This document shows, in pieces, positions 1 through 64,000 of a DNA stretch of 64,000 nucleotides; the first letter of the stretch is position 1; every line of letters begins with the position of its first letter. The translations under genes were made by a program, and so were the position numbers. Below the pieces are notes generated by a model. The model had not been told where the DNA came from and did no database searches. It saw only the letters and a program-made list of their open reading frames with translations. The stretch lies in NCBI RefSeq assembly GCF_963921235.1, contig NC_086128.1, positions 4,464,001-4,528,000 of the forward strand, given 5' to 3'. This DNA is from Mobula hypostoma (taxonomy: Eukaryota).

Positions 1-344
1 GACACGACAAACATTCGCCGACAGAGCAGTCTGCGAAAGTCGAACAAAGACAGTCATCACCAGCCGGTTGGGCCCGGTGCTCTCCGCACTGTCCGCACTG
101 CGGTGTGGAGAGCGGCTGTTGGCCCAGAGCGGGAGTGGTGATCAATGTGCAGTCGTTTCCAAAGGGGTTCTCTCCGTCACAGTAAAAGCGGTTGCGGCCG
201 AACTTACGCGGTCGCTGTCACCACAACCCTGATAGTACACTGTAGCTGATATCGGCAGACACAAGGCATCTCCCCCACCGCCCCCTGCTCTGCAACCGTT
301 CACCTAGACTGTACTCCCGCGGAGAGCTGGATTTTGACTCCGAT

Positions 345-484
345 CAGGAATTTTCACTGTTACTGTTTCCGGAATCTCCCGTTTTCGCATTCAGAGCGGA
401 AATGAGGAAACGATCACTGACAGTTTTCCTTTCAGAACACCTGACGCCCATTTTCAGTTTTCGAATGTAATAGCACACATAAAA
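345..484 (+). promoter_or_regulatory. Gene A promoter: CATAAAA box, IRF and NF-kB-like sites
   Basis: CATAAAA 478-484. On the opposite strand: TTACATTCGAAAACTGAAAA (451-470), GAAAGGAAAACTG (421-433), and the kB-consensus GGGAGATTCC (371-380) adjoining GCGAAAAC. Confidence 0.7.
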
Positions 485-668
485 TTCGGCAGTATGGCAG
501 AGAGAGCTCACAACACGATCCCCAGATACAGGACTCGGCAGCACCGGCGTCCGCTCCCGGATCACAAGCCGCGGCGTTTCTATATCCCGAGTTCCAGTCG
601 GCGAACAAGACCGGTTTTCGGAGCTGATTCTAGTCTCATATCGGTGCTTTATTCTGTGTCGGGTGAAG

Positions 669-3092
669 ATGGCATTGGGCCGTGTTTGGAGAGTTTGCAG
701 TGTGTGGCTGTTTTTGACCGGGACCCTGACCCTGGGCAGTGAGAAGTTACAGTTACTGCAAATTCTGAACACAAAGACTCTGGGCAAACTGGATGAAATG
801 GTGAGTTGAACCTGCGCCCAGAAACCGCTCCTGACAGTCCCTGGCTCTTTGATTTAAATCTCAGAAAAGGCGCTATAGTTTGAGAGCTTTGTCGTTCTAC
901 ATGCCTGATTCCCCGCGTTACTGTGATATTTCGGTGTTGGATTGTCTATAACAAAGTTTACTTTCTCCCTCCCAGGGCGCTGCCTTTCCCTGGCAGTGTG
1001 TAAGTGAGAGGCTGTCGCTAAAAACCCAGCCCTTGAAGCTAGTGAATCTTTCGAAGGGGTTGACGGTGAGTGGTTGGACTTTATTTCATTCAGTTGCAGA
1101 GCGCATTATTTTGGTACTTCATCATCTATCATTGTGACTTCGTGTTGCCGAAACGTGGATGTGAAAAGGAGTGTAGTATGTACTCCTTTCTCGGATGTCA
1201 GTGACTGAGAAAACAACTTCCCACCGACACTGGCTCGTCTAGCGGAACCTTTAAGACCAGAAAACCATAAAATATAGGAGCAGAATTTGGCCATTCGACC
1301 CATCGAATCTGCTCCACCATTTCATCCTGGCCGATCCATTTTTCCTCTCAGCCCCAATCTCCTGCCTTCTCCCTGTATCCCTTCATGCCCTAACCAATCG
1401 AACTCTGCCTTAAATATACATGAAGATTTGGCCTCCACAACTGCTTGTGGCAAAGAACTCCACAGACTCACCACTCAATGGCTAAAGAAATTCCTCCTCA
1501 TCTCGTTCTAAAAGGAGACCGCTCTATTCTGAATCTGTGTCCTCGAGTTTAGTTTTAGATAGTCTCCCAAATAGGAAATGTCCTCTCCATCAAGACGTTT
1601 CACACGATTCAATTAAGTCACTGCTCATTCTTCTAAATTCAAACTTTTTTCATGTGACAAGCTGTTTAATCCTGGAATCATCTTCGTCAACCTCCTTTGA
1701 ACCCTTTCCAGTTTCATCACTCCCTGTCTAAGAAAAGGTGTCCAAATGAGGTCTAAAGAGCAGGCAGTAGATGATGTTCAGAATTTCAAAAGTGCATGAT
1801 GAAATAACTGTTCGATAAGGTGAAGAAAACGATATTGGATTAAAATATCAGCAAGGAACGAGGACTGGCTAAAAGACAGAGAACATAGAACTAAAAAAAA
1901 TGAACATCCATGTCGTCAGGCTATTAATAATAAGGGGTTCCGTATTGTGAACAGAGTAGCTGACCCATGTTAAAAAGGTCATTAACGAATTAGATGGAAA
2001 TAAGAAGTGCAATATACTGTATGTCCAAGTTTGTTGCTGATAATAAGGCGCAAAGGGTAAGGGCAGCGTGAGGACGGGTAGGTTGGAGAATTATGTGGGA
2101 AACTGTGATTGTGCAGTTTGCTGTGAATCTGCGTTTTTAGAGTATAAATTGAATAGTTCAAAATTGGAAAGTGTCGAAGTACAGAGTGTTCATAGTGTGC
2201 ATAATGATTCTATCTGACCGCAGTAAATGATGTCAATGAAAACGTGAGTGGTCTGATTAGTATGTTTGCATATAACGCAATTATTGGTAGTGGAGTTATG
2301 GATAGTGAGGAAAGCTGTCAAAGAATGCAACAAGATGTAAATCAATTGGAAATTTGGGCAGAAATATGGCATGTAAAGTTTAATCCAGTTAACCATGATG
2401 TGGTACACGAGGAAAGATGGACCTTAGGGGCATTCATGTACAAAGCGATCTTAGGGTGCAAATCCACAGCTCACTGAAAGTGTTGACATAAGTGGTAAAG
2501 AAGCTTTCCTGCTATGACTATAGGAAGGACGCAAAGACTTAAGGGAGGATTTGGAGAAGTTCACTGAGATGTCTGGATTGGAGAATGCTGCTGAACCAGA
2601 TTGCTAGCAAGACTGCTGTAATGACACCTTGTGTTCTTTGCACAGACCCAAGAGAAGATCCATATTGTTTGTCAAACACTGCGGCAAACCAACGAGATCT
2701 ACGGCATGAGTTTAGGTTCAGCCACATGGCCCCTCAAAAAGGTGGAAGGCTTCAGGGTTCTCCTGCATCGGCAAGTCAGAGTGCTGGAGGAATGCGTGTG
2801 GAATCCAGCCACAGAGTCTCGGCCAAAGGGAACCATCATAATTGAAAAATACTTTCGAAAATTGCGAAGCTTTCTTAAACATAAGGTGAGCTGGTAGCTG
2901 TTATACTCTGTCATTAATTAGCGATATTGCATTTCACCCAGTTTCTGTATGCGCAACCCATAATTTGCTCTCCTGAATATTTTCTTTTTCCAGAAGTTTG
3001 CCGAATGTGCCTGGGAAATTATCCGTACTGAAACGAGAGCCTGTTTACAGCAGATCCTCCTCATCGCAGCAAAAACTAGCAGAAAATACTGA
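669..3092 (+). CDS. Type I interferon gene A (divergent member), 4 exons, 186 aa
   Basis: Exons 669-800 (MALGRVWRVCSVWLFLTGTLTLGSEKLQLLQILNTKTLGKLDEM), 976-1065 (GAAFPWQCVSERLSLKTQPLKLVNLSKGLT), 2646-2885 (TQEKIHIVCQ...KYFRKLRSFLKHK), 2994-3092 (KFAECAWEIIRTETRACLQQILLIAAKTSRKY*). All introns GT-AG, phase 0. Hydrophobic signal peptide; KYF..L..FL and CAWE..R motifs of type I IFN. Confidence 0.93.
1255..2600. mobile_element. Decayed CR1 LINE fragments in intron 2 of gene A
   Basis: Minus-strand CR1 3' end (~1255-1750) and plus-strand RT remnants (SMFAYNAIIG...QLEIWAEIWHVKFNP, resembling SKFADD...WQMQFN). Confidence 0.65.
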
Positions 3093-3251
3093 ATAATTTT
3101 AAAGGTGCGGCCAGCACTGGAAAAGAAGAATGGACGTTCCTTTCAAAGAGAAGCATTTTATATATAACATCTTCAGCTGGAAGTGACTTGAGTAGAGGAT
3201 GTGTCTTTATATACTTCCACATTTACTACCTATTTAATGACCATAAATATA

Positions 3252-3792
3252 CACTCAGTAGCCACTTTATTATGTTCACATGTACCGCTGCTCTTTAATG
3301 CAAATGTCTATTCAGCCAATCATGTGGCAGCAACTCAATGCATAAAAGCATGCAGTCAGAGTCAAGAGGTTCAGTTATTGTTCAGACCAAACATCACAAT
3401 GGGGAAGAAATATGATCTAAGTGACTTTGACCATGGAATGATTGTTAGTTCCAGATGGGGTCGTTTGAGTATCTCAAAAACAGCTGATCTCCTGGGATTT
3501 TCATGCACAACAGTCTCTAGAGTTTACAGATAATGGTGCGAACAACAAAAAGCATCCAGTGAGCACCAGTTCTGTGGGCAGAAACATCTTGTAAGTGAGT
3601 GTAGTCAGAGGAGAATTGTCAGCCTGGTTCAAGCTGACAGGAAGGTGACAGTACTGAAACAACAATGCGTTACAACAGCTGTGTGCAGAAGAGCATCTCT
3701 GAAAACACAACACATCGAACCTCCACAGCAGCGGAAGACCACATACACTCGTACTTTTATCAGGAGGTACCTAATAAAATGGCCACTGCGTG
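3252..3792 (+). mobile_element. Internally deleted Tc1/mariner-like DNA transposon in the probable 3' UTR of gene A
   Basis: Terminal inverted repeats cactcagtagccactttatta / taataaaatggccactgcgtg, flanked by TA on both sides. Contains the Tc1 transposase N-terminal HTH remnant MGKKYDLSDFDHGMIV...ISKTADLLGFSCTTVSRVYR. Confidence 0.85.
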
Positions 3793-4136
3793 TATAATTG
3801 CATAAAATGGCATTTTATGGAAGGAACTGGTTTTACAGAATATGACACTTCAGGTAGCATCAATGGACCTAGTGAGTTGCTTCCTGCAATGAATTATGGG
3901 TTCAAGCCAGATTTCAAATTTTGGCTCTATTGTTCTCTTAGTTTTGCAAGGCTGCATATTCTAGCTTCTGATTTTTATCGTGATGAGAATTTAGGAGTCC
4001 ACTTTTCATCTGGGATATGGGAATCTTTCCCAACTCTTTGGGTTGGATTTACTGGCCAGTTAACCAGGATCTACCCTGACTTTCATCATTCTACTTTCAC
4101 AGTGACATCTGCTTCAGATCCCCACAAGACCACTAC

Positions 4137-4364
4137 AATTTATGTATTTATTTATTTATTTATTTAAATTTTACCTATTTATCCATTTATTGTGTATTTT
4201 TTATTTCTAAGTTATGACTATTCTGTCTAGTGAATTGTTGTTGTTTTGTACCACTCAAACTAAATGCGTAAATCATTTTTGCAGTGTAGTATTTATTAAC
4301 AAATTAAGTTCTTGTTTACACTGTAATGTCTTATATTGAATGAGAACATTTTACTGTAAATAAA
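4137..4364 (+). promoter_or_regulatory. AU-rich element cluster and poly(A) signal of gene A 3' UTR
   Basis: Overlapping ATTTA repeats (tatttatttatttatttatttaaa) at ~4146-4170; AATAAA 4359-4364 followed by T/GT-rich sequence. Confidence 0.65.
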
Positions 4365-4751
4365 TGTTTTGGAAAATTATGTTTTAACAAACTGGTGTTT
4401 ATTTTTCATTTATAGTTGTCATTTTTTTAATATTCACATCTCTGTATATTTTGGAGCCTCTGCTTGGAGTCTGTTACCTGGACTTCCAATCTCTGCTTTA
4501 TAATGTTTATTTCCCACAACCTTCAGTCCTTTGACATCAAACTGTCTCCAACCTGAAATGAAAGATTAGACTTTGTTCCCTCCTTCACTGGCCCATTTCC
4601 TCATGTTTCTGAACAGTATATGACCATGAGCTGCAGCACTGAAGACTCACATACAGCGGTTCAGGAACAGCTTCTTCCCCTCTGCCATCCGATTTCTGAA
4701 TGAGGAACTAAACCCATAAACACGACCTCACTTTTTAAAAAAAAATATTAT

Positions 4752-5455
4752 AGCAACACACACAAAATGCTGGAGAAACTCAGCAGGCCAGGCAGCATCT
4801 ATGGAAAAAAGTACAGTCAACGTTTCAGACCGAACTGGAGAAAAAAGGCTGAGTAGATTTAAAAGGTGGGGGAGGGGAGGGAGAGAGAAACACAAGATGA
4901 TAGGTGAAACCTGGAGGGGGAGGAATGAAATAAAGAGCTGGGACGCTGATTGGTGAGATGAGGTGAGAGAGAGAAATAGGGGATGGGAAATGGAGAAGAA
5001 GGGGGGAGGGTTGTGGAGCATTACCGGAAGTTTGAGAAATTAATATTCATGCCGTCAGGTTGGAGGCTACCCAAACAGAATATAAGGTGTTGTTCCTCCA
5101 ACCTAAGTGTGGCCTCATCCTGACATTGCAGGAGACCATCAATGAACATTTTGGAATGAGAATAGAAAGTGGAATTGAATTGGGTGGCCACTGGGAGGTC
5201 CCGCTTGTTCTGGCAGACAGAGCGTAGAAGCTTAGAGAAGAAGTCTCCCAATCTACGTCAGGTCTCATCGATATACAGGAGGCCACAGTGGGAGCACCAA
5301 ACACAGTATATGACCACAACAGACTCACAGATGAAGTGTCGCCTCACCTGGAAGGACTGTTTAGGGCCCTGGATGGTAGTGATGGAGGAGGTGTAGGGAC
5401 AGGTGTGGCACTTGTTCTGCCTGCAAGGATAAGTGCCAGGAGGGAGATCAGTGGG
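4752..5455 (-). mobile_element. Penelope-like element 3' fragment
   Basis: GIY-YIG C-terminal peptide (DLPVATQFN...RLEEQHLIFCLGSLQPDGMNINFSNFR) plus pyrimidine-rich pseudo-LTR, homologous to 63200-63990. Confidence 0.8.
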
Positions 5456-5702
5456 GAATTGTTTGGGGTAAAAAAAAATTATTTCTGTTTTGCACTATTT
5501 TAATCTAACTATTTAGTATATATTTATATACTTACTGTGATTGATTTACTTATTTATTTTTTCCTTTCTATATTGTTATGTATTGCATTATACTACTGCT
5601 GCTATGTTAACAAATTTCATGAGGCTTGCCAATGATAAAAACCTGATTCTGATTCTGTCTATAAGTGTGCATTTATATTTTCTTCCTTGTCCCTCCTTTG
5701 TT

Positions 5703-5765
5703 ACTCACCTTACCTTTCCTGGGCTTGTGTAAAACACACATGGTGACATTAGAAGGGGGCTGATC
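5703..5765 (-). pseudogene. Relic of an additional IFN gene (intron-2 3' end plus internally deleted exon 3)
   Basis: Minus strand reads cttctaatgtcaccatgtgtgttttacacaa-gcccaggaaagg-t-aag-gtgagt. This matches the gene D intron-2 end (cttctaatgtcaccatgtgtgttttacacag), exon-3 start (gcgcaggaaagg) and exon-3 end/donor (aag/gtgagt); the acceptor is mutated AG>AA. Confidence 0.65.
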
Positions 5766-6016
5766 TCCAGAAATCATGTGCGTTTTGGTCACCTACTACA
5801 GGAAAGATGTAAATATCATTGAAAGAGTACAGAGAAAATTCATTTTGGATGTTGCTGGTTCTGGAGGACCAGAGTAATAGGGAGAAACTGAATAGGTTAA
5901 GACTTTATTCCTTAGAATGTAGAAGATTCAGAGGAGATTTGATAAAGGTAAACAACATTTTGAGGGGTAGAGATAGGGCAAATGCAAGCAGGCTTTTTCT
6001 ACTGAGGTTGGTGAAG

Positions 6017-6515
6017 TCATGAGGCGGCTAAACTCAGGTTGGAGGAGGAACACCTATATACTGTCTAGGTAGTCTCCAGCCCCTTGGTATGAACATAGAA
6101 TTCTCCAACTTCTGGTAATTCCCTCCCCCTCCCTTCCTCTATCCCTACATCACTCTGCTCCCTCCCCCAGCTGCCTATCACCTCCCTCATGGTTCCGCCT
6201 CCTTCTACTACCCATTGTGTTTTCCTCTATTCCTTCTTCACCTTTCCTGCCTATCACCTCCCTGTTTCCCCTCCCCCACCCCTTTATCTTTCCCCTTACT
6301 GGTTTTTCACCTGGAACCTACCAGTCTTCTCCTTCCCACCCTCCCCCCACCTTCTTTATAGGGCCTCTGCCCCTTCCCTCTTCAGTCCTGGCGAAGGGTT
6401 CCGGCCCGAAACATCGACTAATCGTTTCCACGGATGCAGCCCGACCTGCTGAGTTCCTCCAGTGTGTTGTGAGTGTTGCTTTGACCCCAGCATCTGCAGA
6501 GTATTTTGTGTTTAC
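6017..6515 (+). mobile_element. Penelope-like element 3' fragment with degenerate hammerhead core
   Basis: Near-copy of 7270-7770; cagtcctggcgaagggttccggcccgaaacatcgact. Confidence 0.75.
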
Positions 6516-7180
6516 AGCTATTCAAAATAGCTGCAGAATGTGTATTAGACTAATTGGGTTGGTCCTTGTTACATTCAAGCAGTTCTTTGAAGCCCTATTT
6601 TTCATCTAGTAAGCAGACTCCATCTGCACAGCTTGGAAGGCTCTAAATGAAACAGGTGTGTTGGGCAAAATTATTTACTTGCTAGATGTTGCGAAATGTT
6701 CACATCCACTTGGCTAAAGTCAGTCTTGATAGAGCTCATGCAGAATTGATACTGGATCTGTCTTTACTGAACATACTCTTCCTGAATTTCTTCCCATTTG
6801 CTGTTGAATCGTCTTCTTTCCACAGCAATGCAATGACATGAGTTGAGTTGTATATCGCCTCTAGTTCTTCAGTTTCCAAAGATTTGCAGATTGCTGGGTT
6901 AACTGGCCATTGAAATTTAACTCTAGTGTGTTTGAACATGGGTAGGAGAGTTGACTGGAATGAGGGGAAATAAACTTAGTGCAGGATTATTGTAAATGGA
7001 TGCTTGATGCTCAATGTAAAGCCGGAGTCTTTTTCAGAACTGTATGACCCAATGATTCTCATGGTTCCAGGGATCTGAGTTCAATCCTGACCTTGGATAC
7101 TGTTTATGGAGGGTTGGCATCTTCTCTCAGTATACTCAGTGGTTTCTCTCAGGTGATCTGCTTTCCCATCACACTTCAAA

Positions 7181-7770
7181 GGCACAATAGACAGGATCTC
7201 CCAGTAGTCACCCACTTCAACTCTGCTTCCCACTCCCATTCAGATATGTCCATACATGGCCTGCTCTACTGCCATGATGAGGCTAAACTCAGGTTGGAGG
7301 AGCAACACCTCATATACCATCTAGGTCGTCTCCAGCCCCTTGGTATGAATGTAGAATTCTCCAACTTCCGGTAATTACCTCCCTCTCCCCTCCCCTATCC
7401 CTATGTCACTCTGCCCCCTCCCCCAGCTGCCTATCACCTCCCTCATGGTTCCGCCTCCTTCTACTACCCATTGTGTTTTCCTCTATTCCTTCTTCACCTT
7501 TCCTGCATATCACCTCCCTGCTTCCCCTCCCTCACCCCTTTATCTTTCCCCTTACTGGTTTTTCACCTGGCACCTACCAGCCTTCTCCTTCCCACCCTCC
7601 CCCCATCTTCTTTATAAGGCCTCTGCCCCTTCCCTCTTCAGTCCTGACGAAGGGTTCCGGCCCGAAACGTCGACCGATCTTTTCCACGGATGCTGCCCGA
7701 CCTGCTGAGTTCCTCCAGCGTGTTGTGAGTGTTGCTTTTACCCCAGCATTTGCAGATTATTTTGTGTTTA
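7181..7770 (+). mobile_element. Penelope-like element 3' fragment
   Basis: QDLPVVTHFNSASHSHSDMSIHGLLYCHDEAKLRLEEQHLIYHLGRLQPLGMNVEFSNFR* followed by the pseudo-LTR. Confidence 0.8.
7639..7675 (+). ncRNA. Minimal type I hammerhead ribozyme motif (Penelope-associated)
   Basis: cagtc-CTGACGA-agggttccggccc-GAAAC-GTC-gacc: CUGANGA and GAAA boxes, stem II ggg/ccc, palindromic ACGU stem III, GUC cleavage triplet, short stem I. Confidence 0.7.
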
Positions 7771-9658
7771 TGAAAGCAGACAAGTCCAGCTTTCCCCACC
7801 ATCAATGACATCTACATAAGCGATGTCTCAGGAAAGCAATATCCATCATTAAGGACCCTCATGATCCAGGATATGCCCTTGCTTTGATGCTGCAAGCAGT
7901 TAGGGGAGCCTGAAGACTCACATTTCGAACTTCGATATTAAATTCTCCCTCACTTAAATTATGTTCTTGAACTGAATATCTTAACTCAACATTGGATTAT
8001 ATTTCTTCTTTCTCTCTCAACTTTCACTCTTTGATGTTTAATTTGTAATATAATTAAATCAATTTAAGTTAATTTAATTTATGTTTATCAGATTTCTAAT
8101 GTACTGAGCTGCTGCTAAAATGTTCGTAGCATTTATACCCTGGGTACTAATGCCTCAAACGATAATACACATCATAATTCATTAGTCTCTGTTTTATTAT
8201 TTCATACATTATTATTAGTTAAGTCTGCACACTGTTAAGTGTGTTTTTAAATATTGCTGCTGTAATGAAAGAATTTCCCACTCGGGATCAATAAAGTATT
8301 TATTATTATTATTATTATAAACTTGAATTTAAATTTGTGATGCTGGAATCTGAAACCACTTTAGTTCTCAATCCTAATTCCATTCTGACAAAATTGCAGC
8401 CTCCTCCACTGCCACAGTGAGCTCAATATAAGCAGGAAAAACAACAGGTTATCCTCCCTCAGGGTACTACTGCATACGGTTTCTGCTGTGAAGCCAGTGT
8501 TGTATCTTCATTTCAGGCTCAAAGGTTTCTCATTCAACAGGAGAATATGAAGAAGGAAACTATTAGTTTAAATCCATGTATCATCCAGAAAACAGAAAAT
8601 TAAGACAATTAATTTCAAGATGTATGTGTATGCTTCGTCTGCTGAGGGGGAGGTATAGAATGGAGGGGAAAGCCTATGACAGGGAAAGTGAAGGCAAAAT
8701 CTTATATTCCTGAGAAAATCAGCAAACACAAAAGTTATTATTAAAACATTGTGTAATATGGAGAATAAATAATACAGATACATCTTTAATGAAATGTTTT
8801 ACTTAGAAAAATATTATCCATTAGATATCTCTCAATAACAATAAATTAAAGGCTTTTTTAGCCACACATACACATGTTTTAAACATATCACAATAAATAT
8901 AAATAAAGGCAAATTTAGCTTCTGACCACTGGAAGAACAAGCACATTATGATTACTGTGGTCAGGGATGAAGTCATAAGGAATGGCTCTGCAAATCCATA
9001 TCTTTTATATGAAATTGAGGAAAATGATTTGTTACCCAGCTCCATTTACAATTGGAACTAAAATAACATCCACAAAACAGAGACAAGCTGCCAAAGACAG
9101 TGAGAATGAAAAGCTGGCGACAGAGCACCTTCTCCAGAAATGCAACTTTGCATTGCACTAGTTTCCAGTCTTTTAAGTGAGGGACGGAGACAGGAACAAT
9201 CACCAAATTCACATTTCATCACATAGTAGCAATACAAAAATAAATACCAATAAATTAAGTTAACACTAAAAAATAAAGTTCCAGGCACTCTCTGTTCTCC
9301 ATTATTTGTCAACTGAAAATCTCTGCAATGTAACATAATGCATCATAAAGACAGAAAATACTGAAAATGTTCCATTGTTTAGACAACAGTGAGGCAGATG
9401 GGACGAGGAGAAATATAGTTAATGCCTCAGCCTGATAATCATTCATAATGTTGGAAGTCTTTTTTGGGCCCAAGTTTTCCTCTCAACATGTATGAAGTAT
9501 TTCCACCCGATGAGGTTTTCATTCAAATTTTCAGCAATTGCTTTTGTTTTGAAATGTAATATGAATCAATTTACATATTCTTTTTGATCAATGAAGGTTA
9601 TTGTTAAATAAATAGTCACCAATTTTAGTCCCTTATAAAAATTGTCTCTGGTAATTCT

Positions 9659-12600
9659 TCAGTGACCTCTGCTGATTTTTGCCATAATGAGAAGGTGCTG
9701 TTGTAGATGTGCTCTGGTCTCAGCGCGGGTTATTTCCCAGGCACAGGCAGTGAATCTCTGAAAGAGAGAAAATGAAATACGTTATATAATAAACCAATAT
9801 CAAGTGTTTGAAATAATGTGCTGGTGATCAAGTGTTAATTCACCTTCTGTTTCAGAAACTCTCTCAGTACATGAAAGTATTTAAGAATTGCGGCATTCTT
9901 CCTTGGTTTGGACTCTGAGCCTGGTTTCCGGACACAATCTTCCAGCTCTTTGAGCTGCCGATCCAAGAGAAGCCTGAAGTGTTCCACTGAGCTCTGGACC
10001 CACGTGACTGAGCTCAGGTTCAAACTGTAGATCCTGCGGAGGTGATGCAGGGTCTGATGGACAATCCAGATCCTTTCCTGTGCCTGTGCAAAACACACGT
10101 GGTGATATTAGTAGGGCCATGGTTCTAGTAAAGTTGAGATTTAGAACAGAATGCTTATAACTCTCAGTAGAATAGGACAAGACAAAATCAGTCATTAACT
10201 TCAAACAAACAGACCTTAACTAAGGGACTGCTAACTTCAGTGAATTTATCAAAGTGCAGAGCCATGTCAACTGCAGCCTACAGTTAATAGTTTAAACAGC
10301 GAAAGGAGAATTTCCTATTAGTAAGGCCTCAGGTGCAGGAGAGACTGCTCGAGTCCTTGACAGGTTGCAAAACTGATTTGCACGAATACATTAATGCTGC
10401 AGGGACTTTCAGTTACAGAGTGAGTCCAGAGAAATTTGGGCTGATCTCCTCAAGACACAGACAGTGAGGGAGAGATTTTCGAGACATGTCCAATCTCATG
10501 AAGAGATTGAAATTCTTAGAGGAATGAAAAACAGGTGAAGGAAGAACAGGAAAGGAGGAAATAAGAAGGGGAGTTTAGCTATATGACAAAAGGTTTGCCA
10601 TGTCAAGAGCCTGATGTACACTGACCATTGCATATTTTTAAAAGAAGTAGAGTGCATCAGCTATTACAACCTTCAGACTTTGGGTGGAGACAAATGAAAG
10701 TGTTACAGAAGCAGTTCCTTTAGCTTCCCCCAACCTCCAATTTTTCTGAACCTCCTTTGAACCCTCTCCAGTTCCAGCACATCCTTTCTCAGAAAAGGGG
10801 CCCAAAACTGCTCACAATATTCCGAATGAGGCCTTACCAGTGCTTTATAATGTTTCAGCATTACATCCTTGCTTTTATATTCAAGTCCACTTGAAATGAA
10901 TGCTGACATTATATTTGCCTGAGCCCGCAAATTAAACTTTAGGGAATCCTGCACAAGGACTCCCAAGTCTCTTTACTTCTCAGTTTTTTGTATTTTCTCC
11001 CCATTTAGCAAAGAGTCAACCCTTTCATTTCTTCTACCAAAGTGCATGAACTACACTTTCTGACACTGTATTCCATCTGCCATTTCTTTGCCCACTCTCC
11101 TAATCTGTCAAAGTCCCTCTGCAGCCTCCCTATTTCCTCAAAACTTCCTGCCCCTCCACCTTCATATTGCCTGCAAACTTTGCAATAAGGCCATCAATTC
11201 CATCATCTAAATTATTGATATATAATGTAAAAAGAATCGGTCCCAACACAGACCCCTGTGGAACACCACTAGTCACCGGCAGCCAACCAGAAAAGGCTCC
11301 CTTTATTCCCAGTCTTTGCCTCCTGCCAATCAGTCACTGTGTTATCCATGCCAGAATCTTTCCTGCTATACCATGGGCCCACAGCTTGTTAAGCCAGCCT
11401 CATGTGTGGCACCTTGTTAAAGGCCTTTTGAAAATCCAAGTACACCACATCAACCAATTCACCTTTGTCCATCCTGCTTTTTAATTCAAAAAATTATAAC
11501 AGGTTTATCAGGCAAGATTTTCCCTTGAGAAAATCATGCTGATTATAGCAAGTACCCTGAGACCTCATCTTTTATAATCAACTCCAACATCCTCCCAGGC
11601 ACTGAGGTCAGACTAACTGACCTGTAGTTTCCTTTCTTCTGCCTCTCACCCTTCTTGAAGAGTGGAGTGGCATTTGCAATTTTCTAGTTTTCCAGAACCA
11701 TTTGAGAATCTAGTGATTCTTGAAAGATCATTATAATGCCTCCATTATCTCTTCAGCCACCTCTTTCAGAACTCTGGGGTGTATACCATCTGGCCCAGGT
11801 GACGTATCTACCTTTAGACCTTTCAGTTTCCCAAGAACCTTCTCTCTAGTTATGGTAACTTCACACAATTAATGCCTCCAGCTACCTGCAACTTCCACCA
11901 TACTGCTGCTGTTTTCCTTAGTAAAGACTGATGCAAAATACTTATTCAGTTCATCTGCCATTTCCTTGTTCCCCATTACTATCCCTCCAGCATCGTTTTC
12001 CAGTGGTCCGATATCTCTCCTGTCTGTCTTTTACACTTTATATATCTGAAGAAACTTTTGATATCCTCTTTAATATTATTGGCCAGCTTACTTTTTTATT
12101 CCATCGTTACCTTCTTAATGACTTTATAGTTCCCTTCTGTTAGTTTTTTAAAGGTTCCCAATCCCCTAACTTCCCACCAATCTTTACTCAATTATATGCC
12201 CTCTCTTTGGCTTTTATGTTGGCTTTGAGTTCACTTCTTTTGCCACAGTTGTGTCATCTTTCCTTTAGAATACTACTTCCTTTTTGAGATGTATATATCC
12301 TCGGCCTTCCAAATTGCTTCCAGAAATTCCAACCATTGCTGCTCTGCTGTCATCCCTGCCAGTGTTCTTTTCCAATCAATTTTGGCCAACTCCTCCCTCA
12401 TGCCTCTGTAATTCCCTATACTCCACTGTAATGCCGATATCAGAGGTGTAAAGGGACGAGGGAGTCTTTGTGCAGCATTCCCTAAAGGTTAGCTTGCAGG
12501 TTGAGTCGTGGTGAGGAAGGCAAATGCAATGTTAGTATTCATTTCGAGAGGACTAGAATATCAAACAAAGATGTAATGCTGAGGCTTTATAAGGTGCTGG

Positions 12601-14480
12601 TGAAGCCTCACTTGGAATATTATAAGCAGTTTTGGGCCCCTTATTTAAGAAAGGATGTGCTGACATTGGAGAGGGTTCAAAGGATGTTCATGAAAATGAC
12701 CCCGGAAATGAAAAGGTTAATATATGAGGTGTATTTGATGGCTCTGGGCCTGTACTTGCTGGGATTTAAAAAGATGGGTGGGTGGGGAGTCTCATTGAAA
12801 CCTACTGAACATTGAAAGATCTGGATAGTGAATTTTATCATATTATGATCACTTTCCCTGATAGGCTCTCTTACCTTGAGCTCTCTAATCAATTCTGGTT
12901 CTTTGCAAAACACCCTATCCAGAATAACTGATACTCTAGTCTGCCCAACCACGAGCTGCTCTGAAAAACCATCTCGTAGGCACTCTAGAAATCCTACCTC
13001 CTGTAACCTGACACCAACCTGATTTTCCCAAACTACCTGTATATTGAAGTCCCCCCAAGACTGCTGTAACATTGCCCTTTTGGCTTTCATTTTCTATCTT
13101 CCATTGTAACTTGGAGGCAACATCCTAACTACTGTTTGGGCATCTGTACAGAAGTTCCATCAGGGACTTTTTACCCTTGCAGTTCCACACTCTATCCACA
13201 GTGGTTCAACACCTTCTGACCCTAGGCCACCTCTTTCTAATGAGTATTTTCTGAGTATGCCATCAAGTAAACAAATCTCAGGGTTGTATATCGTGAAATA
13301 TATCAATTTTGATAATAAATTCACTTGAACTTTGAACAGATATCGTGAGAGTTTCTGTCTTAAGATGTTTGTTCCAAATTCCATCCATGCATTGTGGATT
13401 TTTTTCCTGCTATCGCATCCTGTACTCCAAAGTTTTGCATTAAATCTGTAACATTGGTCATATACATTTCTTCGATTTGGAAAGTTTATAGATGCCTACA
13501 ATCATAGAACCACGCATGATATGGCACACCAGTGTCAGGTCTCCCCTCAGCTTTTATCTCCTCGATACCAAAGGGTCAGCTATAATGTAAAATAATTTAA
13601 CGAGAAACCTCACGATTTTTCAGTGCATTTAAAGTGAAGTAGGTGGTTCCATCACCAATGAAGCACGTAGGTAGTGTGATGATCTGAGAGGATGCAAGCA
13701 TTTCCTGAGATCAACAGAACTCGTAATGTCACTGTAGGGTGCGGGAGAGATATTTAGAGAGAGGAACACAGAGAGAGGGAGAGGAAAAACTAGCAGAAAG
13801 TGATACAGGGTGACATGTTTATTGGTGACAGAGCATGTGAAATGATTAGATTAGATGATGGGAGGGAGTTATATACAGAGAGGGAGCTAACCGTGAGTGG
13901 GATAGAGAGAAAGGGGGCAGCAGTGTGATAACTGAAATGAGATCTATTCCGTGTGAATGGGGTCCTGAAAGTCCGAGTGATAGAGTCAGAAAATGAGTGT
14001 GACATGGAGAGAAAGAATTCATATTCTGATATAGTCAAATTATCTGGGTAAAGTTCGGATCCGATCCTTCACATTACTTAGCATAATATCTCCAATGAAT
14101 TACATTAAAGTAAAATCCAGAGTTTACTCACATGAACCTGCTCCGAAAGTTTCACCAGGTCCAGAGGCTTGGTTTTCAACGACAGCCTCTCAGTCGCACA
14201 CTGTCGGGGGAGGCGGCCACCCTGAGACAGAAGATACCAACGTTACTGATAATCCCACCACACAGAAACACCGGGAGAACAGACTATTTGTTAACAACGA
14301 ACAGCCAGGGACTGTCAGGACCCGTCTCTGGGAGTGGGTTCAACTCACCATTTCATTCAGTTTGCCCAGAGTCTCTGTGTTGAGAACTTGCAGTAACCGC
14401 AGCCTCTCACAGCCCAGGGTCAGGGTCACGGTCAAAAACAGCCACACACTGCAAACTCTCCAAACTCGGCCCAATGCCAT
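9659..14480 (-). CDS. Type I interferon gene B, 4 exons, 186 aa
   Basis: Exons 14349-14480 (MALGRVWRVCSVWLFLTVTLTLGCERLRLLQVLNTETLGKLNEM), 14132-14221 (GGRLPRQCATERLSLKTKPLDLVKLSEQVH), 9844-10083 (AQERIW...KYFHVLREFLKQK), 9659-9757 (RFTACAWEITRAETRAHLQQHLLIMAKISRGH*). GT-AG phase-0 introns; 4 mature cysteines; NLS glycosylation sequon. Confidence 0.94.
10745..13245. mobile_element. Decayed CR1 fragments in intron 2 of gene B (mirrored at ~57781-60281 in G)
   Basis: RT and endonuclease peptides (YKALVRPHSEYCEQFWAP; GDFNIQVVW...FLECLRDGF) on both strands, frameshifted. Confidence 0.85.
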
Positions 14481-14664
14481 CTTCACCCGACACAGAATAA
14501 AGCACCGATATGAGACTAGAATCAGCTCCGAAAACCGGTCTTGTTCGCCGACTGGAACTCAGGATATAGAAACGCCGCGGCTTGTGATCCGGGAGCGGAC
14601 GCCGGTGCTGCCGAGTCCTGTGTCTGGGGATCGTGCTCTGAGCTCTCTCTGCCATACTGCCGGA

Positions 14665-14811
14665 TTTTATATGTTAAAATCCGAAAATGGGTGACATTCG
14701 AAAAGTGAAATGAGTGCGGGATATTTGGGAACGCGTCGGGAGAGAGCGACCTCCGCTCCGAAGGAAGGAATCTGAAAGCGGGAGAGTCCCGCAGCAACGA
14801 CGGGAAAATCC
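14665..14811 (-). promoter_or_regulatory. Gene B promoter: TATA box, ATF/AP-1-like, IRF and two NF-kB-like sites
   Basis: TATAAAA (rc 14665-14671). On the + strand: TGACAT 14692-14697, GAAAAGTGAAA 14700-14710, GAATCTGAAAG 14768-14778, GGGAGAGTCCC 14780-14790, GGGAAAATCC 14802-14811. Confidence 0.8.
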
Positions 14812-15665
14812 GCCACCGGAGAGAACAAGCAGTGTCCAGGCTCCGGACTTCATGCGTTCGTTCAGTTCGGGGGTCCAAGGGGTTGTGGAAGGAGGGTCAG
14901 CTTTAGCAGGGGACGAGGGTAGGTTTGCGAACGTGACTGTGTCCGCACAACTGTGGGGCTACAAATCCGGGTTACAGCAATACCGCACCTTTCAGCGCTG
15001 ATCTTCGAATCCACACAGAGAGATTTTGTTAAACACAAACAAAAAAGCTTGAGGAACTCAGCAGATGAAGCAGCATCTATTGAAATAAATGAACAGTCGA
15101 CATTTCGGGTCGAGACCCGTTCAGCATCAGTAGAATCTCTTGTGTTTAGATTCTGTTAAGACACCAAGCTTCATTAAAACCACGTCGCATGGTGGTCAGT
15201 GCAGAAAGGCTAGGTCACAGCCGAAAACTTCTATAGTTTTGATTAAAAACAATGATATTTTTGTTGACTGTATTCTTTACAGAAGATATTTCTGTTTATC
15301 TTTTAAATTCAATCGTTTGGACACCGAGGCCAGAGGCGATCCCGAGCCTGATCTCTTTTCTTACTTGCCGCTACTCCCGGGAACGTCTTCGGGTCCGTTC
15401 GCAACTTTCGGGACAAGAAAGGGTTTCGTTACTTCCACAATTAGACGTGTTTGTAAATGAGCAAGTAAAACTACAAATCATAAACACCAAAAATTCTGCA
15501 GATGCTGGAACTCCAAATCAATACACACAAAATACTGGAGGAATTCAGCAGGTTATGCAGCATTTATAAAGAGTTGATGTTTCGGGCCGAGGCCCTTCAT
15601 CAGGTCTGAATGAGTCCATGAGTGCTAACGAAGGTTCTCGGCCTGAAACATCGACTGTTTATTCC

Positions 15666-15666
<1 letters not shown>

Positions 15667-15700
<34 letters not shown>
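15667..15700. repeat. (TG)17 microsatellite
   Basis: Direct reading; lies inside a Penelope-derived fold-back element (~15484-15735). Confidence 0.95.
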
Positions 15701-15705
<5 letters not shown>

Positions 15706-17824
15706 CTGGATTTCCAGCATCTACAAAATCCTTTTTGTCTCATGTTCTTGATACTTTTTACTTATTTAATTGTTATTATTATTTTGCATTTGCATAGCTT
15801 GTTGTATTTTGCACGTTGGTTGTTTGATCGTCTTTGCTATGTGCGGTTTTTCATTGATTCTATTGTATTTCTTTGCAGTTACTGTGAATGCCCGCAAGAT
15901 AATGAATCTCAGGGTTATATGTGGTGACATATATGTACTTTGATAATAAAGTTACCTTCACCTTTGAATCCTGATAGCGATCCCGAGCGTGATCCATTTT
16001 CTTTCTTGCTGCTGTTCCGGGAAAAGCTCTGGCCCCGCTTGCCAGGCAGAAGCGAAACCGTCACGGGGCAAGTGACGGGTTCGTCACTACCGAAAGTGGC
16101 GGTGATTGTACATTAGTAAATAAAACTCTAGTTGCTAGAATATGAAATGTCTAATTCTCAACCTGTTCATGATAACAGTGACCTTCTCCACTGCCATACT
16201 GTGGCCCAATATAAACTAAAAGATCAACACCTGTCTTCCGTCTTGGTACTATTACATGTTGCTTCGATTATTGAACTTCTGAATCTCGTTGCTTCTTTAC
16301 TTCAGGTTCATCCCTTCTTTATTCAACTGGGGAATATGAAGATGAAAAGGAAGAGATTGTGTCCGTGTATGGTGCAGGAAATAGAAAATTGAGACATTTA
16401 ATTTCAAAGTGTATTCACTTTGAGCGACCAATAATAACAGGGAAGATGAAGAAGTTTGAAATATTATATTTAGTGAGGAAGATCAGAATATATATTACTC
16501 CCAGAATATGCCATATTAAAGCGCTTAATATATACATCTATACTCATTGTTTGATTTAAAAAATATTGTTCATTGCTTAACTCTCAATAGCAATAAATAA
16601 GCAACGTTTGAACTACACGCACAGGTTAAAAATCACTATAAATATAATTAAATAAAGGGAATTTAGCTGGGAGAACAAGGATATATTCATTACTGTGGGT
16701 TCGGGATGAACTCGATAAAACGAGCTCTGCAAACCCAGTACCTGAGAAAGCTCAGTGTAGTTTCGGACATTCCCAATTGTAGCAGTGACAATGGAGGAAG
16801 AATTTGCAGGAAATGAATGACACTTAAACAGATGGCCTTTTTTTCAAGGGGAATAAACCCGACAACACCCTAGCTCAAAATGTTCACACTAAAGCAAGTT
16901 GGACAAAAATTGAATACACGAGAGATTCTCCCCCGACATTCTTATTCTGGCATCTTCCCCCCTTCCATTCCATGAAGGATCACAGCCCGGAACATTGATT
17001 GCTTATTGATTTCCATAGATGCTGCCTGACCTGCTGCATTCCTCCAGCATTTTAGACCATAAGATATAGGAGCAGAAGTAGGTCATTCGGCTCCGCCATT
17101 CAATCATGGGCTGATCCAATTCTTCCAGTCATCCCCACTCCCCTGCCTTCTCCCCATACACTTTGATGCCCTGACCAATCAAGAACCTATCTCTGCCTTA
17201 AATACACCCATTGACTTGGCCTCCACAGCCGCTCATGGCAACAAATTCCACAGATTTACCACCCTCTGACTAAAGTAATTTCTCCTCATCTCTGTTCTAA
17301 AGGGACGTCCTTCAATCCTGAGGTCGTGCCCTAAATTTTGTGTGTGCTGCCCTGGATAAAAAGCGCAACATACCATATATTCAACAAAATTGTAGGAAAT
17401 AAATTGTTACCCAGATCACCATTCAGCTGGAACTGACATAGAGCAAGGATAACAAAAAAAAAATGCCGAGAGGTGGTGAGAGTAAGGAGCCTTCACTGGA
17501 AATGGAAGATTGCATTGCAGTGCTGTCATAAAAGAGAGGACAGAAACCGAATCACTGAAAGAAGGATAAAGATCCATACTTTCTATGTTCCTGTTACATG
17601 GCCAAGTGAAAATCGCAACAATACAACAGAACTTCAGCTTGATGAGGATTCGTATGTTAATTTTTAGACCGTAGATATCAACCCAGTTTTCCTCTCCACG
17701 CGCATTGCCACACAAATTCTGCACCAAATTTTCAGCATTTGAAATATTTTTCTCTGTAATCCTTTGACATAAATAACAATAACCATCAATCTTAGTCCCT
17801 GATGTAGTTGTCTCTGCAAAATCT

Positions 17825-18247
17825 TCACGGATCTCTGCTGATTTTTGCCATAATGAGAAGGTGCTGTTGTAGATGTGCTCTGGTCTCAGCGTGGGTTATT
17901 TCCCAGGCACAGGCAGTGAATCTCTGAAAGAGAGAAAATGAAATACGTTATATAATAAACCAATATCAATTGTTTGAAATAATGTGCTGGTGATCACGTT
18001 AATTCACCTTCTGTTTCAGAAACTCCCTCAGTACATGAGAGTATTTAAGAATTGCGGCATTCTTCCTTGGTTTGGACTCTGAGCCTGGTTTCCGGACACA
18101 GACATCCAGCTCTTTGAGCTGCCGATCCAAGAGAAGCCTGAAGTGTTCCACTGAGCTCTGGACCCACGTGACTGAGCTCAGGTTCAAACTGTAGATCCTG
18201 CGGAGGTGATACAGGGTCTGATGGACAATCCAGATCCTTTCCTGCGC
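17825..18247 (-). pseudogene. Type I interferon copy C: exons 3-4 only (exons 1-2 not found)
   Basis: Exon 3 18008-18247 and exon 4 17825-17923 (RFTACAWEITHAETRAHLQQHLLIMAKISRDP*) are open with intact splice sites. Its promoter/5'UTR survives at ~25856-26170 but abuts CR1 sequence; I could not find the exon 1 CDS or exon 2 between 18250 and 25856. Confidence 0.8.
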
Positions 18248-18786
18248 CTGTGCAAAACACACATGGTGATATTAGATAGGTTCTGATGCTAATAAGCTTT
18301 AGAACTAAATTAGAATGCTATGTAGCTGAATAGAATAGCGTATTAAACATCCGTATCAAGCAATCAGCACCCAGAAGAAAGACTGCTAACTTCTGTGATC
18401 TGAAAGAAGTTTAGAGCTATGTGATCTGCAATTGGTACTCAAGCTATGAACAGGGTGTGAACAAATAGCCGTGAGTAAGGCATCAGGTGAAGGACAGAAT
18501 GACAGGACTCGACAGAATGTGGGACCTATTATGAAGAGTAGCATCAATGCTGCAGGACATCAGTTACATGGAGAGATTCGGGGAACGAGGGCTGTTCTGC
18601 TTTAGCTAGGGGTGGCGAGGGGGAGATTTTATAGACATATGTCATCTCATGAAGGGGAAATCAAGCAGGTAGGTGGAAAAAAATGTCTGATCTGAACGGA
18701 ATGTTTAAAAGAATCAGCGGTAACTTACAAAGAGAGCAGCATAAACAATTATTTATCAACTATGTTGGCACAAGGAAATAGAGTTT

Positions 18787-21712
18787 AGAAACATAGAAAC
18801 ATAGAAAATAGGTGCAGGAGTAGGGTATTTGGCCCTTCGAGCCTGCACCGCCACTTATTATGATCATGGCTGATCATCCAATTTAGAACCCTGAACCAGC
18901 CTTCCCTCCATACCCACTGATCCCCGTAGCCACAAGGGCCATATCTAACTCCCTCTTAAATATAGCCAATGAACTGGCCTCAACTGTTTCCTGTGGCAGA
19001 GAATTCCACAGATTCACCACTCTCTGTGTGAAGAAGTTTTTCCTAATCTCGGTCCTAAAAGGCTTCCCCTTTATCCTCAAACTGTGACCCCTCGTTTTGG
19101 ACTTCCCCAACATCGGGAACAATCTTCCTGCATCTAGCCTGTCCAATCCCTTTAGGATTTTATACGTTTCAATCAGATCCCCCCTCAATCTTCTAAATTC
19201 CAACGAGTACAAGCCTAGTTCATCCAGTCTTGCTTCATATGAAAGTCCTGCCATCCCAGGAATCAATCTGGTGAACCTTCTTTGTACTCCCTCTATGGCA
19301 AGGATGTCTTTCCTCAGATTAGGGGACCAAAACTGCACACAATACTCCAGGTGTGGTCTCACCAAGGCCTTGTACAACTGCAGTAGTACCTCCCTGCTCC
19401 TGTACTCGAATCCTCTTGCTATGAATGCCAGCATACCATTCGCCTTTTTCACCGCCTGCTGTACCTGCATGCCCACTTTCAATGACTGGTGTATAATGAC
19501 ACCCAGGTCTCGTTGCACCTCCACTTTTCCTAATCGACCACCATTCAGATAATAATCTGTTTTCCTATTTTTGCCACCAAAGTGGATAACTTCACATTTA
19601 TCCACATTAAATTGCATCTGCCATGAATTTGCCCACTCACCCAACCTATCCAAGTCACCCTGCATCCTCTTAGCATCCTCCTCACAGCTAACACTGCCAC
19701 CCAGCTTCCTGTCATCTGCAAACTTGGAGATGCTGCATTTAATTCCCTCATCCAAGTCATTAATATATATTGTAAACAACTGGGGTCCCAGCACTGAGCC
19801 TTGCGGTACCCCACTAGTCACTGCCTGCCATTCTGAAAAGGTCCCGTTTATTCCCACTCTTTGCTTCCTGTCTGCTAACCAATTCTCTATCCACATCAAT
19901 ACCTTACCCCCAATACCGTGTGCTTTAAGTTTGCACACTAATCTCCTGTGTGGGACCTTGTCAAAAGCCTTTTGAAAATCCAAATATACCACATCCACTG
20001 GTTCTCCCCTATCCACTCTACTAGTTACATCCTCAAAAACTTCTATGAGATTCGTCAGACATGATTTTCCTTTCACAAATCCATGCTGACTTTGTCCGAT
20101 GATTTCACCGCTTTCCAAATGTGCTGTTATCACATCTTTGATAACTGACTCCAGCAGTTTCCCCACCACCGACGTTAGGCTAACCGGTCTATAATTCCCT
20201 GGTTTCTCTCTTCCTCCTTTTTTAAAAAGTGGGGTTACATTAGCCACCCTCCAATCCTCAGGAACTAGTCCAGAATCTAACGAGTTTTGAAAAATTATCA
20301 CTAATGCATCCACTATTTCTTGGGTTACTTCCTTAAGCACTCTGGGATGCAGACCATCTGGCCCTGGGGATTTATCCGCCTTTAATCCCTTCAATTTACC
20401 TAACACCACTTCCCTACTAACATGTATTTCGCTCAGTTCCTCCATCTCACTGGACCCTCTGTCCCCTACTATTTCGGGAAGATTATTTATGTCCTCCTTA
20501 GTGAAGACAGAACCAAAGTAATTATTCAATTGGTCTGCCATGTCCTTGCTCCCCATAATCAATTCACCTGTTTCTGTCTGTAGGGGACCTACATTTGTCT
20601 TTACCAGTCTTTTCTTTTTTACATATCTATAAAAGCTTGTACAGTCAGTTTTTATGTTCCCTGCCAGTTTTCTCTCATAATCTTTTTTCCCCTTCCTAAT
20701 TAAGCCCTTTGTCCTTCTCTGCTGAACTCTGAATTTCTCCCAGTCCTCAGGTGAGCCACTTTTTCTGGCAAATTTGTATGCTTCTTCTTTGGAATTGATA
20801 CTATCCCTAATTTCTCTTGTCAGCCACAGGTGCACTACCTTCCTTGATTTATTCTTTTGCCAAACTGGGATGAACAATTGTTGTAGTTCATCCATGCAAT
20901 CTTTAAATGCTTGCCATTGCATATCCACCGTCAATCCTTGAAGTGTCATTTGCCAGTCTATCTTAGCAAATTCACGTCTCATACCTTCAAAGTTACCCCT
21001 TTTTAAATTCAGAACCTTTGTTTCTGAATTAACTATGTCACTCTCCATCTTAATGAAGAATTCCACCATATTATGGTCACTCTTACCCAAGGGGCCTCTC
21101 ACGACAAGATTGCTAATTAACCCTTCCTCATTGCTCAAAACCCAGTCTAGAATAGCCTACTCTCTAGTTGGTTCCTCGACATGTTGGTTCAAAAAACCAT
21201 CCCGCATACATTCCAAGAAATCCTCTTCCTCAGCACCTTTACTAATTTGGTTCACCCAATCTACATGTAGATTGAAGTCACCCATTATAACTGCTGTTCC
21301 TTTATTGCACACATTTCTAATTTCCTGTTTAATACCATCTCCGACATCACTACTACTGTTAGGTGGCCTGTACACAACTCCCACCAGCGTTTTCTGCCCC
21401 TTAGTGTTATGCAGCTCTACCCATATCGATTCCACATCTTCCCGGCTTATGTCCTTCCTTTCTATTGCGTTAATCTCATCTTTAACCAGCAACGCCACCC
21501 CACCTCATTTTCTTTCATGTCTATCCCTCCTGAATATTGAATATCCCTGAACGTTGAGCTCCCATCCTTGGTCACCCTGGAGCCATGTCTCTGTGAACCC
21601 AACTATGTCATAATCATTAATAACAATCTGCACTTTCAATTCATCCACCTTGTTACGAATGCTCCTTGCATTGACACACAAAGCCTTCAGGTGCTTTTTT
21701 ACAACTCTTAGG
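18787..21712 (-). mobile_element. Young 5'-truncated CR1 LINE (APE endonuclease + reverse transcriptase)
   Basis: ORFs 21157-21498 (GVVYRPP, MGDFN) and 18883-21138 (QHGF, GVPQGSVLGP, SKFADD) are in the same frame, separated by one stop. 3' (TTTCTATG)n tail at 18787-18806. Confidence 0.95.
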
Positions 21713-22384
21713 TGAGGTGGTTAGTGAAATGGGGGACAGGTGATTCAGGGAATAGGAACTGAAAAGCAGAGCCTTGCAAAGTGAGCCCAGACTCCCTATG
21801 TCAGTAATTTGTGGTATCCAATGTACAATGGCCATCGCATATTTTTTTTAAAAAAGCAATAGAACAGTGACATCTTCTACACTTCGGAACTTGAGAAAAT
21901 GCAAGTCACAGAATCGTTGGGCCATGGGGCCACTACATCACAGAAACAGGCCCTGAAGTCTTCTTGGTTCATCCTACCCAACAAGATGCCACCGAAAGAA
22001 ACCCCACTTACTGATAGCTGGTCAGCCGCCGTGGCAACTGAAGAGCTCGTATAGATACTTCTTAAATGTTCTGAGCGATTCTTCCTCCGTCACCCTCTCA
22101 GTGTGTTCAAAATTCCAACTATACACTTGCAGAACATAGTTTCATTTTCCTTATATCCCATCCACACCTTTTACTTTTTGACATAAATCTGTGTAATTTG
22201 CTTTGGGAAAAATTTTATTGCTATCCATGCTAATTGTGCCACCCAGAATTTGGTACACCTCTGTCAAGATCCCCCATGAGCCCTTTGGAGACGGAATCCT
22301 TGTAACCTGCCGTCAGTTCCTTAGTGTAGATTATATCATTCAATCATATGTGGTGGACACCGGTTGTGACATTATTTGAGTAGT

Positions 22385-25300
22385 TGAAGAGATTGTGGGA
22401 CACTAGAAGTGATCTTTCAAGAATTACTGGAGTCAGGAATGCTTTCAGAGGACTGGAAAATTGCAAATATCACTCCATCTTTAAGAAGGGAGGAAGGCAA
22501 AAGACAGGAAATTATAGGCCAAATAGCCTGACTTCAGTGGTAGGCAAAATGTTAGTCTCTATTATTAACGATAAGGTTAAGATGTACTTGGACCACACAA
22601 TATAATAAGCCAAAGGCAGCATGGTTTCCTTATGGCATGAAAGTGAGAGGGAGTAGGCTCAAGGAGGATATGAGGGGTAGGTTTTTTAACTCGGAAAGTT
22701 ATGGATGCCTGAAATATGCTCTCTGTGTGGTGGTAGAGGAAAATGCATGAGAAGCTTTTAACAGATGGTTGGATAAGAACATGGATGTCAGGGTGATGAA
22801 GGGATATCGCCACTGTGCAGGTAGGAAGGATTAGTGTTTAGGTGTTTTTCATTTGCTTTCTAGCTGCTTCAGAATAATATTGTGGGCTGAATGGCCTGTT
22901 GCTGTGCTGACTATTCTATGTTCTATGTTCTAAGATTGGCTGACTGGCAGAAGGCAAATAGTTGGATTAAAGGAAGCCTTTACTGGTTCTTTAGGTATGT
23001 GAAAAGGAAAAAAACAGTTAAGACCAAAATTGAGCCCTTGAAGGCAGAAGCGGGTGAATTTATTATGGCGAACAAGAAAATGGCAGACGAGTTGAATAGG
23101 TACTTTGGATCTGTCTTCATAGAGCAGACGCAAACAATCTCCCAGATGTAATAGTGGCCAAAGGACCTAGGGTAATGGATGAATTGAAGGAAATTTGTAT
23201 TAGGCAGGAAGTGGTGTTGGATAGGCTGTTGGGTCTGAAAGCTGATAAGTCCCCGAGACCTGATGGTCTGCATCCCAGGGTACTTAAGGAGGTGGCTTTA
23301 GAAATCGTGGACGCATTGGTAATCATTTTCAAATGTTCTATAGATTCAGGATCAGTTCCTGTGGATTGGAGGGTGGCTAATGTTTTCCCTCTCTTCAAGA
23401 AGGGAGGAAGAGAGAAAACAGGGAATTATAGACCGGTTAGCCTGACGTCGGTGGTGGGAAAGATGCTGGAGTCAATTATAAAAGATGAAATTATGACACA
23501 TCTGAATAGTAGTAACAGGACTGGTCCGAGTCAGCATGGATTTACGAAGGAGAAATCGTGCTTGACTAATCTTCTGGAATTTTTTGAGGATGTAACTATG
23601 AAAATGGACAAGGGAGAGCCAGTGGATGTAGTGTACCTGGACTTTCAGAAAGCCTTTGATAAAATCCCATATAGGAGATTAGTGGGCAAAGTTAGGGCAG
23701 ATAGTATTGGGGGCAGAGTACTGACATGGATTGAAAATTGGCTGGCTGACAGAAAACAAACAGTAGTGATTAACAGGTCCCTTTTGGAATGGCAGGCGGT
23801 GACCAGTGGGATGCTGCAGGGTTCAATGCTGGGACTGCAGCTGTTTACAATATATATTAATGATTTAGATGAGGGAATTAAAAGTAACATTAGCAAATTT
23901 ACCGATGACACAAAGCTGGGTGGCAGTGTGAAATGTGAGCAGGATGTTATGAGAATGCAGGATGACTTGGACAGGCTGGGTGAGTGGGCAGATGCATGGC
24001 AGATGCAGTTTAATGTGGATAAATGTGAGGTTATCCACTTTGGTGGTAAGAACGGGAAGGCAGATTATTATCTAAATGGATTCAAGTTAGGAAAAGGGGA
24101 AGCACAACGAGATCTAGGTGTTCTTGTACATCAGTCACTGAAAGCAAGCATGCAAGTACAGCAGGCAGTGAAGAAAGCTAATGGCAAGCAGGCCTTCATA
24201 ACAAGGGGAATTGCGTACAAGAGCAAAGAGGTCTTTCTGCAGCTGTACAGGGCCCTGGTGAGACCACACCTGGAGTACTGTGTGCAGTTTTGGTCTCCAG
24301 ATTTGAGGAAGGACATTCTTGTTATTGAGGGAGTGCAGCGTAGGTTCACAAGGTTAATTCCCGGGATGGCGGGACTGTCATATGTCGAAAGCTTGGAGCG
24401 AATGGGCTTGTATACTCTGGCATTTAGAAGGCTGAGAGGGGATCTTATCGAAACATATAAGATTATTAAGGGATTGGACGCGCTGGAGGCAGGAAGCATG
24501 TTCCCGCTGATGGGTGAGTCCAGAACCAGAGACCACAGTTTAAGAATAAGGGGTGGGCCATTTAGAACGGAGTTGAGGAAAAACTTCTTCACCCAGAGAG
24601 TGGTGGATATATGGAATGCTCTGCCCCAGAAGGCTGTGGAGGCCAAGTCTCTGGATGCTTTCAAGAAAGAGATGGATAGAGCTCTTAAAGATAGCGGAAT
24701 CAAAGGTTATGGGGATAAGGCAGGAACTGGATACTGATTGTGGATGATCAGCCATGATCACAGTGAATGGCGGTGCTGGCTCGAAGGGCCGAATAGCCTA
24801 CTCCTGCAACTATTGTCTATTGTCTATTGGTTGACTGCCGGTGACGAGTGATGGTCCGCAAGGTTGCTAACGGGTCTGCTAATTTTCACATTATACGTTA
24901 ATGATCTGGATGATAGAATCGATGACTTTGAGGACATGTTTGTGGGTGACACAAAGATGAGTGGAGGGGCAGGTAATGCTGAGGAAGAAGCGAGGCTGCA
25001 GAAGGACTTAGACATAGCCGAATAGGCAAAGACGTGGTAGATGGAACGCAGTGAAGGGTAGTGTATGGTAGTACACCTTGGTAGAAGGAATAAAGGCTAT
25101 TTTCTAAAGGGGGCAAATTCTGAAATCAGAATTGAAAGGAGTCTTGGGATGCCCAGTATAAGGTTCCCTAAAGGTTAACTTGCAGGTTGAGTTTGTCGTA
25201 AGGAAAGCAAGTACATTTCGAGGGTTCAAGAGTATAAAGCAAACACGTGACGCTGAGGATTTATAAGGCATTGGTCACACTATAGTTGAGTATTGTGAAC

Positions 25301-25845
25301 ATTTTCCGGTCCCATATCTAAGAAAGGATGCGCTGGTGTAGGGGTGCGTTCAGAGAAGGCTTGCGAGGATGATCCGGGAACGAAAGGACTAACGTATGAG
25401 GGGTGTTTGATGGCTCTGGGTCTGTACTCGCTGGAGTTTAGGAAAAAGCGGGAGTATTTTAATTGAAACCTCCTCAATATTGAAAGGCCTAGGTAGAGTG
25501 GATGTGGACAGAATATATCCTATCGTAGGGGTGTCTAGGGAACTGAAGGCACACCTACAGAATAGAAGGACGTCCCTTTAGAGCAGGGTTTATGTAGAAT
25601 TTCTTAAGCCAGTAGGTGTAAATCTTTGAGATTCATTCCCATAGACTTCTATAGAGGCCAAATGATGGGTTATATTTAAAGTGTATGTTGATAGATGCTT
25701 AATTAGCAAGGGCGTCAAAGTTAGTGGGCAGAAGACATGAGAATGTGCTTGAGAGGGAAAATCAAATATCAGCCATGATCGGATGGCGGACTAAACTCGA
25801 TAGCCGATCGGCTTAATTCTGCTCCTATATCTTTAAGTATGATGT
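22385..25845 (+). mobile_element. Older decayed CR1 host element(s), including another CR1 3' end at ~22640-22932
   Basis: FKKGGRQKTGNYRPNSLTSVVGKML remnant; RT continues after 24832; (TTCTATG)n tail at ~22915-22932. Confidence 0.75.
22989..24827 (+). mobile_element. Young 5'-truncated CR1 LINE nested in an older CR1
   Basis: 527-aa RT ORF 23154-24737 (SKFTDD); (CTATTGT)n tail; probable TGGTT duplication at 22984-22988 and 24828-24832 interrupting an older CR1 RT. Confidence 0.92.
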
Positions 25846-25855
25846 ACTAAAGGAC

Positions 25856-26148
25856 CTGAGACCAGAATCAACTCCGAAAACGGGTCCTGATTGTCGTCTG
25901 GTACTCAGGACAAGGAAATGCCGCGGCTTGTGATCCGGGAGCGGACGCCGGTGCTGCCGAGACCTGTGGCTGGGGATCGTGTTGTGAGCTCCCTCTGCCA
26001 TGCTGCCGGATTTTATATGTTAAAATCCGAAAATTGGTGACATTCGGAAAGTTAAACGACCACGGGATATTTGGGAGCGTTTCGGGAGAGAACTCTGAAG
26101 TAAGGAATCTGAAAGCGGGAGAGTCCCGCAGCAGCGACGGGAAAATCC
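25856..26148 (-). promoter_or_regulatory. Orphan promoter and partial 5'UTR of copy C
   Basis: TATA 26011-26017 and both kB-like sites retained; the proximal IRF site is altered (GGAAAGTTAAAC). 5'UTR homology ends at ~25856 against a CR1 3' end. Confidence 0.75.
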
Positions 26149-28088
26149 GCCACCGGAGAGAGCAATCAACACTCCGTCTCCGGTTCAGAACGGGGGTCCA
26201 AGGGATCGTGGATGGAGAGTCAAGTTTTGGCAGGAGAAAAGGTGGGTGGGGGGGGGAAGTAACTGTGTCCATTCACTGGTGGGGGAAGGATTTTTATCTG
26301 CGTTGCGCCTTGCAGCGCCGACCTTCGCATGCGCAGATCGATGTTGTTGAATCCGCCCTTCGCGCTCACCTGAGCTGAAGCCGCAACACAGGGTGGTCAG
26401 TGCCTGAATCACAGCGGCCCGTGGCGACTCTCTTTCTGCGGATACTCATCCCCTTGTTTTTCTTTGCATTTAAACCGCTTCGACTCCGAGTCGGAAAGCA
26501 ATCCCGACCCCGAACTAGATCCCTTTCCTTTCTTACCATTGCTCCGAGAATGAAACCAGCTCCGTTTTCCTCTGGAAAGCGGCCACGTGGCAACTTCACC
26601 CGAAGAGAGAGTGAACGGGGCAAGTGACGCATTCGTCACTCCCGAAAGTAGCCGTGATGGCAAATTAGCAAATAAAACTGCAGATACTGGAGTCTTAAAC
26701 AGCTAAAATTCTCAACTCCATTCCCGGTCGTGCTAACGACCACCACCACTGCCATAGTGAGGTCTAATGTCAACTAGAATAGCACCTTGTCTTCCCTCTC
26801 GGTACTATTGCAAGTGGCTTCTGCTTTTAAATTGTCAAGTCTCACTGCATCCGGCCTGCAGTTTCAACACTTCCTTATTCAATTGGAGAATGTGAGGATG
26901 AAATAAAGATTAAATCCATGCATATTCCATGGAATTAAAAAATGAGGAAATTCATTTCAAAAGGCATGCATATACTCTGTCTACCGAGAGTGGCATTGTA
27001 AAAAGGAAGGCCAAGAAACTTCAAATGTTATATTCCTTGAGGAAGATCATACATATAGTATACCTCCAGCATTGTATAATATTGAAAATACTTAACATCC
27101 ACATCTTTACAAAAAGTTTTTAATTTAGAAAAAATATTTGCATTGCTTATCTCGGAATAGCAATAAATTAACAAAGTTAATGAGCCACAATTGCACATTA
27201 AAATCCAAAATAAATATAAATAAATTAATATAAAATTATCTTAAGACTACCCTGTACTGAGATAACAAGTACATGTTGATTACTGTCCGTTCGGGATAAA
27301 TTCAAGATCAATGGTCCTAGAAGTCCATCACCCACCAGAGCGTCATGCAGGCTTAGAAATTAATGATCGTACACCTATTGCAAGAGCAACAAATGCAGGG
27401 AGAATTTGCAGAAAATCGAATGGCAATAAACAGTTTAGCCTCGGATAGGAGGAGCGCCCTACAACTCGCTAACTGAAATTGCTAACACTAAAGGAAGCTG
27501 GGCAAAAATCGCATCATGTCTTCGACATGACATTGTGGAAAATGAATGATTATCCATCTCACTTTAGTGTTGTAGCTAACATAATGCCAACGATAAGAGA
27601 CGGTGAGAGTGAGGAGCTAAGCACCACCCATCTTCTCCAGTAATTACATTTTACACTGAAGGATCTGCCTGTCTTTAAAACGGGAACGGATTCAGGATCA
27701 TTCACCAAATTGACATCTCAATCCAGGATAGTCATACAAAGATCAATATCAATAAATTAAGTCAACACTGGTATATGAATAAAGATCTAGGCATCTTCTG
27801 TTCTCCCTTACTTGCCAAGTGAAAATCGCAGCAATGTAACAACACAATATATTGTAAAGTCAGAAAAAACTGAAAATGTTCTGCTGTTGATGGGGATTCA
27901 TGATGTAACTTTTTTGCTGACCGAAATTATTAACCCAGTTTTCTTCTCCACGCGTAATATTTCCGTCAACTTCTGTTTACGCTCAAATTTCCGGCATTCG
28001 TCTTTTTTTTCTTTTTCCATAAATAAAGCGCACTTTAAGTTAATAGCCATTAATCTCAGTCGCCTATGTGGTTGTCTCTGCAGAATCT

Positions 28089-30863
28089 TCACATATTTTT
28101 GTTAATTTTTGTCATAATGAGAAAGAGTTGTTGCAAATGAGGCCTGGTCTCAGCGCGGGTTATCTCCCAGGCACATTCACTGAATCCCTGAAGAAGTGAA
28201 AATGACAGATCAATGCATTAGATATTGAAGACATATAGAGGAACTGAAGAAATGTGTTGGCAATCACACGTTTTCATATCAACTCACCTTCTTTTTCAGA
28301 AACTTTCTCAATTTCCGAAAGTACTTAAGAATTGCGGCATTCTTCCTTGGTTTGGACTCTGAGCCTGGTTTCCGGACACAGACATCCAGCTCTTTGAGCT
28401 GCCGATCCAAGAGAAGCCTGAAGTGTTCCACTGAGCTCTGGACCCACGTGACTGAGCTCAGGTTCAAACTGTAGATCCTGCGGAGGTGATGCAGGGTCTG
28501 ATGGACAATCCAGATCCTTTCCTGCGCCTGTGTAAAACACACATGGTGACATTAGAAGGGGCCTGGTCTCACGAACGTTTAGAATTAGAGTAGAATGCCA
28601 TGCGTCTGAATAGAATAGGGCAAAGTACAAACAATAAGCGGCATAAATCAATCTGCACCCAGCTGGACGACTACTGATTTCTATGAACCTAAAGTCACTC
28701 TGAGACGTGAGCTGCAATTGGTATTCAAAGTTTAAATAGTGGATGAACAGTTAACTACAAGTCAGGCTAGTCAGTCCTCGGGTGAAGGACAGAATGTGGG
28801 GCTGATTATCAAGAATGGTTATTATAAATGTTCAGTATGTCAGTTACTTTGGGAAACTACAGGAGTTTCGGCTGCTCTCCTTAGCCAGAGGCGGTGAGGG
28901 GGAAAGTTTATAGATATCTGCAATCTCATGGATGTATTTTCATGGAAGATAAGTGGTAAGAGTCTTCTGAATAGTTCGTTTAAAAGATTCAACAGTATCT
29001 TATAGAGACAACAGCTTGAATGTTTGTATGATAATTATGTAGGCCTATGGAAAAGGAACATAGGTGAAATAGTTTGGGGAATTGCGAACTAAAAAGTTGA
29101 GACTTGTAACATTGGCAGAGGTTCCGTGTGTCAGGTATCTTGTGGTATCTGGCGTGAAGGCCATCGCATGCTCTAAAAAGTGAATTGAGCATAGGCATCT
29201 TCTACACTTCAGAACTTGACTAGAGGCAAGTCACAGAGTCACAGAGTCACAAAACCAATCCTTACCGTATTCTCAGCCCATTTCACTCATCAAATTACAC
29301 ACACTAAGGAAATTCCATTTATCAATATCGACTGAGTAGTCTAGGCAATTGAAGAGCGCACATAGACACTTATTAAATACTGTAAGACATTCGCCCTCCA
29401 CCCCACACTCAGACATTTAAACTGCAAAATGGACGGGAGATAGCTTAAATAGTTTTATTTTCCTTATATCCAGGCCAACCTTCATACTTCCACCCCCCCC
29501 CCCCTTAAATTTATGTCATCTCTTTATAGAGACATTTCTTGTAGGGACATTTTATTGCCCTCTGTACCAGCAAAGTCACTCATAATTTAGTATACCTTTT
29601 TCAGATTCCCCCGAGCCTTTTTGTCCTTGATCCCAATCGAATGTTAACATAACGAGTAATGTAACTAGATTGCAGGGGAAATGTTACAATCGGGTGTCAA
29701 ATCGTTAGAGCAGAGTAGATGGTGCAATCACCTACAGTGAACACATTTTGTGTAATGATATACGGATGAAAGGATTTCCAGATTAACAGAAGAGATAAAT
29801 TCAATGGTGAGTTGAGGTAACGAGAGAGCGTGAGATAGGGAGTGAGATGGGGAGCGAGAGTAGAAAATAGAAGTTCATACATGTTGACAAGTTCAGTGGG
29901 AATAGAGCAAGTGAGATGATCGGTGGGTGTTAGGTACAGAGAGTGAACTACCAGTGAATGGACCAGAGGAAAAGGGAATGAAGTTGTCATGGTGAGCGAT
30001 GGCAACGACTGAGCCCAGGTGCAGAAGAATGGCAGACTGCCATGTGGAGACGAAACAAGAGGCGATACATAGGAGTACCAATAGAACCCTACAATCAGTG
30101 CTAAATGTCCGCTTTAAGATATCATAGAATGATGGAAACTAGTGACAGTCACAATTAATTTGACAAGATTAAACAGAAAGCACAAGGGTTTAACGACCCT
30201 GGTTAAGACTACAATGAGTAAATACCGGTGCTCGAAAAAGCAAGAAACCCAACACTTTACGGCTCACCGCAGAGGTCCCAATACATGACTGAAGTGTGAT
30301 AACTGAAGTGAGATATATTAATTGTGAATAGTTTCCTTAGAATCAGCAACAACGACAAACGAAGAGAGCGACTTGGTGAGAAAATATCGACATTATGTCT
30401 TAGCTTTGTTCTCTGCATAAAGTTCAGATACGATTCTCAACATTACTCTGCAAGAATATCTCGAATGATTAACATAGAAGTAAAATCCAGAGTTTACTCA
30501 CATGAACCTGCTCCGAAAGTTTCACCAGGTCCAGGGGCTTGGTTTTCAACGACAGCCTCTCAGTCGCACACTGTTGGGGGAGGCGGCCACCCTGAGACAG
30601 AAGATATCAACGTTACTGACAATCCCCCCACACAGAAACACCGGGAGAACAGACTATTTGTAATCACCTGATTGTTAACAATGAACACCCGGGACTGTCA
30701 GGACCCGTCTCTGGGAGCAGGTTCAACTCACCATTTCATCCAGTTTGCCCAGAGTGTCTGTGTTGAGAAATTGTAGTAACCGCAGCCTCTCACAGCCCAG
30801 GGTCAGGGTCACGGTCAAAAACAGCCACACACTGCAAACTCTCCAAACACGGCCCAATGCCAT
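28089..30863 (-). CDS. Type I interferon gene D, 4 exons, 186 aa
   Basis: Exons 30732-30863 (...GCERLRLLQFLNTDTLGKLDEM), 30502-30591 (GGRLPQQCATERLSLKTKPLDLVKLSEQVH), 28288-28527 (AQERIW...KYFRKLRKFLKKK), 28089-28187 (GFSECAWEITRAETRPHLQQLFLIMTKINKNM*). GT-AG phase 0. Confidence 0.94.
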
Positions 30864-31047
30864 CTTCACCCGACACAGAATAAAGTACCGATCTGAGACT
30901 AGAATCAGCTCCGAAAACCGGTCTTGTTCGCCGACTGGAACTCGGGATATAGAAACGCCGCGGCTTGTGATCCGGGAGCGGACGCCGGTGCTGCCGAGTC
31001 CTGTGTCTGGGGATCGTGCTCTGAGCTCTCTCTGCCATACTGCCGGA

Positions 31048-31194
31048 TTTTATATGTTAAAATCCGAAAATGGGTGACATTCGAAAAGTGAAATGAGTGC
31101 GGGATATTTGGGAACGCGTCGGGAGAGAGCGACCTCCGCTCTGAAGTAAGGAATCTGAAAGCGGGAGAGTCCCGCAGCAACGACGGGAAAATCC
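31048..31194 (-). promoter_or_regulatory. Gene D promoter (same module as B)
   Basis: Same motifs at constant offset +16383 from gene B. Confidence 0.8.
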
Positions 31195-32349
31195 GCCACC
31201 GGAGAGAACAAGCAGCGTCCAGGCTGTTCATGATTTCAGATCGGGGGGTCAAAGGGAGTGTGAAGGGAGGGTCAGGTTTATCAGGGGTCGAGAATGGTTT
31301 TGCGGACGTGACAGTGGCCGTGCGTTGGTGGGGGCTGCATTTTATCACGGTGATAATAACCCTGCGCCTTTCAGAGCTGATCTTCGGATCCAAAGACAGC
31401 TTTTGTTAAAATCTCCTTTTGCACTCACCCCCAACTCCGGCGAAGCCCCATTGCAGGGTGGTCAGTGCCGAGAGCCCGGGTCACAGCGATCGGTGGCGAC
31501 TCTCTGCGCGGATACACGTGTCAGTGACTGTGTTCTCTAAGCAGAGAAAGTTTCTATTGTACGTGTTTCTTTTCGCAGACAATATCTCTGTTTTCTTTAT
31601 TTGAAATTAAGCCTCTTCCACTCTGGATCGGAAGACGAACCCTATCCCGATCTCTTTGCTTTCCTGCCGCTCCGCCGGTATCTTCACCAAAACCGAAAGC
31701 ATCCGGGGACGTGACTGTTCGTCACTTCCGAAAGTGGGCGCGTTTGTAAACAACTTGGGTCACGGCCAAAGTCTCGTTATTGTCATATGCTAAGTATGTG
31801 TATGCGGCGGCGCAATGAAAAGCATATTTACCGCTGCATCGTAGGCGCACAACGCCATATTAGCTGTATTCACAAAATAATAACTTAACCAAACATAAAT
31901 TATACAGAGTTTTTACAAGGACGAATAAAATTAGGAAAAAATGTTCATTTTATTGCAACATGATTAATGTTATAGTGTTAATAATCTGGAATGATTATGG
32001 TTGTGCAGGCTGATTCAAGAAGGAAATAGTTGAAGGGATGTAACTGTTCTTGAACCTAGTCGCGTGGGACTTCAAGCTTACGTACCTCTTCCTGGATAGT
32101 AGGTGTAGAAAGATGTCATGGTCTAGATGGTGGGAACCTTGTACGATTCATGCTGCCTTCTTGAACCAATACCTCAGGTAGATATTTTCGATGATGGTGG
32201 TGGAGGAAGGTGCCCGTGGTGCATTGGTCCACTGCTCCCTACAGCTTCTTACATTCCTGCACATCCGAATTCTGCCGATCCACATTATGGTGCAAGAAGA
32301 AGAATGCTTTTAACAGTACAAGAGAGAAAATAAATAAATAAGGGATGGG

Positions 32350-33035
32350 CCACACTTAGGCTGGAAGAAGATGAAGCCACACTCAGGTTGGAGGAACAAC
32401 ACCTTATATTCCGTCCCCATTCCCATTCTGACATGTCTATCCACGGCCTCCTCTACTGTAAAGATGAAGCCACACTCAAGTTGGAGGAACAACACCTTAT
32501 ATTCCGTCTGGGTAGCCTCCAACCTGATGGCATGAACATCGACTTCTCTAACTTCCGCTAATGACCCACCTCCCCTTCGTACCCCATCCCTTATTTATTT
32601 GTCTATTTATTTGTCTGTTTATTTATTTATTTATTTATTTATTTATTATTTTTTTCTCTCTTTTTTCTCCCTGTGTCCCTCTCACTATAACTCCTCGCCC
32701 ATCCTCTGGGCTCTCCTCTTCCTTTCTTTCTCCCTAGGCCTCCCGTCCCATGATCCTCTCCCTTCTCCAGCCCCGAATCCCTTTTGCCAATGACCTGTCC
32801 AGCTCTTGGCTCCATCCCTCCCCCTCCTGTCTTCTCCTATCATTTCGGATCTCCCCCTCCCACTTTCAAATCTCTTTCTAGCTCTTCTTTCAGTTAGTCC
32901 TGACGAACGAAGGGTCTTGGCCCGAAACGTGGACTGTACCTCTTCTTATAGATGCTGCCTGGCCTGCTGCGTTCACAAGCAATTTTTATGTGTGTTGCTT
33001 GAATTTGCAACATTTGCAGATTTCCTGGTGTTTGC
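32350..33035 (+). mobile_element. Penelope-like element 3' fragment
   Basis: EATLKLEEQHLIFRLGSLQPDGMNIDFSNFR-coding sequence, pseudo-LTR, and a hammerhead core with a small duplication (ctgacgaacgaaggg). Confidence 0.8.
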
Positions 33036-34980
33036 CCGTTTGTTCGAGATGGAATTCGAGCCACATTCGGAAGGTGGTTGTGCTTTCATGCAGACCCTGA
33101 TTCCAGCGTGTGAGTTAAAGACAACTTCAAGATGAGCTCCAACTTCTGTGCACATTTGGAAAGGGTTAACTGCAATGGGGCCTTTTTATTTTTTTTTCTT
33201 TTCTTTTTTTCCTACTAACTGCTCGAATAAGCTGAAATTTGTAAATATACTTTCTTTATAATTATATGCAGTGTCCCATCTGTTGTTTCTTGCCGACGGT
33301 AAATTGCATAGGAGCAGTATTTACACAATATTCGCACAGATCGGGGTTCGGATGGTTGACATATCTCGCAACTTCCCAATTTTGCTGGGACCCAAGTCAT
33401 ATTGACCCTAGACATATGGCGTTTGAGAAAGGTGGTTTTCTCGCCGCTGCGTCCAGAGGCTGTTCACGAGGGGCTAACAAGCCGCGTCTCTACAGACGCC
33501 CGGTAAAAAACAGTTTCGTATGGCTATGGCAAGTTATCCGACATGTTAATGCCTACGAAATTTCACTGTTGACCCCCCAATGTACAGTGGTATAGGTTTG
33601 CCCTCCTCAACCTTCCTGGTCAATAATCAGCTCTTTATTTTTGCTGACGTTGAGCGAGTGGTTGATCTTGAGACACCACTCAAACGGGCGATGAACTTTC
33701 TCCAGTAGATTGACTCATCACTACCTGTTATTCATCCAGCAACAGAGATGTTGGCCATGCATTTGAAGTTAGTATTGAAGCTATGCTTAGCCACACAATG
33801 AATGTGTATAGACAATTGAGCAGAGGCTAAGCACGCAGCCTCCGACTGTAACTTCGTTGATGATCGGCGAAGAGAGATACTGTTGCTAATCCTCACTGAT
33901 TGAAGTTTACAATGAAGAAGGGGAGTATCTAATTACAGAGGAAGGTACAGATGAGGAAGGCCCATGTCCTCAAGTCTGATGATGAGTTTCGATGGGACGA
34001 TATAGATGATATTTAACCCCATCATTCCTACCGGGGAATAGGCCACCGACCATTCACGTCGTCTCCAGGTGTAGCCCATTTTTTCCTTCCTCTCCCACAG
34101 ATGGGGTCTTTAGAGATCCTGTTGGCGTTTCTGTAGCACTGTGTTTTTGAAGGATAGGGTTGCCACCTCATGCCCCAAACCCATCCTTTTGCAGTTGGGC
34201 TTGGCACCGCCCATGCCATGGCGGGTTTTCGATGGGATGATTGCGTTGAAATCCGAGTTTTAATTGATAAACCGCAGCCGGAGGTATGTGTCATGTTGTC
34301 CCGATGGTCCACAGTAGAGTGAACAGCCAGAGAAATCACACCTGATGTAGACCCGTTGAGGCATTAAATAAACTGGGGCGGGTCTGGGTCATTTCTGAGG
34401 CTGGGTAAGGGAAAGTAGGAAATTCTGGGGTTTTATTGTTCCCATATATCTCCTTTCAACACACTCCCTCTTAAAAAGCATGCCAACTGGTAGTGCAGAT
34501 TTCGACCCTGGAAGAAAGATACCAGCTGTCTCAGTTATTTATGCCTCTCAATATCTTACAAACGTCTATCTCGTTTCCCCTCATCCTCCGCCGTGTCGGA
34601 GATAACAATGCAAGTTTGTCCAACCTCACGTTTCAGCAAGTGTCCTCCAATAAAGGCAATATCCCGCTAAACCTTTACTTCACGCCGTACTGTAAGCATA
34701 ACAGTTCCACACCATATCAAGACGGTTTTTGTCCTCATCTGTTGTCCAGGCACACATCAATGGTCTTTTCTGCTTCTTTCAAACTGCCTAATTGACCCCT
34801 GTGTTGTCTGACGTTTCTGTGGCCTGGGGGAGTCAGTGGTCTTTGTATAATTCGAATGTAAAAAATTGTAACCCCGGCCCCGCCACCGCATGAGTATTTC
34901 AAAAGCCTCAAGTTCTGGTGCACTTCAGACCTATGCTCCCAATCCATGGGCACTCTTTGCAGAGGTTATTCGGGTCAAGT

Positions 34981-37900
34981 TATTATTATTATTAATTTTT
35001 AAACTTTTCTTCTCAGCTTAGGCTGGTAAAACCCAAGCTATGGGCATAGGTAAACACACTCATTTCTCAACTGCTAGGAACTTTCCAACTGTTCTAGTGG
35101 TGCTTAGCATTGTGGCTTTTGGAGACTTACATAAATATTGCTGTGAAGGCCTAATTATTTAATGCTATCGTGTAGTGATTTTGGGATGGAACTATTTGTA
35201 GATATTACTATAGAGACAATGTCCTCTCTGTTCATGTTCCAAAGTCTCCCAATTTCCTCTTTTAATTCAACGTATTTCTGGAGATTTTCACTTATTGATC
35301 TTTGTATGTTATGTGTGCTTAGAATGACTATATCTATTAAGTAAGTTGTTCTTGCGTGTTTATCCTTTATTATTATACAGTATCTGGACGGTTATTATGG
35401 ATTGTTCTGATCAGTGTAATATAATTTATGAGGCTCTGACTCTAAAACTGGATCAGGCGTGTATTTGTAGTAAGGCATGGTTTCTCTCATAAGTTTGTAT
35501 CTTAAAGCAACATTTTGATGAATTATGTTTACCACTTGATTGTGCCTGTATAAATCATCAGATTGAGTTAAACTGCTGTAAGATCTTGTAATGTCTTGGA
35601 TTATTTCTGGTTTCTATTGGCATTTTCTGAGTTGTCGTCTTGAGTTGTTGGGTCTTTTATTGTACTTTTATTATGTATTTTCGATCATTTTTAGTGCTAA
35701 CCACCTGGTTCTGTTTTGTCACATGGTTCCCTTCTGTTTCTGGGAAGAGGTATCATACGGCGCTTCCTTGTCAACATCCTGTATACTCAGATCGAGGAGG
35801 TGTTCTCCATCCGGATCATACCCGTCCTTTTGTTAACATTTTCTTTAATAGTGATAGTTTCTTCATTTTTCTGGGCTGTGCTTTCGTTTAAGTTTAGTGG
35901 TGTGTACTTCTTATCAGAATTGCATTTGCTCGCCCGGAGTGTTGAATTCTGTTTTCGTTGATGAAAATATATCCTTAGAAATTTTATCTGATTGTTGTGT
36001 AATTTTTAAATGTTTGTAACTCCTCTTCCTCATTCGGTTAATCTAAGCACATTTGAGTGTTTCAGAATTTCAGAACATTTCAGAATACAGAGTTTTCTGA
36101 AATTTAGCATTTCAGTTCTTATTTTTCTTTGTAAATTTTGCAGATTGGTTTTGGACCAAGCTATTATGACAAAAGAATATGTTATTATGGGTATAGCAAA
36201 AGTGTTTATTGCCTTTGTTATATTTTTACTATTGAGCTCTGTTTGGCAGATTTTCTTAAGGCTTGGAGTAAACTCTGTCGAAGATTTTCCCTTTATGATC
36301 TATTTTCTTTGCTTGTTGATATCCGAGGTACTTAATTGTTTCATATTCATTCATTGGTTGTATTGCAGTTTGCTGCTCTGTTTTGTATTCTATTAGCTCT
36401 GTTGCACCTTTCTTTATGTTTAATTTTCTGTACTTATCTAGTCCAAAGTTCATGTTTATACCTTCCGTTGTTTCTGATTTGATACCCAACATACGTCCGA
36501 TTCAGTAAATTAAAAAGCGGGTTTAAAGCTAAACAAAACCATAGTGGGCTTAGAGAGTCGCCCTGGAGAATGTCTCTGTTTATTTTGATAATAGTGGCTG
36601 TTCTTTTTCGTTGTCAATAGATCGGGTGATTATATTACGCGAATCATTCATCAGATATTGAAGGAATTTCACAATATTGGGTGAGGTTCATATATATTAA
36701 GAATTTGCATTAACCATGTGCGTGGGACAGAATCAAATGTTTTTGATGGTCAATATAACAACATGAAAGATTTCTGCTTTTCTGTCGGTTTTAATTTAGA
36801 ATTACAGAATCTATTATCAGTTATACTTTACATCCTGTCATCCCCTTACGGCATCCTTTCTGCTCTTCTGTAAGTATATTGTACTTATCTAAGTGAGTAG
36901 TTGCGGGATGCATGATGTTCCAATTTTATATATAGTTTGTAAACAAGTAATAGGACGATAATTTTGACGGATGATTAGTAATTTCTCCTTTGCGTAGGAA
37001 ATATGTTTTACCTTCTATTGAAACTTCTGGCACTTTTTCAAGATTTTAAAGAAAATTGTTGATATGTATTAATGGGTATGGACGAAGGTAAGTAATTTTT
37101 TATACCAATGATTATGCCATTTCTTTTCCAGTTTGGGGTATTTTTTAATAACCACTTTTAGCATATCCACTGTAACTTCAAGTATTTGCCTTTCTTCAAT
37201 TGTGTGTGTACGTTCATTTCTCTTCCTAACCCAGCTTGCTTCTTGATCGTGCGTCATAGGTTTGGCCAGATATTAGATCAAAAGTTCATTATCTCTGTGG
37301 TTGTTGGTCATTCCGTGCTTGGGTCGGTGACATTTTGGTGTGTCGAATTTAGTTTCGGTATCCTGTATATACCATTTTCATTGTTTGTGAACTGATAAAT
37401 CTACTTTCTTCACCTGGCGCATTTCATGTATCTAATTAGTCTGGCTTTGTGCGCACCGAGTATTTGTTTTAGTTTATCGATAAATTCTACAGTTTTTTTT
37501 AGTTTGATTGTATCTTGTATGGACTTTATATTTCCTTGGTGCTTCCTTAGCTTTTCTTTTAAATTTTTGCTCAGGTTATTCATTTTGTACTCCATTAGGC
37601 GTGCTATTTCTGCTCTTAAGATTTTAATTTTGTTTCTTCATCTTTTCTATAATTTTGATATTCTCGTTTCATTACTCAGTTTTGGGTTTCTATTAATTTG
37701 TGCCTCTATTTTGGATCATTGCTCTTCACTGCTATTAATGCTGCATAGGATATTATTGTGTGTAGTTCTTCAAATGTTTCAAGTATTCCTAAATATTATA
37801 GTGATATAATATTGTTGAAGTATCTAGAAATTTGATGACGTATTTTGTTTTGGTGTGTAGGGACTTTTTATTGTGTCAATGTTCATATATTCTTTTAGAG

Positions 37901-39690
37901 TGAAGTTAAATGTTAGGATAATTTTGTCTGTAAGCTCAGCTTCCTCATCAGCATTCTGAGAAGATTCTACGTCTGTGTTATTGCTGTTACCATCCGGTTG
38001 TGAAGCAGTTCAAACAAATTGTATTTTCATCCGTGTTTCGGTGCGTAACACGCTGTAAGGTTTCACTGATGATGTAATGGCTTCTCTCTAATGTTCCACT
38101 GCTGAGGTAATGGTTTCTCTGTAGCAGTGATGTTTGGGGTATGACTAGAGATAACGGGGCATGCTAACCAATAAGCGGGATGTTGTTCTTTCTTGTGTGT
38201 CTGGGAGCCGGGAATTTGTGGGTCTTTTGCCGGGGAGAGATGAGGAGAGAAGACGCGAATGGAGACAGTTGGTAGACCTCGGACGGAGTGGACTTGGAGC
38301 GAGCGTCCGAAGGTCAGCGATGATCGGAGGAGGTCGATGGTGGACGAACGGCCATATCAGTGAGGTCCAACATTTGCGCATTAGACTGTTTCATGAGAAT
38401 GGGCTCTTCTCTTTTTTTTTGTTGTCTTTACTAACCATATAGTCAAAGTAAGAATTATAAAGCTTAATCGTTTAATCGTATATTGTGTATTGTTTGTTAT
38501 TTCCTGGTACTGATTTGTAAAAGGGGACACATCGCGCAGCATCCACCCAAACGATATTTCTTAAGTTTGGCCGGCCCGGGGTGGGGGGGTATCATCCCCT
38601 ATATTAAGCCGCTAGCCGAAGCGAGAGTTACAGGTGCATTGTATTTTCATTATTTTATTGCATAGCATTATTGTGGTCCTTCGGTTGCAACACAGACCAA
38701 ATACTGGAGGAACTCATTAGGCTAAGCATCATCTATGGAAACGAGTAAACAGTCGATTATTCGGGCCAGGACCCTTCATCAGAACTTTAAGTTGGTTTCT
38801 TTCTAGCTCTTCAGTAACTTCGTGTTTTATTTGGTTTAACTTGTCTATTGGGATGAAGTTATTTTTTACTATCGCTCTATGTTGATCTACTATTCGTTGT
38901 GCAATTACCTGCATGAAGGGATATTGCGCTATAAACTGTTGATGAAGTTTGTTCCTGCATGCTGTCATATAAGTTTCAAGTTCCATTACTCGGTAAATAT
39001 ACACGCATTGTGAATGTGTTTACTTCTAATGACTATTTCATCCGTGTCTTTCTTCTCTTAACTGCTTGAGTGGTCTTAGTTGTAAGTGGACTGCTCCCCT
39101 GAGAAACACTTGCGGCAGTCGCAGCCTGGGGTTTTGTTGTGCTACTTTGAATGCTGCCAGTATCTTCTTTCAGGTTTCCCGGTGCCTGCCCGCCTGTTCA
39201 GCGATGCACCATCAGCGGTTTGCGTACTGTCATGCCCTGCGCTAGCTCCAGGCATGCCCTGACGATCCCCAGTCAGTGGCCGTATCACTCTATTTCGTAG
39301 ATGCCTCTACTTTCAAAAATGAAAGGGGGCTACATTTTATACTTATGGCTTCATTCGCCCCTAACATGGGGTACAGACGCTGACCATAGCACGGCCCAGT
39401 CTGGGTACAGACGGGCCTGAAACGTCGACTGCGCCTCTTCCTATAGATGCTGCTTGGCCTGCTGCGTTCACCAGCAACTTTGATGTATGTTGCTTGAATT
39501 TCCAGCATCTGCAGAATTCCTGTTGTTTGGATTAGTTTCTGCTTTGGTCCGCGGGTGGTATTTTATTTCTGATTTGCATATCCGCAGAACTTTCCCGAAT
39601 CCGCCACATGGGGCCAGATGGGGGACTGAAAACCTCTCATTGATTCTTCTTCTTCTTCTTCTTCTTCTTATTATTATTATTATTACATTC
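34981..39690 (-). mobile_element. Decayed R4/Dong-clade non-LTR retrotransposon (RT + restriction-like endonuclease)
   Basis: Minus-strand remnants: N-terminal LHQQF..YP...QRIVDQHRAIVKNN; RT QGDSLSPLWFCLALNPL (~36520-36570) and MNFGLDK...IKYLG; RHNQV and NNRPD endonuclease motifs. (TTA)n runs at both ends (34981-34993, ~39668-39685). Confidence 0.75.
38044..38632. mobile_element. Solo LTR inserted in the R4-like element
   Basis: Ends CGTAAC...GTTACA (TG..CA with one change), flanked by a 4-bp GGTG duplication; GC/CpG content distinct from the AT-rich host. Confidence 0.6.
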
Positions 39691-40739
39691 GCACAGTTTG
39701 TTGTCTTTTGCACATTGCTTGTTTGTTCATCGTGTTAGATGCAGTCCTTCATTGGTTCTATTATGTTTCTTGAATTTACTGTCTATGCCCGCAAGAAAAT
39801 GAATCTCAAGGTTGTATATGTACTTTGATCATAAATTTACTTTGAACTTTGAATTTTGAAATGATGCTAGGTAAGGAGGAATAGCAGGCATAATGATGTA
39901 TCACACGACAAACGTGTTCAAAATAATACTTTTATTTACATCAACATCTTTAGTATAAATATTTACCCTTTTAGAAATAGTATTCATTATATATCTCTCA
40001 ATAAATAGACAATAAATTAACAACCTTTTGAGGCTCTGTTCCTGCATTTAAGTACCTTCACATTAACACGACAAATATAAATACAGGCTGAGATGAATTG
40101 ATCAGCTAGCTGTTGATCAACTACCGAAGTACTGTAATCATGACTGATGGTCAGGAAAGAGGTCGAGCATCATTAGCCTGCTAGTACACATGACAAAAAT
40201 TTATTTTTGTGGTATTACTGAACCCTATTACTTTAAAAAAAAGTTAACAGGGCTCAGTGACGCCACAAAAGCAAGCTCAGGAAAATTATGATGGAAAATG
40301 AATTGCTGCGCAGTTCATTTTATATCAGAACTATATTAGATTAGTTCTAAAATAATTGAAATAGAACTAATTACTGCCAACCGCAACGAAACAAGCTGCA
40401 GAAAGGCAGTGACAGTGAGATGCTAACCACAGAGCACCTTCTCCAGAAATGGAACTTTGCATTGCAGTAACGGTCAATCAGTCAAACGGGGAACAGAAAC
40501 AGGACCATTCAGCAAATTCAAATCTCAACACAGGAGATTAAATAAATACATCAATAAATATATCAGTGCATAAATATCAAGATAGATTCAGACATTCTCT
40601 ATTCTCCATCACTCACCAGATGAAAATTGCCTTAACATTCAACATAACACACAAGGGGGGGAGGAGAATAGAAAATTACTGAACGTAATTTACATATCAC
40701 GTAGTGGCGAATGGGCGTGAACAACAGTTCATGTTGCAT

Positions 40740-40965
40740 AGGCTTAGCATTTAGCACCAGCGATTGGGGATCCATTCCCACCGCTCTCTCTAAGGAGTTT
40801 GTATGTTGGCCCCATGATCGTGTGGGTTTTCTCTGAGTACTCCTGTTTCCGAAGACAAACGAGTAGTAAGTGGTGAGCCAAAAGTACGGCGACACCTCCG
40901 GGCTGCCCCAGTGCCTTTAGACAGCGTTTTTCGTACGTTTCGATGTATGTTTGACAAATAACGGT
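40740..40965 (+). mobile_element. Degenerate V-SINE-like element in the 3' flank of gene E
   Basis: ggagtttgtatgttggcccatgatcgtgtgggttttctctgagtactcctgtttcc resembles the V-domain consensus. Confidence 0.5.
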
Positions 40966-41185
40966 AATCTTTAGCGTAAAGAAATGCTCATATTGATGAG
41001 CATTTAGGACAGTATTTTATTTGGTCCGATATATTAACTAGGTTTCCTCTCCTCACAGATTGTGTATTCCATCATCTTCTATTTTCATAAATAGCTCTGG
41101 AAATTGTTTTATTTTCCTTCCAAAATGTAATATTAGTCCATTTTGGAGATCCTTTTACACATAAAATATTTGAATTAAGTAGTCA

Positions 41186-44100
41186 TCAGTCTTGGCTTTC
41201 TTTGATATTATCTCTGGAAAGTCTTCGGTGATCTTTATTGACTTTTCCCATAATTAAAAGGAGTTGTTGTAAATGTCTCCTGGTCCTATCGTGGATTATT
41301 TTCCAGGCACAGTCACTGAATCCCTAAAAGAGGAAAAGCAAAAAGTCAATATATTAGATAATAAACAGATATTAATTAGCTGTATGGATCTGTAAATAAT
41401 CATAGAGAATAATCTTAGCCAACTCACCTTCTGTTTCAGAAACTCTCTCAGTACATGAAAGTATTTAAGAATTGCAGCATTCTTCCTTGGTTTGGACTCT
41501 GAGCCTGGCTTCCGGACACAGACATCCAGCTCTTTGAGCTGCCGATCCAAGAGAAGCCTGAGGTGTTCCACTGAGCTCTGGACCCACGTGACTGAGCTCA
41601 GGTTCAAACTGTAGATCCTGCGGAGGTGATGCAGGGTCTGATGGACAATCCAGATCCTTTCCTGCGGCTGTGCAAAACACACATGGTGACATTAGAAGGG
41701 CTCTGATTCCAGTAAAGTTGAGAATTAGAACAGAATGCTTATCTAACATCAACCCCAAACAATAAACCCTCAGGGAGATGTTGAGGAAGAAAAAAGAAAG
41801 GAAATTATAGGCCAGTCAGCCTAACGTCAGTGGTTGGGAAGGTGTTGGAGTCTATTAATAAAGATGAGGCTTCAGGGTACTTGGAAACTAATGATAAAAT
41901 AAGTCTCCCATCTGAAAAGGGAAATTTTGCCTGACAAATCTGTTAAAGTTCTTCGAGGAAGTAACCAGCAGGGTGGACAAAGGAGAGGCCGTGGATGCAA
42001 TTTACTTGGATCTTCAGAAGGCATTTAATAAAATGCCACGCATGAGTCTGCCTACCAAGATAAAATACAATAGTGTTACAGGAAGATACAGGCATGGATA
42101 CAAGAATGGCTGACAAGCAGGAGGCAGAGAGTGGGAATAAGGGGGGCATTTTCTGGATGTTGTTCCAGTGTTGTTCCTCAGGGGTCAGTTTTGGGACTGC
42201 TGCTTTTCACAATGTTTGTCAGTGATTTAGATAATAGAGTTGATGTCCTTGTGGCAAGGTTTGCGGATGATATGAAGATAAGTGGAGGGATAGGTACTGC
42301 TGATTGCGGCAGGACTTAGACAAATTGGAAGAATGGGCAAAAATGTGGCAGATGGAATACAGTGTTGGGAAAGGTACTGTAATGCAGTTTTGTGAAAGTG
42401 CAGACTATTATCTAACTGGGGAGAAAATTCAAACATCAGAGGTGCAGAGGGACTTAGGAGTCCTCGTGTAAGACTCCCAGAAGGTTAATTTACAGGTTAA
42501 GAAGGCAAATGCAATGTTGACATTTATTTCAAGGGGAATAGAATATATAATCAAGGAGATAATGTTGAGGCTTTACAAGACACGAATCAGGCTGCAGTTG
42601 GAGTATTATCAACAGTTTTAGGCCCTATATCTCAGAAAGTATGTGTTCAGAAAGGAAAGAGACATGAGGAGGTTCACGAGGATAATTCCGGGAATCAAGG
42701 GGTTAACATATGAGGAACGTTTGGCAGCTTTGGGCCTGTACTCACTGGAATTTACAAGAATGCGTGGGGATCTTCGAAACCTACTGAATGTTGAAAGGAT
42801 GGATAAGATGGATGTGGAGAGAATGTATCCCTGTGGCGGGGGTGTCCAGAACTAGAGGGCACAGCCTCAACAGTGAGGGGCGACCTTTTAGAACAGAGGT
42901 AAGAGGAATTTCTTTAGCCGGAGAGTATTGATTCTGTGGAATGCTCTGCCACAGACTGAGGAGGAGACCAAGTCCGTGGGTATAGTTAAAGTGGAAATTG
43001 GTAGTTTCCTGATTGGTCAGGGCATCAAAGGATACGGCGAGAAGGCAGGTGTATGCGGTTGAGTGGGATTCGGGATCAACCATGATGCAGACTCGACTGG
43101 CTGAATGGCCTAATATGCTCCTATGTCTTATGGTCTTATAGGAATTGCAGTCCACGGTTTGCAGGTTAAACGGAGAGTGATCAACTTACTATTAGTAAAA
43201 CCTCAGTTGCACGACAGAATGTCAAAGTCCTTGACGGAGTGTGGAACTGATCTGCGAGAATAGCCTCAAAGATACAGGGACATTCAGTCAGAGCGCAGGG
43301 AATTTTGGTCAGATCCCCTCAAGAAAGAGGTGGTGAGGGAAGGATGGGTGTTCAGTAGATGTGCAATCAAATGAAGAGGAAGAAAATAATGTTGATGAAA
43401 CATGGGTTGTGTAAAAAGCTTGAACCGTAATGTATTCAGACAGTAGTATAAACAACAGTATGCAAAATAAGTCGTCCCAATGGTACATAGCGAAAGCGAG
43501 AACAAGTGAAAGAAGATTAAGGCTACACAGCAGAGAATGCAGATGCTAGAAGGTTAAGGGAAGGGAGACATATAAAGGGGAGAGCTGCACTTTGACAAAG
43601 GGCGCACTATATGACAATTAATGCGCAATGGCCATCACTCAAAACTTGAATGGAGGCAAGTCATAAAGCCAGATTTACATCAATATGATCTTCAACATTC
43701 TCAGTCCATGGTACCATCAAGTAGTAACTTAGTCACTAGCTTAAACTTACCTCGACACGTCATATAATACCAAGTAACTCTTCAAAAATTCTGAGAGTTT
43801 TTGCCCCTACCACTCTAACAGGCATTGTGTTTCAAATTCCGACTACAAACTGGGGGAATTATTTTTTTCCTTGGATTCCATCCAATCCTATTAATCCCTG
43901 CCTTCTACCTAGAGCGCTCGCTTTATATACAAAGCATTGGGTAAAGGTTTACAGCTATCTACATTTACATTTACAGAACCACGTTTTATATTCCACACCT
44001 CAGCCGCCTTCTTCATGATTCAAATGGACCAGCAATGATGTGGAATTATTTAACTATTCTGAAAGGTGAAACCTCACAGTCTGTCACGGCAGCATAGGTA

Positions 44101-44925
44101 TCAAGAAGAGCAGTCAGCTGTGGTGGACACAGGTTGCATGATTGAAGAGATGGGAGGATTTCCAGGATATCGATAGAAAATATAAATTCATTGCGTGGTT
44201 GAGATAATGAGAGAGTGAAACAAGATGGCGGGGGGGGGTGAGTCAAGGACGGTAATATGTTTAGAAGTGGAAACACAGTAGAACAAGTGAGATGATTGGA
44301 GAGAATTAGATACAAGAGAGTGAGCTACTAGTGAGTGTGTTACAGAGAGAGAGATGGAGGAGGGTGATCACTAAAGTGAAATCTATTCGGTATGCATGCG
44401 TTCTTCGGAGTCAGTGATAGTGATTCTTAAGAAGGTGATGTGCACAGAACAAAAGAAACGATATTCTGCTGTTACCACATTCTTCGGTTAGAGTTCAGAT
44501 CAGATTCTTCACAATATTTACATTAATGTTTTGAATAAATAATATTAAAGCAAAATCTAGAGTTTACTCACATGAACCTCCGCGGAAAGTTTCACCAGGT
44601 TCAAGGGCTGGGTCAGCTCCCCAGTCGCACACTGTCGGGGGAGGCGGCCACCCTGAGACAGAAGATACCAACGTTACTGACAATCCCCCCACACAGAAAC
44701 ACCGGGAGAACAGACTATTTGTAATCACCTGATTGTTAACAACGAACAGCCCGGGACTGTCAGGACCCGTCTCTGGGAGCAGGTTCAACTCACCATTTCA
44801 TTCAGTTTGCCCAGAGTCTCTGTGTTGCGAACTTGCAGTAACCGCAGCCTCTCACAGCCCAGGGTCAGGGTCACAGTCAAAAACAGCCACACACTGCAAA
44901 CTCTCCAAACACGGCCCAATGCCAT
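41186..44925 (-). CDS. Type I interferon gene E (variant: 3-aa deletion, CAWK, C-terminal extension), 196 aa
   Basis: Exons 44794-44925 (...GCERLRLLQVRNTETLGKLNEM), 44572-44652 (81 nt, GGRLPRQCATGELTQPLNLVKLSAEVH), 41428-41667 (PQERIW...KYFHVLREFLKQK), 41186-41323 (GFSDCAWKIIHDRTRRHLQQLLLIMGKVNKDHRRLSRDNIKESQD*). Frame intact; the usual TGA is CGA. Confidence 0.88.
41790..43140 (+). mobile_element. Decayed CR1 in intron 2 of gene E
   Basis: VPQGSVLG...ARFADD and RRFTRIIPGIKGLTYEERL remnants; ctatgtcttatggtctta tail. Confidence 0.85.
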
Positions 44926-45109
44926 CTTCACCCGATACAGAATAAAGCACCGATATGAGACTAGAATCAGCTCCGAAAACCGGTCTTGTTCGCCGACTGG
45001 AACTCAGGATATAGAAACGCCGCGGCTTGTGATCCGGGAGCGGACGCCGGTGCTGCCGAGTCCTGTATCTGGGGATCGTGTTGTGAGCTCTCTCTGCCAT
45101 ACTGCCGGA

Positions 45110-45256
45110 TTTTATATGTTAAAATCCGAAAATGGGTGACATTCGAAAAGTGAAATGACTGCGGAATATTTGGGAATGCGTCGGGAGAGAGCGACCTTCG
45201 CTCTGAAGTAAGGAATCTGAAAGCGGGAGAGTCCCGCAGCAACGACGGGAAAATCC
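45110..45256 (-). promoter_or_regulatory. Gene E promoter (same module as B)
   Basis: Same motifs at constant offset +30445 from gene B. Confidence 0.8.
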
Positions 45257-45966
45257 GCCACCGGAGAGAACAAGCAGCGCCCAGGCTCCGGACTTCTTGA
45301 CGGATTCAAGGTGTTTTGGAGGGAGGGTCAGGCTTGGCAGAGGACGAGGGTGGGATGAGGAAGTGACAGTGTCGGTGTATGGGTGGAGGCTGTATTTTAT
45401 CATGGTTATAGTAACACTGTGTCGTTCAGCGCTTATATTCGGATCCACAGAGAGAATTCCTGTTAAATCCGTCCTCGCACTCACCCAACTCCGGTGACAC
45501 CACAACACAAGGTGGACAGTGCCGAGAACCTTCGTCACAGCCAACCTGTGGCGATTCGCTCTGCGGGAGTAGACTTCCCCGTGACTGTGGTCGCTAAGTA
45601 CAGAATGCTTCTGATATCTGCGTTCTTTTAAAATACATTTCTGTTCTTTTTATTATTTAAACGCTTCCACTCCGATTCAGAAAGTGATGCAACCCTCTTC
45701 CCTATTGAATATAGATTCTAAAGATTTTCCTCTTTTTCCGTGTTGTAAGCACTTCACTCCACTTTATACCTTACGCTGTAGTTTTACACTCGCCAGAATA
45801 AGCAAGTACATACATTCTGTTGTGAGTTGTCTCAGTTTTATATTTCAATGTTGTTACACGGATTTAATCTCTTGGTTTTAGTTTTTTATATTTATTTTGA
45901 AACGAGAAATGGTTGAATCCGAAGTGAAAATGCCACAAGGACCAAGATGTACACAGCAGATGCCTC

Positions 45967-46166
45967 AAAGATGAGAAAATCTACAGATGCTGGAAATCCA
46001 AGCAAAACATACAAAATGTTGAAGGAACTCAGTAGGCCAGGCAGCATCTATAGAAAAGAGTCGGCATTTCGGGCCGAGACCCTTCTTCAGTCCTGGCTGT
46101 TTACTCTTTTCCATGGATGCTGCCTGTCCTGTTGAGTTACTCCAGCATTTTGTATGAGTCGGTTGA
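45967..46166. mobile_element. Penelope-derived ~200 bp fold-back element with 14-bp target-site duplication
   Basis: Inverted arms around a degenerate hammerhead core; flanks acagcagatgcctc (45953-45966) / acagcaggtgcctc (46167-46180). Confidence 0.75.
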
Positions 46167-46908
46167 ACAGCAGGTGCCTCTTGCAATAGTAACGAGAGGG
46201 AAGGTAAGGTTTTCTTTTCCCAGTTTACGTTGTACCTCACTCTGGCAGTGGAGGAGGTCCCCGTAGCACGAATGAGAGTGGGGTTGAGAATTACAGCGGT
46301 TTCAAACCCTTCAATCTGTAGTTTTATTTGATCATTTACAAACACGTTCAATTTCGGAAGTGACGAAACCCCCTTTTCTTGCCTCGGGTTACTTTCGCTT
46401 TTCTTCCAGTTGCAAACGGAGACGGAGTCTTTCCTGGGAGCAGCGGCAAGAAAGAAAAGCGATCGGGGTCTGGATCGCCATCCGACTCAGTGTCCAAGTG
46501 GTTCGATTTAAACGAGAAACCGAAATGTCTTATTTAAATACAGACTACAAACACACTCTGTGCTTAGAGAGCACGGTCACGGACTGGAGTACTCGCGCAG
46601 TGAGAGTCGCAGTGGCCTTGGCTTTCTGCGCTGACCACCCTGCGATGTGGTTTCATTGGAACTGGGTGAGTGCTAGGTGCGAATTTAACAGAATCTGTTT
46701 GTGGCTCCGAAGATCAGCTCTGAAACGCGCAGTGTAACTGTAACCCTGATAAAAATGCAGCCCCCATCGAGGCACGAACACAGTCACGTCCGCAAACCCA
46801 CCCTCGTTCCCTGCTAAAGCTGACCCACCCTCCACAACCCTTTTGACCCCCCGATCTGAACGACGCAAAAAATCCACAGCCTGGGCGCTGCTTGTTCTCT
46901 CCGGTGGC

Positions 46909-47055
46909 GGATTTTCCCGTCGTTGCTGCGGGACTCTCCCGCTTTCAGATTCCTTACTTCAGAGCGAAGGTCGCTCTCTCCCGACGCATTCCCAAATATC
47001 CCGCAGTCATTTCACTTTTCGAATGTCACCCATTTTCGGATTTTAACATATAAAA
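46909..47055 (+). promoter_or_regulatory. Gene F promoter (divergent partner of E)
   Basis: GGATTTTCCC, GGGACTCTCCC, TTTCACTTTTC, ATGTCA and TATAAAA; mirror image of the E promoter (coordinate sum 92165). Confidence 0.8.
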
Positions 47056-47239
47056 TCCGGCAGTATGGCAGAGAGAGCTCAGAGCACGATCCCCAGACAC
47101 AGGACTCGGCAGCACCGGCGTCCGCTCCCGGATCACAAGCCGCGGCGTTTCTATATCCCGAGTTCCAGTCGGCGAACAAGACCGGTTTTCGGAGCTGATT
47201 CTAGTCTCATATCGGTGCTTTATTCTGTGTCGGGTGAAG

Positions 47240-50200
47240 ATGGCATTGGGCCGAGTTTGGAGAGTTTGCAGTGTGTGGCTGTTTTTGACCGTGACCCTGA
47301 CCCTGGGCTGTGAGAGGCTGCGGTTACTGCAAGTTCTCAACACAGAGACTCTGGGCAAACTGAATGAAATGGTGAGTTGAACCCACTCCCAGAGACGGGT
47401 CCTGACAGTCCCGGGTGTTCATTGTTAACAATCAGGTGATTACAAATAGTCTGTTCTCCCGGTGTTTCTGTGTGGTGGGATTATCAGTAACGTTGATATC
47501 TTCTGTCTCAGGGTGGCCGCCTCCCCCGACAGTGTGCGACTGAGAGGCTGTCGTTGAAAACCAAGCCCCTGGACCTGGTGAAACTTTCGGCGGAGGTTCA
47601 TGTGAGTAAACTCTGGATTTTACTTTAACGTAATTTATTCGAGGCATTTGTGCAATGCTAAGAACCTGACCTGAAATTTAACAGGTGAACAAACTATTAC
47701 AGAATGTCAATGCTTTTTCTCCATGTCATTGGCTTTTTCTGTCACTCTGGCTCGGATTCTAAAGAAAACATTCAAAGGGAATATATCTGACAGCGGCTTT
47801 CACACCCTGTCGATCTCCTCCTGTGTTCCACTCACTGGCGGTCCACACTCTGTCTCTAACATCCTCTCCTCATCTCACATACTCTAACACGAAACATGCT
47901 GCTCTCTGTGACCGTCTGCTTGCTACTGTCACTCCCCCTCCCTGCACTTTCTGGTCACTCTGTCTGATGATCTCAACTACCCATTGAATTTATCCCTTCT
48001 GACCATCTGCTGCAAATCTTCTTATCCCCTCAAAATCTCCTCAAAGCATCACACAACCTGTGTCCACCATGGGTGATGAAATCAACTGCACTATCCCAAT
48101 AATCCAACACCTGATTTTAAGTGTCTCCTCCGACCTAGTTAAGTGATTCTTCATCTTAGCTGGCCCATTGGGATCAAGGAGGCGAGGGTTTTGTGTGTGT
48201 GTGTGGGGGGGGGGGCGGGATAGGGGTGTATCAAATTATGAGTGGTGGAATTAGAATGTACTGCATTATTCTTCCCCACAGCTGAGGTGTCTACATTGAT
48301 TTAAGACAAAAAAGTAAGAGGTTTGGATGGGATATTAGGAAAATATTCCTCCAGGGTATACTTGAAATTTGGAACCCAGCATCTGAAAAGATATTGAGGG
48401 CAGAAATTTTCACAACATTTAAGGAGTATCTACTGTATATGATTGCTTCAATTGCCAAGGCTACTGAGCAGCTATTGGTGAATGGAGCATGAGAACAATG
48501 CAGCACAGTACATGCACGATGTCTATTCTAATATCAATCTAACCCTTCCCTCCCTCATAGTTCTCCATTTTTTCTTTCTTCCATATCTCTATCTAACAGT
48601 CTCTGAAATGTCCCAAATGTATTTGCGTCGACCACCACCCTGGCAGGGCGTTCTATGCATCCACTATTCTCTGTGTAAAAGACCTACCTCTGACACTGCC
48701 CCCCCCCCATACATTCCTCCGAACACCTCAAAGTTATGCCCCTTGTATTAGCTATTTTTATCCTGGGAAAAAGTCTCTGTTGCACACTCTACCTTTGCCT
48801 GTTATCATCTTGTACACCTCTATCAAGTCACCTCTCGTCCTCCTTCTCTCCAAAGAGAAAAGCCCAAATTATCCTCATGAGATATGCCCTCTAATCTGAT
48901 CAGCATCATGGTAAATCTCCTCTGCACCCTCTCTAAAGCCATGTACTTCCTATATTGAAGTGAACAAAACTGAGCACAATACTCCAAATGTGGTCTAACC
49001 AGAGCTTTATAGAAGAGTTATAGAACTGCAACATTACCTCACAGCACTTAAACTCAATCCTATGAGTAACTCCATATGCCTTCTTAATCACCCTGTCAAC
49101 TTCCATAGCAACTTTAAGGGACCTATGAACATGGACTTCAAGATCCCGCTTTTCCTCCACTTAAGATCCCTGCCATTAACTCTGTATTCTGCCTTCAATT
49201 TTGACCTTCCAAAGCGAAACACTTGATACTTTTCTAGATTGAACATCATCTGCCATTTTTCAGCCCAGCTCTGCATTCCATGAATGTCCCATTGTAACCC
49301 AAATCAATCTTCTATTCTATGCATAACAACATCAATCTTTGTGTTATCTGCAAACTTACTAACTCTCCCTTCCGCTTCCTGATCTAAGTCATTTAAAAAT
49401 ATTACAAAGGGAAGGGTCTCAGAAAAGATTTTTGCAAACACCACGAGAGACAGACTTCCAGGCAGAATGTGTTCCATCTGCTACCACCTTCTGCCTTCTG
49501 TGGGCAAGCCAACTCTGAATCCACTTAGCCAAGTTTCCTTGAACTCAATGCCTCTTTACTTTTTGAATGAGCTTACCATGGGGAACCTTGTCAACTGCCT
49601 TACTAAAATCCATACATACAACATCCACTCTTCTGCCTTGGGGATTTCCTTAATTCGACTTGTGATAGCCTTTTCATGTCCAGTTCTAGCTCTTGTAAGT
49701 CCATTCATTAGCTGCTGCCTGGCTACTAGCAGATGAGATGGGCCAAATGGTCTAATTATGCTCCTATGTGCTATAGCCTACCTTGTAACTCTCAAGAGTC
49801 TGATCCTTCCTTACTAAATTTTAGGTACGTTTCTTTCTTCCTCTAAACTAGATGTTCCACTTCTCTTGTCAACCATGATTCCTTCACCCTACCATCCTTT
49901 CCTTGCCTGAATGGGGCAAACCTATCCAGAATCACATGCAAGTACTACAGCCTTCACATTTCCATTGTGCATTTCTCTGAGTGCATCTGTTCCCAATTTA
50001 TGCTCTCAAGTTTCTACCTAATAGCATCATAATTGACCTGCCCCCAATTAAATAATTTACAATACTGTCAGCTCCTATCCTTCTAAAAGGCTATGGTAAA
50101 GGTGTGGGAGTTGTAGTCACTGTCTCCAAAATGCTCATCTAAAAAAGATATGTCACCTGACCACGTTCATTGGCTAGAACCAGGCCTAATATGACCTCTC

Positions 50201-51892
50201 CTCTAGTTGGCCTGTCTGCATACTGTGTCAGGAATCCTTCCAGGACAGACCCAACATGCTCTGTCCCATCTAAACTTTTTGCACTGAAGAGCTGACAATC
50301 AATTTTAGAGAACTTGAAGTCACCAATGACAACAACCCTGTATCTTTCCAAAATCTGCCTCCCAATCTGCTGCTCAGTGTATTGGATGATGTTGGGGGGA
50401 TCTACAGAAATCTTTCAATAGAGTGACTGCTTCCTTGCTGTTTCTGACTTCCATCAACACTGACTCCATAGACGATCCCTCCAGGACGTCCTGCCTTTTT
50501 GCAGCTATGATATCATCCCTGATTAGCAATGCCACTCCCCCACCTCTTTTACCTCTCTCCCTGTCCCTTTTGAAAAATCTAAACCCCAGAAACTGCAGCA
50601 AAAAATTCCTGCCCTTGTGACAAATCCTCTGACCTATCAATCTGCTTTTGTATCACTCTGAATGAGATTTCTTTAGGTGGCTGCTTGATGGGTGGTATGG
50701 ACTGAGAGGACTCGAGCAGCTTTTTTTCTGTGACTCTTACTTGCCCCTACTCAAGTTCTGAAGTGTAGAAGATGATCTGCTTATCTTAAAAATGTGTGAT
50801 GGCCATTGGGCATCAGGTACCACAGGGTGCAGACACAGGGGACCTCAGCTCACATTACAAGACACCCCTAAAAAGTTCCTACTCCCATAGTCACCTGTCA
50901 TCTATTCCCCTAACCACTTCACTGACGTTCCAATTCCTTGGGCTAACATAATTACCATGCAACTGTTTATGTCATTGTCTTTATAAGTTACTGTTTAATC
51001 TTTTTAACAACCCATTCAGACAACTGTCTGTCTCACCTCCATGATTCTCCCCTTTATGAGATTGCAGATCTTTATAAAATCTCCCCCTCACTATTTCTGG
51101 TGAAAGGAGAGCAGACTAAATTCCTCTGGTCTCTGTGTAACTAACATCCTGTGGCATTGATGCCATTCCCTCATTCAGTCAAGCATCTTGTCATTCTTCA
51201 TCTAAGTCCTTATTTGTGGTTCATTGCTCATTCCCTGTTGAAACCTCTAACTGTACACTGCAATTGACAACGATGTGACCTTCAATTCACAGTTGTTAGT
51301 AGCCCTCCGTTTGAGGTCTGTATATTTTAAGTTGATGTTTGATTTTGTCTTGTACTAAGACTCATAAATGTTTTGTTCTAATTCTAAACGTTTGTGAGAC
51401 CACGACCCTACTAATGTCACCATGTGTGTTTTGCACAGGCACAGGAAAGGATCTGGATTGTCCATCAGACCCTGCATCACCTCCGCAGGATCTACAGTTT
51501 GAACCTGAGCTCAGTCACGTGGGTCCAGAGCTCAGTGGAACACTTCAGGCATCTCTTGGATCGGCAGCTCAAAGAGCTGGATGTCTGTGTCCGGAAACCA
51601 GGCTCAGAGTCCAAACCAAGGAAGAATGCCGCAATTCTTAAATACTTTCAGAAATTGAGAGAGTTTTTGAAACAGAAGGTGAATTGATATTAAAACATGT
51701 GCCTGCCAATACATTTATTTATCTACTTTATACTTGTTCATGATCTAATTTTTCACTATTGAGTACATTTGCCTTTTTCTTCCTCCCTTTTAGGGATTCA
51801 GCAACTGTGCCTGGGAGGTAACCCGCACTGAGACCACCATGCATTTAAAACAGCTCCTTCTCATTATGGCAAAAATCAGCAGAGATCACTGA
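47240..51892 (+). CDS. Type I interferon gene F, 4 exons, 186 aa
   Basis: Exons 47240-47371, 47512-47601 (GGRLPRQCATERLSLKTKPLDLVKLSAEVH), 51439-51678 (AQERIW...FRHLLD...KYFQKLREFLKQK), 51794-51892 (GFSNCAWEVTRTETTMHLKQLLLIMAKISRDH*). GT-AG phase 0. Confidence 0.94.
48490..50630 (-). mobile_element. Decayed CR1 fragments in intron 2 of gene F
   Basis: RDRERGKRGGGVALLIR, VVIGDFKF and WAEKWQMMFNLEK remnants. Confidence 0.8.
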
Positions 51893-52486
51893 AGATTTTC
51901 CAGAGTCAATTTTATAAGGGACCAAGATTTATGACTATTTATTTAAAATAACTTTCAAGGCAAAGTATATCTGAACCAGCTGATGTTACATTCAAAAATA
52001 AATTAAACTAAGTACAGTACTAGACATTTTAATGGAAACCCCAGCTGGTGCAAATACTCAGTGCCTGTGGAGATGAAATCTGAGTTAATTCCTCGAGTCA
52101 ATGCTCATAAACTTGAAACACTAATTGTTGCTCACTCCACTCAACAGCTGTCTGAGCTGTGCATGTTTTCAGTATTTTCTGTTTTTACTGTTTATTATAC
52201 AACCATATCAATACAATTTTCATCTGGCAAGTGATGTGGAAGGAATGTCTGGATCTTTTTCCATATCCAGTGTTGTGTTGAATTAATTTATTGCTATTTT
52301 TTGAATTAATTTATTGCTATTTTTTGTATTATTACTCAGTGATGAAATGTGAATTTAGTGAATGATACTATTCTTGTCCATTCATATCAAGACAGGCAGC
52401 TACTGCAATGCAATGATCCAATCCTGGAAAAGGTGCACTGTGGACAGCTTCTCACTCTATCTGCCATTCTGCACCTTATCTCTATT

Positions 52487-52814
52487 ACGGTTTTAAGGCA
52501 TCCGTTAGTCTTGCGAGACCATGGATCTGCACCTGGAAAGTCTTCACTCTCCAGGGCTCAGGCCTGGGCAAGGTTGTGTGGAAGACCAACAGTTGCCTAT
52601 GCTGCAAGTCTCCCCTCTCCACGACACCGATGTTGTCCAAGGGAAGGGCATGAGGACCCATACAGCTTGGCACCAGTGTCATCGCAGAGCAATGTGTGAT
52701 TAAGTGCCTCGCTCAAGGACACAACATCACACAACACCTGTTGCCATGGCTGGGGCACGAACTCACGACCTTCAGGTCGCTAGTCTAATGCCTTAACCAC
52801 TTGGCCACGTGCCC
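52487..52814 (-). mobile_element. tRNA-derived SINE in the 3' flank/UTR of gene F
   Basis: Minus strand starts gggcacgtggccaagtggttaaggc...gagttcgtgcccc (Pol III A and B boxes), then a gtgtccttgagcgaggcacttaa core; no complete tRNA cloverleaf. Confidence 0.8.
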
Positions 52815-53921
52815 ACATGGTTTACATCATTGTAGTTCTCTATCTAAATTAATCCCGGGTGGAATTTTGTTTCTCATAACTTCATTTACATGAAATTTTG
52901 CAATTTCTTTTGTCCAGCATCCTCTAGTGTTATCAGTTTGATCTGAGAGTTGTAGGTTTCAGCCCCTCTTCAAAGGTAACTTGTTTGTAGTTCTATTCCT
53001 TTTCCCAAAAATTCTTCCTCCAATTGTCATTTTTGCAATGGGAACATGCATTGGGAATGTTCTGACCTACACTTAGTACACAGGCTGTGAGTATGCAAAA
53101 CCATTCCTCTTGATTTCATCACTGATCTTCAGTGATCATAATGTGATTGCTCTCCCAATGGTTAGAAGATAAAGTTGTCCTAATTTATTTATACTGTATT
53201 TATTGTGATCATTTAAAAAAGTATGTACATGTAGCTCAAAAGTTTTAATTTATTATTACTGTGAAAAATACAATGGATAATATATTTTAAAATTTAATAA
53301 AAAATCAGTGAAGATGTTACTACATATTAATTATTCTGAATATTTCACATTTTTGGAATAAAAATTTGGGCATGCTGATCCTCCTCACAGAATATAACAT
53401 TTCTTCTTCTCATTCCTTGTTATAGGTACTTCCCCCACTTTATTCTTTCCCCTGCAATGTCACACTCCGCAGACAAAGCATATGAGTACACTTCAAAGTG
53501 ATTTGACGTGATTTTTATCTTCCCTGTATGATACTTGGTTTTCATCTTCATATTCTCCGTTTGAATGAGGAAGTGTTGAATCTGAAGTGAACATGTAACA
53601 CAGGCCTATATCTTAAAGCAGAAACCACACGCAGTGGTACTGTCACGGAGGATAAAGTGCTGCACTTCTTGCTTATATTGGGCTCATTGTGGTAGTGGAG
53701 GAGGCTGCAGTGAGGTCAGAATGGGATTGAGAACGAACGTGCTTTTAGATTCCAGCATCATAAATTCTAAATTAAAGTTTATTGTCAGAAGCATCAGTGC
53801 CCAGGTTATAAATGCCATGAAAATTAGTTTTTTTTTGCAGGAGCGGCACAGCATATTATAAACATTACAAACAGAAGTTAGCAAATATAACTTAGCAAAA
53901 AAAAAGAAGAGAGTATATCGA

Positions 53922-54112
53922 AAACAACAGGAATTCTGCAGATGCTGGAAATTCAATCAACACACATCAAAGTTGCTGGTGAACGCAGCAGGCCAGGCAG
54001 CATCTGTAGGAAGAGGTACAGTCGACGTTTCAGGCCGAGACCCTTCGTCAGGACCTCTTCCAACAGATGCTGCCTGGCCTGCTGCGTTCACCAGCAACTT
54101 TGATGTATGTTG
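53922..54112. mobile_element. Penelope-derived 191 bp fold-back element with intact hammerhead core and perfect 14-bp TSD
   Basis: ~60 bp inverted arms; the loop (rc 54019-54053) reads tcCTGACGAagggtctcggcctGAAACGTCgactg; agagagtatatcga at 53908-53921 and 54113-54126. Confidence 0.85.
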
Positions 54113-54179
54113 AGAGAGTATATCGAGTTAGGAAAGAGGCTGAGGAGAAGCGCATCCAAGGTAGTGCAGGTAGGAATGG

Positions 54180-54835
54180 GACACAGGTCGATAAGGTGGT
54201 TAAAAAGGCTTATGGAATACTTGTTTTTATTAGTCGTGACATTGAGTTCAAAGGTCAAGAGCTTATGTTACAACTTTATAGACTCTTGTTAGGCCACCCC
54301 TGGTGTTTTGCATACAGTTCTTGTCGCTCCACTATAGGAAGGACGTTGAAGCTTTGGAGAGGGCGCAGAAGAGGTTTACTGGGATGTTGCCTGGTTCAGA
54401 GGGCTATCACAAGAGGCTGAACAAACTGGGGTTGTTTACTTTGGAGCAGCTGAGGCTGGGGGGAGAGCTGATAGGGGTTTATATGATTATGAGATGCATA
54501 GGTAGAGTAGACAGAGAGTATCTGTTTTTTCCAGGGTAGAAATATCTAATACCAGATTAGCATGAATTGAAGGTGAGTCGGGGGAGTTTCAGGGGGGAAT
54601 TGAGAGGTAAGTTTTTTACTTAGGCAGTGGTAGATGCCTGGAATGTGCTGCCTGTATGGAAGTAGAGGCTTTTAAAGAGACGTTCAGATAAGCACATGGA
54701 CGTGGATATGAGGAAAGTGGAGGGATATGGACATTGTGTAGGCAGGAGGGATTCGTTTTTATTTTAATTTATTTTTAAACTGGCTCGATACAACATTGTG
54801 GGCCGAATAGCCTGTTCCTGTGCTGTACTGTTCTA
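54180..54835 (+). mobile_element. CR1 3' fragment
   Basis: QVDKVVKKAYGILVFISRDIEFK; YRKDVEALERAQKRFTGMLPG; ggccgaatagcctgttcctgtgctgtactgttcta 3' end. Confidence 0.8.
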
Positions 54836-56160
54836 TAAGCTTACAGTAACATAAATTCTACACAATTTACAAAATAAGAAAAGTAAACATAAACACACAT
54901 GTAAGTTGTGCAAGTTAATCCAGGGTCGCGTTAAGGTATTTCAGTTCGTTACGGGACCCCGATACAGTGGAGAAGAAGCTGCTGAAGAACTTTGAGATGT
55001 GAGTCTTGAAGCTCCTCTAGTTTCTGCCGAGTGGGAACATTTATTGCTTTCCTGAGACATTATCTCCTGTCGATGTCATTTATGGTGTGGAGAGCTGCAC
55101 TAGTGATGAAACTGGATGAGTATACTACACTCTGCAGCCTCTTGAATTCCTGTGCATTGAGTTTCCATACGAAGCCCCGATGTAACCCGTCAGAACGCTT
55201 TCTACCGTACATCTGTAGAAGTTTGGCAGAGTATTCGATGACATATTGAATCACCTTAAACTAAGAAAATAGGGATGCTGGAGTATATTCTTCATTGTTG
55301 CATCCAGAAGCGGTCGAGTGTGTTGAGTCCTTTGATGTTACCGGTGACATGCTGGCAGTAGTTCGGCAGAGGATTCTTCAAGTTAAACTAGTTGAAGTGC
55401 CCTTCGATGCTGAGGAAGGCATTGGTGAGGCCAGTTAATCATGGAGCTCAATCCCTCCAGTGCTAGTTTGACATCTGCCTGGGGTGGGAATGTACTTCAA
55501 CCAGTGTAACATCAGAGAACTCCCCCGCTAGATAATAATGTAAACCATACGAACGAGATAGAACCTCCTGCTCCCAGCACTCCAGCAGTTAGTCAGGAAG
55601 CAAAAGTCATCGCCTCCGCAGTTTCACTTACGCTCCATTCCTGTTGATAAACACGCCCACTTCGGAAGTGACGACCCCGTCACCTTTACCCTGGGACACT
55701 TTCGTTTCGGGTGAATTTGCCGCGAAGCCACTTCCCACCGGCAAGCTAAGCTGGAGACTAACCCGCAGCAGCGGCAGACAGAGCAGGCATCGGAATCGCC
55801 TTTCGATCCGGAGACGAAGAAGAATTGAAAGAAACGCCGAAGTGTCTTCTGTAAAGAACCCGGACACCATACTACCTTCATAGCGAGCACAGTCATAGAC
55901 AGGTGTATCCGCGCAGAGTCGCTACCAAAATGATGTGCTCGGGCTCTGTACACTGACCACCCTGCGATATGGCACCACTGGCGTTGAATTTAACAGAATC
56001 TCTGTCTGTGGATCCGAAGATCAGCGCTGAAAGGCGCAGGGTTACTGTCACCGTGATCAAATGCAGCCCTCACGGATGCACCGACACAGTCACGTCCTCA
56101 CCCCACCCCCGTCCCTTGCCAAACCTGACCCACCCTCCACAACACCTCGGACCACCCGAT

Positions 56161-59100
56161 CTGAACGAACGCATGAAGTCCGGAGCCTGGACACTGCTTG
56201 TTCTCTCCGGTGGCGGATTTTCCCGTCGTTGCTGCGGGACTCTCCCGCTTTCAGATTCCTTCCTTCGGAGCGGAGGTCGCTCTCTCCCGACGCGTTCCCA
56301 AATATCCCGCACTCATTTCACTTTTCGAATGTCACCCATTTTCGGATTTTAACATATAAAATCCGGCAGTATGGCAGAGAGAGCTCAGAGCACGATCCCC
56401 AGACACAGGACTCGGCAGCACCGGCGTCCGCTCCCGGATCACAAGCCGCGGCGTTTCTATATCCTGAGTTCCAGTCGGCGAACAAGACCGGTTTTCGGAG
56501 CTGATTCTAGTCTCATATCGGTGCTTTATTCTGTGTCGGGTGAAGATGGCATTGGGCCGAGTTTGGAGAGTTTGCAGTGTGTGGCTGTTTTTGACCGTGA
56601 CCCTGACCCTGGGCTGTGAGAGGCTGCGGTTACTGCAAGTTCTCAACACAGAGACTCTGGGCAAACTGAATGAAATGGTGAGTTGAACCCACTCCCAGAG
56701 ACGGGTCCTGACAGTCCCTGGCTGTTCGTTGTTAACAAATAGTCTGTTCTCCCGGTGTTTCTGTGTGGTGGGATTATCAGTAACGTTGGTATCTTCTGTC
56801 TCAGGGTGGCCGCCTCCCCCGACAGTGTGCGACTGAGAGGCTGTCGTTGAAAACCAAGCCTCTGGACCTGGTGAAACTTTCGGAGCAGGTTCATGTGAGT
56901 AAACTCTGGATTTTACTTTAATGTAATTCATTGGAGATATTATGCTAAGTAATGTGAAGGATCGGATCCGAACTTTACCCAGATAATTTGACTATATCAG
57001 AATATGAATTCTTTCTCTCCATGTCACACTCATTTTCTGACTCTATCACTCGGACTTTCAGGACCCCATTCACACGGAATAGATCTCATTTCAGTTATCA
57101 CACTGCTGCCCCCTTTCTCTCTATCCCACTCACGGTTAGCTCCCTCTCTGTATATAACTCCCTCCCATCATCTAATCTAATCATTTCACATGCTCTGTCA
57201 CCAATAAACATGTCACCCTGTATCACTTTCTGCTAGTTTTTCCTCTCCCTCTCTCTGTGTTCCTCTCTCTAAATATCTCTCCCGCACCCTACAGTGACAT
57301 TACGAGTTCTGTTGATCTCAGGAAATGCTTGCATCCTCTCAGATCATCACACTACCTACGTGCTTCATTGGTGATGGAACCACCTACTTCACTTTAAATG
57401 CACTGAAAAATCGTGAGGTTTCTCGTTAAATTATTTTACATTATAGCTGACCCTTTGGTATCGAGGAGATAAAAGCTGAGGGGAGACCTGACACTGGTGT
57501 GCCATATCATGCGTGGTTCTATGATTGTAGGCATCTATAAACTTTCCAAATCGAAGAAATGTATATGACCAATGTTACAGATTTAATGCAAAACTTTGGA
57601 GTACAGGATGCGATAGCAGGAAAAAAATCCACAATGCATGGATGGAATTTGGAACAAACATCTTAAGACAGAAACTCTCACGATATCTGTTCAAAGTTCA
57701 AGTGAATTTATTATCAAAATTGATATATTTCACGATATACAACCCTGAGATTTGTTTACTTGATGGCATACTCAGAAAATACTCATTAGAAAGAGGTGGC
57801 CTAGGGTCAGAAGGTGTTGAACCACTGTGGATAGAGTGTGGAACTGCAAGGGTAAAAAGTCCCTGATGGAACTTCTGTACAGATGCCCAAACAGTAGTTA
57901 GGATGTTGCCTCCAAGTTACAATGGAAGATAGAAAATGAAAGCCAAAAGGGCAATGTTACAGCAGTCTTGGGGGGACTTCAATATACAGGTAGTTTGGGA
58001 AAATCAGGTTGGTGTCAGGTTACAGGAGGTAGGATTTCTAGAGTGCCTACGAGATGGTTTTTCAGAGCAGCTCGTGGTTGGGCAGACTAGAGTATCAGTT
58101 ATTCTGGATAGGGTGTTTTGCAAAGAACCAGAATTGATTAGAGAGCTCAAGGTAAGAGAGCCTATCAGGGAAAGTGATCATAATATGATAAAATTCACTA
58201 TCCAGATCTTTCAATGTTCAGTAGGTTTCAATGAGACTCCCCACCCACCCATCTTTTTAAATCCCAGCAAGTACAGGCCCAGAGCCATCAAATACACCTC
58301 ATATATTAACCTTTTCATTTCCGGGGTCATTTTCATGAACATCCTTTGAACCCTCTCCAATGTCAGCACATCCTTTCTTAAATAAGGGGCCCAAAACTGC
58401 TTATAATATTCCAAGTGAGGCTTCACCAGCACCTTATAAAGCCTCAGCATTACATCTTTGTTTGATATTCTAGTCCTCTCGAAATGAATACTAACATTGC
58501 ATTTGCCTTCCTCACCACGACTCAACCTGCAAGCTAACCTTTAGGGAATGCTGCACAAAGACTCCCTCGTCCCTTTACACCTCTGATATCGGCATTACAG
58601 TGGAGTATAGGGAATTACAGAGGCATGAGGGAGGAGTTGGCCAAAATTGATTGGAAAAGAACACTGGCAGGGATGACAGCAGAGCAGCAATGGTTGGAAT
58701 TTCTGGAAGCAATTTGGAAGGCCGAGGATATATACATCTCAAAAAGGAAGTAGTATTCTAAAGGAAAGATGACACAACTGTGGCAAAAGAAGTGAACTCA
58801 AAGCCAACATAAAAGCCAAAGAGAGGGCATATAATTGAGTAAAGATTGGTGGGAAGTTAGGGGATTGGGAACCTTTAAAAAACTAACAGAAGGGAACTAT
58901 AAAGTCATTAAGAAGGTAACGATGGAATAAAAAAGTAAGCTGGCCAATAATATTAAAGAGGATATCAAAAGTTTCTTCAGATATATAAAGTGTAAAAGAC
59001 AGACAGGAGAGATATCGGACCACTGGAAAACGATGCTGGAGGGATAGTAATGGGGAACAAGGAAATGGCAGATGAACTGAATAAGTATTTTGCATCAGTC

Positions 59101-61329
59101 TTTACTAAGGAAAACAGCAGCAGTATGGTGGAAGTTGCAGGTAGCTGGAGGCATTAATTGTGTGAAGTTACCATAACTAGAGAGAAGGTTCTTGGGAAAC
59201 TGAAAGGTCTAAAGGTAGATACGTCACCTGGGCCAGATGGTATACACCCCAGAGTTCTGAAAGAGGTGGCTGAAGAGATAATGGAGGCATTATAATGATC
59301 TTTCAAGAATCACTAGATTCTCAAATGGTTCTGGAAAACTAGAAAATTGCAAATGCCACTCCACTCTTCAAGAAGGGTGAGAGGCAGAAGAAAGGAAACT
59401 ACAGGTCAGTTAGTCTGACCTCAGTGCCTGGGAGGATGTTGGAGTTGATTATAAAAGATGAGGTCTCAGGGTACTTGCTATAATCAGCATGATTTTCTCA
59501 AGGGAAAATCTTGCCTGATAAACCTGTTATAATTTTTTGAATTAAAAAGCAGGATGGACAAAGGTGAATTGGTTGATGTGGTGTACTTGGATTTTCAAAA
59601 GGCCTTTAACAAGGTGCCACACATGAGGCTGGCTTAACAAGCTGTGGGCCCATGGTATAGCAGGAAAGATTCTGGCATGGATAACACAGTGACTGATTGG
59701 CAGGAGGCAAAGACTGGGAATAAAGGGAGCCTTTTCTGGTTGGCTGCCGGTGACTAGTGGTGTTCCACAGGGGTCTGTGTTGGGACCGATTCTTTTTACA
59801 TTATATATCAATAATTTAGATGATGGAATTGATGGCCTTATTGCAAAGTTTGCAGGCAATATGAAGGTGGAGGGGCAGGAAGTTTTGAGGAAATAGGGAG
59901 GCTGCAGAGGGACTTTGACAGATTAGGAGAGTGGGCAAAGAAATGGCAGATGGAATACAGTGTCAGAAAGTGTAGTTCATGCACTTTGGTAGAAGAAATG
60001 AAAGGGTTGACTCTTTGCTAAATGGGGAGAAAATACAAAAAACTGAGAAGTAAAGAGACTTGGGAGTCCTTGTGCAGGATTCCCTAAAGTTTAATTTGCG
60101 GGCTCAGGCAAATATAATGTCAGCATTCATTTCAAGTGGACTTGAATATAAAAGCAAGGATGTAATGCTGAAACATTATAAAGCACTGGTAAGGCCTCAT
60201 TCGGAATATTGTGAGCAGTTTTGGGCCCCTTTTCTGAGAAAGGATGTGCTGGAACTGGAGAGGGTTCAAAGGAGGTTCAGAAAAATTGGAGGTTGGGGGA
60301 AGCTAAAGGAACTGCTTCTGTAACACTTTCATTTGTCTCCACCCAAAGTCTGAAGGTTGTAATAGCTGATGCACTCTACTTCTTTTAAAAATATGCAATG
60401 GTCAGTGTACATCAGGCTCTTGACATGGCAAACCTTTTGTCATATAGCTAAACTCCCCTTCTTATTTCCTCCTTTCCTGTTCTTCCTTCACCTGTTTTTC
60501 ATTCCTCTAAGAATTTCAATCTCTTCATGAGATTGGACATGTCTCGAAAATCTCTCCCTCACTGTCTGTGTCTTGAGGAGATCAGCCCAAATTTCTCTGG
60601 ACTCACTCTGTAACTGAAAGTCCCTGCAGCATTAATGTATTCGTGCAAATCAGTTTTGCAACCTGTCAAGGACTCGAGCAGTCTCTCCTGCACCTGAGGC
60701 CTTACTAATAGGAAATTCTCCTTTCGCTGTTTAAACTATTAACTGTAGGCTGCAGTTGACATGGCTCTGCACTTTGATAAATTCACTGAAGTTAGCAGTC
60801 CCTTAGTTAAGGTCTGTTTGTTTGAAGTTAATGACTGATTTTGTCTTGTCCTATTCTACTGAGAGTTATAAGCATTCTGTTCTAAATCTCAACTTTACTA
60901 GAACCATGGCCCTACTAATATCACCACGTGTGTTTTGCACAGGCACAGGAAAGGATCTGGATTGTCCATCAGACCCTGCATCACCTCCGCAGGATCTACA
61001 GTTTGAACCTGAGCTCAGTCACGTGGGTCCAGAGCTCAGTGGAACACTTCAGGCTTCTCTTGGATCGGCAGCTCAAAGAGCTGGAAGATTGTGTCCGGAA
61101 ACCAGGCTCAGAGTCCAAACCAAGGAAGAATGCCGCAATTCTTAAATACTTTCATGTACTGAGAGAGTTTCTGAAACAGAAGGTGAATTAACACTTGATC
61201 ACCAGCACATTATTTCAAACACTTGATATTGGTTTATTATATAACGTATTTCATTTTCTCTCTTTCAGAGATTCACTGCCTGTGCCTGGGAAATAACCCG
61301 CGCTGAGACCAGAGCACATCTACAACAGC
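56161..61329. repeat. Right arm of ~5.17 kb inverted duplication (partner 9697-14865)
   Basis: As above; includes the same decayed CR1 fragments in intron 2. Confidence 0.93.
56215..56361 (+). promoter_or_regulatory. Gene G promoter (inverted copy of B)
   Basis: Mirror image of the B promoter (coordinate sum 71026). Confidence 0.8.
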
Positions 61330-61367
61330 TCCTTCTCATTATGGCAAAGATAAACTCAGGACTCTGA
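56546..61367 (+). CDS. Type I interferon gene G, 4 exons, 186 aa (near-identical to B except C-terminus)
   Basis: Exons 56546-56677, 56805-56894, 60943-61182, 61269-61367 (RFTACAWEITRAETRAHLQQLLLIMAKINSGL*). ATTTA-rich 3' flank and AATAAA at 61528-61533. Confidence 0.94.
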
Positions 61368-61584
61368 AAGCTTTCCTGTTATATGGAGACATGCCATTAT
61401 TTATTTTTAAAAGTTGTTTTCTGTGTTAATGGTATCCCAAAATTTTGTAACCTTATTGTTATTTATTGAAGTATATACATTTTATAGTGATTTTTATACT
61501 GTTCTTTTTTATGAAGATGAGAGTCTAAATAAATTGTATCCAAAATTACACTGTTTATTTATGTTGGCTGATTTCCCTTACTCA

Positions 61585-61948
61585 GATGACGGAATTGATG
61601 GCTTTGTGGCCAAGTTTGCAGATGACATGAAGGCAAGTAGAGGGGCAGAAAGCTTTGGGGAAGTAGAGAGGCTACAGAAGGACATAGACAGATTACGAGA
61701 ATGGGCAAAGAAATGGCAGATGGAATACTGTGCAGGGAAGTGTATGTTCATGCACTTTGGTAGAAGAAATGAAAGGGTTGACTATTTTCTAAATGGAGAG
61801 AAAATACAAAAATCTGAGGTGCAAAGGGACTTGTGCAGGATTCCCTAAATGTTAATTTGCAGGTGAAGTTGGTAATAAGGAAGGCAAATGCAATGTTAGC
61901 ATTGATTTCGAGAGGACTAGAGTATAAACGCAAGGATGTAATGTTAAG
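61585..61948 (+). mobile_element. CR1 RT fragment interrupted by the Penelope element
   Basis: DGFVAKFADDMK...WAKKWQMEY. Confidence 0.8.
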
Positions 61949-63990
61949 CAACACATATCAAAGTTGCTGGTGAACGCAGCAGGCTAGGCAGCATCTATAG
62001 GAAGAGGTACAGTTGACGTTTCGGGCCGAGACCCTTCATCAGGACTAACTGAAAGAAGAGCTAGTAAGAGATTTGAAAGTGGGAGGGGGAGGGGGGAGAT
62101 CCAAAATGATAGGAGAAGACAGGAGGGGGAGGGATGGAGCCAAGAGCTGGACAGGTGATTGGCAAAAGGGATATGAGAGGATCATGGGACAGGAGGCCCA
62201 GGGAGAAAGAAAAGGGGGAGGAGGGGAAAACCCAGAGGATGGGCAAAGTCAGAGGGACAGAGGGTGAAAACCAAGCCTAATCATTTCCCCTCCACCACCA
62301 CTCTGCTCCGTCTAGCAGAATTAGTCCTTACTCTTAATAATTTCTCCTTTGGCTACTCCCACTTACTCCAAACTAAAGGTGTAGTCATGGGCACCCGTAT
62401 GGGTCCTAGCTATGCCTGCCTTTTTGTTGGCTTTGTGGAACAATCTATGTTCCAAGCCTATTCTGGTATCTGTCCCCCACTTTTCCTTCGCTACATCGAC
62501 GACTGCATTGGCGCTGCTTCCTGCACGCATGCTGAGCTTGTTGACTTCATTAACTTTGCCTCCAACTTTCACCCTGCCCTCAAGTTTACCTGGTCCATTT
62601 CCGACACCTCCTTCCCCTTTCTAGATCTTTCTGTCTCTGTCTCTGGAGACAGCTTATCTACTGATGTCTACTATAAGCCTACTGACTCTCACAGCTATCT
62701 GGACTATTCCCCTTCGCACCCTGTCTCTTGCAAAAATGCCATCCCCTTCTCGCAATTCCTCCGTCCCTGCCGCATCTGCTCTCAGGATGAGGCTTTTCAT
62801 TCCAGGATGAGGGAGATGTCCTCCTTTTTTAAAGAAAGGGGCTTCCCTTCCTCCACCATCAACTCTGCTCTCAAACGCATCTCCCCCATTTCACGCACAT
62901 CTGCTCTCACTCCATCCTCCCGCCACCCCACTAGGAATAGGGTTCCCCTTGTCCTCACCTACCACCCCACCAGCCTCCAGGTCCAACATATCATTCTCCG
63001 TAACTTCCGCCACCTCCAACGGGATCCCACCACTAAGCACATCTTTCCCTCCCCCCTGCCTCTGCTTTCCGCAGGGATCACTCCCTACACAACTCCCTTG
63101 TCCATTCGTCCCCCCCATCCCTCCCCACTGATCTCCCTCCTGGCACTTATCCGTGTAAGCGGAACAAGTGCTACACATGCCCTTACACTTCCTCCCTTAC
63201 CACCATTCAGGGCCCCAAACAGTCCTTCCAGGTGAGGCGACACTTCACCTGTGAGTCGGCTGGGGTGATATACTGCGTCTGGTGCTCCTGATGTGGCCTT
63301 CTATATATTGGCAAGACCCAATGCAGACTGGGAGATCGTTTTGCTGAACACCTACGCTCTGTCCGCCAGAGAAAGCAGGATCTCCCAGTGGCTACACATT
63401 TTAATTCCACATCCCATTCCCATTCTGATATGTCTATCCATGGCTTCCTCTACTGTAAAGATGAAGCCACACTCAGGTTGGAGGAACAACACCTTATATT
63501 CCGTCTGGGTAGCCTCCAACCTGATGGCATGAACAATGACTTCTCAAACTTCTGCTAATGCCCCACCTGCCCCTCGTACCCCATCCGTTATTCATTTATA
63601 TACACACATTCTTTCTCTCTCTCTTCTTTTTCTCCCGCTGTCCCTCTGACTATACCCCTTGCCCATCTCCTGGGATTTTACCCCCCTCCCCCTTTTCCTT
63701 CTCCCTAGGCCTCTTGTCCCATGATCCTCTCATATCCCCTTTGCCAATCACCTGTCCAGCTCTTGGCTCCATCCCTCCCCCTCCTGTCTTCTCCTATCAT
63801 TTTGGATTCCCCCCTCCCCCTCCCACTTTCAAATCTCTTACTAGCTCTTCCTTCAGTTAGTCCTGACGAAGGGTCTCGGCCCGAAACGTCAACTGTACGT
63901 CTTCCTATAGATGCTGCCTGGCCTGCTGCGTTCACCAGCAGCTTTGATGTGTGTTGCGTGAATTTCCAGCATCTGCAGAATTCCTCATGT
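61949..63990 (+). mobile_element. 5'-truncated Penelope-like retroelement (RT + GIY-YIG) with inverted upstream pseudo-LTR
   Basis: RT ORF 62264-63235 (LNNFSF, GVVMGTRMGPSYA, LRYIDD); after a frameshift, CKRNKCYTC and VIYC...LYIGKT...RFAEH (GIY-YIG). 61949-62250 is the reverse complement of the 3' terminus; hammerhead cores at ~62010-62046(-) and ~63859-63896(+). Confidence 0.92.
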
Positions 63991-64000
63991 TTATGTAATA

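What the first reader, a model, noticed from the sequence alone, without database searches (positions are those of the whole stretch)
345..61533. Cluster of 4-exon type I interferon genes (6 intact, 1 truncated, 1 relic) hidden from the ORF track
Seen: seven loci in the order A(+) B(-) C(-) D(-) E(-) F(+) G(+), with exon sizes 132/90/240/99 nt (E: 132/81/240/138) and phase-0 introns. Known: teleost and amphibian intron-containing type I IFNs have 5 exons and amniote ones are intronless. Inference: the 240-nt exon 3 is a fusion of ancestral exons 3 and 4, and this is a lineage-specific expansion in a cartilaginous fish, parallel to the mammalian IFN-alpha cluster.
Basis: partly seen in the sequence, partly recalled or inferred. 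Interest (0 to 1): 0.7.

Follow-up and report, generated by a model that had tools for sequence, protein, structure and literature searches.

The report
Devil ray type I interferon cluster
The window holds a real cluster of six intact and one broken antiviral type I interferon genes of a devil ray, but public annotation already lists them and their four-exon layout was published in 2017, so this is a correct but ordinary finding.

Summary
Seven loci lie in the order A(+) B(-) C(-) D(-) E(-) F(+) G(+). Their coding exons are 132/90/240/99 nt (E: 132/81/240/138), all GT-AG and all phase 0. Six genes are intact. C keeps only exons 3-4, and an orphan promoter with 5'UTR lies at 25857-26403.

They are type I interferons: Pfam PF00143 scores 94 bits, and the 41 best PDB fold matches are all type I IFNs. 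The window comes from Mobula hypostoma. My models of B, D, E, F and G are identical to RefSeq proteins; RefSeq's model of A skips exon 2.

Assembled contigs from public runs (RNA status guessed) carry the intron 2 and intron 3 junctions of D and run unbroken through the 240-nt exon. A bowfin IFN gene has an intron (exons 150+105 nt) exactly where the ray exon is continuous. This supports loss of intron 3, which Secombes & Zou (2017) already published for cartilaginous fish.

New details:
- Exons 1-3 are homogenised among B-G (exon 3 is 95-97% identical against 65-80% in flanking sequence), while exon 4 keeps orthology with Hypanus. The copies are therefore older than they look.
- B and G share a 5.4-kb inverted tract at 99.3% identity.
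- An upstream alternative first exon bypasses the signal-peptide exon.

The parts
669..3092 (+). Gene A, intact, 186 aa. Exons 669-800, 976-1065, 2646-2885, 2994-3092. Divergent paralogue: exon 3 is 50% identical to B-G.
   Evidence: RefSeq model P0087 (156 aa) omits exon 2. Exon 2 is conserved in the Hypanus P0050 C-terminal half, 93% over 142 columns.
9659..14480 (-). Gene B, intact, 186 aa. Exons 14480-14349, 14221-14132, 10083-9844, 9757-9659. Intron 2 (4 kb) carries retroelement fragments.
   Evidence: Identical to RefSeq P0107 / XP_062893734.1.
17825..18247 (-). Locus C, truncated. Only exon 3 (18247-18008) and exon 4 (17923-17825) remain, with open frame and intact splice sites. Exons 1-2 are absent.
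   Evidence: Homology to the other genes ends about 30-90 nt upstream of exon 3.
18883..24737 (.). Two LINE-type retroelements lie where C's exons 1-2 should be. One is on the minus strand: endonuclease ORF 21157-21498 and 751-aa RT ORF 18883-21138. The other is on the plus strand: RT ORF 23154-24737.
   Evidence: Pfam RVT_1 at 1e-33 and 2e-26, Exo_endo_phos_2 at 4e-7.
25857..26403 (-). Relic: a promoter plus 5'UTR copy that keeps the TATA box but loses homology about 30 nt before the ATG. No exon 1 is present. It is probably the orphaned 5' end of C.
   Evidence: blastn 75.6% over 586 nt; alignment A1.
28089..30863 (-). Gene D, intact, 186 aa. Exons 30863-30732, 30591-30502, 28527-28288, 28187-28089.
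   Evidence: Identical to RefSeq P0006 / XP_062893862.1. Public-run contigs join 28187|28288 in 4 runs and 28527|30502 in 2 runs, and cross exon 3 unbroken.
31430..31457 (-). 3' end of a distal alternative first exon of D. In public-run contigs it is joined directly to exon 2. It is out of frame with exon 2 by +2 nt.
   Evidence: Loose ends located (2 mismatches); sequence.
41186..44925 (-). Gene E, intact, 196 aa. Exons 44925-44794, 44652-44572 (81 nt), 41667-41428, 41323-41186 (138 nt, giving a C-terminal extension).
   Evidence: Identical to RefSeq P0109 / XP_062893948.1. The extension is shared with M. birostris P0002 and Hypanus P0012.
46525..46665 (+). Distal alternative first exon of F, with donor GTGAGT after 46665. 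The start is uncertain. An ISRE-like GAAACCGAAA and a TATTTAAATA box lie at about 46515-46540. The ATG of MWFHWNW is in frame with exon 2.
   Evidence: RefSeq isoform X1 P0005. The same N-terminus occurs in M. birostris P0112 and Hypanus P0111.
47240..51892 (+). Gene F, intact, 186 aa. Exons 47240-47371, 47512-47601, 51439-51678, 51794-51892. It lies head-to-head with E.
   Evidence: Identical to RefSeq P0106 / XP_062893759.1.
56546..61367 (+). Gene G, intact, 186 aa. Exons 56546-56677, 56805-56894, 60943-61182, 61269-61367.
   Evidence: Identical to RefSeq P0105 / XP_062893863.1.
55989..61348 (.). 5.36-kb tract that is the inverted near-copy (99.27%) of 9678-15033, the B locus. The tract ends inside exon 4, so B and G keep different C-termini.
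   Evidence: Self-megablast. B and G each have their own M. birostris orthologue by exon 4: P0108 at 97% and P0003 at 100%.
46940..47239 (+). Proximal promoter and 5'UTR of F; equivalents lie upstream of exon 1 in A, B, D, E and G. It carries NF-kB-like GGGACTCTCC at -310, a PRDI-like element (reverse complement GAAAAGTGAAA) at about -235, and TATAAAA at -191 from the ATG.
   Evidence: Alignment A1; motif scan. Motif level only; function is inferred.

Best explanation
This is a tandem and inverted cluster of intron-containing type I interferon genes on a 73-Mb chromosome of the lesser devil ray, Mobula hypostoma.

Each intact gene (A, B, D, E, F, G) encodes a precursor of about 186 aa. It has a 23-residue leader and a mature helical cytokine with four cysteines at mature positions 1, 29, 101 and 136. 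The inferred pathway follows from the family. Viral sensing activates IRF3/7 and NF-kB on the conserved TATA promoter. The secreted protein binds the IFNAR1/IFNAR2-type receptor pair and drives JAK-STAT induction of antiviral genes.

The four-exon layout is the standard cartilaginous-fish layout, produced by loss of ancestral intron 3. The array grew by duplication within batoids. A is an old paralogue shared with stingrays and skates, and B-G belong to a stingray-plus-manta clade. Gene conversion has since homogenised promoter, exons 1-2 and exon 3 among B-G, while exon 4 keeps each paralogue's identity. A recent 5.4-kb inverted conversion made B and G nearly identical. C was disabled when LINE insertions or a rearrangement removed its exons 1-2.

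Shown here: gene structures, family membership, fold, intron 2 and 3 junctions in public-run contigs, and the phylogenetic pattern. Inferred: inducibility, secretion, receptor use and antiviral activity.
For: Gene models and splice sites. Identity to five RefSeq M. hypostoma proteins.

Family membership: PF00143 at 94.3 bits on D, and 82 bits on M. birostris P0002 (E's orthologue) and on F isoform X1 P0005. PDB sequence hits are only type I IFNs, best 7wkh grass carp IFNa at 4e-17, with the mature N-terminus aligning at C24. The AF2 model has pLDDT 86.5 and pTM 0.80. Foldseek ranks 1-41 are all type I IFNs, TM up to 0.86.

Public-run contigs: intron 3 joint in 4 runs from 2 studies, intron 2 joint in 2 runs, both CT..AC on the plus strand (GT..AG on the minus strand), and exon 3 is contiguous.

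Intron-3 loss: bowfin exons 87/150/105/93 against ray 90/240/99, with the break after the conserved Cys. Literature: PMC5332411.

Tree: B-G with M. birostris and Hypanus form a clade at 99/98. A pairs with Hypanus at 100/99 and then with skates at 96/98. All batoid sequences form a clade at 98/96.

Concerted evolution: dS in exons 1-3 is 0-0.10 among B-G, against 0.24-0.71 in exon 4 between the different paralogue types (lower only for the related B, C and G). Exon 3 is 95-97% identical at nucleotide level against 65-80% for flanking intron, exon 4 and downstream sequence. Exon 4 groups F with Hypanus P0008 (91%, SH-aLRT 96) and E with Hypanus P0012 (71%, SH-aLRT 90). Exons 1-3 group all Mobula copies together (SH-aLRT 90).

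Promoter motifs.
Against: No contig joins exon 1 to exon 2. The contigs that reach exon 2 from the 5' side come from a distal alternative exon instead, so the secreted-form mRNA is supported only by homology and RefSeq models. The runs are assembled contigs of unstated library type from unstimulated samples, so induction by virus is not shown. Promoter elements are motif matches only. Exon 4 is only 32 codons, so its dS values and tree rest on few sites. Gene conversion is inferred from within-window nucleotide comparisons and cross-species protein comparisons, not from cross-species DNA. A lacks the first cysteine and has an extra one, so its disulfide pattern is uncertain.
Confidence: 0.9

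Rival explanations
1. The copies B-G arose by a recent burst of duplication confined to Mobula, and their similarity reflects young age rather than gene conversion.
For: Exons 1-3 differ by dS of only 0-0.10 among B-G. In the full-length tree the Mobula copies sit close together.
Against: Each of B, D, E, F and G has its own 1:1 M. birostris orthologue. F's exon 4 is 91% identical to Hypanus P0008 but only 56-69% to its Mobula paralogues. E shares its C-terminal extension with Hypanus P0012. The exon 4 tree and the exons 1-3 tree disagree. Sequence flanking exon 3 is only 65-80% identical.
Confidence: 0.07
2. The B/G pair is an assembly artefact (a haplotype or mis-joined inverted duplicate), so the cluster really has five intact genes.
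For: 5.36 kb at 99.27% identity in inverted orientation, including intronic retroelements.
Against: There are about 39 differences across the tract. The tract ends inside exon 4, and beyond it the two loci differ. B's C-terminus (ISRGH) matches M. birostris P0108 and G's (INSGL) matches P0003, so two separate genes exist in a second species. RefSeq annotates both.
Confidence: 0.06
3. The genes belong to the type III interferon (lambda) or IL-10 branch of class II cytokines rather than type I.
For: That branch also has phase-0 introns and a helical-bundle fold.
Against: The only Pfam family above threshold is PF00143. All 20 PDB sequence hits and the top 41 fold hits are type I IFNs. IL-22 first appears at E 0.23 with TM 0.31.
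Confidence: 0.01
4. The array is largely decaying pseudogenes that are transcribed only as non-coding RNA from the distal exon.
For: The only 5' junction seen in contigs skips the signal-peptide exon and is out of frame in D. C is truncated.
Against: There are six full open frames with intact splice sites. dN/dS is below 1 in exons 1-3. All four Cys are retained in B, D, E, F and G. Orthologues are conserved in two further species. Interferons are normally silent without stimulation, so missing exon 1 junctions are expected.
Confidence: 0.04

Closest known systems
Cartilaginous-fish intron-containing type I interferons (elephant shark and catshark IFN1; Venkatesh 2014, Secombes & Zou 2017 PMC5332411, Redmond 2019 PMC6640115)
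   Same: Same family (PF00143). Same 4-exon/3-intron layout with intron 3 lost. Multi-copy tandem loci. About 186-aa precursors in many sharks and rays. Four-cysteine pattern.
   Different: This is a manta/devil-ray locus not described in the papers I could search. It shows a batoid-specific subfamily structure (A type, P0074 type, B-G type), exon-limited homogenisation and an inverted 5.4-kb conversion.
Teleost and holostean type I IFNs (grass carp IFNa 7wkh, zebrafish IFNphi1 3piv, bowfin 'interferon a3-like' P0037)
   Same: Best sequence and fold matches. Phase-0 introns at the same positions for the exon 2/3 and last-exon boundaries.
   Different: Bony-fish genes have 5 coding exons; the ray lacks the intron after the conserved Cys. 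Grass carp IFNa is a 2-Cys form, whereas the ray genes B-G have 4 Cys.
Mammalian IFN-alpha gene cluster
   Same: Many closely similar paralogues in both orientations. Gene conversion among copies is documented (e.g. PMC3244034, PMC2680415). Pseudogenes lie within the array. Cysteines sit at roughly the same mature positions: 1, 29, about 99 and about 139.
   Different: Mammalian genes are intronless retrocopies at a different locus. The ray genes keep three introns, and conversion tracts appear to stop before the last exon.
Rainbow trout intracellular IFN isoforms (Chang et al. 2013, PMC3828176)
   Same: Alternative 5' exon usage gives transcripts that lack the signal-peptide exon.
   Different: In the ray the alternative exon also removes most of helix A. 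It is in frame only in the F type and out of frame in D. No protein or activity evidence exists.

Membership tests
Type I interferon (Pfam PF00143, Interferon alpha/beta domain) | Sequence match above the curated gathering score | tested here: met
   D (P0006) scores 94.3 bits against a cutoff of 26.8. M. birostris P0002 (E's orthologue) scores 82.2, F isoform X1 82.1 and A's RefSeq model 70.1. Exon 3 alone scores 36-49 bits.
Type I interferon (Pfam PF00143, Interferon alpha/beta domain) | Long-chain helical-bundle fold closest to solved type I IFN structures | tested here: met
   AF2 model pLDDT 86.5, pTM 0.80. Foldseek PDB ranks 1-41 are all type I IFNs: 7wkh TM 0.86, 3piv 0.80, human IFN-beta 0.80.
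Type I interferon (Pfam PF00143, Interferon alpha/beta domain) | Conserved cysteines for the C1-C3 and C2-C4 disulfides | tested here: met
   B, D, F and G have Cys at mature positions 1, 29, 101 and 136; E has them at 1, 29, 98 and 133. A lacks C1 and has extra Cys. C24, C124 and C159 are at least 90% conserved in 40 homologues. The bonds themselves were not verified.
Type I interferon (Pfam PF00143, Interferon alpha/beta domain) | N-terminal secretion signal | tested here: inconclusive
   A hydrophobic 23-residue leader is present. The mature N-terminus of grass carp IFNa aligns at G23/C24. The leader forms a low-confidence helix in the model. No signal-peptide predictor was available.
Type I interferon (Pfam PF00143, Interferon alpha/beta domain) | Virus/IRF-inducible promoter | tested here: inconclusive
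   A conserved TATA box (-191), a PRDI-like GAAAAGTGAAA and an NF-kB consensus (-310) are present in B, D, E, F and G. These are motif matches only, with no induction data.
Type I interferon (Pfam PF00143, Interferon alpha/beta domain) | Signals through IFNAR1/IFNAR2 and induces an antiviral state | not testable with these tools
   Needs recombinant protein and ray or shark cells.
Cartilaginous-fish 4-exon IFN1 gene organisation | Four coding exons, three phase-0 introns | tested here: met
   Five models are identical to RefSeq proteins. Introns 2 and 3 are seen as joints in public-run contigs. Intron 1 is not seen spliced.
Cartilaginous-fish 4-exon IFN1 gene organisation | Ancestral intron 3 absent (exons 3+4 fused) | tested here: met
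   Bowfin has exon 3 of 150 nt and exon 4 of 105 nt, split after the conserved Cys. The ray has a single 240-nt exon (150+90). Contigs run contiguously across it. The literature statement is in PMC5332411.
Type III interferon / IL-10 family | Better sequence or fold match to IL-10, IL-22 or IFN-lambda than to type I IFN | tested here: not met
   No Pfam hit to those families even at E up to 10. No PDB sequence hit. IL-22 appears only at rank 50 with E 0.23.

The most novel reading that the evidence does not exclude
The F-type gene may make a second, signal-peptide-less interferon isoform from a distal promoter with its own ISRE-like element. The junction peptide (MWFHWNW joined to exon 2) is conserved in frame in Mobula hypostoma, M. 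birostris and Hypanus sabinus. If it were functional, intracellular interferon isoforms, so far shown only in trout, would predate the split of cartilaginous and bony fish. Separately, gene conversion that spares only the last exon would mean paralogue identity, and perhaps receptor tuning, is carried by the C-terminal helix alone.
Probability: 0.1. Interest if true: 0.55.

Novelty: already known. Interest (0 to 1): 0.27.

Why it matters
The finding confirms that a raw-sequence reader can reconstruct split cytokine genes to the base, but it adds little biology. The genes are already in RefSeq, and the four-exon layout with loss of intron 3 was published for cartilaginous fish in 2017.

The useful residue is practical:
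- A corrected model for gene A, since RefSeq drops a 30-codon exon that carries a conserved cysteine.
- A clear case of concerted evolution that makes old interferon paralogues look young. Anyone building interferon trees from full-length ray or shark sequences should account for this.
- A lead on alternative 5' exons that bypass the secretion signal.

Tried and rejected
(1) I looked for exons 1-2 of C between 18.3 and 25.8 kb with low-stringency tblastn and found none.

(2) I tried to fetch DNA of shark (P0016) and paddlefish (P0103) IFN genes to compare intron positions. The shark sample file was too large, and the paddlefish look-up was never sent because the service was full. Bowfin worked.

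(3) I tried to see flanking synteny. Only gene lists came back, without DNA. No gene is called within about 10 kb upstream of A or downstream of G, so the chromosomal neighbourhood (GH/CD79B-type or other locus) stays unknown.

(4) Evidence for the exon 1 to exon 2 junction: none in the four runs laid. A contig spanning intron 1 unspliced may be DNA or pre-mRNA. The runs' RNA status is a guess. The spliced joints show RNA-derived contigs, but depth cannot be interpreted.

(5) Positive selection: pairwise dN/dS stays below 1 except one B-C exon 4 value based on 4 changes, so I make no such claim.

(6) Intracellular isoform as a general feature: rejected for D, where the alternative exon is out of frame by 2 nt.

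(7) One script with repeated MAFFT calls timed out and was replaced by a pairwise aligner. The first sequencing-run search found the server busy.

Full report
**What is in the window.** The window has no gaps. A bacterial-style ORF list shows seven copies of an ~87-codon frame (128 in E, by read-through). Three of them were scanned (A, E, F) and each alone matches Pfam PF00143 (Interferon alpha/beta), at E 7e-13 to 7e-9. tblastn with the exon 3 and exon 4 peptides of one copy finds exactly seven exon 3/exon 4 pairs. A scan for ATG...GT frames finds six copies of a 132-nt first exon that begins MALGRVWRVCSVWLFL. A scan for AG...GT frames between exon 1 and exon 3 finds six second exons, 90 nt long or 81 nt in E.

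- A(+) 669-3092
- B(-) 14480-9659
- C(-) 18247-17825, exons 3-4 only
- D(-) 30863-28089
- E(-) 44925-41186
- F(+) 47240-51892
- G(+) 56546-61367

Exon sizes are 132/90/240/99 nt, and 132/81/240/138 nt in E. Every intron is GT-AG with a polypyrimidine tract and is phase 0. A promoter plus 5'UTR copy at 26403-25857(-) loses homology about 30 nt before the ATG and has no exon 1. No trace of exons 1-2 lies between it and C. That interval is occupied by two LINE-type elements with RT and endonuclease ORFs. So "six intact, one truncated, one relic" is correct, and the relic is most simply the orphaned 5' end of C.

**Whose genes these are.** A protein search returned near-identical RefSeq proteins from Mobula hypostoma and M. 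birostris, and relatives from many rays and sharks, all named interferon-like and many exactly 186 aa long. My spliced models of B, D, E, F and G are residue-for-residue identical to M. hypostoma XP_062893734.1, XP_062893862.1, XP_062893948.1, XP_062893759.1 and XP_062893863.1. Gene lists for assembly GCA_963921235.1 place the genes at offsets that match the window. The genes are therefore hidden only from a prokaryote-style ORF track. Public annotation already holds them.

The exception is A. RefSeq's model (P0087, 156 aa) joins exon 1 directly to exon 3. The skipped exon (976-1065) has canonical splice sites and carries the conserved second cysteine. It is also present in the Hypanus orthologue (93% identity over 142 columns). 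C is not annotated as a protein.

**Family membership.**
- Full-length D scores 94.3 bits on PF00143 against a cutoff of 26.8, and no IL-10 or IFN-lambda family appears even at E up to 10.
- All 20 PDB sequence hits are type I interferons. The best is grass carp IFNa (7wkh, 4e-17), whose mature N-terminus aligns at G23/C24 of the ray protein.
- An AlphaFold model built on 40 homologues has pLDDT 86.5 and pTM 0.80.
- Its 41 best Foldseek matches in the PDB are all type I interferons, with TM up to 0.86. IL-22 appears only at rank 50 with E 0.23.
- B, D, F and G carry cysteines at mature positions 1, 29, 101 and 136, the four-cysteine pattern. A lacks the first.

**Public-run contigs.** Four public runs from two studies hold spliced contigs over D. 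Their RNA status is only a guess in the run table, but the spliced joints indicate RNA-derived sequence. The joint 28187|28288 (intron 3, 100 nt) appears in all four runs. The joint 28527|30502 (intron 2, 1974 nt) appears in two. Both have CT..AC ends on the plus strand, which is GT..AG for the minus-strand gene. Contigs run through the whole 240-nt exon without a joint. This verifies the one structural feature that sets these genes apart from bony-fish interferons.

No contig joins exon 1 to exon 2. Instead, two contigs continue from exon 2 into sequence that maps to 31430-31457(-), about 570 nt upstream of exon 1.

**The exon fusion.** I fetched a bowfin (Amia ocellicauda) interferon gene. 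Its coding exons after the first are 87, 150, 105 and 93 nt, all GT-AG and phase 0. The exon 2/3 boundary and the last-exon boundary fall at the same alignment positions as in the ray. The bowfin's extra intron lies directly after the conserved cysteine (...EELEKC|MDV...). That corresponds to residue 50 of the ray's 80-residue exon 3 (...KELDVC|VRKP...). So 240 = 150 + 90 with the intron gone.

It is not new. [quoted passage not shown] Redmond et al. 2019 (PMC6640115) describe the shark IFN1 repertoire.

**History of the array.** A maximum-likelihood tree of 52 sequences gives three nested results:
- B-G, their M. birostris counterparts and two Hypanus sabinus genes form one clade (99/98).
- A pairs with a Hypanus gene (100/99) and then with skate genes (96/98).
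- All of these fall in a batoid-only clade (98/96), separate from shark genes.

The copies are older than they look, however. Among B-G, synonymous divergence is 0-0.10 in exons 1-3. In exon 4 it is 0.24-0.71 between the different paralogue types, and lower only among the related B, C and G. Exon 3 is 95-97% identical at nucleotide level, while the 150 nt before it, intron 3, exon 4 and the downstream sequence are only 54-82% identical (this excludes the B-C-G group, treated separately below).

Across species, F's exon 4 is 91% identical to Hypanus P0008 but only 56-69% to its Mobula paralogues. E shares its C-terminal extension with Hypanus P0012. In exons 1-3, every Mobula copy is closer to the other Mobula copies than to either Hypanus gene. 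Separate trees agree. Exons 1-3 give one Mobula clade (SH-aLRT 90). Exon 4 gives an F-type clade (96) and an E-type clade (90), each including Hypanus. This is the signature of gene conversion over promoter to exon 3, with the last exon escaping. Gene conversion is well documented in mammalian IFN-alpha clusters (papers listed). A's promoter and exon 1 also look converted: dS is 0.13 in exon 1 against 0.63-0.90 in exons 2-3.

The most recent event is a 5.36-kb inverted tract shared by B and G at 99.27% identity, which ends inside exon 4. B and G each have their own M. birostris orthologue by exon 4 (P0108 and P0003). Those two orthologues differ more from each other in exon 3 (89%) than B and G do (100%). 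This points to conversion after the two Mobula species split, rather than an assembly artefact.

**Promoters and the alternative first exon.** The 300 nt upstream of exon 1 are about 90% conserved among B, D, E, F and G. They hold TATAAAA at -191, a PRDI-like element (reverse complement GAAAAGTGAAA) just upstream of it, and GGGACTCTCC at -310. This fits an IRF/NF-kB-inducible gene, but these are motif matches only.

F has a distal first exon that ends at 46665 (donor GTGAGT), preceded by GAAACCGAAA and TATTTAAATA. Its ATG (MWFHWNW) is in frame with exon 2. RefSeq models the same isoform in M. hypostoma, M. birostris and Hypanus. In D the equivalent exon is the one actually seen spliced to exon 2 in contigs, but it is 2 nt longer and out of frame. 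These transcripts skip the signal peptide and most of helix A. They may be regulatory or non-coding. A trout-like intracellular interferon (PMC3828176) is possible only for the F type and is unproven.

**Verdict.** Both the genes (RefSeq) and the four-exon/intron-3-loss organisation (2017 review) are already known. The added value is a corrected model of A, the anatomy of the C pseudogene, exon-limited concerted evolution with a recent inverted conversion, and the alternative-exon lead.

Noticed in passing
window 46525-46665 (+) and 31430-31457 (-): Distal alternative first exons splice directly to exon 2 and so skip the signal-peptide exon. This is seen in contigs from 2 public runs for a D-like transcript. 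RefSeq models it as isoform X1 of the F type in three ray species. It is in frame in F and out of frame in D.
   Followed up: partly
window 976-1065 (+): RefSeq's model of gene A (XP 'interferon omega-1-like', 156 aa) omits this 90-nt exon. The exon has canonical splice sites, a conserved cysteine and a Hypanus counterpart.
   Followed up: yes
window 9678-15033 vs 55989-61348: A 5.36-kb inverted repeat at 99.27% identity covers almost all of genes B and G, including intronic retroelements, and ends inside exon 4. It is probably a recent gene conversion between loci about 46 kb apart.
   Followed up: partly
window 18883-21498 (-): A LINE-type element has a long open RT frame (751 aa) and an adjacent endonuclease frame. 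A second RT frame of 527 aa lies at 23154-24737 (+). Such long open frames suggest recently active elements.
   Followed up: partly
window 30146-30197: This short intronic segment of D is covered by many unrelated contigs with loose ends on both sides in all runs. It is presumably a widely transcribed repeat fragment.
   Followed up: no
proteins P0050 (Hypanus sabinus, 296 aa) and P0001 (Leucoraja erinacea, 209 aa): These public gene models of other rays fuse two neighbouring interferon genes or repeat exon 3. This suggests automated annotation errors in similar tandem clusters. The Hypanus fusion implies a P0074-type gene lies directly upstream of the A-type gene there.
   Followed up: no
window 62264-63235 (+): A 323-aa open frame has no Pfam hit but contains a YIDD-like motif and lies next to other repeat-like frames. 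It is probably another retroelement fragment beyond the end of the cluster.
   Followed up: no
same chromosome, outside the window (P0098, P0028): M. hypostoma has at least two further, more divergent type I interferon genes on the same 73-Mb chromosome. They belong to other subfamilies in the tree.
   Followed up: no

Follow-up and report, generated by a model that had tools for sequence, protein, structure and literature searches.

Gene conversion between copies is a known process. It is partial in the fetal globin genes, where the 5' part has been converted and the 3' part has diverged, and in opsin or MHC exons, and it runs from arm to arm in the inverted repeats of primate Y-chromosome palindromes. 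For mammalian IFN-alpha clusters, concerted evolution by gene conversion has been described (Gillespie & Carter 1983 and Woelk et al. 2007, as cited in PMC6640115), and conversion of IFN-alpha genes was also reported by Manry et al. 2011 (PMC3244034). Birth-and-death evolution of chondrichthyan IFN1 was argued from protein trees by Redmond et al. 2019 (PMC6640115), with no analysis of within-gene mosaicism. No paper describing exon-limited conversion for the interferons of rays came up in a full-text literature search.

The window, which is the whole 64-kb stretch of DNA analysed here, comes from the lesser devil ray, Mobula hypostoma; it holds the type I interferon cluster of this species and provides a clean new example of gene conversion between copies. 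As with mammalian IFN-alpha, this is a tandem and inverted type I cluster in which paralogs within a species are homogenised non-allelically and orthology is blurred. Mammalian IFN-alpha genes, however, are intronless and converted over the coding region, whereas the ray genes have three introns, are converted in two islands with 2-4 kb of diverged, transposon-rich intron between them, and end in 42 codons that form trans-species types with clean orthology. Fetal globin, opsin and MHC genes share with the ray cluster a homogenised promoter and 5' exons, unconverted 3' parts, sharp breaks, mosaic sites and, less certainly, GC enrichment, but differ from it in that the ray genes are a cytokine family with two islands per gene and an in-exon boundary in the middle of helix D that is conserved across ray families. 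The intron-containing genes and lineage-specific expansions resemble those of cartilaginous-fish IFN1 (Redmond et al. 2019, PMC6640115).

Island-limited ectopic (non-allelic) gene conversion between old paralog lineages very probably explains the cluster. The lineages are old (B/G, C, D, E and F, with A further removed), and repeated ectopic conversion would keep two islands nearly identical. Short, patchy tracts of tens to a few hundred bp would have made each copy its own mosaic of a small common set of variants. In the inverted B/G pair, where the homology is unbroken, conversion would span the whole 5.2-kb gene including its transposon-filled intron. In intact genes, residues 145-186 (the second half of helix D, and the CAWE-bearing helix E) are outside the islands, as are intron 3 and the 3'UTR; these parts follow separate orthologous histories, with purifying selection of moderate strength. 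We infer that the mechanism is heteroduplex-based conversion confined by sequence divergence. A whole-protein tree of the cluster would mix two histories.

Gene content and family membership

Seven type I interferon genes of four exons each were found, six of them intact (A, B, D, E, F and G) and one, copy C, without exons 1-2. The gene models built from the sequence matched the NCBI proteins of M. hypostoma at every residue. Gene A, a divergent paralog of 186 aa, is located on the plus strand at 669..3092 (exons 669-800, 976-1065, 2646-2885 and 2994-3092). Three intact genes are on the minus strand: B (XP_062893734, 186 aa) at 9659..14480 (exons 14480-14349, 14221-14132, 10083-9844 and 9757-9659), D (XP_062893862, 186 aa) at 28089..30863 (exons 30863-30732, 30591-30502, 28527-28288 and 28187-28089), and E (XP_062893948, 196 aa) at 41186..44925 (exons 44925-44794, 44652-44572, 41667-41428 and 41323-41186). 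Genes F (XP_062893759, 186 aa; 47240..51892, exons 47240-47371, 47512-47601, 51439-51678 and 51794-51892) and G (XP_062893863, 186 aa; 56546..61367, exons 56546-56677, 56805-56894, 60943-61182 and 61269-61367) are on the plus strand. Copy C, truncated, is on the minus strand at 17825..18247, with exon 3 (18247-18008) and exon 4 (17923-17825) both open. Self-BLAST and alignment placed its promoter remnant at 25857..26165 on the same strand; this is 83-84% identical to the promoter-containing 5' island described below, and stops near the ATG, with unrelated repeat DNA beyond. Exon 2 of gene E has lost 9 nt in frame, and in exon 4 of this gene CAWK replaces the CAWE of the other six copies and the stop has been lost, adding 13 codons. 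Intron 2 is 1974 (D), 2904 (E), 3837 (F) or 4048 bp (B and G) long, the range of 1974-4048 bp given by an earlier sequence-only reading.

Against the curated cut-off of 26.8 bits for Pfam PF00143 (interferon alpha/beta domain), exon 3 scored 44.8 bits in G and 34.5 bits in A, and phmmer matched solved fish and human interferons at 1e-14 to 1e-9. An AF2 model (pLDDT 86.4) predicted helices at 27-44, 75-92, 104-125, 138-153 and 158-185, a five-helix bundle whose C-terminal helix E carries CAWE, and Foldseek aligned this model to 7wkh, 3piv and 1au1 (fish IFNa/IFN1 and human IFN-beta) with TM 0.75-0.84. By sequence and modelled fold, the genes are thus assigned to the type I interferon family (PF00143, class II helical cytokine). 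In the promoter of G, at 56215..56361 on the plus strand, a regex scan for consensus matches found the candidate motifs GGATTTTCCC (-331), GGGACTCTCC (-310), TTTCACTTTTCG (-230) and TATAAA (-191), whose putative classes are NF-kB-like, IRF-like and TATA. Two putative RNA runs checked for exon coverage showed none, and expression per copy is thus predicted only.

Two islands, the exon-4 types and the boundary after KYF

In B, D, E, F and G, a 5' island of approximately 760 bp extends from -385 to 31 nt beyond the exon-2 donor and comprises the proximal promoter, the 5'UTR, exon 1 (signal peptide and helix A), intron 1 and exon 2 (AB loop). An exon-3a island of approximately 230 bp comprises the 28 nt upstream of exon 3, with its acceptor, and the first ~200 nt of the exon, which encode helices B and C and the first half of helix D. 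By alignment and segment identity, the 5' island lies at 30477..31238 in D (minus strand; promoter core, exon 1, intron 1, exon 2 and ~31 nt of intron 2), at 44547..45300 in E (minus strand), at 46865..47626 in F (plus strand, head-to-head with E) and at 56161-56919 in G. The exon-3a island lies at 28325..28555 in D (minus strand; 28 nt of intron 2 and ~203 nt of exon 3), at 51411..51641 in F (plus strand) and at 60915-61145 in G; its counterpart in E, at 41428..41742 on the minus strand, is B-like (95%) from 75 nt upstream of exon 3 as far as the donor of that exon. The promoter core is 97-100% identical among B, D, E, F and G, exon 1 95-100%, intron 1 94-100%, exon 2 87-100% and the first 31 nt of intron 2 90-100%, and the first 201 nt of exon 3 are 96-100% identical among B-G, C included. 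Outside the islands, these five genes are 62-74% identical from -900 to -385 and 38-68% in the intron-2 flanks; between the B/C/G, D, E and F lineages, intron 3 is 59-69%, exon 4 73-83% and the 3'UTR 57-71% identical, and noncoding DNA has diverged by 30-60%.

The near-identical block from promoter to exon 2 that the sequence-only reading had seen among B-G is present in five of these copies, and in C is reduced to the promoter remnant. Its counts of 68/70 aa between B and D over the first 70 codons of exon 3, and of 21/32 (B vs D) and 17/32 (B vs E) in exon 4, were reproduced. The break in similarity that it placed near KYF is real for D and F, but E stays B-identical to the exon-3 donor and C is unbroken towards B. 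It had helices A-D homogenised, which holds for A-C and the first half of D; in the AF2 model the constant part, some three-quarters of the protein, is predicted to end in the middle of helix D, at residue 145. GC content is 0.47-0.57 in the islands and 0.27-0.49 in exons 3b and 4, intron 3, the intron-2 flanks and the 3'UTR, with an overlapping 0.45-0.51 in the far-upstream flank, and GC3 is 0.64-0.67 versus 0.42-0.58. GC richness at the 5' ends of genes is usual. The pattern is compatible with GC-biased conversion, but weakly, as gene A shows the same trend.

Exon 4 had been expected to diversify, and here the data pointed the other way. Every exon-4 type has a 1:1 ortholog in M. birostris, with 0-2 of 42 aa differing over exons 3b and 4, and the stingray Hypanus already has types D, E and F. 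Between types, dN/dS in exon 4 is 0.27-0.88 and stays below 1 for every pairing of D, E, F and B/C/G; the sole value above 1 is within one type, B vs C at 1.95, on 0.5 synonymous and 3.5 replacement changes. Diversifying selection was thus not detected in exon 4, which is better conserved than intron 3 and the UTR. The exon-4 types are old, conserved orthologous lineages, not rapidly diversifying ones. It had also been claimed that exon 4 and the 3' UTR escape conversion, and they have indeed diverged between the intact-gene lineages; yet exon 4 can be converted, since C carries a B-type tract across it and G is B-type.

The edges of the islands are nearly identical in all copies, which purely random tracts would not predict. 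Such common edges are compatible either with selection or with a self-reinforcing limit of homology. There is a real, if lesser, chance that the boundary near codon 145 is held by selection: the types would be functionally distinct, and any conversion replacing the receptor-facing helix D/E module in an intact gene would be eliminated. In Mobula, Hypanus and Hemitrygon alike, sequence clusters by species before the break after KYF and by type beyond it; an independent exchange from F' to G' in M. birostris likewise halted before exon 3b; the types are conserved between species as described; and the only cross-type overwrite of exon 4 is in pseudogene C, although this is a single case. In mammals, the last part of a type I interferon touches the receptor. 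The type-variable residues 165, 166, 169, 170 and 173 align with R144, A145, M148, R149 and S152 of IFN-alpha2, in which M148A lowers IFNAR2 affinity 50-fold (PMC8529159). A mechanical limit would nevertheless suffice, as intron 3 and exon 4, at the identities given above, are too diverged for heteroduplex extension, and dN/dS below 1 signifies constraint, not functional difference. The retained exon-4 types may differ in receptor binding, and an adaptive 'variable tip', as the sequence-only reading had it, can at most be inferred.

A fuller version is more tentative still: the break after codon 144 (KYF) would be a selectively maintained boundary predating the mobulid/dasyatid split, between a concerted module for induction, secretion and probably IFNAR1 and fixed, paralog-specific helix D/E modules tuning IFNAR2-type binding. 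If this were true, receptor-face 'alleles' would be stored as paralogs on a common chassis.

Silent sites, mosaic patterns and comparison between species

Synonymous divergence between lineages is 0.02-0.10 in exons 1-2, 0.00-0.09 in exon 3a and 0.24-0.71 in exon 4, and raw intron and flank divergence, at 32-60%, is far above that of the islands. Silent divergence in exon 3 as high as in the introns had been named beforehand as evidence against conversion, and this comparison favours conversion. Silent and intronic homogeneity with discrete edges, next to flanks that are diverged but alignable (38-74% identity), is what conversion predicts. It is very improbable that no conversion took place and that the islands were kept alike by very strong purifying selection while exon 4 and the flanks drifted. 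The promoter motifs and the greater part of the coding sequence do fall within the islands, whose edges are common to all copies, but homogenisation is as strong at synonymous sites and in intron 1 as it is at replacement sites. In exon 3a, gene A is 38% different from B-G (dS 0.86-0.92, dN 0.44-0.47), which argues that this sequence is not unusually constrained and is free to change.

The site patterns are also those of a mosaic. Among B, D, E and F, the 15 informative sites of the 5' island fall into all three 2:2 groupings (6 BD|EF, 5 BF|DE and 4 BE|DF), which alternate along the island with at least 6 switches, clustered at a modest P=0.026. In 725 ungapped columns with 43 variable sites there are at least 9 conflicting informative sites versus approximately 0.3 homoplasies expected, by a rough estimate made with no tool. 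In copy C, a B-type conversion tract covering exon 3b, intron 3 and exon 4 (17829..18044, minus strand) has 53 consecutive informative sites at which C equals B (permutation P<0.0005 for the run), while exon 3a of C is that of D (201/201) and its 3'UTR is nearest to D. Gene A contains a short conversion tract (~-195 to +180; 475..849, plus strand) that is 94% identical to the B-G 5' island by self-BLAST and alignment; outside it, A is 40-78% identical to B-G (exons 3-4, 55-72% nt), and its dS from B-G is 0.27-0.33 in exon 1 versus 0.86-0.92 in exon 3a. Clustered, phylogenetically incompatible patterns of this kind are a mark of conversion and run against purifying selection as the cause.

Comparisons between species used proteins of M. 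birostris, Hypanus and Hemitrygon, over 42-100 aligned columns, and short Logan contigs that pool paralogs. In exon 3a, Mobula paralogs differ by a protein distance of 0.029 versus 0.160 for Mobula-Hypanus orthologs, and the exon 1 values are 0.061 and 0.023 versus 0.114; in exons 3b and 4 the order is reversed (paralogs 0.37, orthologs 0.15). Over exons 1-3a, paralogs within a species are thus closer than orthologs between species, as in concerted evolution. In the tree of exons 2-3a the ten Mobula sequences form one clade (98/95), and the AU test rejects both an F-type clade (p=0.0003) and a D-type clade (p=0.0009); in the exon 3b-4 tree the types are monophyletic (F 96/93, D 92/90, E 91/94) and a Mobula clade is rejected (AU p=0.0002). 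Congruent exon trees had been the other result held to speak against conversion, and these trees are significantly incongruent across species. Neither the distances nor the trees are expected under purifying selection, nor is it expected that between two Mobula-like organisms the islands differ by 1.6-2.7%, like the introns at 1.7-1.8%. The motif 'SEQVH' is common to B, G and D of M. hypostoma, where each of the five genes of M. birostris reads 'SAE(V/I)H'. In M. birostris, G' resembles F' over exons 2-3a (PLEL, RHLL, DV) and has kept a B-type exon 3b-4. These are post-speciation exchanges.

Equally improbable is a recent duplication of whole genes followed by rapid divergence of exon 4, intron 3, the UTR and the flanks, with positive selection acting on exon 4. 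Exon 4 dN/dS does reach 0.6-0.9 in some pairs, and the variable positions align with receptor-contact residues of IFN-alpha2 (PMC8529159), but noncoding flanks, intron 3 and the 3'UTR have diverged at least as much as exon 4, which selection on the protein cannot explain. No pair between types has dN/dS above 1, the types are trans-species (all of them in M. birostris; D, E and F in Hypanus), and their clades are supported at 91-96.

The inverted pair B and G

The tract-limited process that had been proposed stands for the islands and the 5' mosaic; it does not describe the B/G pair. The B arm (9697..14865, minus strand) and the G arm (56161..61329, plus strand) are inverted, 41 kb apart and without a single difference over 5,169 bp, including the high-copy transposon DNA of intron 2 (~57700-60300 in G). 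Self-BLAST gave 99.27% identity over 5,361 bp, with all differences but one located upstream of -385. The homology ends inside exon 4 at 61348..61349 (plus strand), beyond which are the last six codons found only in G (KINSGL*) and an unrelated 3' flank. The KINSGL tail is also present in M. birostris G', and a contig of a second species covers 61319-61613, crossing the G-specific junction.

Although a mis-join could yield a perfect inverted identity of 5,169 bp, it is scarcely credible that this identity at least is an assembly artefact, with a single gene entered in duplicate or haplotypes taken for paralogs, since contig depth is 10.9 over B/G-common sequence versus 3.9-5.1 in the G-specific flanks and 19.8 (~4x single-copy) over the four-copy exon-3a variant, contigs span the G-specific junction, and the independently assembled M. 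birostris encodes B' and G' as separate proteins carrying the same two tails and likewise has the order E(-) F(+) G(+).

Depth over the B/G-common intron was ~2x single-copy in both organisms, and contigs of the second, closely related organism differ from G at 51 of 2846 positions (1.8%). In these short contigs, the arms are closer to each other within than between species and the duplication predates the split, as arm-to-arm conversion requires. B and G are a case of whole-gene conversion between inverted copies, not a mosaic pair. As in Y palindromes, the arms are identical within the species (0/5,169 bp) and 1.8% different from a related one, with a junction older than the split; unlike Y palindromes, they are short (5.2 kb), their 41-kb spacer holds four other paralogs, and the M. 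birostris G' arm has been partly overwritten by its neighbour F'.

Gene copies of the interferon cluster

Seven copies of a four-exon gene (A to G) were found across the window. A six-frame scan gave six occurrences of the CAWE motif of helix E, and self-BLAST revealed a pair of repeated modules (about 1 kb and about 0.5 kb) and one 5.4-kb inverted repeat. The gene model was built on copy G first, using open frames and splice signals, and alignments then served to transfer it to the remaining copies. In six copies the reading frame is intact and the splice sites are canonical; of these, A (a divergent paralog), B, D, F and G encode 186 aa and E encodes 196 aa; exon 2 is 90 nt long, with a GTGAGT donor that A has in common. 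Exon 3 matched Pfam PF00143 (interferon alpha/beta) at 44.8 bits (cut-off 26.8), and an AlphaFold model of F (pLDDT 86.4) had a TM score of about 0.8 to fish IFNa/IFN1 and human IFN-beta. Annotated Mobula hypostoma proteins, obtained by profile search, were residue-for-residue equal to the models of B (XP_062893734), G (XP_062893863), D (XP_062893862), E (XP_062893948) and F (XP_062893759), and the window is therefore the type I interferon cluster of the lesser devil ray. Two putative RNA runs covered transposon parts only and no exons; since interferon genes are usually silent unless induced, this is uninformative about expression.

Copy C is a truncated pseudogene, consisting of a promoter remnant, unrelated repeat DNA, and then exons 3 and 4. 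No match to exons 1-2 was found in 18248-25856 (blastn word 7; tblastn word 2). Two inverted 1.8-kb repeats (18793-20579 and 23042-24827, 78% identical) sit between exon 3 of C and the promoter remnant, where exons 1-2 would be expected, and probably represent transposon copies that took part in the truncation. An interferon relic of about 60 bp, with no other gene part nearby, lies at 5713-5773 on the minus strand; it spans the junction of intron 2 with exon 3 (~28 nt from the intron's end, ~30 nt from the exon's start) and is 89-93% identical to D and E.

In copy E (41186-41323, 44572-44652) CAWE is replaced by CAWK, helix E has several substitutions at positions that align with IFN-alpha2 R144 and A145, the stop is lost (adding 13 residues), and exon 2 has a 3-codon deletion. 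Its M. birostris counterpart, E', has the same altered helix E, the same read-through tail and the same exon-2 deletion, and a 196-aa Hypanus protein has the tail but retains CAWE and has no exon-2 deletion. The persistence of these oddities in E', and of the tail in Hypanus, argues that E is an old, conserved and odd subtype rather than a decaying gene. E and F are arranged head-to-head (44925-47240) with their ATGs 2.3 kb apart and with mirrored 5' islands at ~44547-45300 (-) and 46865-47626 (+); the M. birostris annotation has the same E(-) F(+) G(+) order and spacing.

Identity along the gene and evidence for conversion

Identity was compared by segment among B, D, E, F and G in the 5' part of the gene, from B to G in the exon-3 part, and between the B/C/G, D, E and F lineages at the 3' end. 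A 5' island is made up of the promoter core from -385 to the ATG (97-100%), exon 1 (95-100%), intron 1 (94-100%), exon 2 (87-100%) and the first 31 nt of intron 2 (90-100%), whereas the upstream flank, still alignable, is 62-74% identical and the start of intron 2 past the island 47-64%. The second island, formed by the last 28 nt of intron 2 (89-100%) and the first 201 nt of exon 3 (exon 3a; 96-100%), is preceded by intron sequence of 38-68% identity. Between lineages, identity is 59-69% in intron 3, 73-83% in exon 4 and 57-71% in the 3'UTR. These comparisons reproduced every figure of the sequence-only reading: B and D agree at 68/70 residues where exon 3 begins, the exon-4 matches to B are 21/32 for D and 17/32 for E, and intron 2 is 1974 to 4048 bp long. 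The constant promoter and exons 1-3 that it assigned to B through G apply to B, D, E, F and G but not to C, which is without exons 1-2; likewise, its break near KYF (residues ending at codon 144) is present in D and F, but E is B-like up to the exon-3 donor.

Near-zero synonymous divergence had been proposed as the mark of conversion. dS was 0.02-0.10 in exons 1-2 and 0.00-0.09 in exon 3a, as against 0.24-0.71 in exon 4 and, for D and F vs B, E and G, 0.41-0.47 in the remainder of exon 3 (exon 3b), which favours conversion. Intron 1 has been homogenised along with its exons and intron 3 has not. With gene A as outgroup, exon 3a showed a dS of ~0.9 and a dN of ~0.45 against B-G, and is therefore not intrinsically frozen; a 375-bp tract of A around the TATA box and exon 1 is 94% identical to the other copies. 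Purifying selection alone was rejected, as silent sites and intron 1 were homogenised too and A was free to change.

The 5' island was tested for mosaicism in B, D, E and F, leaving out G because it is identical to B there. Fifteen parsimony-informative sites in 725 ungapped columns were divided among all three patterns (6 BD|EF, 5 BF|DE, 4 BE|DF) and fell into runs with at least six switches (clustering permutation P = 0.026); by a rough estimate made without a tool, chance double hits among the 43 variable sites would give well under one conflict. In pseudogene C, exon 3a has exactly the sequence of D; from +203 to +416 (exon 3b, intron 3 and exon 4), 53 informative sites in a row agree with B, and the 3'UTR is D-like again (maximum chi-square, 0/2000 permutations).

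Paralog types in other rays and the identity boundary

Comparison with a sister species was carried out on annotated proteins. Every M. hypostoma gene is matched 1:1 by an M. birostris gene whose exon-4 type is the same, including G' (KINSGL tail) and E' (read-through tail); over the 42 residues of exons 3b and 4 there are 0-2 differences per pair, with at most one of these in exon 4. The D, E and F types of exon 3b-4 also occur in Hypanus sabinus, and the F type in Hemitrygon akajei. For exon 3b+4, protein distance is 0.15 between Mobula and Hypanus orthologs and 0.37 between paralogs within species; the corresponding values are 0.160 and 0.029 (Mobula paralogs) for exon 3a, and 0.114 vs 0.061 and 0.023 for exon 1. 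Congruent exon trees had been named as evidence against conversion, and the trees were incongruent. In the maximum-likelihood tree of exons 2-3a, all ten Mobula sequences formed one clade against the dasyatids (98/95), and grouping by F type (AU p=0.0003) or D type (p=0.0009) was rejected, whereas the exon 3b-4 tree recovered the types (F 96/93, D 92/90, E 91/94, B/G 78/72) and rejected a Mobula clade (p=0.0002). Three-quarters of each gene follows the species and one quarter the paralog type. Individual exchanges postdating the Mobula species split can also be seen: SEQVH is found in M. hypostoma B, G and D and SAE(V/I)H in all five M. birostris genes, and exons 2-3a of M. birostris G' have the F'-like PLEL, RHLL and DV while its exon 3b-4 is still B-type. 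In the shark Heterodontus francisci, nine IFN proteins of >90% identity had evenly spread variable sites, so the island pattern is not shown for sharks.

The paralog lineages are old. We propose that non-allelic conversion acts wherever near-identity suffices for heteroduplex, and would reach 375 bp in A and the full 5.2 kb in B/G, but be confined to the two islands among B/G, D, E and F; divergence outside the islands being too high, they would be self-perpetuating. GC content is 0.47-0.57 in the islands and 0.27-0.49 in exons 3b and 4, intron 3, the intron-2 flanks and the 3'UTR, with the far-upstream flank (0.45-0.51) overlapping the island values, and GC3 is 0.64-0.67 in the islands vs 0.42-0.58; this contrast is compatible with, but not decisive for, biased conversion. 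Two NF-kB-like decamers, an IRF/PRDI-like element and a TATA box lie in the 5' island, all as consensus matches only, and similar induction of the copies would be expected from them.

In the predicted fold, the signal peptide and helix A come from exon 1, the AB region from exon 2, helices B, C and D from exon 3, and helix E from exon 4. Helices A to D had been described as constant; this describes A, B and C, but identity breaks mid-helix in D at residue 145. HMMER alignments to IFN-omega and IFN-alpha2 placed ray residues 165, 166, 169, 170 and 173 opposite what we take to be R144, A145, M148, R149 and S152 of alpha2, and these five are among the positions at which the ray types differ. In IFN-alpha2, affinity for IFNAR2 drops 50-fold with M148A, and R149A ranks among the weakest binders (PMC8529159). 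On the scale seen, exon 4 is not diversifying as the sequence-only reading had it: dN/dS is 0.27-0.88, the exon is better conserved than adjoining non-coding DNA, and the same types persist from species to species. Recent duplication with positive selection was rejected on the same dN/dS values and this persistence.

The boundary may be kept simply by lost homology. It is also possible, though we consider it less likely than not, that selection against overwriting a functionally distinct receptor face keeps it in place: the boundary falls at the same codon in mobulids and dasyatids, the independent F'-to-G' exchange respected it, and the sole cross-type overwrite of exon 4 is in pseudogene C. 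However, a mechanical limit predicts identical facts. Hemitrygon akajei has twelve near-identical F-type copies that differ mainly in helix E; 3/32 exon-4 sites are polymorphic in at least two copies (I/T, T/A, H/N), with all four I/T x H/N combinations occurring, against only 2/110 sites in exons 2-3. The pattern hints that the receptor helix has been shuffled or selected within this young array, although the sample is too small for statistics.

Globins are among the families in which partial conversion with sharp breaks is a classical finding, and the ray interferons resemble globins in this respect. The cluster, from a lineage that separated from bony vertebrates about 450 million years ago, offers four intact proteins (B/G, D, E, F) whose helix D/E faces differ although helices A-C and the promoters are nearly identical, a natural experiment suited to asking how one receptor pair tells interferon subtypes apart. 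Gene conversion, seen here among ray copies, is likewise long established for mammalian IFN-alpha genes (references 37 and 38 in PMC6640115; PMC3244034). Birth-and-death vs concerted evolution of type I interferons is debated, with phylogenies hard to resolve, and the described cartilaginous-fish IFN1 genes were read as birth-and-death from protein trees (PMC6640115). The present cluster shows both modes within single genes. As each gene has two histories, whole-protein trees of ray and shark interferons will mislead, and orthology is better read from exon 3b-4. We found no specific report of island- or exon-limited conversion in ray or elasmobranch interferons in the literature; the process is already known, and its island-limited occurrence in ray interferons is a new form.

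The B/G inverted pair

B and G have 0 differences in the 5,169 bp of 56161-61329. Of their 39 differences, 38 lie within 55996-56160, upstream of -385, where identity is 79%, and the other is at 61330; homology stops at 61348, inside exon 4. The claim that conversion is tract-limited thus fits the two islands among B/G, D, E and F, but not B/G, which is alike over the full 5.2 kb.

Public contigs were placed on G for depth and divergence. Contigs probably of the source animal had a depth of ~10-11 on sequence shared by B and G, 3.9-5.1 on G-specific flanks, and ~20 on the four-copy variant of exon 3a; depth scales with copy number, so the copy numbers of the assembly are real, and an assembly artefact was rejected. 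Contigs of a second organism differed from G at 51/2846 bases (1.8%). One of them spans the G-specific junction (61319-61613), and depth was about twofold higher on the shared intron (11.2-11.7) than on G-specific flanks (6.3-7.3), so the duplication predates the split of the two organisms. Arms identical within species yet 1.8% apart between species mark whole-gene conversion between inverted repeats 41 kb apart, and the pair is a small, datable case of it.

High-copy transposon DNA at 57700-60300 and 61500-61899 occupies most of intron 2 in B and G as well as the 3' flank of G. It has a contig depth of 10^4-10^5 in both ray organisms, contains reverse-transcriptase-like open frames, and is also found in the putative RNA runs. 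Upstream of B, at 14900-15030, lies a B-specific insertion of ~120 bp that the other copies are without; it is ~450-550 bp upstream of the ATG, where B/G homology fades, and resembles a short interspersed repeat (…GGGTCTCGACCCGAAATGTCGACTG…).

What the first reader, a model, noticed from the sequence alone, without database searches (positions are those of the whole stretch)
14665..14811. Inverted, split IFN-beta-enhanceosome-like module in the promoters
Known: the human IFNB enhancer reads TGACATAGGAAAACTGAAAG-GGAGAAGTGAAAGTGGGAAATTCC (PRDIV ATF-2/c-Jun, PRDIII/I IRF, PRDII NF-kB). Seen here on the strand opposite the gene: TGACATTCGAAAAGTGAAAT (14692-14711), ~55 bp spacer, GGAATCTGAAAGCGGGAGAGTCCC (14767-14790), then a second kB-like GGGAAAATCC. 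Both composite junctions (ATF/IRF and IRF/kB) keep the human spacing and order, but the module is flipped so the PRDIV-like site is nearest the TATA box. Divergent gene A keeps both composites (TTACATTCGAAAACTGAAAA; GCGAAAACGGGAGATTCC) although its surrounding promoter has drifted. Inference: the two half-enhanceosomes may be ancestral to jawed vertebrates, and every gene here would be an IFN-beta-like primary responder.
Basis: partly seen in the sequence, partly recalled or inferred. Interest (0 to 1): 0.8.

Follow-up and report, generated by a model that had tools for sequence, protein, structure and literature searches.

The report
Ray interferon promoter: IRF and NF-kB sites
This stretch is the switch region in front of a ray antiviral interferon gene; its IRF and NF-kB binding motifs are real and are kept in a skate, but the claimed ATF-2/c-Jun part is not kept and nothing shows that the human interferon-beta enhancer descends from this layout.

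Summary
Every quoted motif sits at the stated coordinates, upstream of a TATA box and exon 1 of a 4-exon type I interferon gene (Pfam Interferon, E=3.9e-12). The module recurs at six near-identical gene copies, and a diverged form sits at gene A.

The copies inside the window are recent duplicates and say little. The useful test is an 81-kb interferon cluster from another batoid assembly (L006), whose promoters align with these.
- The NF-kB site GGGACTCTCC is 10/10 identical in four skate promoters.
- The abutting IRF half-site is 11/12, the proximal IRF element 10-11/11, and the second kB-like site 7-9/10.
- Spacing is fixed: kB to IRF element 81 vs 82 nt, IRF element to TATA 35-36 nt.
- The spacer (58-67%) and upstream flank (63%) have drifted.
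- The PRDIV-like TGACATTC is TGATGTTT in the skate (5/8, background level).

Two shark loci share only the antisense IRF element next to TATA, flanked by a different bZIP-like 8-mer. A ray-finned fish has other junction spacings.

Verdict: this is an IRF plus NF-kB inducible interferon promoter with a PRDI/PRDII-like composite kept across batoids. The "ancestral half-enhanceosomes" reading is not supported. Gene A carries a second, old promoter class. The transcription start and inducibility were not tested.

The parts
14665..14671 (-). TATA box (TATAAAA on the gene strand). The transcription start is predicted near 14640 and has not been mapped.
   Evidence: Sequence; present in all type-1 copies. 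The skate has TATTAAA at the same distance, IRF element to TATA 35-36 nt.
14692..14699 (+). PRDIV-like 8-mer TGACATTC (bZIP half-site TGAC), one base from the IRF element.
   Evidence: It is only 5/8 identical in the skate (TGATGTTT), the same level as the spacer. Sharks have TTGCATCA or TTACATCA at the same offset.
14701..14711 (+). Proximal IRF element AAAAGTGAAAT (PRDI-like hexamer repeats), antisense to the gene and 39 nt upstream of TATA.
   Evidence: It is 10-11/11 identical in four skate promoters. The same 10-mer sits in the same orientation and position in shark loci L001 and L002.
14712..14766 (.). 55-nt spacer. Its sequence has drifted but its length is kept.
   Evidence: 58-67% identity to the skate with no indels; the kB to IRF element distance is 81 vs 82 nt.
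14767..14790 (+). IRF half-site (TGAAAG) abutting an NF-kB site (GGGAGAGTCCC; consensus GGGACTCTCC on the gene strand, 14781-14790). This is a PRDI/PRDII-like composite.
   Evidence: The kB site is 10/10 and the IRF half 11/12 in four skate promoters. The skate reads GTGAAAGTGGGA, a 12-nt exact match to human PRDI/PRDII.
14791..14811 (+). Conserved linker (14791-14801) and a second kB-like site GGGAAAATCC (14802-14811), 21 bp from the first.
   Evidence: The linker is 10/11 and the site 7-9/10 in the skate. The G/A boundary of the site shifts (GGGGAAATCC, GGGGGAATCC) while its length is kept.
14349..14480 (-). Exon 1 coding part (signal peptide and helix A) of the interferon gene served by this promoter. 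The other exons lie at 14141-14221, 9841-10086 and 9668-9754.
   Evidence: The homologous exon 3 of the 31-kb copy hits Pfam PF00143 (47.1 bits, E=3.9e-12). The atlas gives Interferon clusters.
31075..31194 (+). Same module at the 31-kb gene copy (gene on the minus strand).
45137..45256 (+). Same module at the 45-kb gene copy (gene on the minus strand), head to head with the 47-kb copy.
46909..47028 (-). Same module at the 47-kb gene copy (gene on the plus strand).
56215..56334 (-). Same module at the 56-kb gene copy. It lies inside a 5.2-kb inverted repeat that is 100% identical to 9658-14871.
26038..26148 (+). Decayed module of a truncated copy. The IRF element is mutated (GGAAAGTTAAAC), the spacer has a 9-nt deletion, and no exon 1 or 2 is detectable downstream.
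347..485 (-). Gene A 'type 2' promoter (gene on the plus strand), written 5'->3' on the minus strand. It holds AGTGAAAATTCC (347-358), GCGAAAACGGGAGATTCC (371-388), the extra IRF-like site CTGAAAGGAAAACTG (421-435), TTACATTCGAAAACTGAAAA (451-470) and the variant TATA (CATAAAAT on the gene strand, 478-485).
   Evidence: It is orthologous to skate promoters at L006:30025 and L006:66917 (67-69% identity, against 51-58% to type 1).

Best explanation
14665-14811 is the virus-response promoter of a ray type I interferon gene. It has two constrained blocks.

1. An antisense PRDI-like IRF element lies 39 nt upstream of the TATA box.
2. After a 55-nt spacer comes a 45-nt block. It holds a consensus NF-kB site abutting an IRF half-site, and a second kB-like site two helical turns away.

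Most likely mechanism: after virus sensing, IRF3/IRF7 (and IRF1) occupy the GAAA elements and NF-kB occupies the kB sites, and together they recruit the transcription machinery to the nearby TATA box.

What is shown: the motifs, their positions, their copy structure, and their conservation with fixed spacing in a skate. What is inferred: which factors bind, inducibility, and the transcription start.

The PRDIV-like TGACAT is a lineage-specific sequence, at best a fluid bZIP half-site, and not a conserved ATF-2/c-Jun site. The likeness to human IFNB reflects the same factor grammar. It was either reached independently or held by binding geometry, and inheritance of the enhanceosome is not shown.
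For: Gene identity:
- Pfam Interferon hit, atlas hits, and 32 interferon relatives.
- The exon model agrees with P0007.

Motifs and copies. Motif density exceeds the genomic background.

Ray vs skate (L006) promoter alignment:
- kB 10/10, IRF half 11/12, IRF element 10-11/11, linker 10/11, distal kB-like 7-9/10.
- Spacer 58-67%, upstream flank 63%.
- Fisher p=5.7e-5 and 2.2e-3 for motif against non-motif positions.
- Distances kB to IRF element 81/82 nt, IRF element to TATA 36/35-36 nt, TATA to ATG 193/190 nt.
- PRDIV-like 8-mer 5/8.

Sharks:
- L001 and L002 have TTTCACTTTT in the same orientation and position.
- L001 has a kB-like site plus an antisense TTTC 83 nt upstream of it.

A ray-finned fish (L003) also has a kB site followed by an antisense IRF element 34 nt upstream of TATATAA.

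Related species laid on the stretch show their best-supported differences at 14656, 14689, 14759, 14764, 14833 and 14835, all outside the motif blocks.
Against: - No RNA evidence was obtained. No listed run is on record as RNA, and the contigs laid do not mark a start. The transcription start rests on the TATA box alone.
- There are no binding or induction data.
- Three of four skate type-1 copies weaken the distal half of the IRF element (TTTC to ATTC).
- The type-2 promoters do not keep the kB site: GGGAGATTCC in ray gene A, a 2-mismatch GGGCACCTCC on the gene strand in the skate.
- The distal kB-like site never matches the consensus perfectly.
- Generic local alignment of ray against shark promoters is not significant beyond the 10-mer.
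- hides 131 differences, so conservation in the nearer relatives is only suggestive.
Confidence: 0.72

Rival explanations
1. [quoted passage not shown] Here they are flipped and split, and they make all the genes IFN-beta-like primary responders.
For: - 16/20 identity to human PRDIV-PRDIII with TGACAT at the exact offset.
- The skate composite contains GTGAAAGTGGGA, 12 nt identical to human PRDI/PRDII.
- All chondrichthyan promoters with the IRF element carry T-N-N-C/T-A/G-T at -9..-4.
Against: - TGACAT is not kept in the skate, the skate type-2 promoters or the sharks: TGATGT, TTCCAT, TTGCAT, TTACAT.
- The IRF/kB gap is 2 nt only in batoids. It is 4 nt in L001, 7-9 nt in L003, and there is no composite in L002 or L004.
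- The 55-nt spacer is unconstrained in sequence.
- Tetrapod intronless IFN genes are held to come from retro(trans)position, which leaves the promoter behind.
- Two promoter classes and a relic copy exist here.
Confidence: 0.08
2. A real but fluid IRF-bZIP composite. A bZIP factor (ATF, C/EBP or PAR/NFIL3 type) binds next to the proximal IRF element in cartilaginous fish, with half-site turnover between lineages (GTCA, ATCA, GTAA, GCAA on the gene strand).
For: - Five of six chondrichthyan promoter lineages have a canonical bZIP half-site at +6..+9 after the IRF element.
- In two shark loci the only significant promoter similarity is the 24-nt island TTTTCACTTTT[A/G]TGATG[C/T]AAACAG, which holds a C/EBP-ATF-type 8-mer (score 38 against a shuffled maximum of 24).
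Against: - Ray to skate identity in the 8-mer is at background level (5/8), with three substitutions.
- Skate type 2 has GGAA there, which is not a bZIP half-site.
- The pattern was defined after looking. Its chance probability is about 1/32 per lineage, and the lineages are related.
- The shark 8-mer also resembles an octamer (ATGCAAA).
Confidence: 0.2
3. Chance motif resemblance carried along by recent gene duplication, with no regulatory role.
For: - Six copies are near-identical duplicates.
- 16/23 identity to PRDI/PRDII is common by chance.
Against: - Block-wise conservation with fixed spacing in a distant batoid.
- Position right upstream of the TATA box of an interferon gene.
- Motif islands kept in the otherwise diverged gene A promoter.
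- Joint motif density occurs in 0.18% of background windows.
Confidence: 0.04

Closest known systems
Human/mouse IFNB1 enhanceosome (PRDIV-PRDIII-PRDI-PRDII, -102 to -51)
   Same: - The same factor grammar: PRDI-like hexamer repeats (AAGTGAAA).
- An NF-kB site two bases from the last GAAA core. The skate version shares GTGAAAGTGGGA with human.
- In this ray, TGACAT at the PRDIV offset.
   Different: - All GAAA cores are antisense to the gene.
- The kB block is distal (about -127 to -171 from the predicted start) instead of proximal.
- The halves are split by a 55-nt spacer that drifts in sequence.
- Only 2+1 IRF cores are present instead of four in tandem.
- A second kB-like site is present.
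- The PRDIV-like site is not conserved.
- The gene has introns, and the tetrapod lineage is thought to be a retrocopy.
Teleost type I IFN promoters (Atlantic salmon IFNa1, zebrafish IFNphi1/phi3)
   Same: Promoters of intron-containing IFN genes controlled by IRF3/IRF7/IRF1 (PMC5127012). From my own memory of Bergan et al. 2006 (cited there, not read here), the salmon promoters have a TATA-proximal region with IRF motifs and an NF-kB motif. The one ray-finned fish locus read here (L003) has kB followed by an antisense IRF element 34 nt from TATA.
   Different: - Junction spacings differ (7-9 nt in L003).
- No second distal regulatory region or alternative start was examined here.
- No paper on a cartilaginous-fish IFN promoter was found in the library. 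Redmond et al. 2019 does not contain the word 'promoter'.
Mammalian IFNA virus-response elements (IRF-only promoters)
   Same: The gene A / skate type-2 class is IRF-rich: four IRF-like sites in gene A and a perfect GAAACGGAAA in the skate.
   Different: Ray gene A still has a perfect kB site. Whether the two classes respond differently is unknown.

Membership tests
IFN-beta enhanceosome | Contiguous, gap-free array of PRDIV, PRDIII, PRDI and PRDII over about 55 bp | tested here: not met
   The two composites are separated by 55 nt that is only 58-67% conserved between ray and skate.
IFN-beta enhanceosome | ATF-2/c-Jun site (TGACATAG type) abutting the first IRF site and conserved | tested here: not met
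   TGACATTC is present in ray type-1 copies at the human offset. The skate has TGATGTTT (5/8), skate type 2 has TTCCAT, and the sharks have TTGCATCA or TTACATCA.
IFN-beta enhanceosome | Four tandem IRF half-sites with 6-bp periodicity | tested here: not met
   Two cores lie in the proximal element, one in the distal composite, and one GAAAAT lies next to TATA. They are not contiguous.
IFN-beta enhanceosome | NF-kB site directly abutting the last IRF half-site (GAAA-NN-GGGRN...) | tested here: met
   The ray has GAAAGCGGGAGAGTCCC, the skate GAAAGTGGGAGAGTCCC and human GAAAGTGGGAAATTCC. The register is ambiguous by 1 bp because the site is an 11-bp pseudo-palindrome.
IFN-beta enhanceosome | Sense orientation with the kB site nearest the TATA box | tested here: not met
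   All GAAA cores are on the strand opposite the gene, and the kB block is the distal one.
IFN-beta enhanceosome | Cooperative binding of ATF-2/c-Jun, IRF3/7, p50/RelA (and HMGA1) | not testable with these tools
   Needs gel shifts, ChIP or reporters.
IFN-beta enhanceosome | Common descent with the mammalian element | tested here: inconclusive
   The junction is not shared by the shark and ray-finned fish loci sampled. The retro(trans)position origin of tetrapod intronless IFN genes argues against it. Sampling is thin.
Virus-inducible type I IFN promoter (TATA + IRF element + NF-kB site) | Lies directly upstream of a type I IFN gene with a TATA box | tested here: met
Virus-inducible type I IFN promoter (TATA + IRF element + NF-kB site) | IRF element and kB site present and under purifying selection | tested here: met
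   (Fisher p=5.7e-5).
Virus-inducible type I IFN promoter (TATA + IRF element + NF-kB site) | Induced by virus or poly(I:C); transcription start about 30 nt from TATA | not testable with these tools
   No RNA run holds the stretch. The single read-laying run showed DNA-like contigs only.

The most novel reading that the evidence does not exclude
The IRF/NF-kB junction (GTGAAAG-N-GGGA) is a structural unit that vertebrate interferon genes either kept from a common ancestor or rebuilt independently, to the same base-pair register, in batoids and mammals. In addition, batoid IFN clusters have maintained two distinct promoter classes for two IFN subtypes since before the ray-skate split: kB-anchored 'type 1' and IRF-rich 'type 2'. 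The transcribed regions are homogenised by gene conversion up to a boundary at the TATA box. This would be an early parallel to the mammalian IFN-beta/IFN-alpha regulatory division.
Probability: 0.2. Interest if true: 0.6.

Novelty: new member of a known kind. Interest (0 to 1): 0.38.

Why it matters
How interferon genes were wired to IRF and NF-kB at the origin of jawed vertebrates is known only from mammals, birds and a few teleosts. I found no paper on a cartilaginous-fish IFN promoter in the searched library.

This work gives a concrete, testable map for batoids:
- two constrained blocks with fixed spacing
- an IRF/kB junction in the same register as the human one
- a PRDIV-like site that is not constrained

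It also shows that the tempting "ancestral enhanceosome" story fails its own test, conservation in other sharks and rays, for the ATF part. It is further weakened by the retrocopy origin of tetrapod IFN genes. If the two promoter classes respond differently, that would bear on when the early/late (beta/alpha-like) division of interferon induction arose.

Tried and rejected
- **RNA evidence for the start site.** Two run searches found no holder on record as RNA. The single read-laying run gave DNA-like contigs only: promoter and intron were covered and there were no splice joints. The start site stays untested.
- **Spurious-ORF search.** I searched the 118-aa ORF that spans the promoter, hoping to pull out related contigs. 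It found nothing.
- **Fetching orthologous loci.** Three chondrichthyan genes (P0007, P0010, P0014) returned no DNA because the assemblies are too large. Three proteins were not on record. All 12 look-ups are used.
- **Whole-string identity to human PRDI/PRDII as evidence.** Rejected: 16/23 is expected 2.4 times per 64 kb, and an 18/23 match lies at 34404.
- **Agreement among the six copies as evidence.** Rejected: they are recent duplicates, two of them inside a 100% identical 5.2-kb repeat.
- **Generic local alignment of ray promoters to shark and bony-fish promoters.** Not significant. Only the L001-L002 island stands out. The MAFFT alignment of those loci is unreliable and was not used.
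- **L004 (another chondrichthyan IFN) and L005 (an intronless IFN pair).** Neither shows the composites. L004 has a sense-oriented GAAAGTGAAAGG instead.
- **Distal site as an NFAT/TonEBP site.** The fit to TGGAAANNYNY is poor, so I did not pursue it.

Full report
**1. What is there**

The quoted strings are all at the stated coordinates:
- TGACATTCGAAAAGTGAAAT at 14692-14711
- a 55-nt spacer
- GGAATCTGAAAGCGGGAGAGTCCC at 14767-14790
- GGGAAAATCC at 14802-14811

They lie upstream of TATAAAA (minus strand, 14665-14671). An ATG at 14480 opens an exon that ends in a GTGAGT donor.

The gene is a type I interferon.
- The large exon of the 31-kb copy hits Pfam Interferon at 47.1 bits, E=3.9e-12, and interferon clusters in the atlas.
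- A search of 1.8 billion proteins returned 32 interferon relatives.
- One of them (P0007) matches my four-exon model exon by exon in six copies of the window.

The window holds seven promoter copies.
- Five near-identical 'type 1' copies sit at 14, 31, 45, 47 and 56 kb.
- A truncated relic sits at 26 kb.
- Gene A sits at 0.4 kb.
- The 14-kb and 56-kb genes lie in a 5.2-kb inverted repeat that is 100% identical.

I did not check that.

**2. Is it more than chance?**

The human enhancer as quoted is correct (PMC4743414).
- The ray 20-mer is 16/20 identical to PRDIV-PRDIII. Such a match is expected 0.15 times per random 64 kb, so it is unusual, mainly because it lies next to a TATA box.
- The second composite is 16/23 identical to PRDI-PRDII. 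That is expected 2.4 times per 64 kb, and an 18/23 match exists at 34404, so identity alone proves nothing.
- By motif content, 0.18% of background 147-nt windows have at least two IRF-like and two kB-like sites.
The site is an 11-bp pseudo-palindrome.

Agreement among the copies in the window is uninformative because they are recent duplicates.

**3. The decisive comparison**

Public chondrichthyan genomes were mostly too large to fetch. One mis-joined gene model (P0001) brought in 81.6 kb of an interferon cluster from assembly GCA_028641065.1 (L006). From memory this is the little skate, which I did not verify. It has six exon-1 copies. Their promoters align with the ray's over the whole length.

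| Block, ray type 1 vs four skate type-1 promoters | Identity |
|---|---|
| kB site | 10/10 in all four |
| IRF half-site | 11/12 |
| Linker | 10/11 |
| Distal kB-like site | 7-9/10 |
| Proximal IRF element | 10-11/11 |
| Spacer | 32-37/55 |
| Upstream flank | 43-44/69 |
| PRDIV-like 8-mer (TGACATTC vs TGATGTTT) | 5/8 |

- Motif positions against non-motif positions give 41/43 vs 92/140, Fisher p=5.7e-5. The most diverged copy gives p=2.2e-3.
- Distances are kept: kB to IRF element 81 vs 82 nt, IRF element to TATA 36 vs 35-36 nt, TATA to ATG 193 vs 190 nt.

So the IRF element and the kB/IRF block are constrained, spacing included. The ATF-2/c-Jun-like site evolves like the spacer.

The skate composite reads GTGAAAGTGGGA, which is identical over 12 nt to human PRDI/PRDII.

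**4. Further out**

- Two shark-like loci, L001 (GCA_035084215.1) and L002 (GCF_021869965.1), encode distant interferon subtypes. Both carry TTTCACTTTT in the same antisense orientation about 30-40 nt upstream of a TATA-like box.
- Next to it they have TGATGCAA or TGATGTAA. These are C/EBP-ATF or PAR-type 8-mers, and they read TTGCAT or TTACAT at the offset where the ray has TGACAT.
- This 24-nt island is the only significant similarity between the two shark promoters (score 38 against a shuffled maximum of 24). Some factor site beside the IRF element is therefore probably real in sharks.
- Across lineages the half-site class changes (GTCA, ATCA, GTAA, GCAA on the gene strand), and skate type 2 has none.
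- L001 also has a one-mismatch kB site followed by an antisense TTTC, with a 4-nt gap, 83 nt upstream of the IRF element.
- A ray-finned fish locus (L003) has sense IRF sites, a kB site, and then an antisense IRF element 34 nt from TATATAA, with 7-9-nt gaps.
- L004 and an intronless pair (L005) show no such composites.

The mirror-image layout, kB then antisense IRF then TATA, seems common to fish-type interferon genes. The exact 2-nt junction is seen only in batoids.

**5. Relation to the human enhanceosome**

- Three of the defining features fail: contiguity, four tandem IRF cores, and orientation and position. A fourth, a conserved ATF site, fails on conservation: TGACATTC sits at the human offset in ray type-1 copies, but the skate has TGATGTTT (5/8).
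- One is met: the kB site abuts an IRF core.
- Tetrapod intronless type I interferon genes are held to have arisen by retro(trans)position (PMC5127012, PMC6640115), and a retrocopy does not bring its promoter.
- Intron loss by other routes is also discussed in that literature, so descent is not excluded. Nothing here supports it.

I therefore read the likeness as the same factor grammar, and possibly the same binding geometry at the IRF/kB junction, reached without demonstrable inheritance.

**6. Two promoter classes**

Upstream of the TATA box the promoters group by type across species.

| Comparison | Identity upstream of TATA |
|---|---|
| Ray type 1 vs skate type 1 | 74-79% |
| Ray gene A vs skate sk30025 / sk66917 | 67-69% |
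| Type 1 vs type 2 | 51-58% |

Downstream of the TATA box they group by species.

| Comparison | Identity, TATA to first 100 nt of 5'UTR |
|---|---|
| Ray type 1 vs ray gene A | 93% |
| Skate type 1 vs skate type 2 | 84-86% |
| Across species | 75-81% |

The transcribed 5' end is therefore homogenised within each genome, with a boundary at the TATA box, while two promoter classes persist. Gene A and its skate counterparts also encode the more divergent protein.

Type 2 is IRF-rich, and its kB site is not kept in the skate. This, together with the relic at 26 kb, contradicts 'every gene here is beta-like'.

**7. Limits**

- The start site, inducibility and factor binding are untested.
- No RNA run holds the stretch, and the read-laying run showed only DNA-like contigs.
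- In those contigs from related species, the best-supported differences (14656, 14689, 14759, 14764, 14833, 14835) fall outside the motif blocks. However, 131 differences were not listed.
- Species names for the fetched assemblies are from memory or from unchecked notes.
- I found no paper on a cartilaginous-fish interferon promoter. This covers only the held library.

**8. Verdict**

- This is a new member of a known kind, an IRF plus NF-kB interferon promoter, with a well-footprinted architecture in batoids.
- It is not an inherited, inverted enhanceosome.

Noticed in passing
window 9658-14871 and 56155-61368: A 5,214-nt inverted repeat is 100% identical and covers a whole interferon gene with its promoter. 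It is either a very recent duplication or conversion, or an assembly artefact.
   Followed up: no
window 200-700 vs 14470-14880; L006 promoters: There are two promoter classes older than the ray-skate split. Gene A groups with skate sk30025 and sk66917. The TATA-to-5'UTR part groups by species instead, which points to gene conversion with a boundary at the TATA box.
   Followed up: partly
window 25786-26306 and 17834-18250: The 26-kb copy keeps the promoter and 5'UTR, but no exon 1 or 2 is detectable. Its IRF element is mutated and its spacer has a 9-nt deletion. Only the last two exons are found, 8 kb away. It is a relic.
   Followed up: partly
window genes; L001, L002, L004, L006 vs L003: All chondrichthyan IFN genes read here have four coding exons, with helices B-D in one 77-88-aa exon. 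The ray-finned fish gene L003 has five. Reviews state four introns for fish and cartilaginous-fish genes.
   Followed up: partly
L001:11838-11861 and L002:2273-2296: A 24-nt island, TTTTCACTTTT[A/G]TGATG[C/T]AAACAG, is the only significant similarity between two shark IFN promoters of different subtypes. It joins an IRF element to a C/EBP-ATF or PAR-like 8-mer.
   Followed up: partly
window 15036-15100: A very high-copy repeat begins about 225 nt upstream of the module. Contig depth there is 2,400 to 195,000 in four runs of related species, against 5-250 over the promoter.
   Followed up: no
window 14653-14655 (minus strand ATG): ATGGCAGAG lies between the TATA box and the predicted start. It is kept in seven of the eight aligned ray and skate promoters (one skate type-2 copy reads ATGACAGG) and opens an 82-codon frame that overlaps the real ATG. 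It would matter only if transcription starts further upstream than predicted.
   Followed up: no
L006:3001-78646; window 46525-46701; L001:3001-3126: Public gene models of these clusters are mis-joined. P0001 spans 75 kb and fuses two genes. P0002 takes a first exon from between two promoters. P0015 takes one from 9 kb upstream.
   Followed up: no
window 34404-34426: GGTAAGGGAAAGTAGGAAATTCT is 18/23 identical to human PRDI/PRDII but far from any interferon gene. It is an example of how easily such likeness arises.
   Followed up: no
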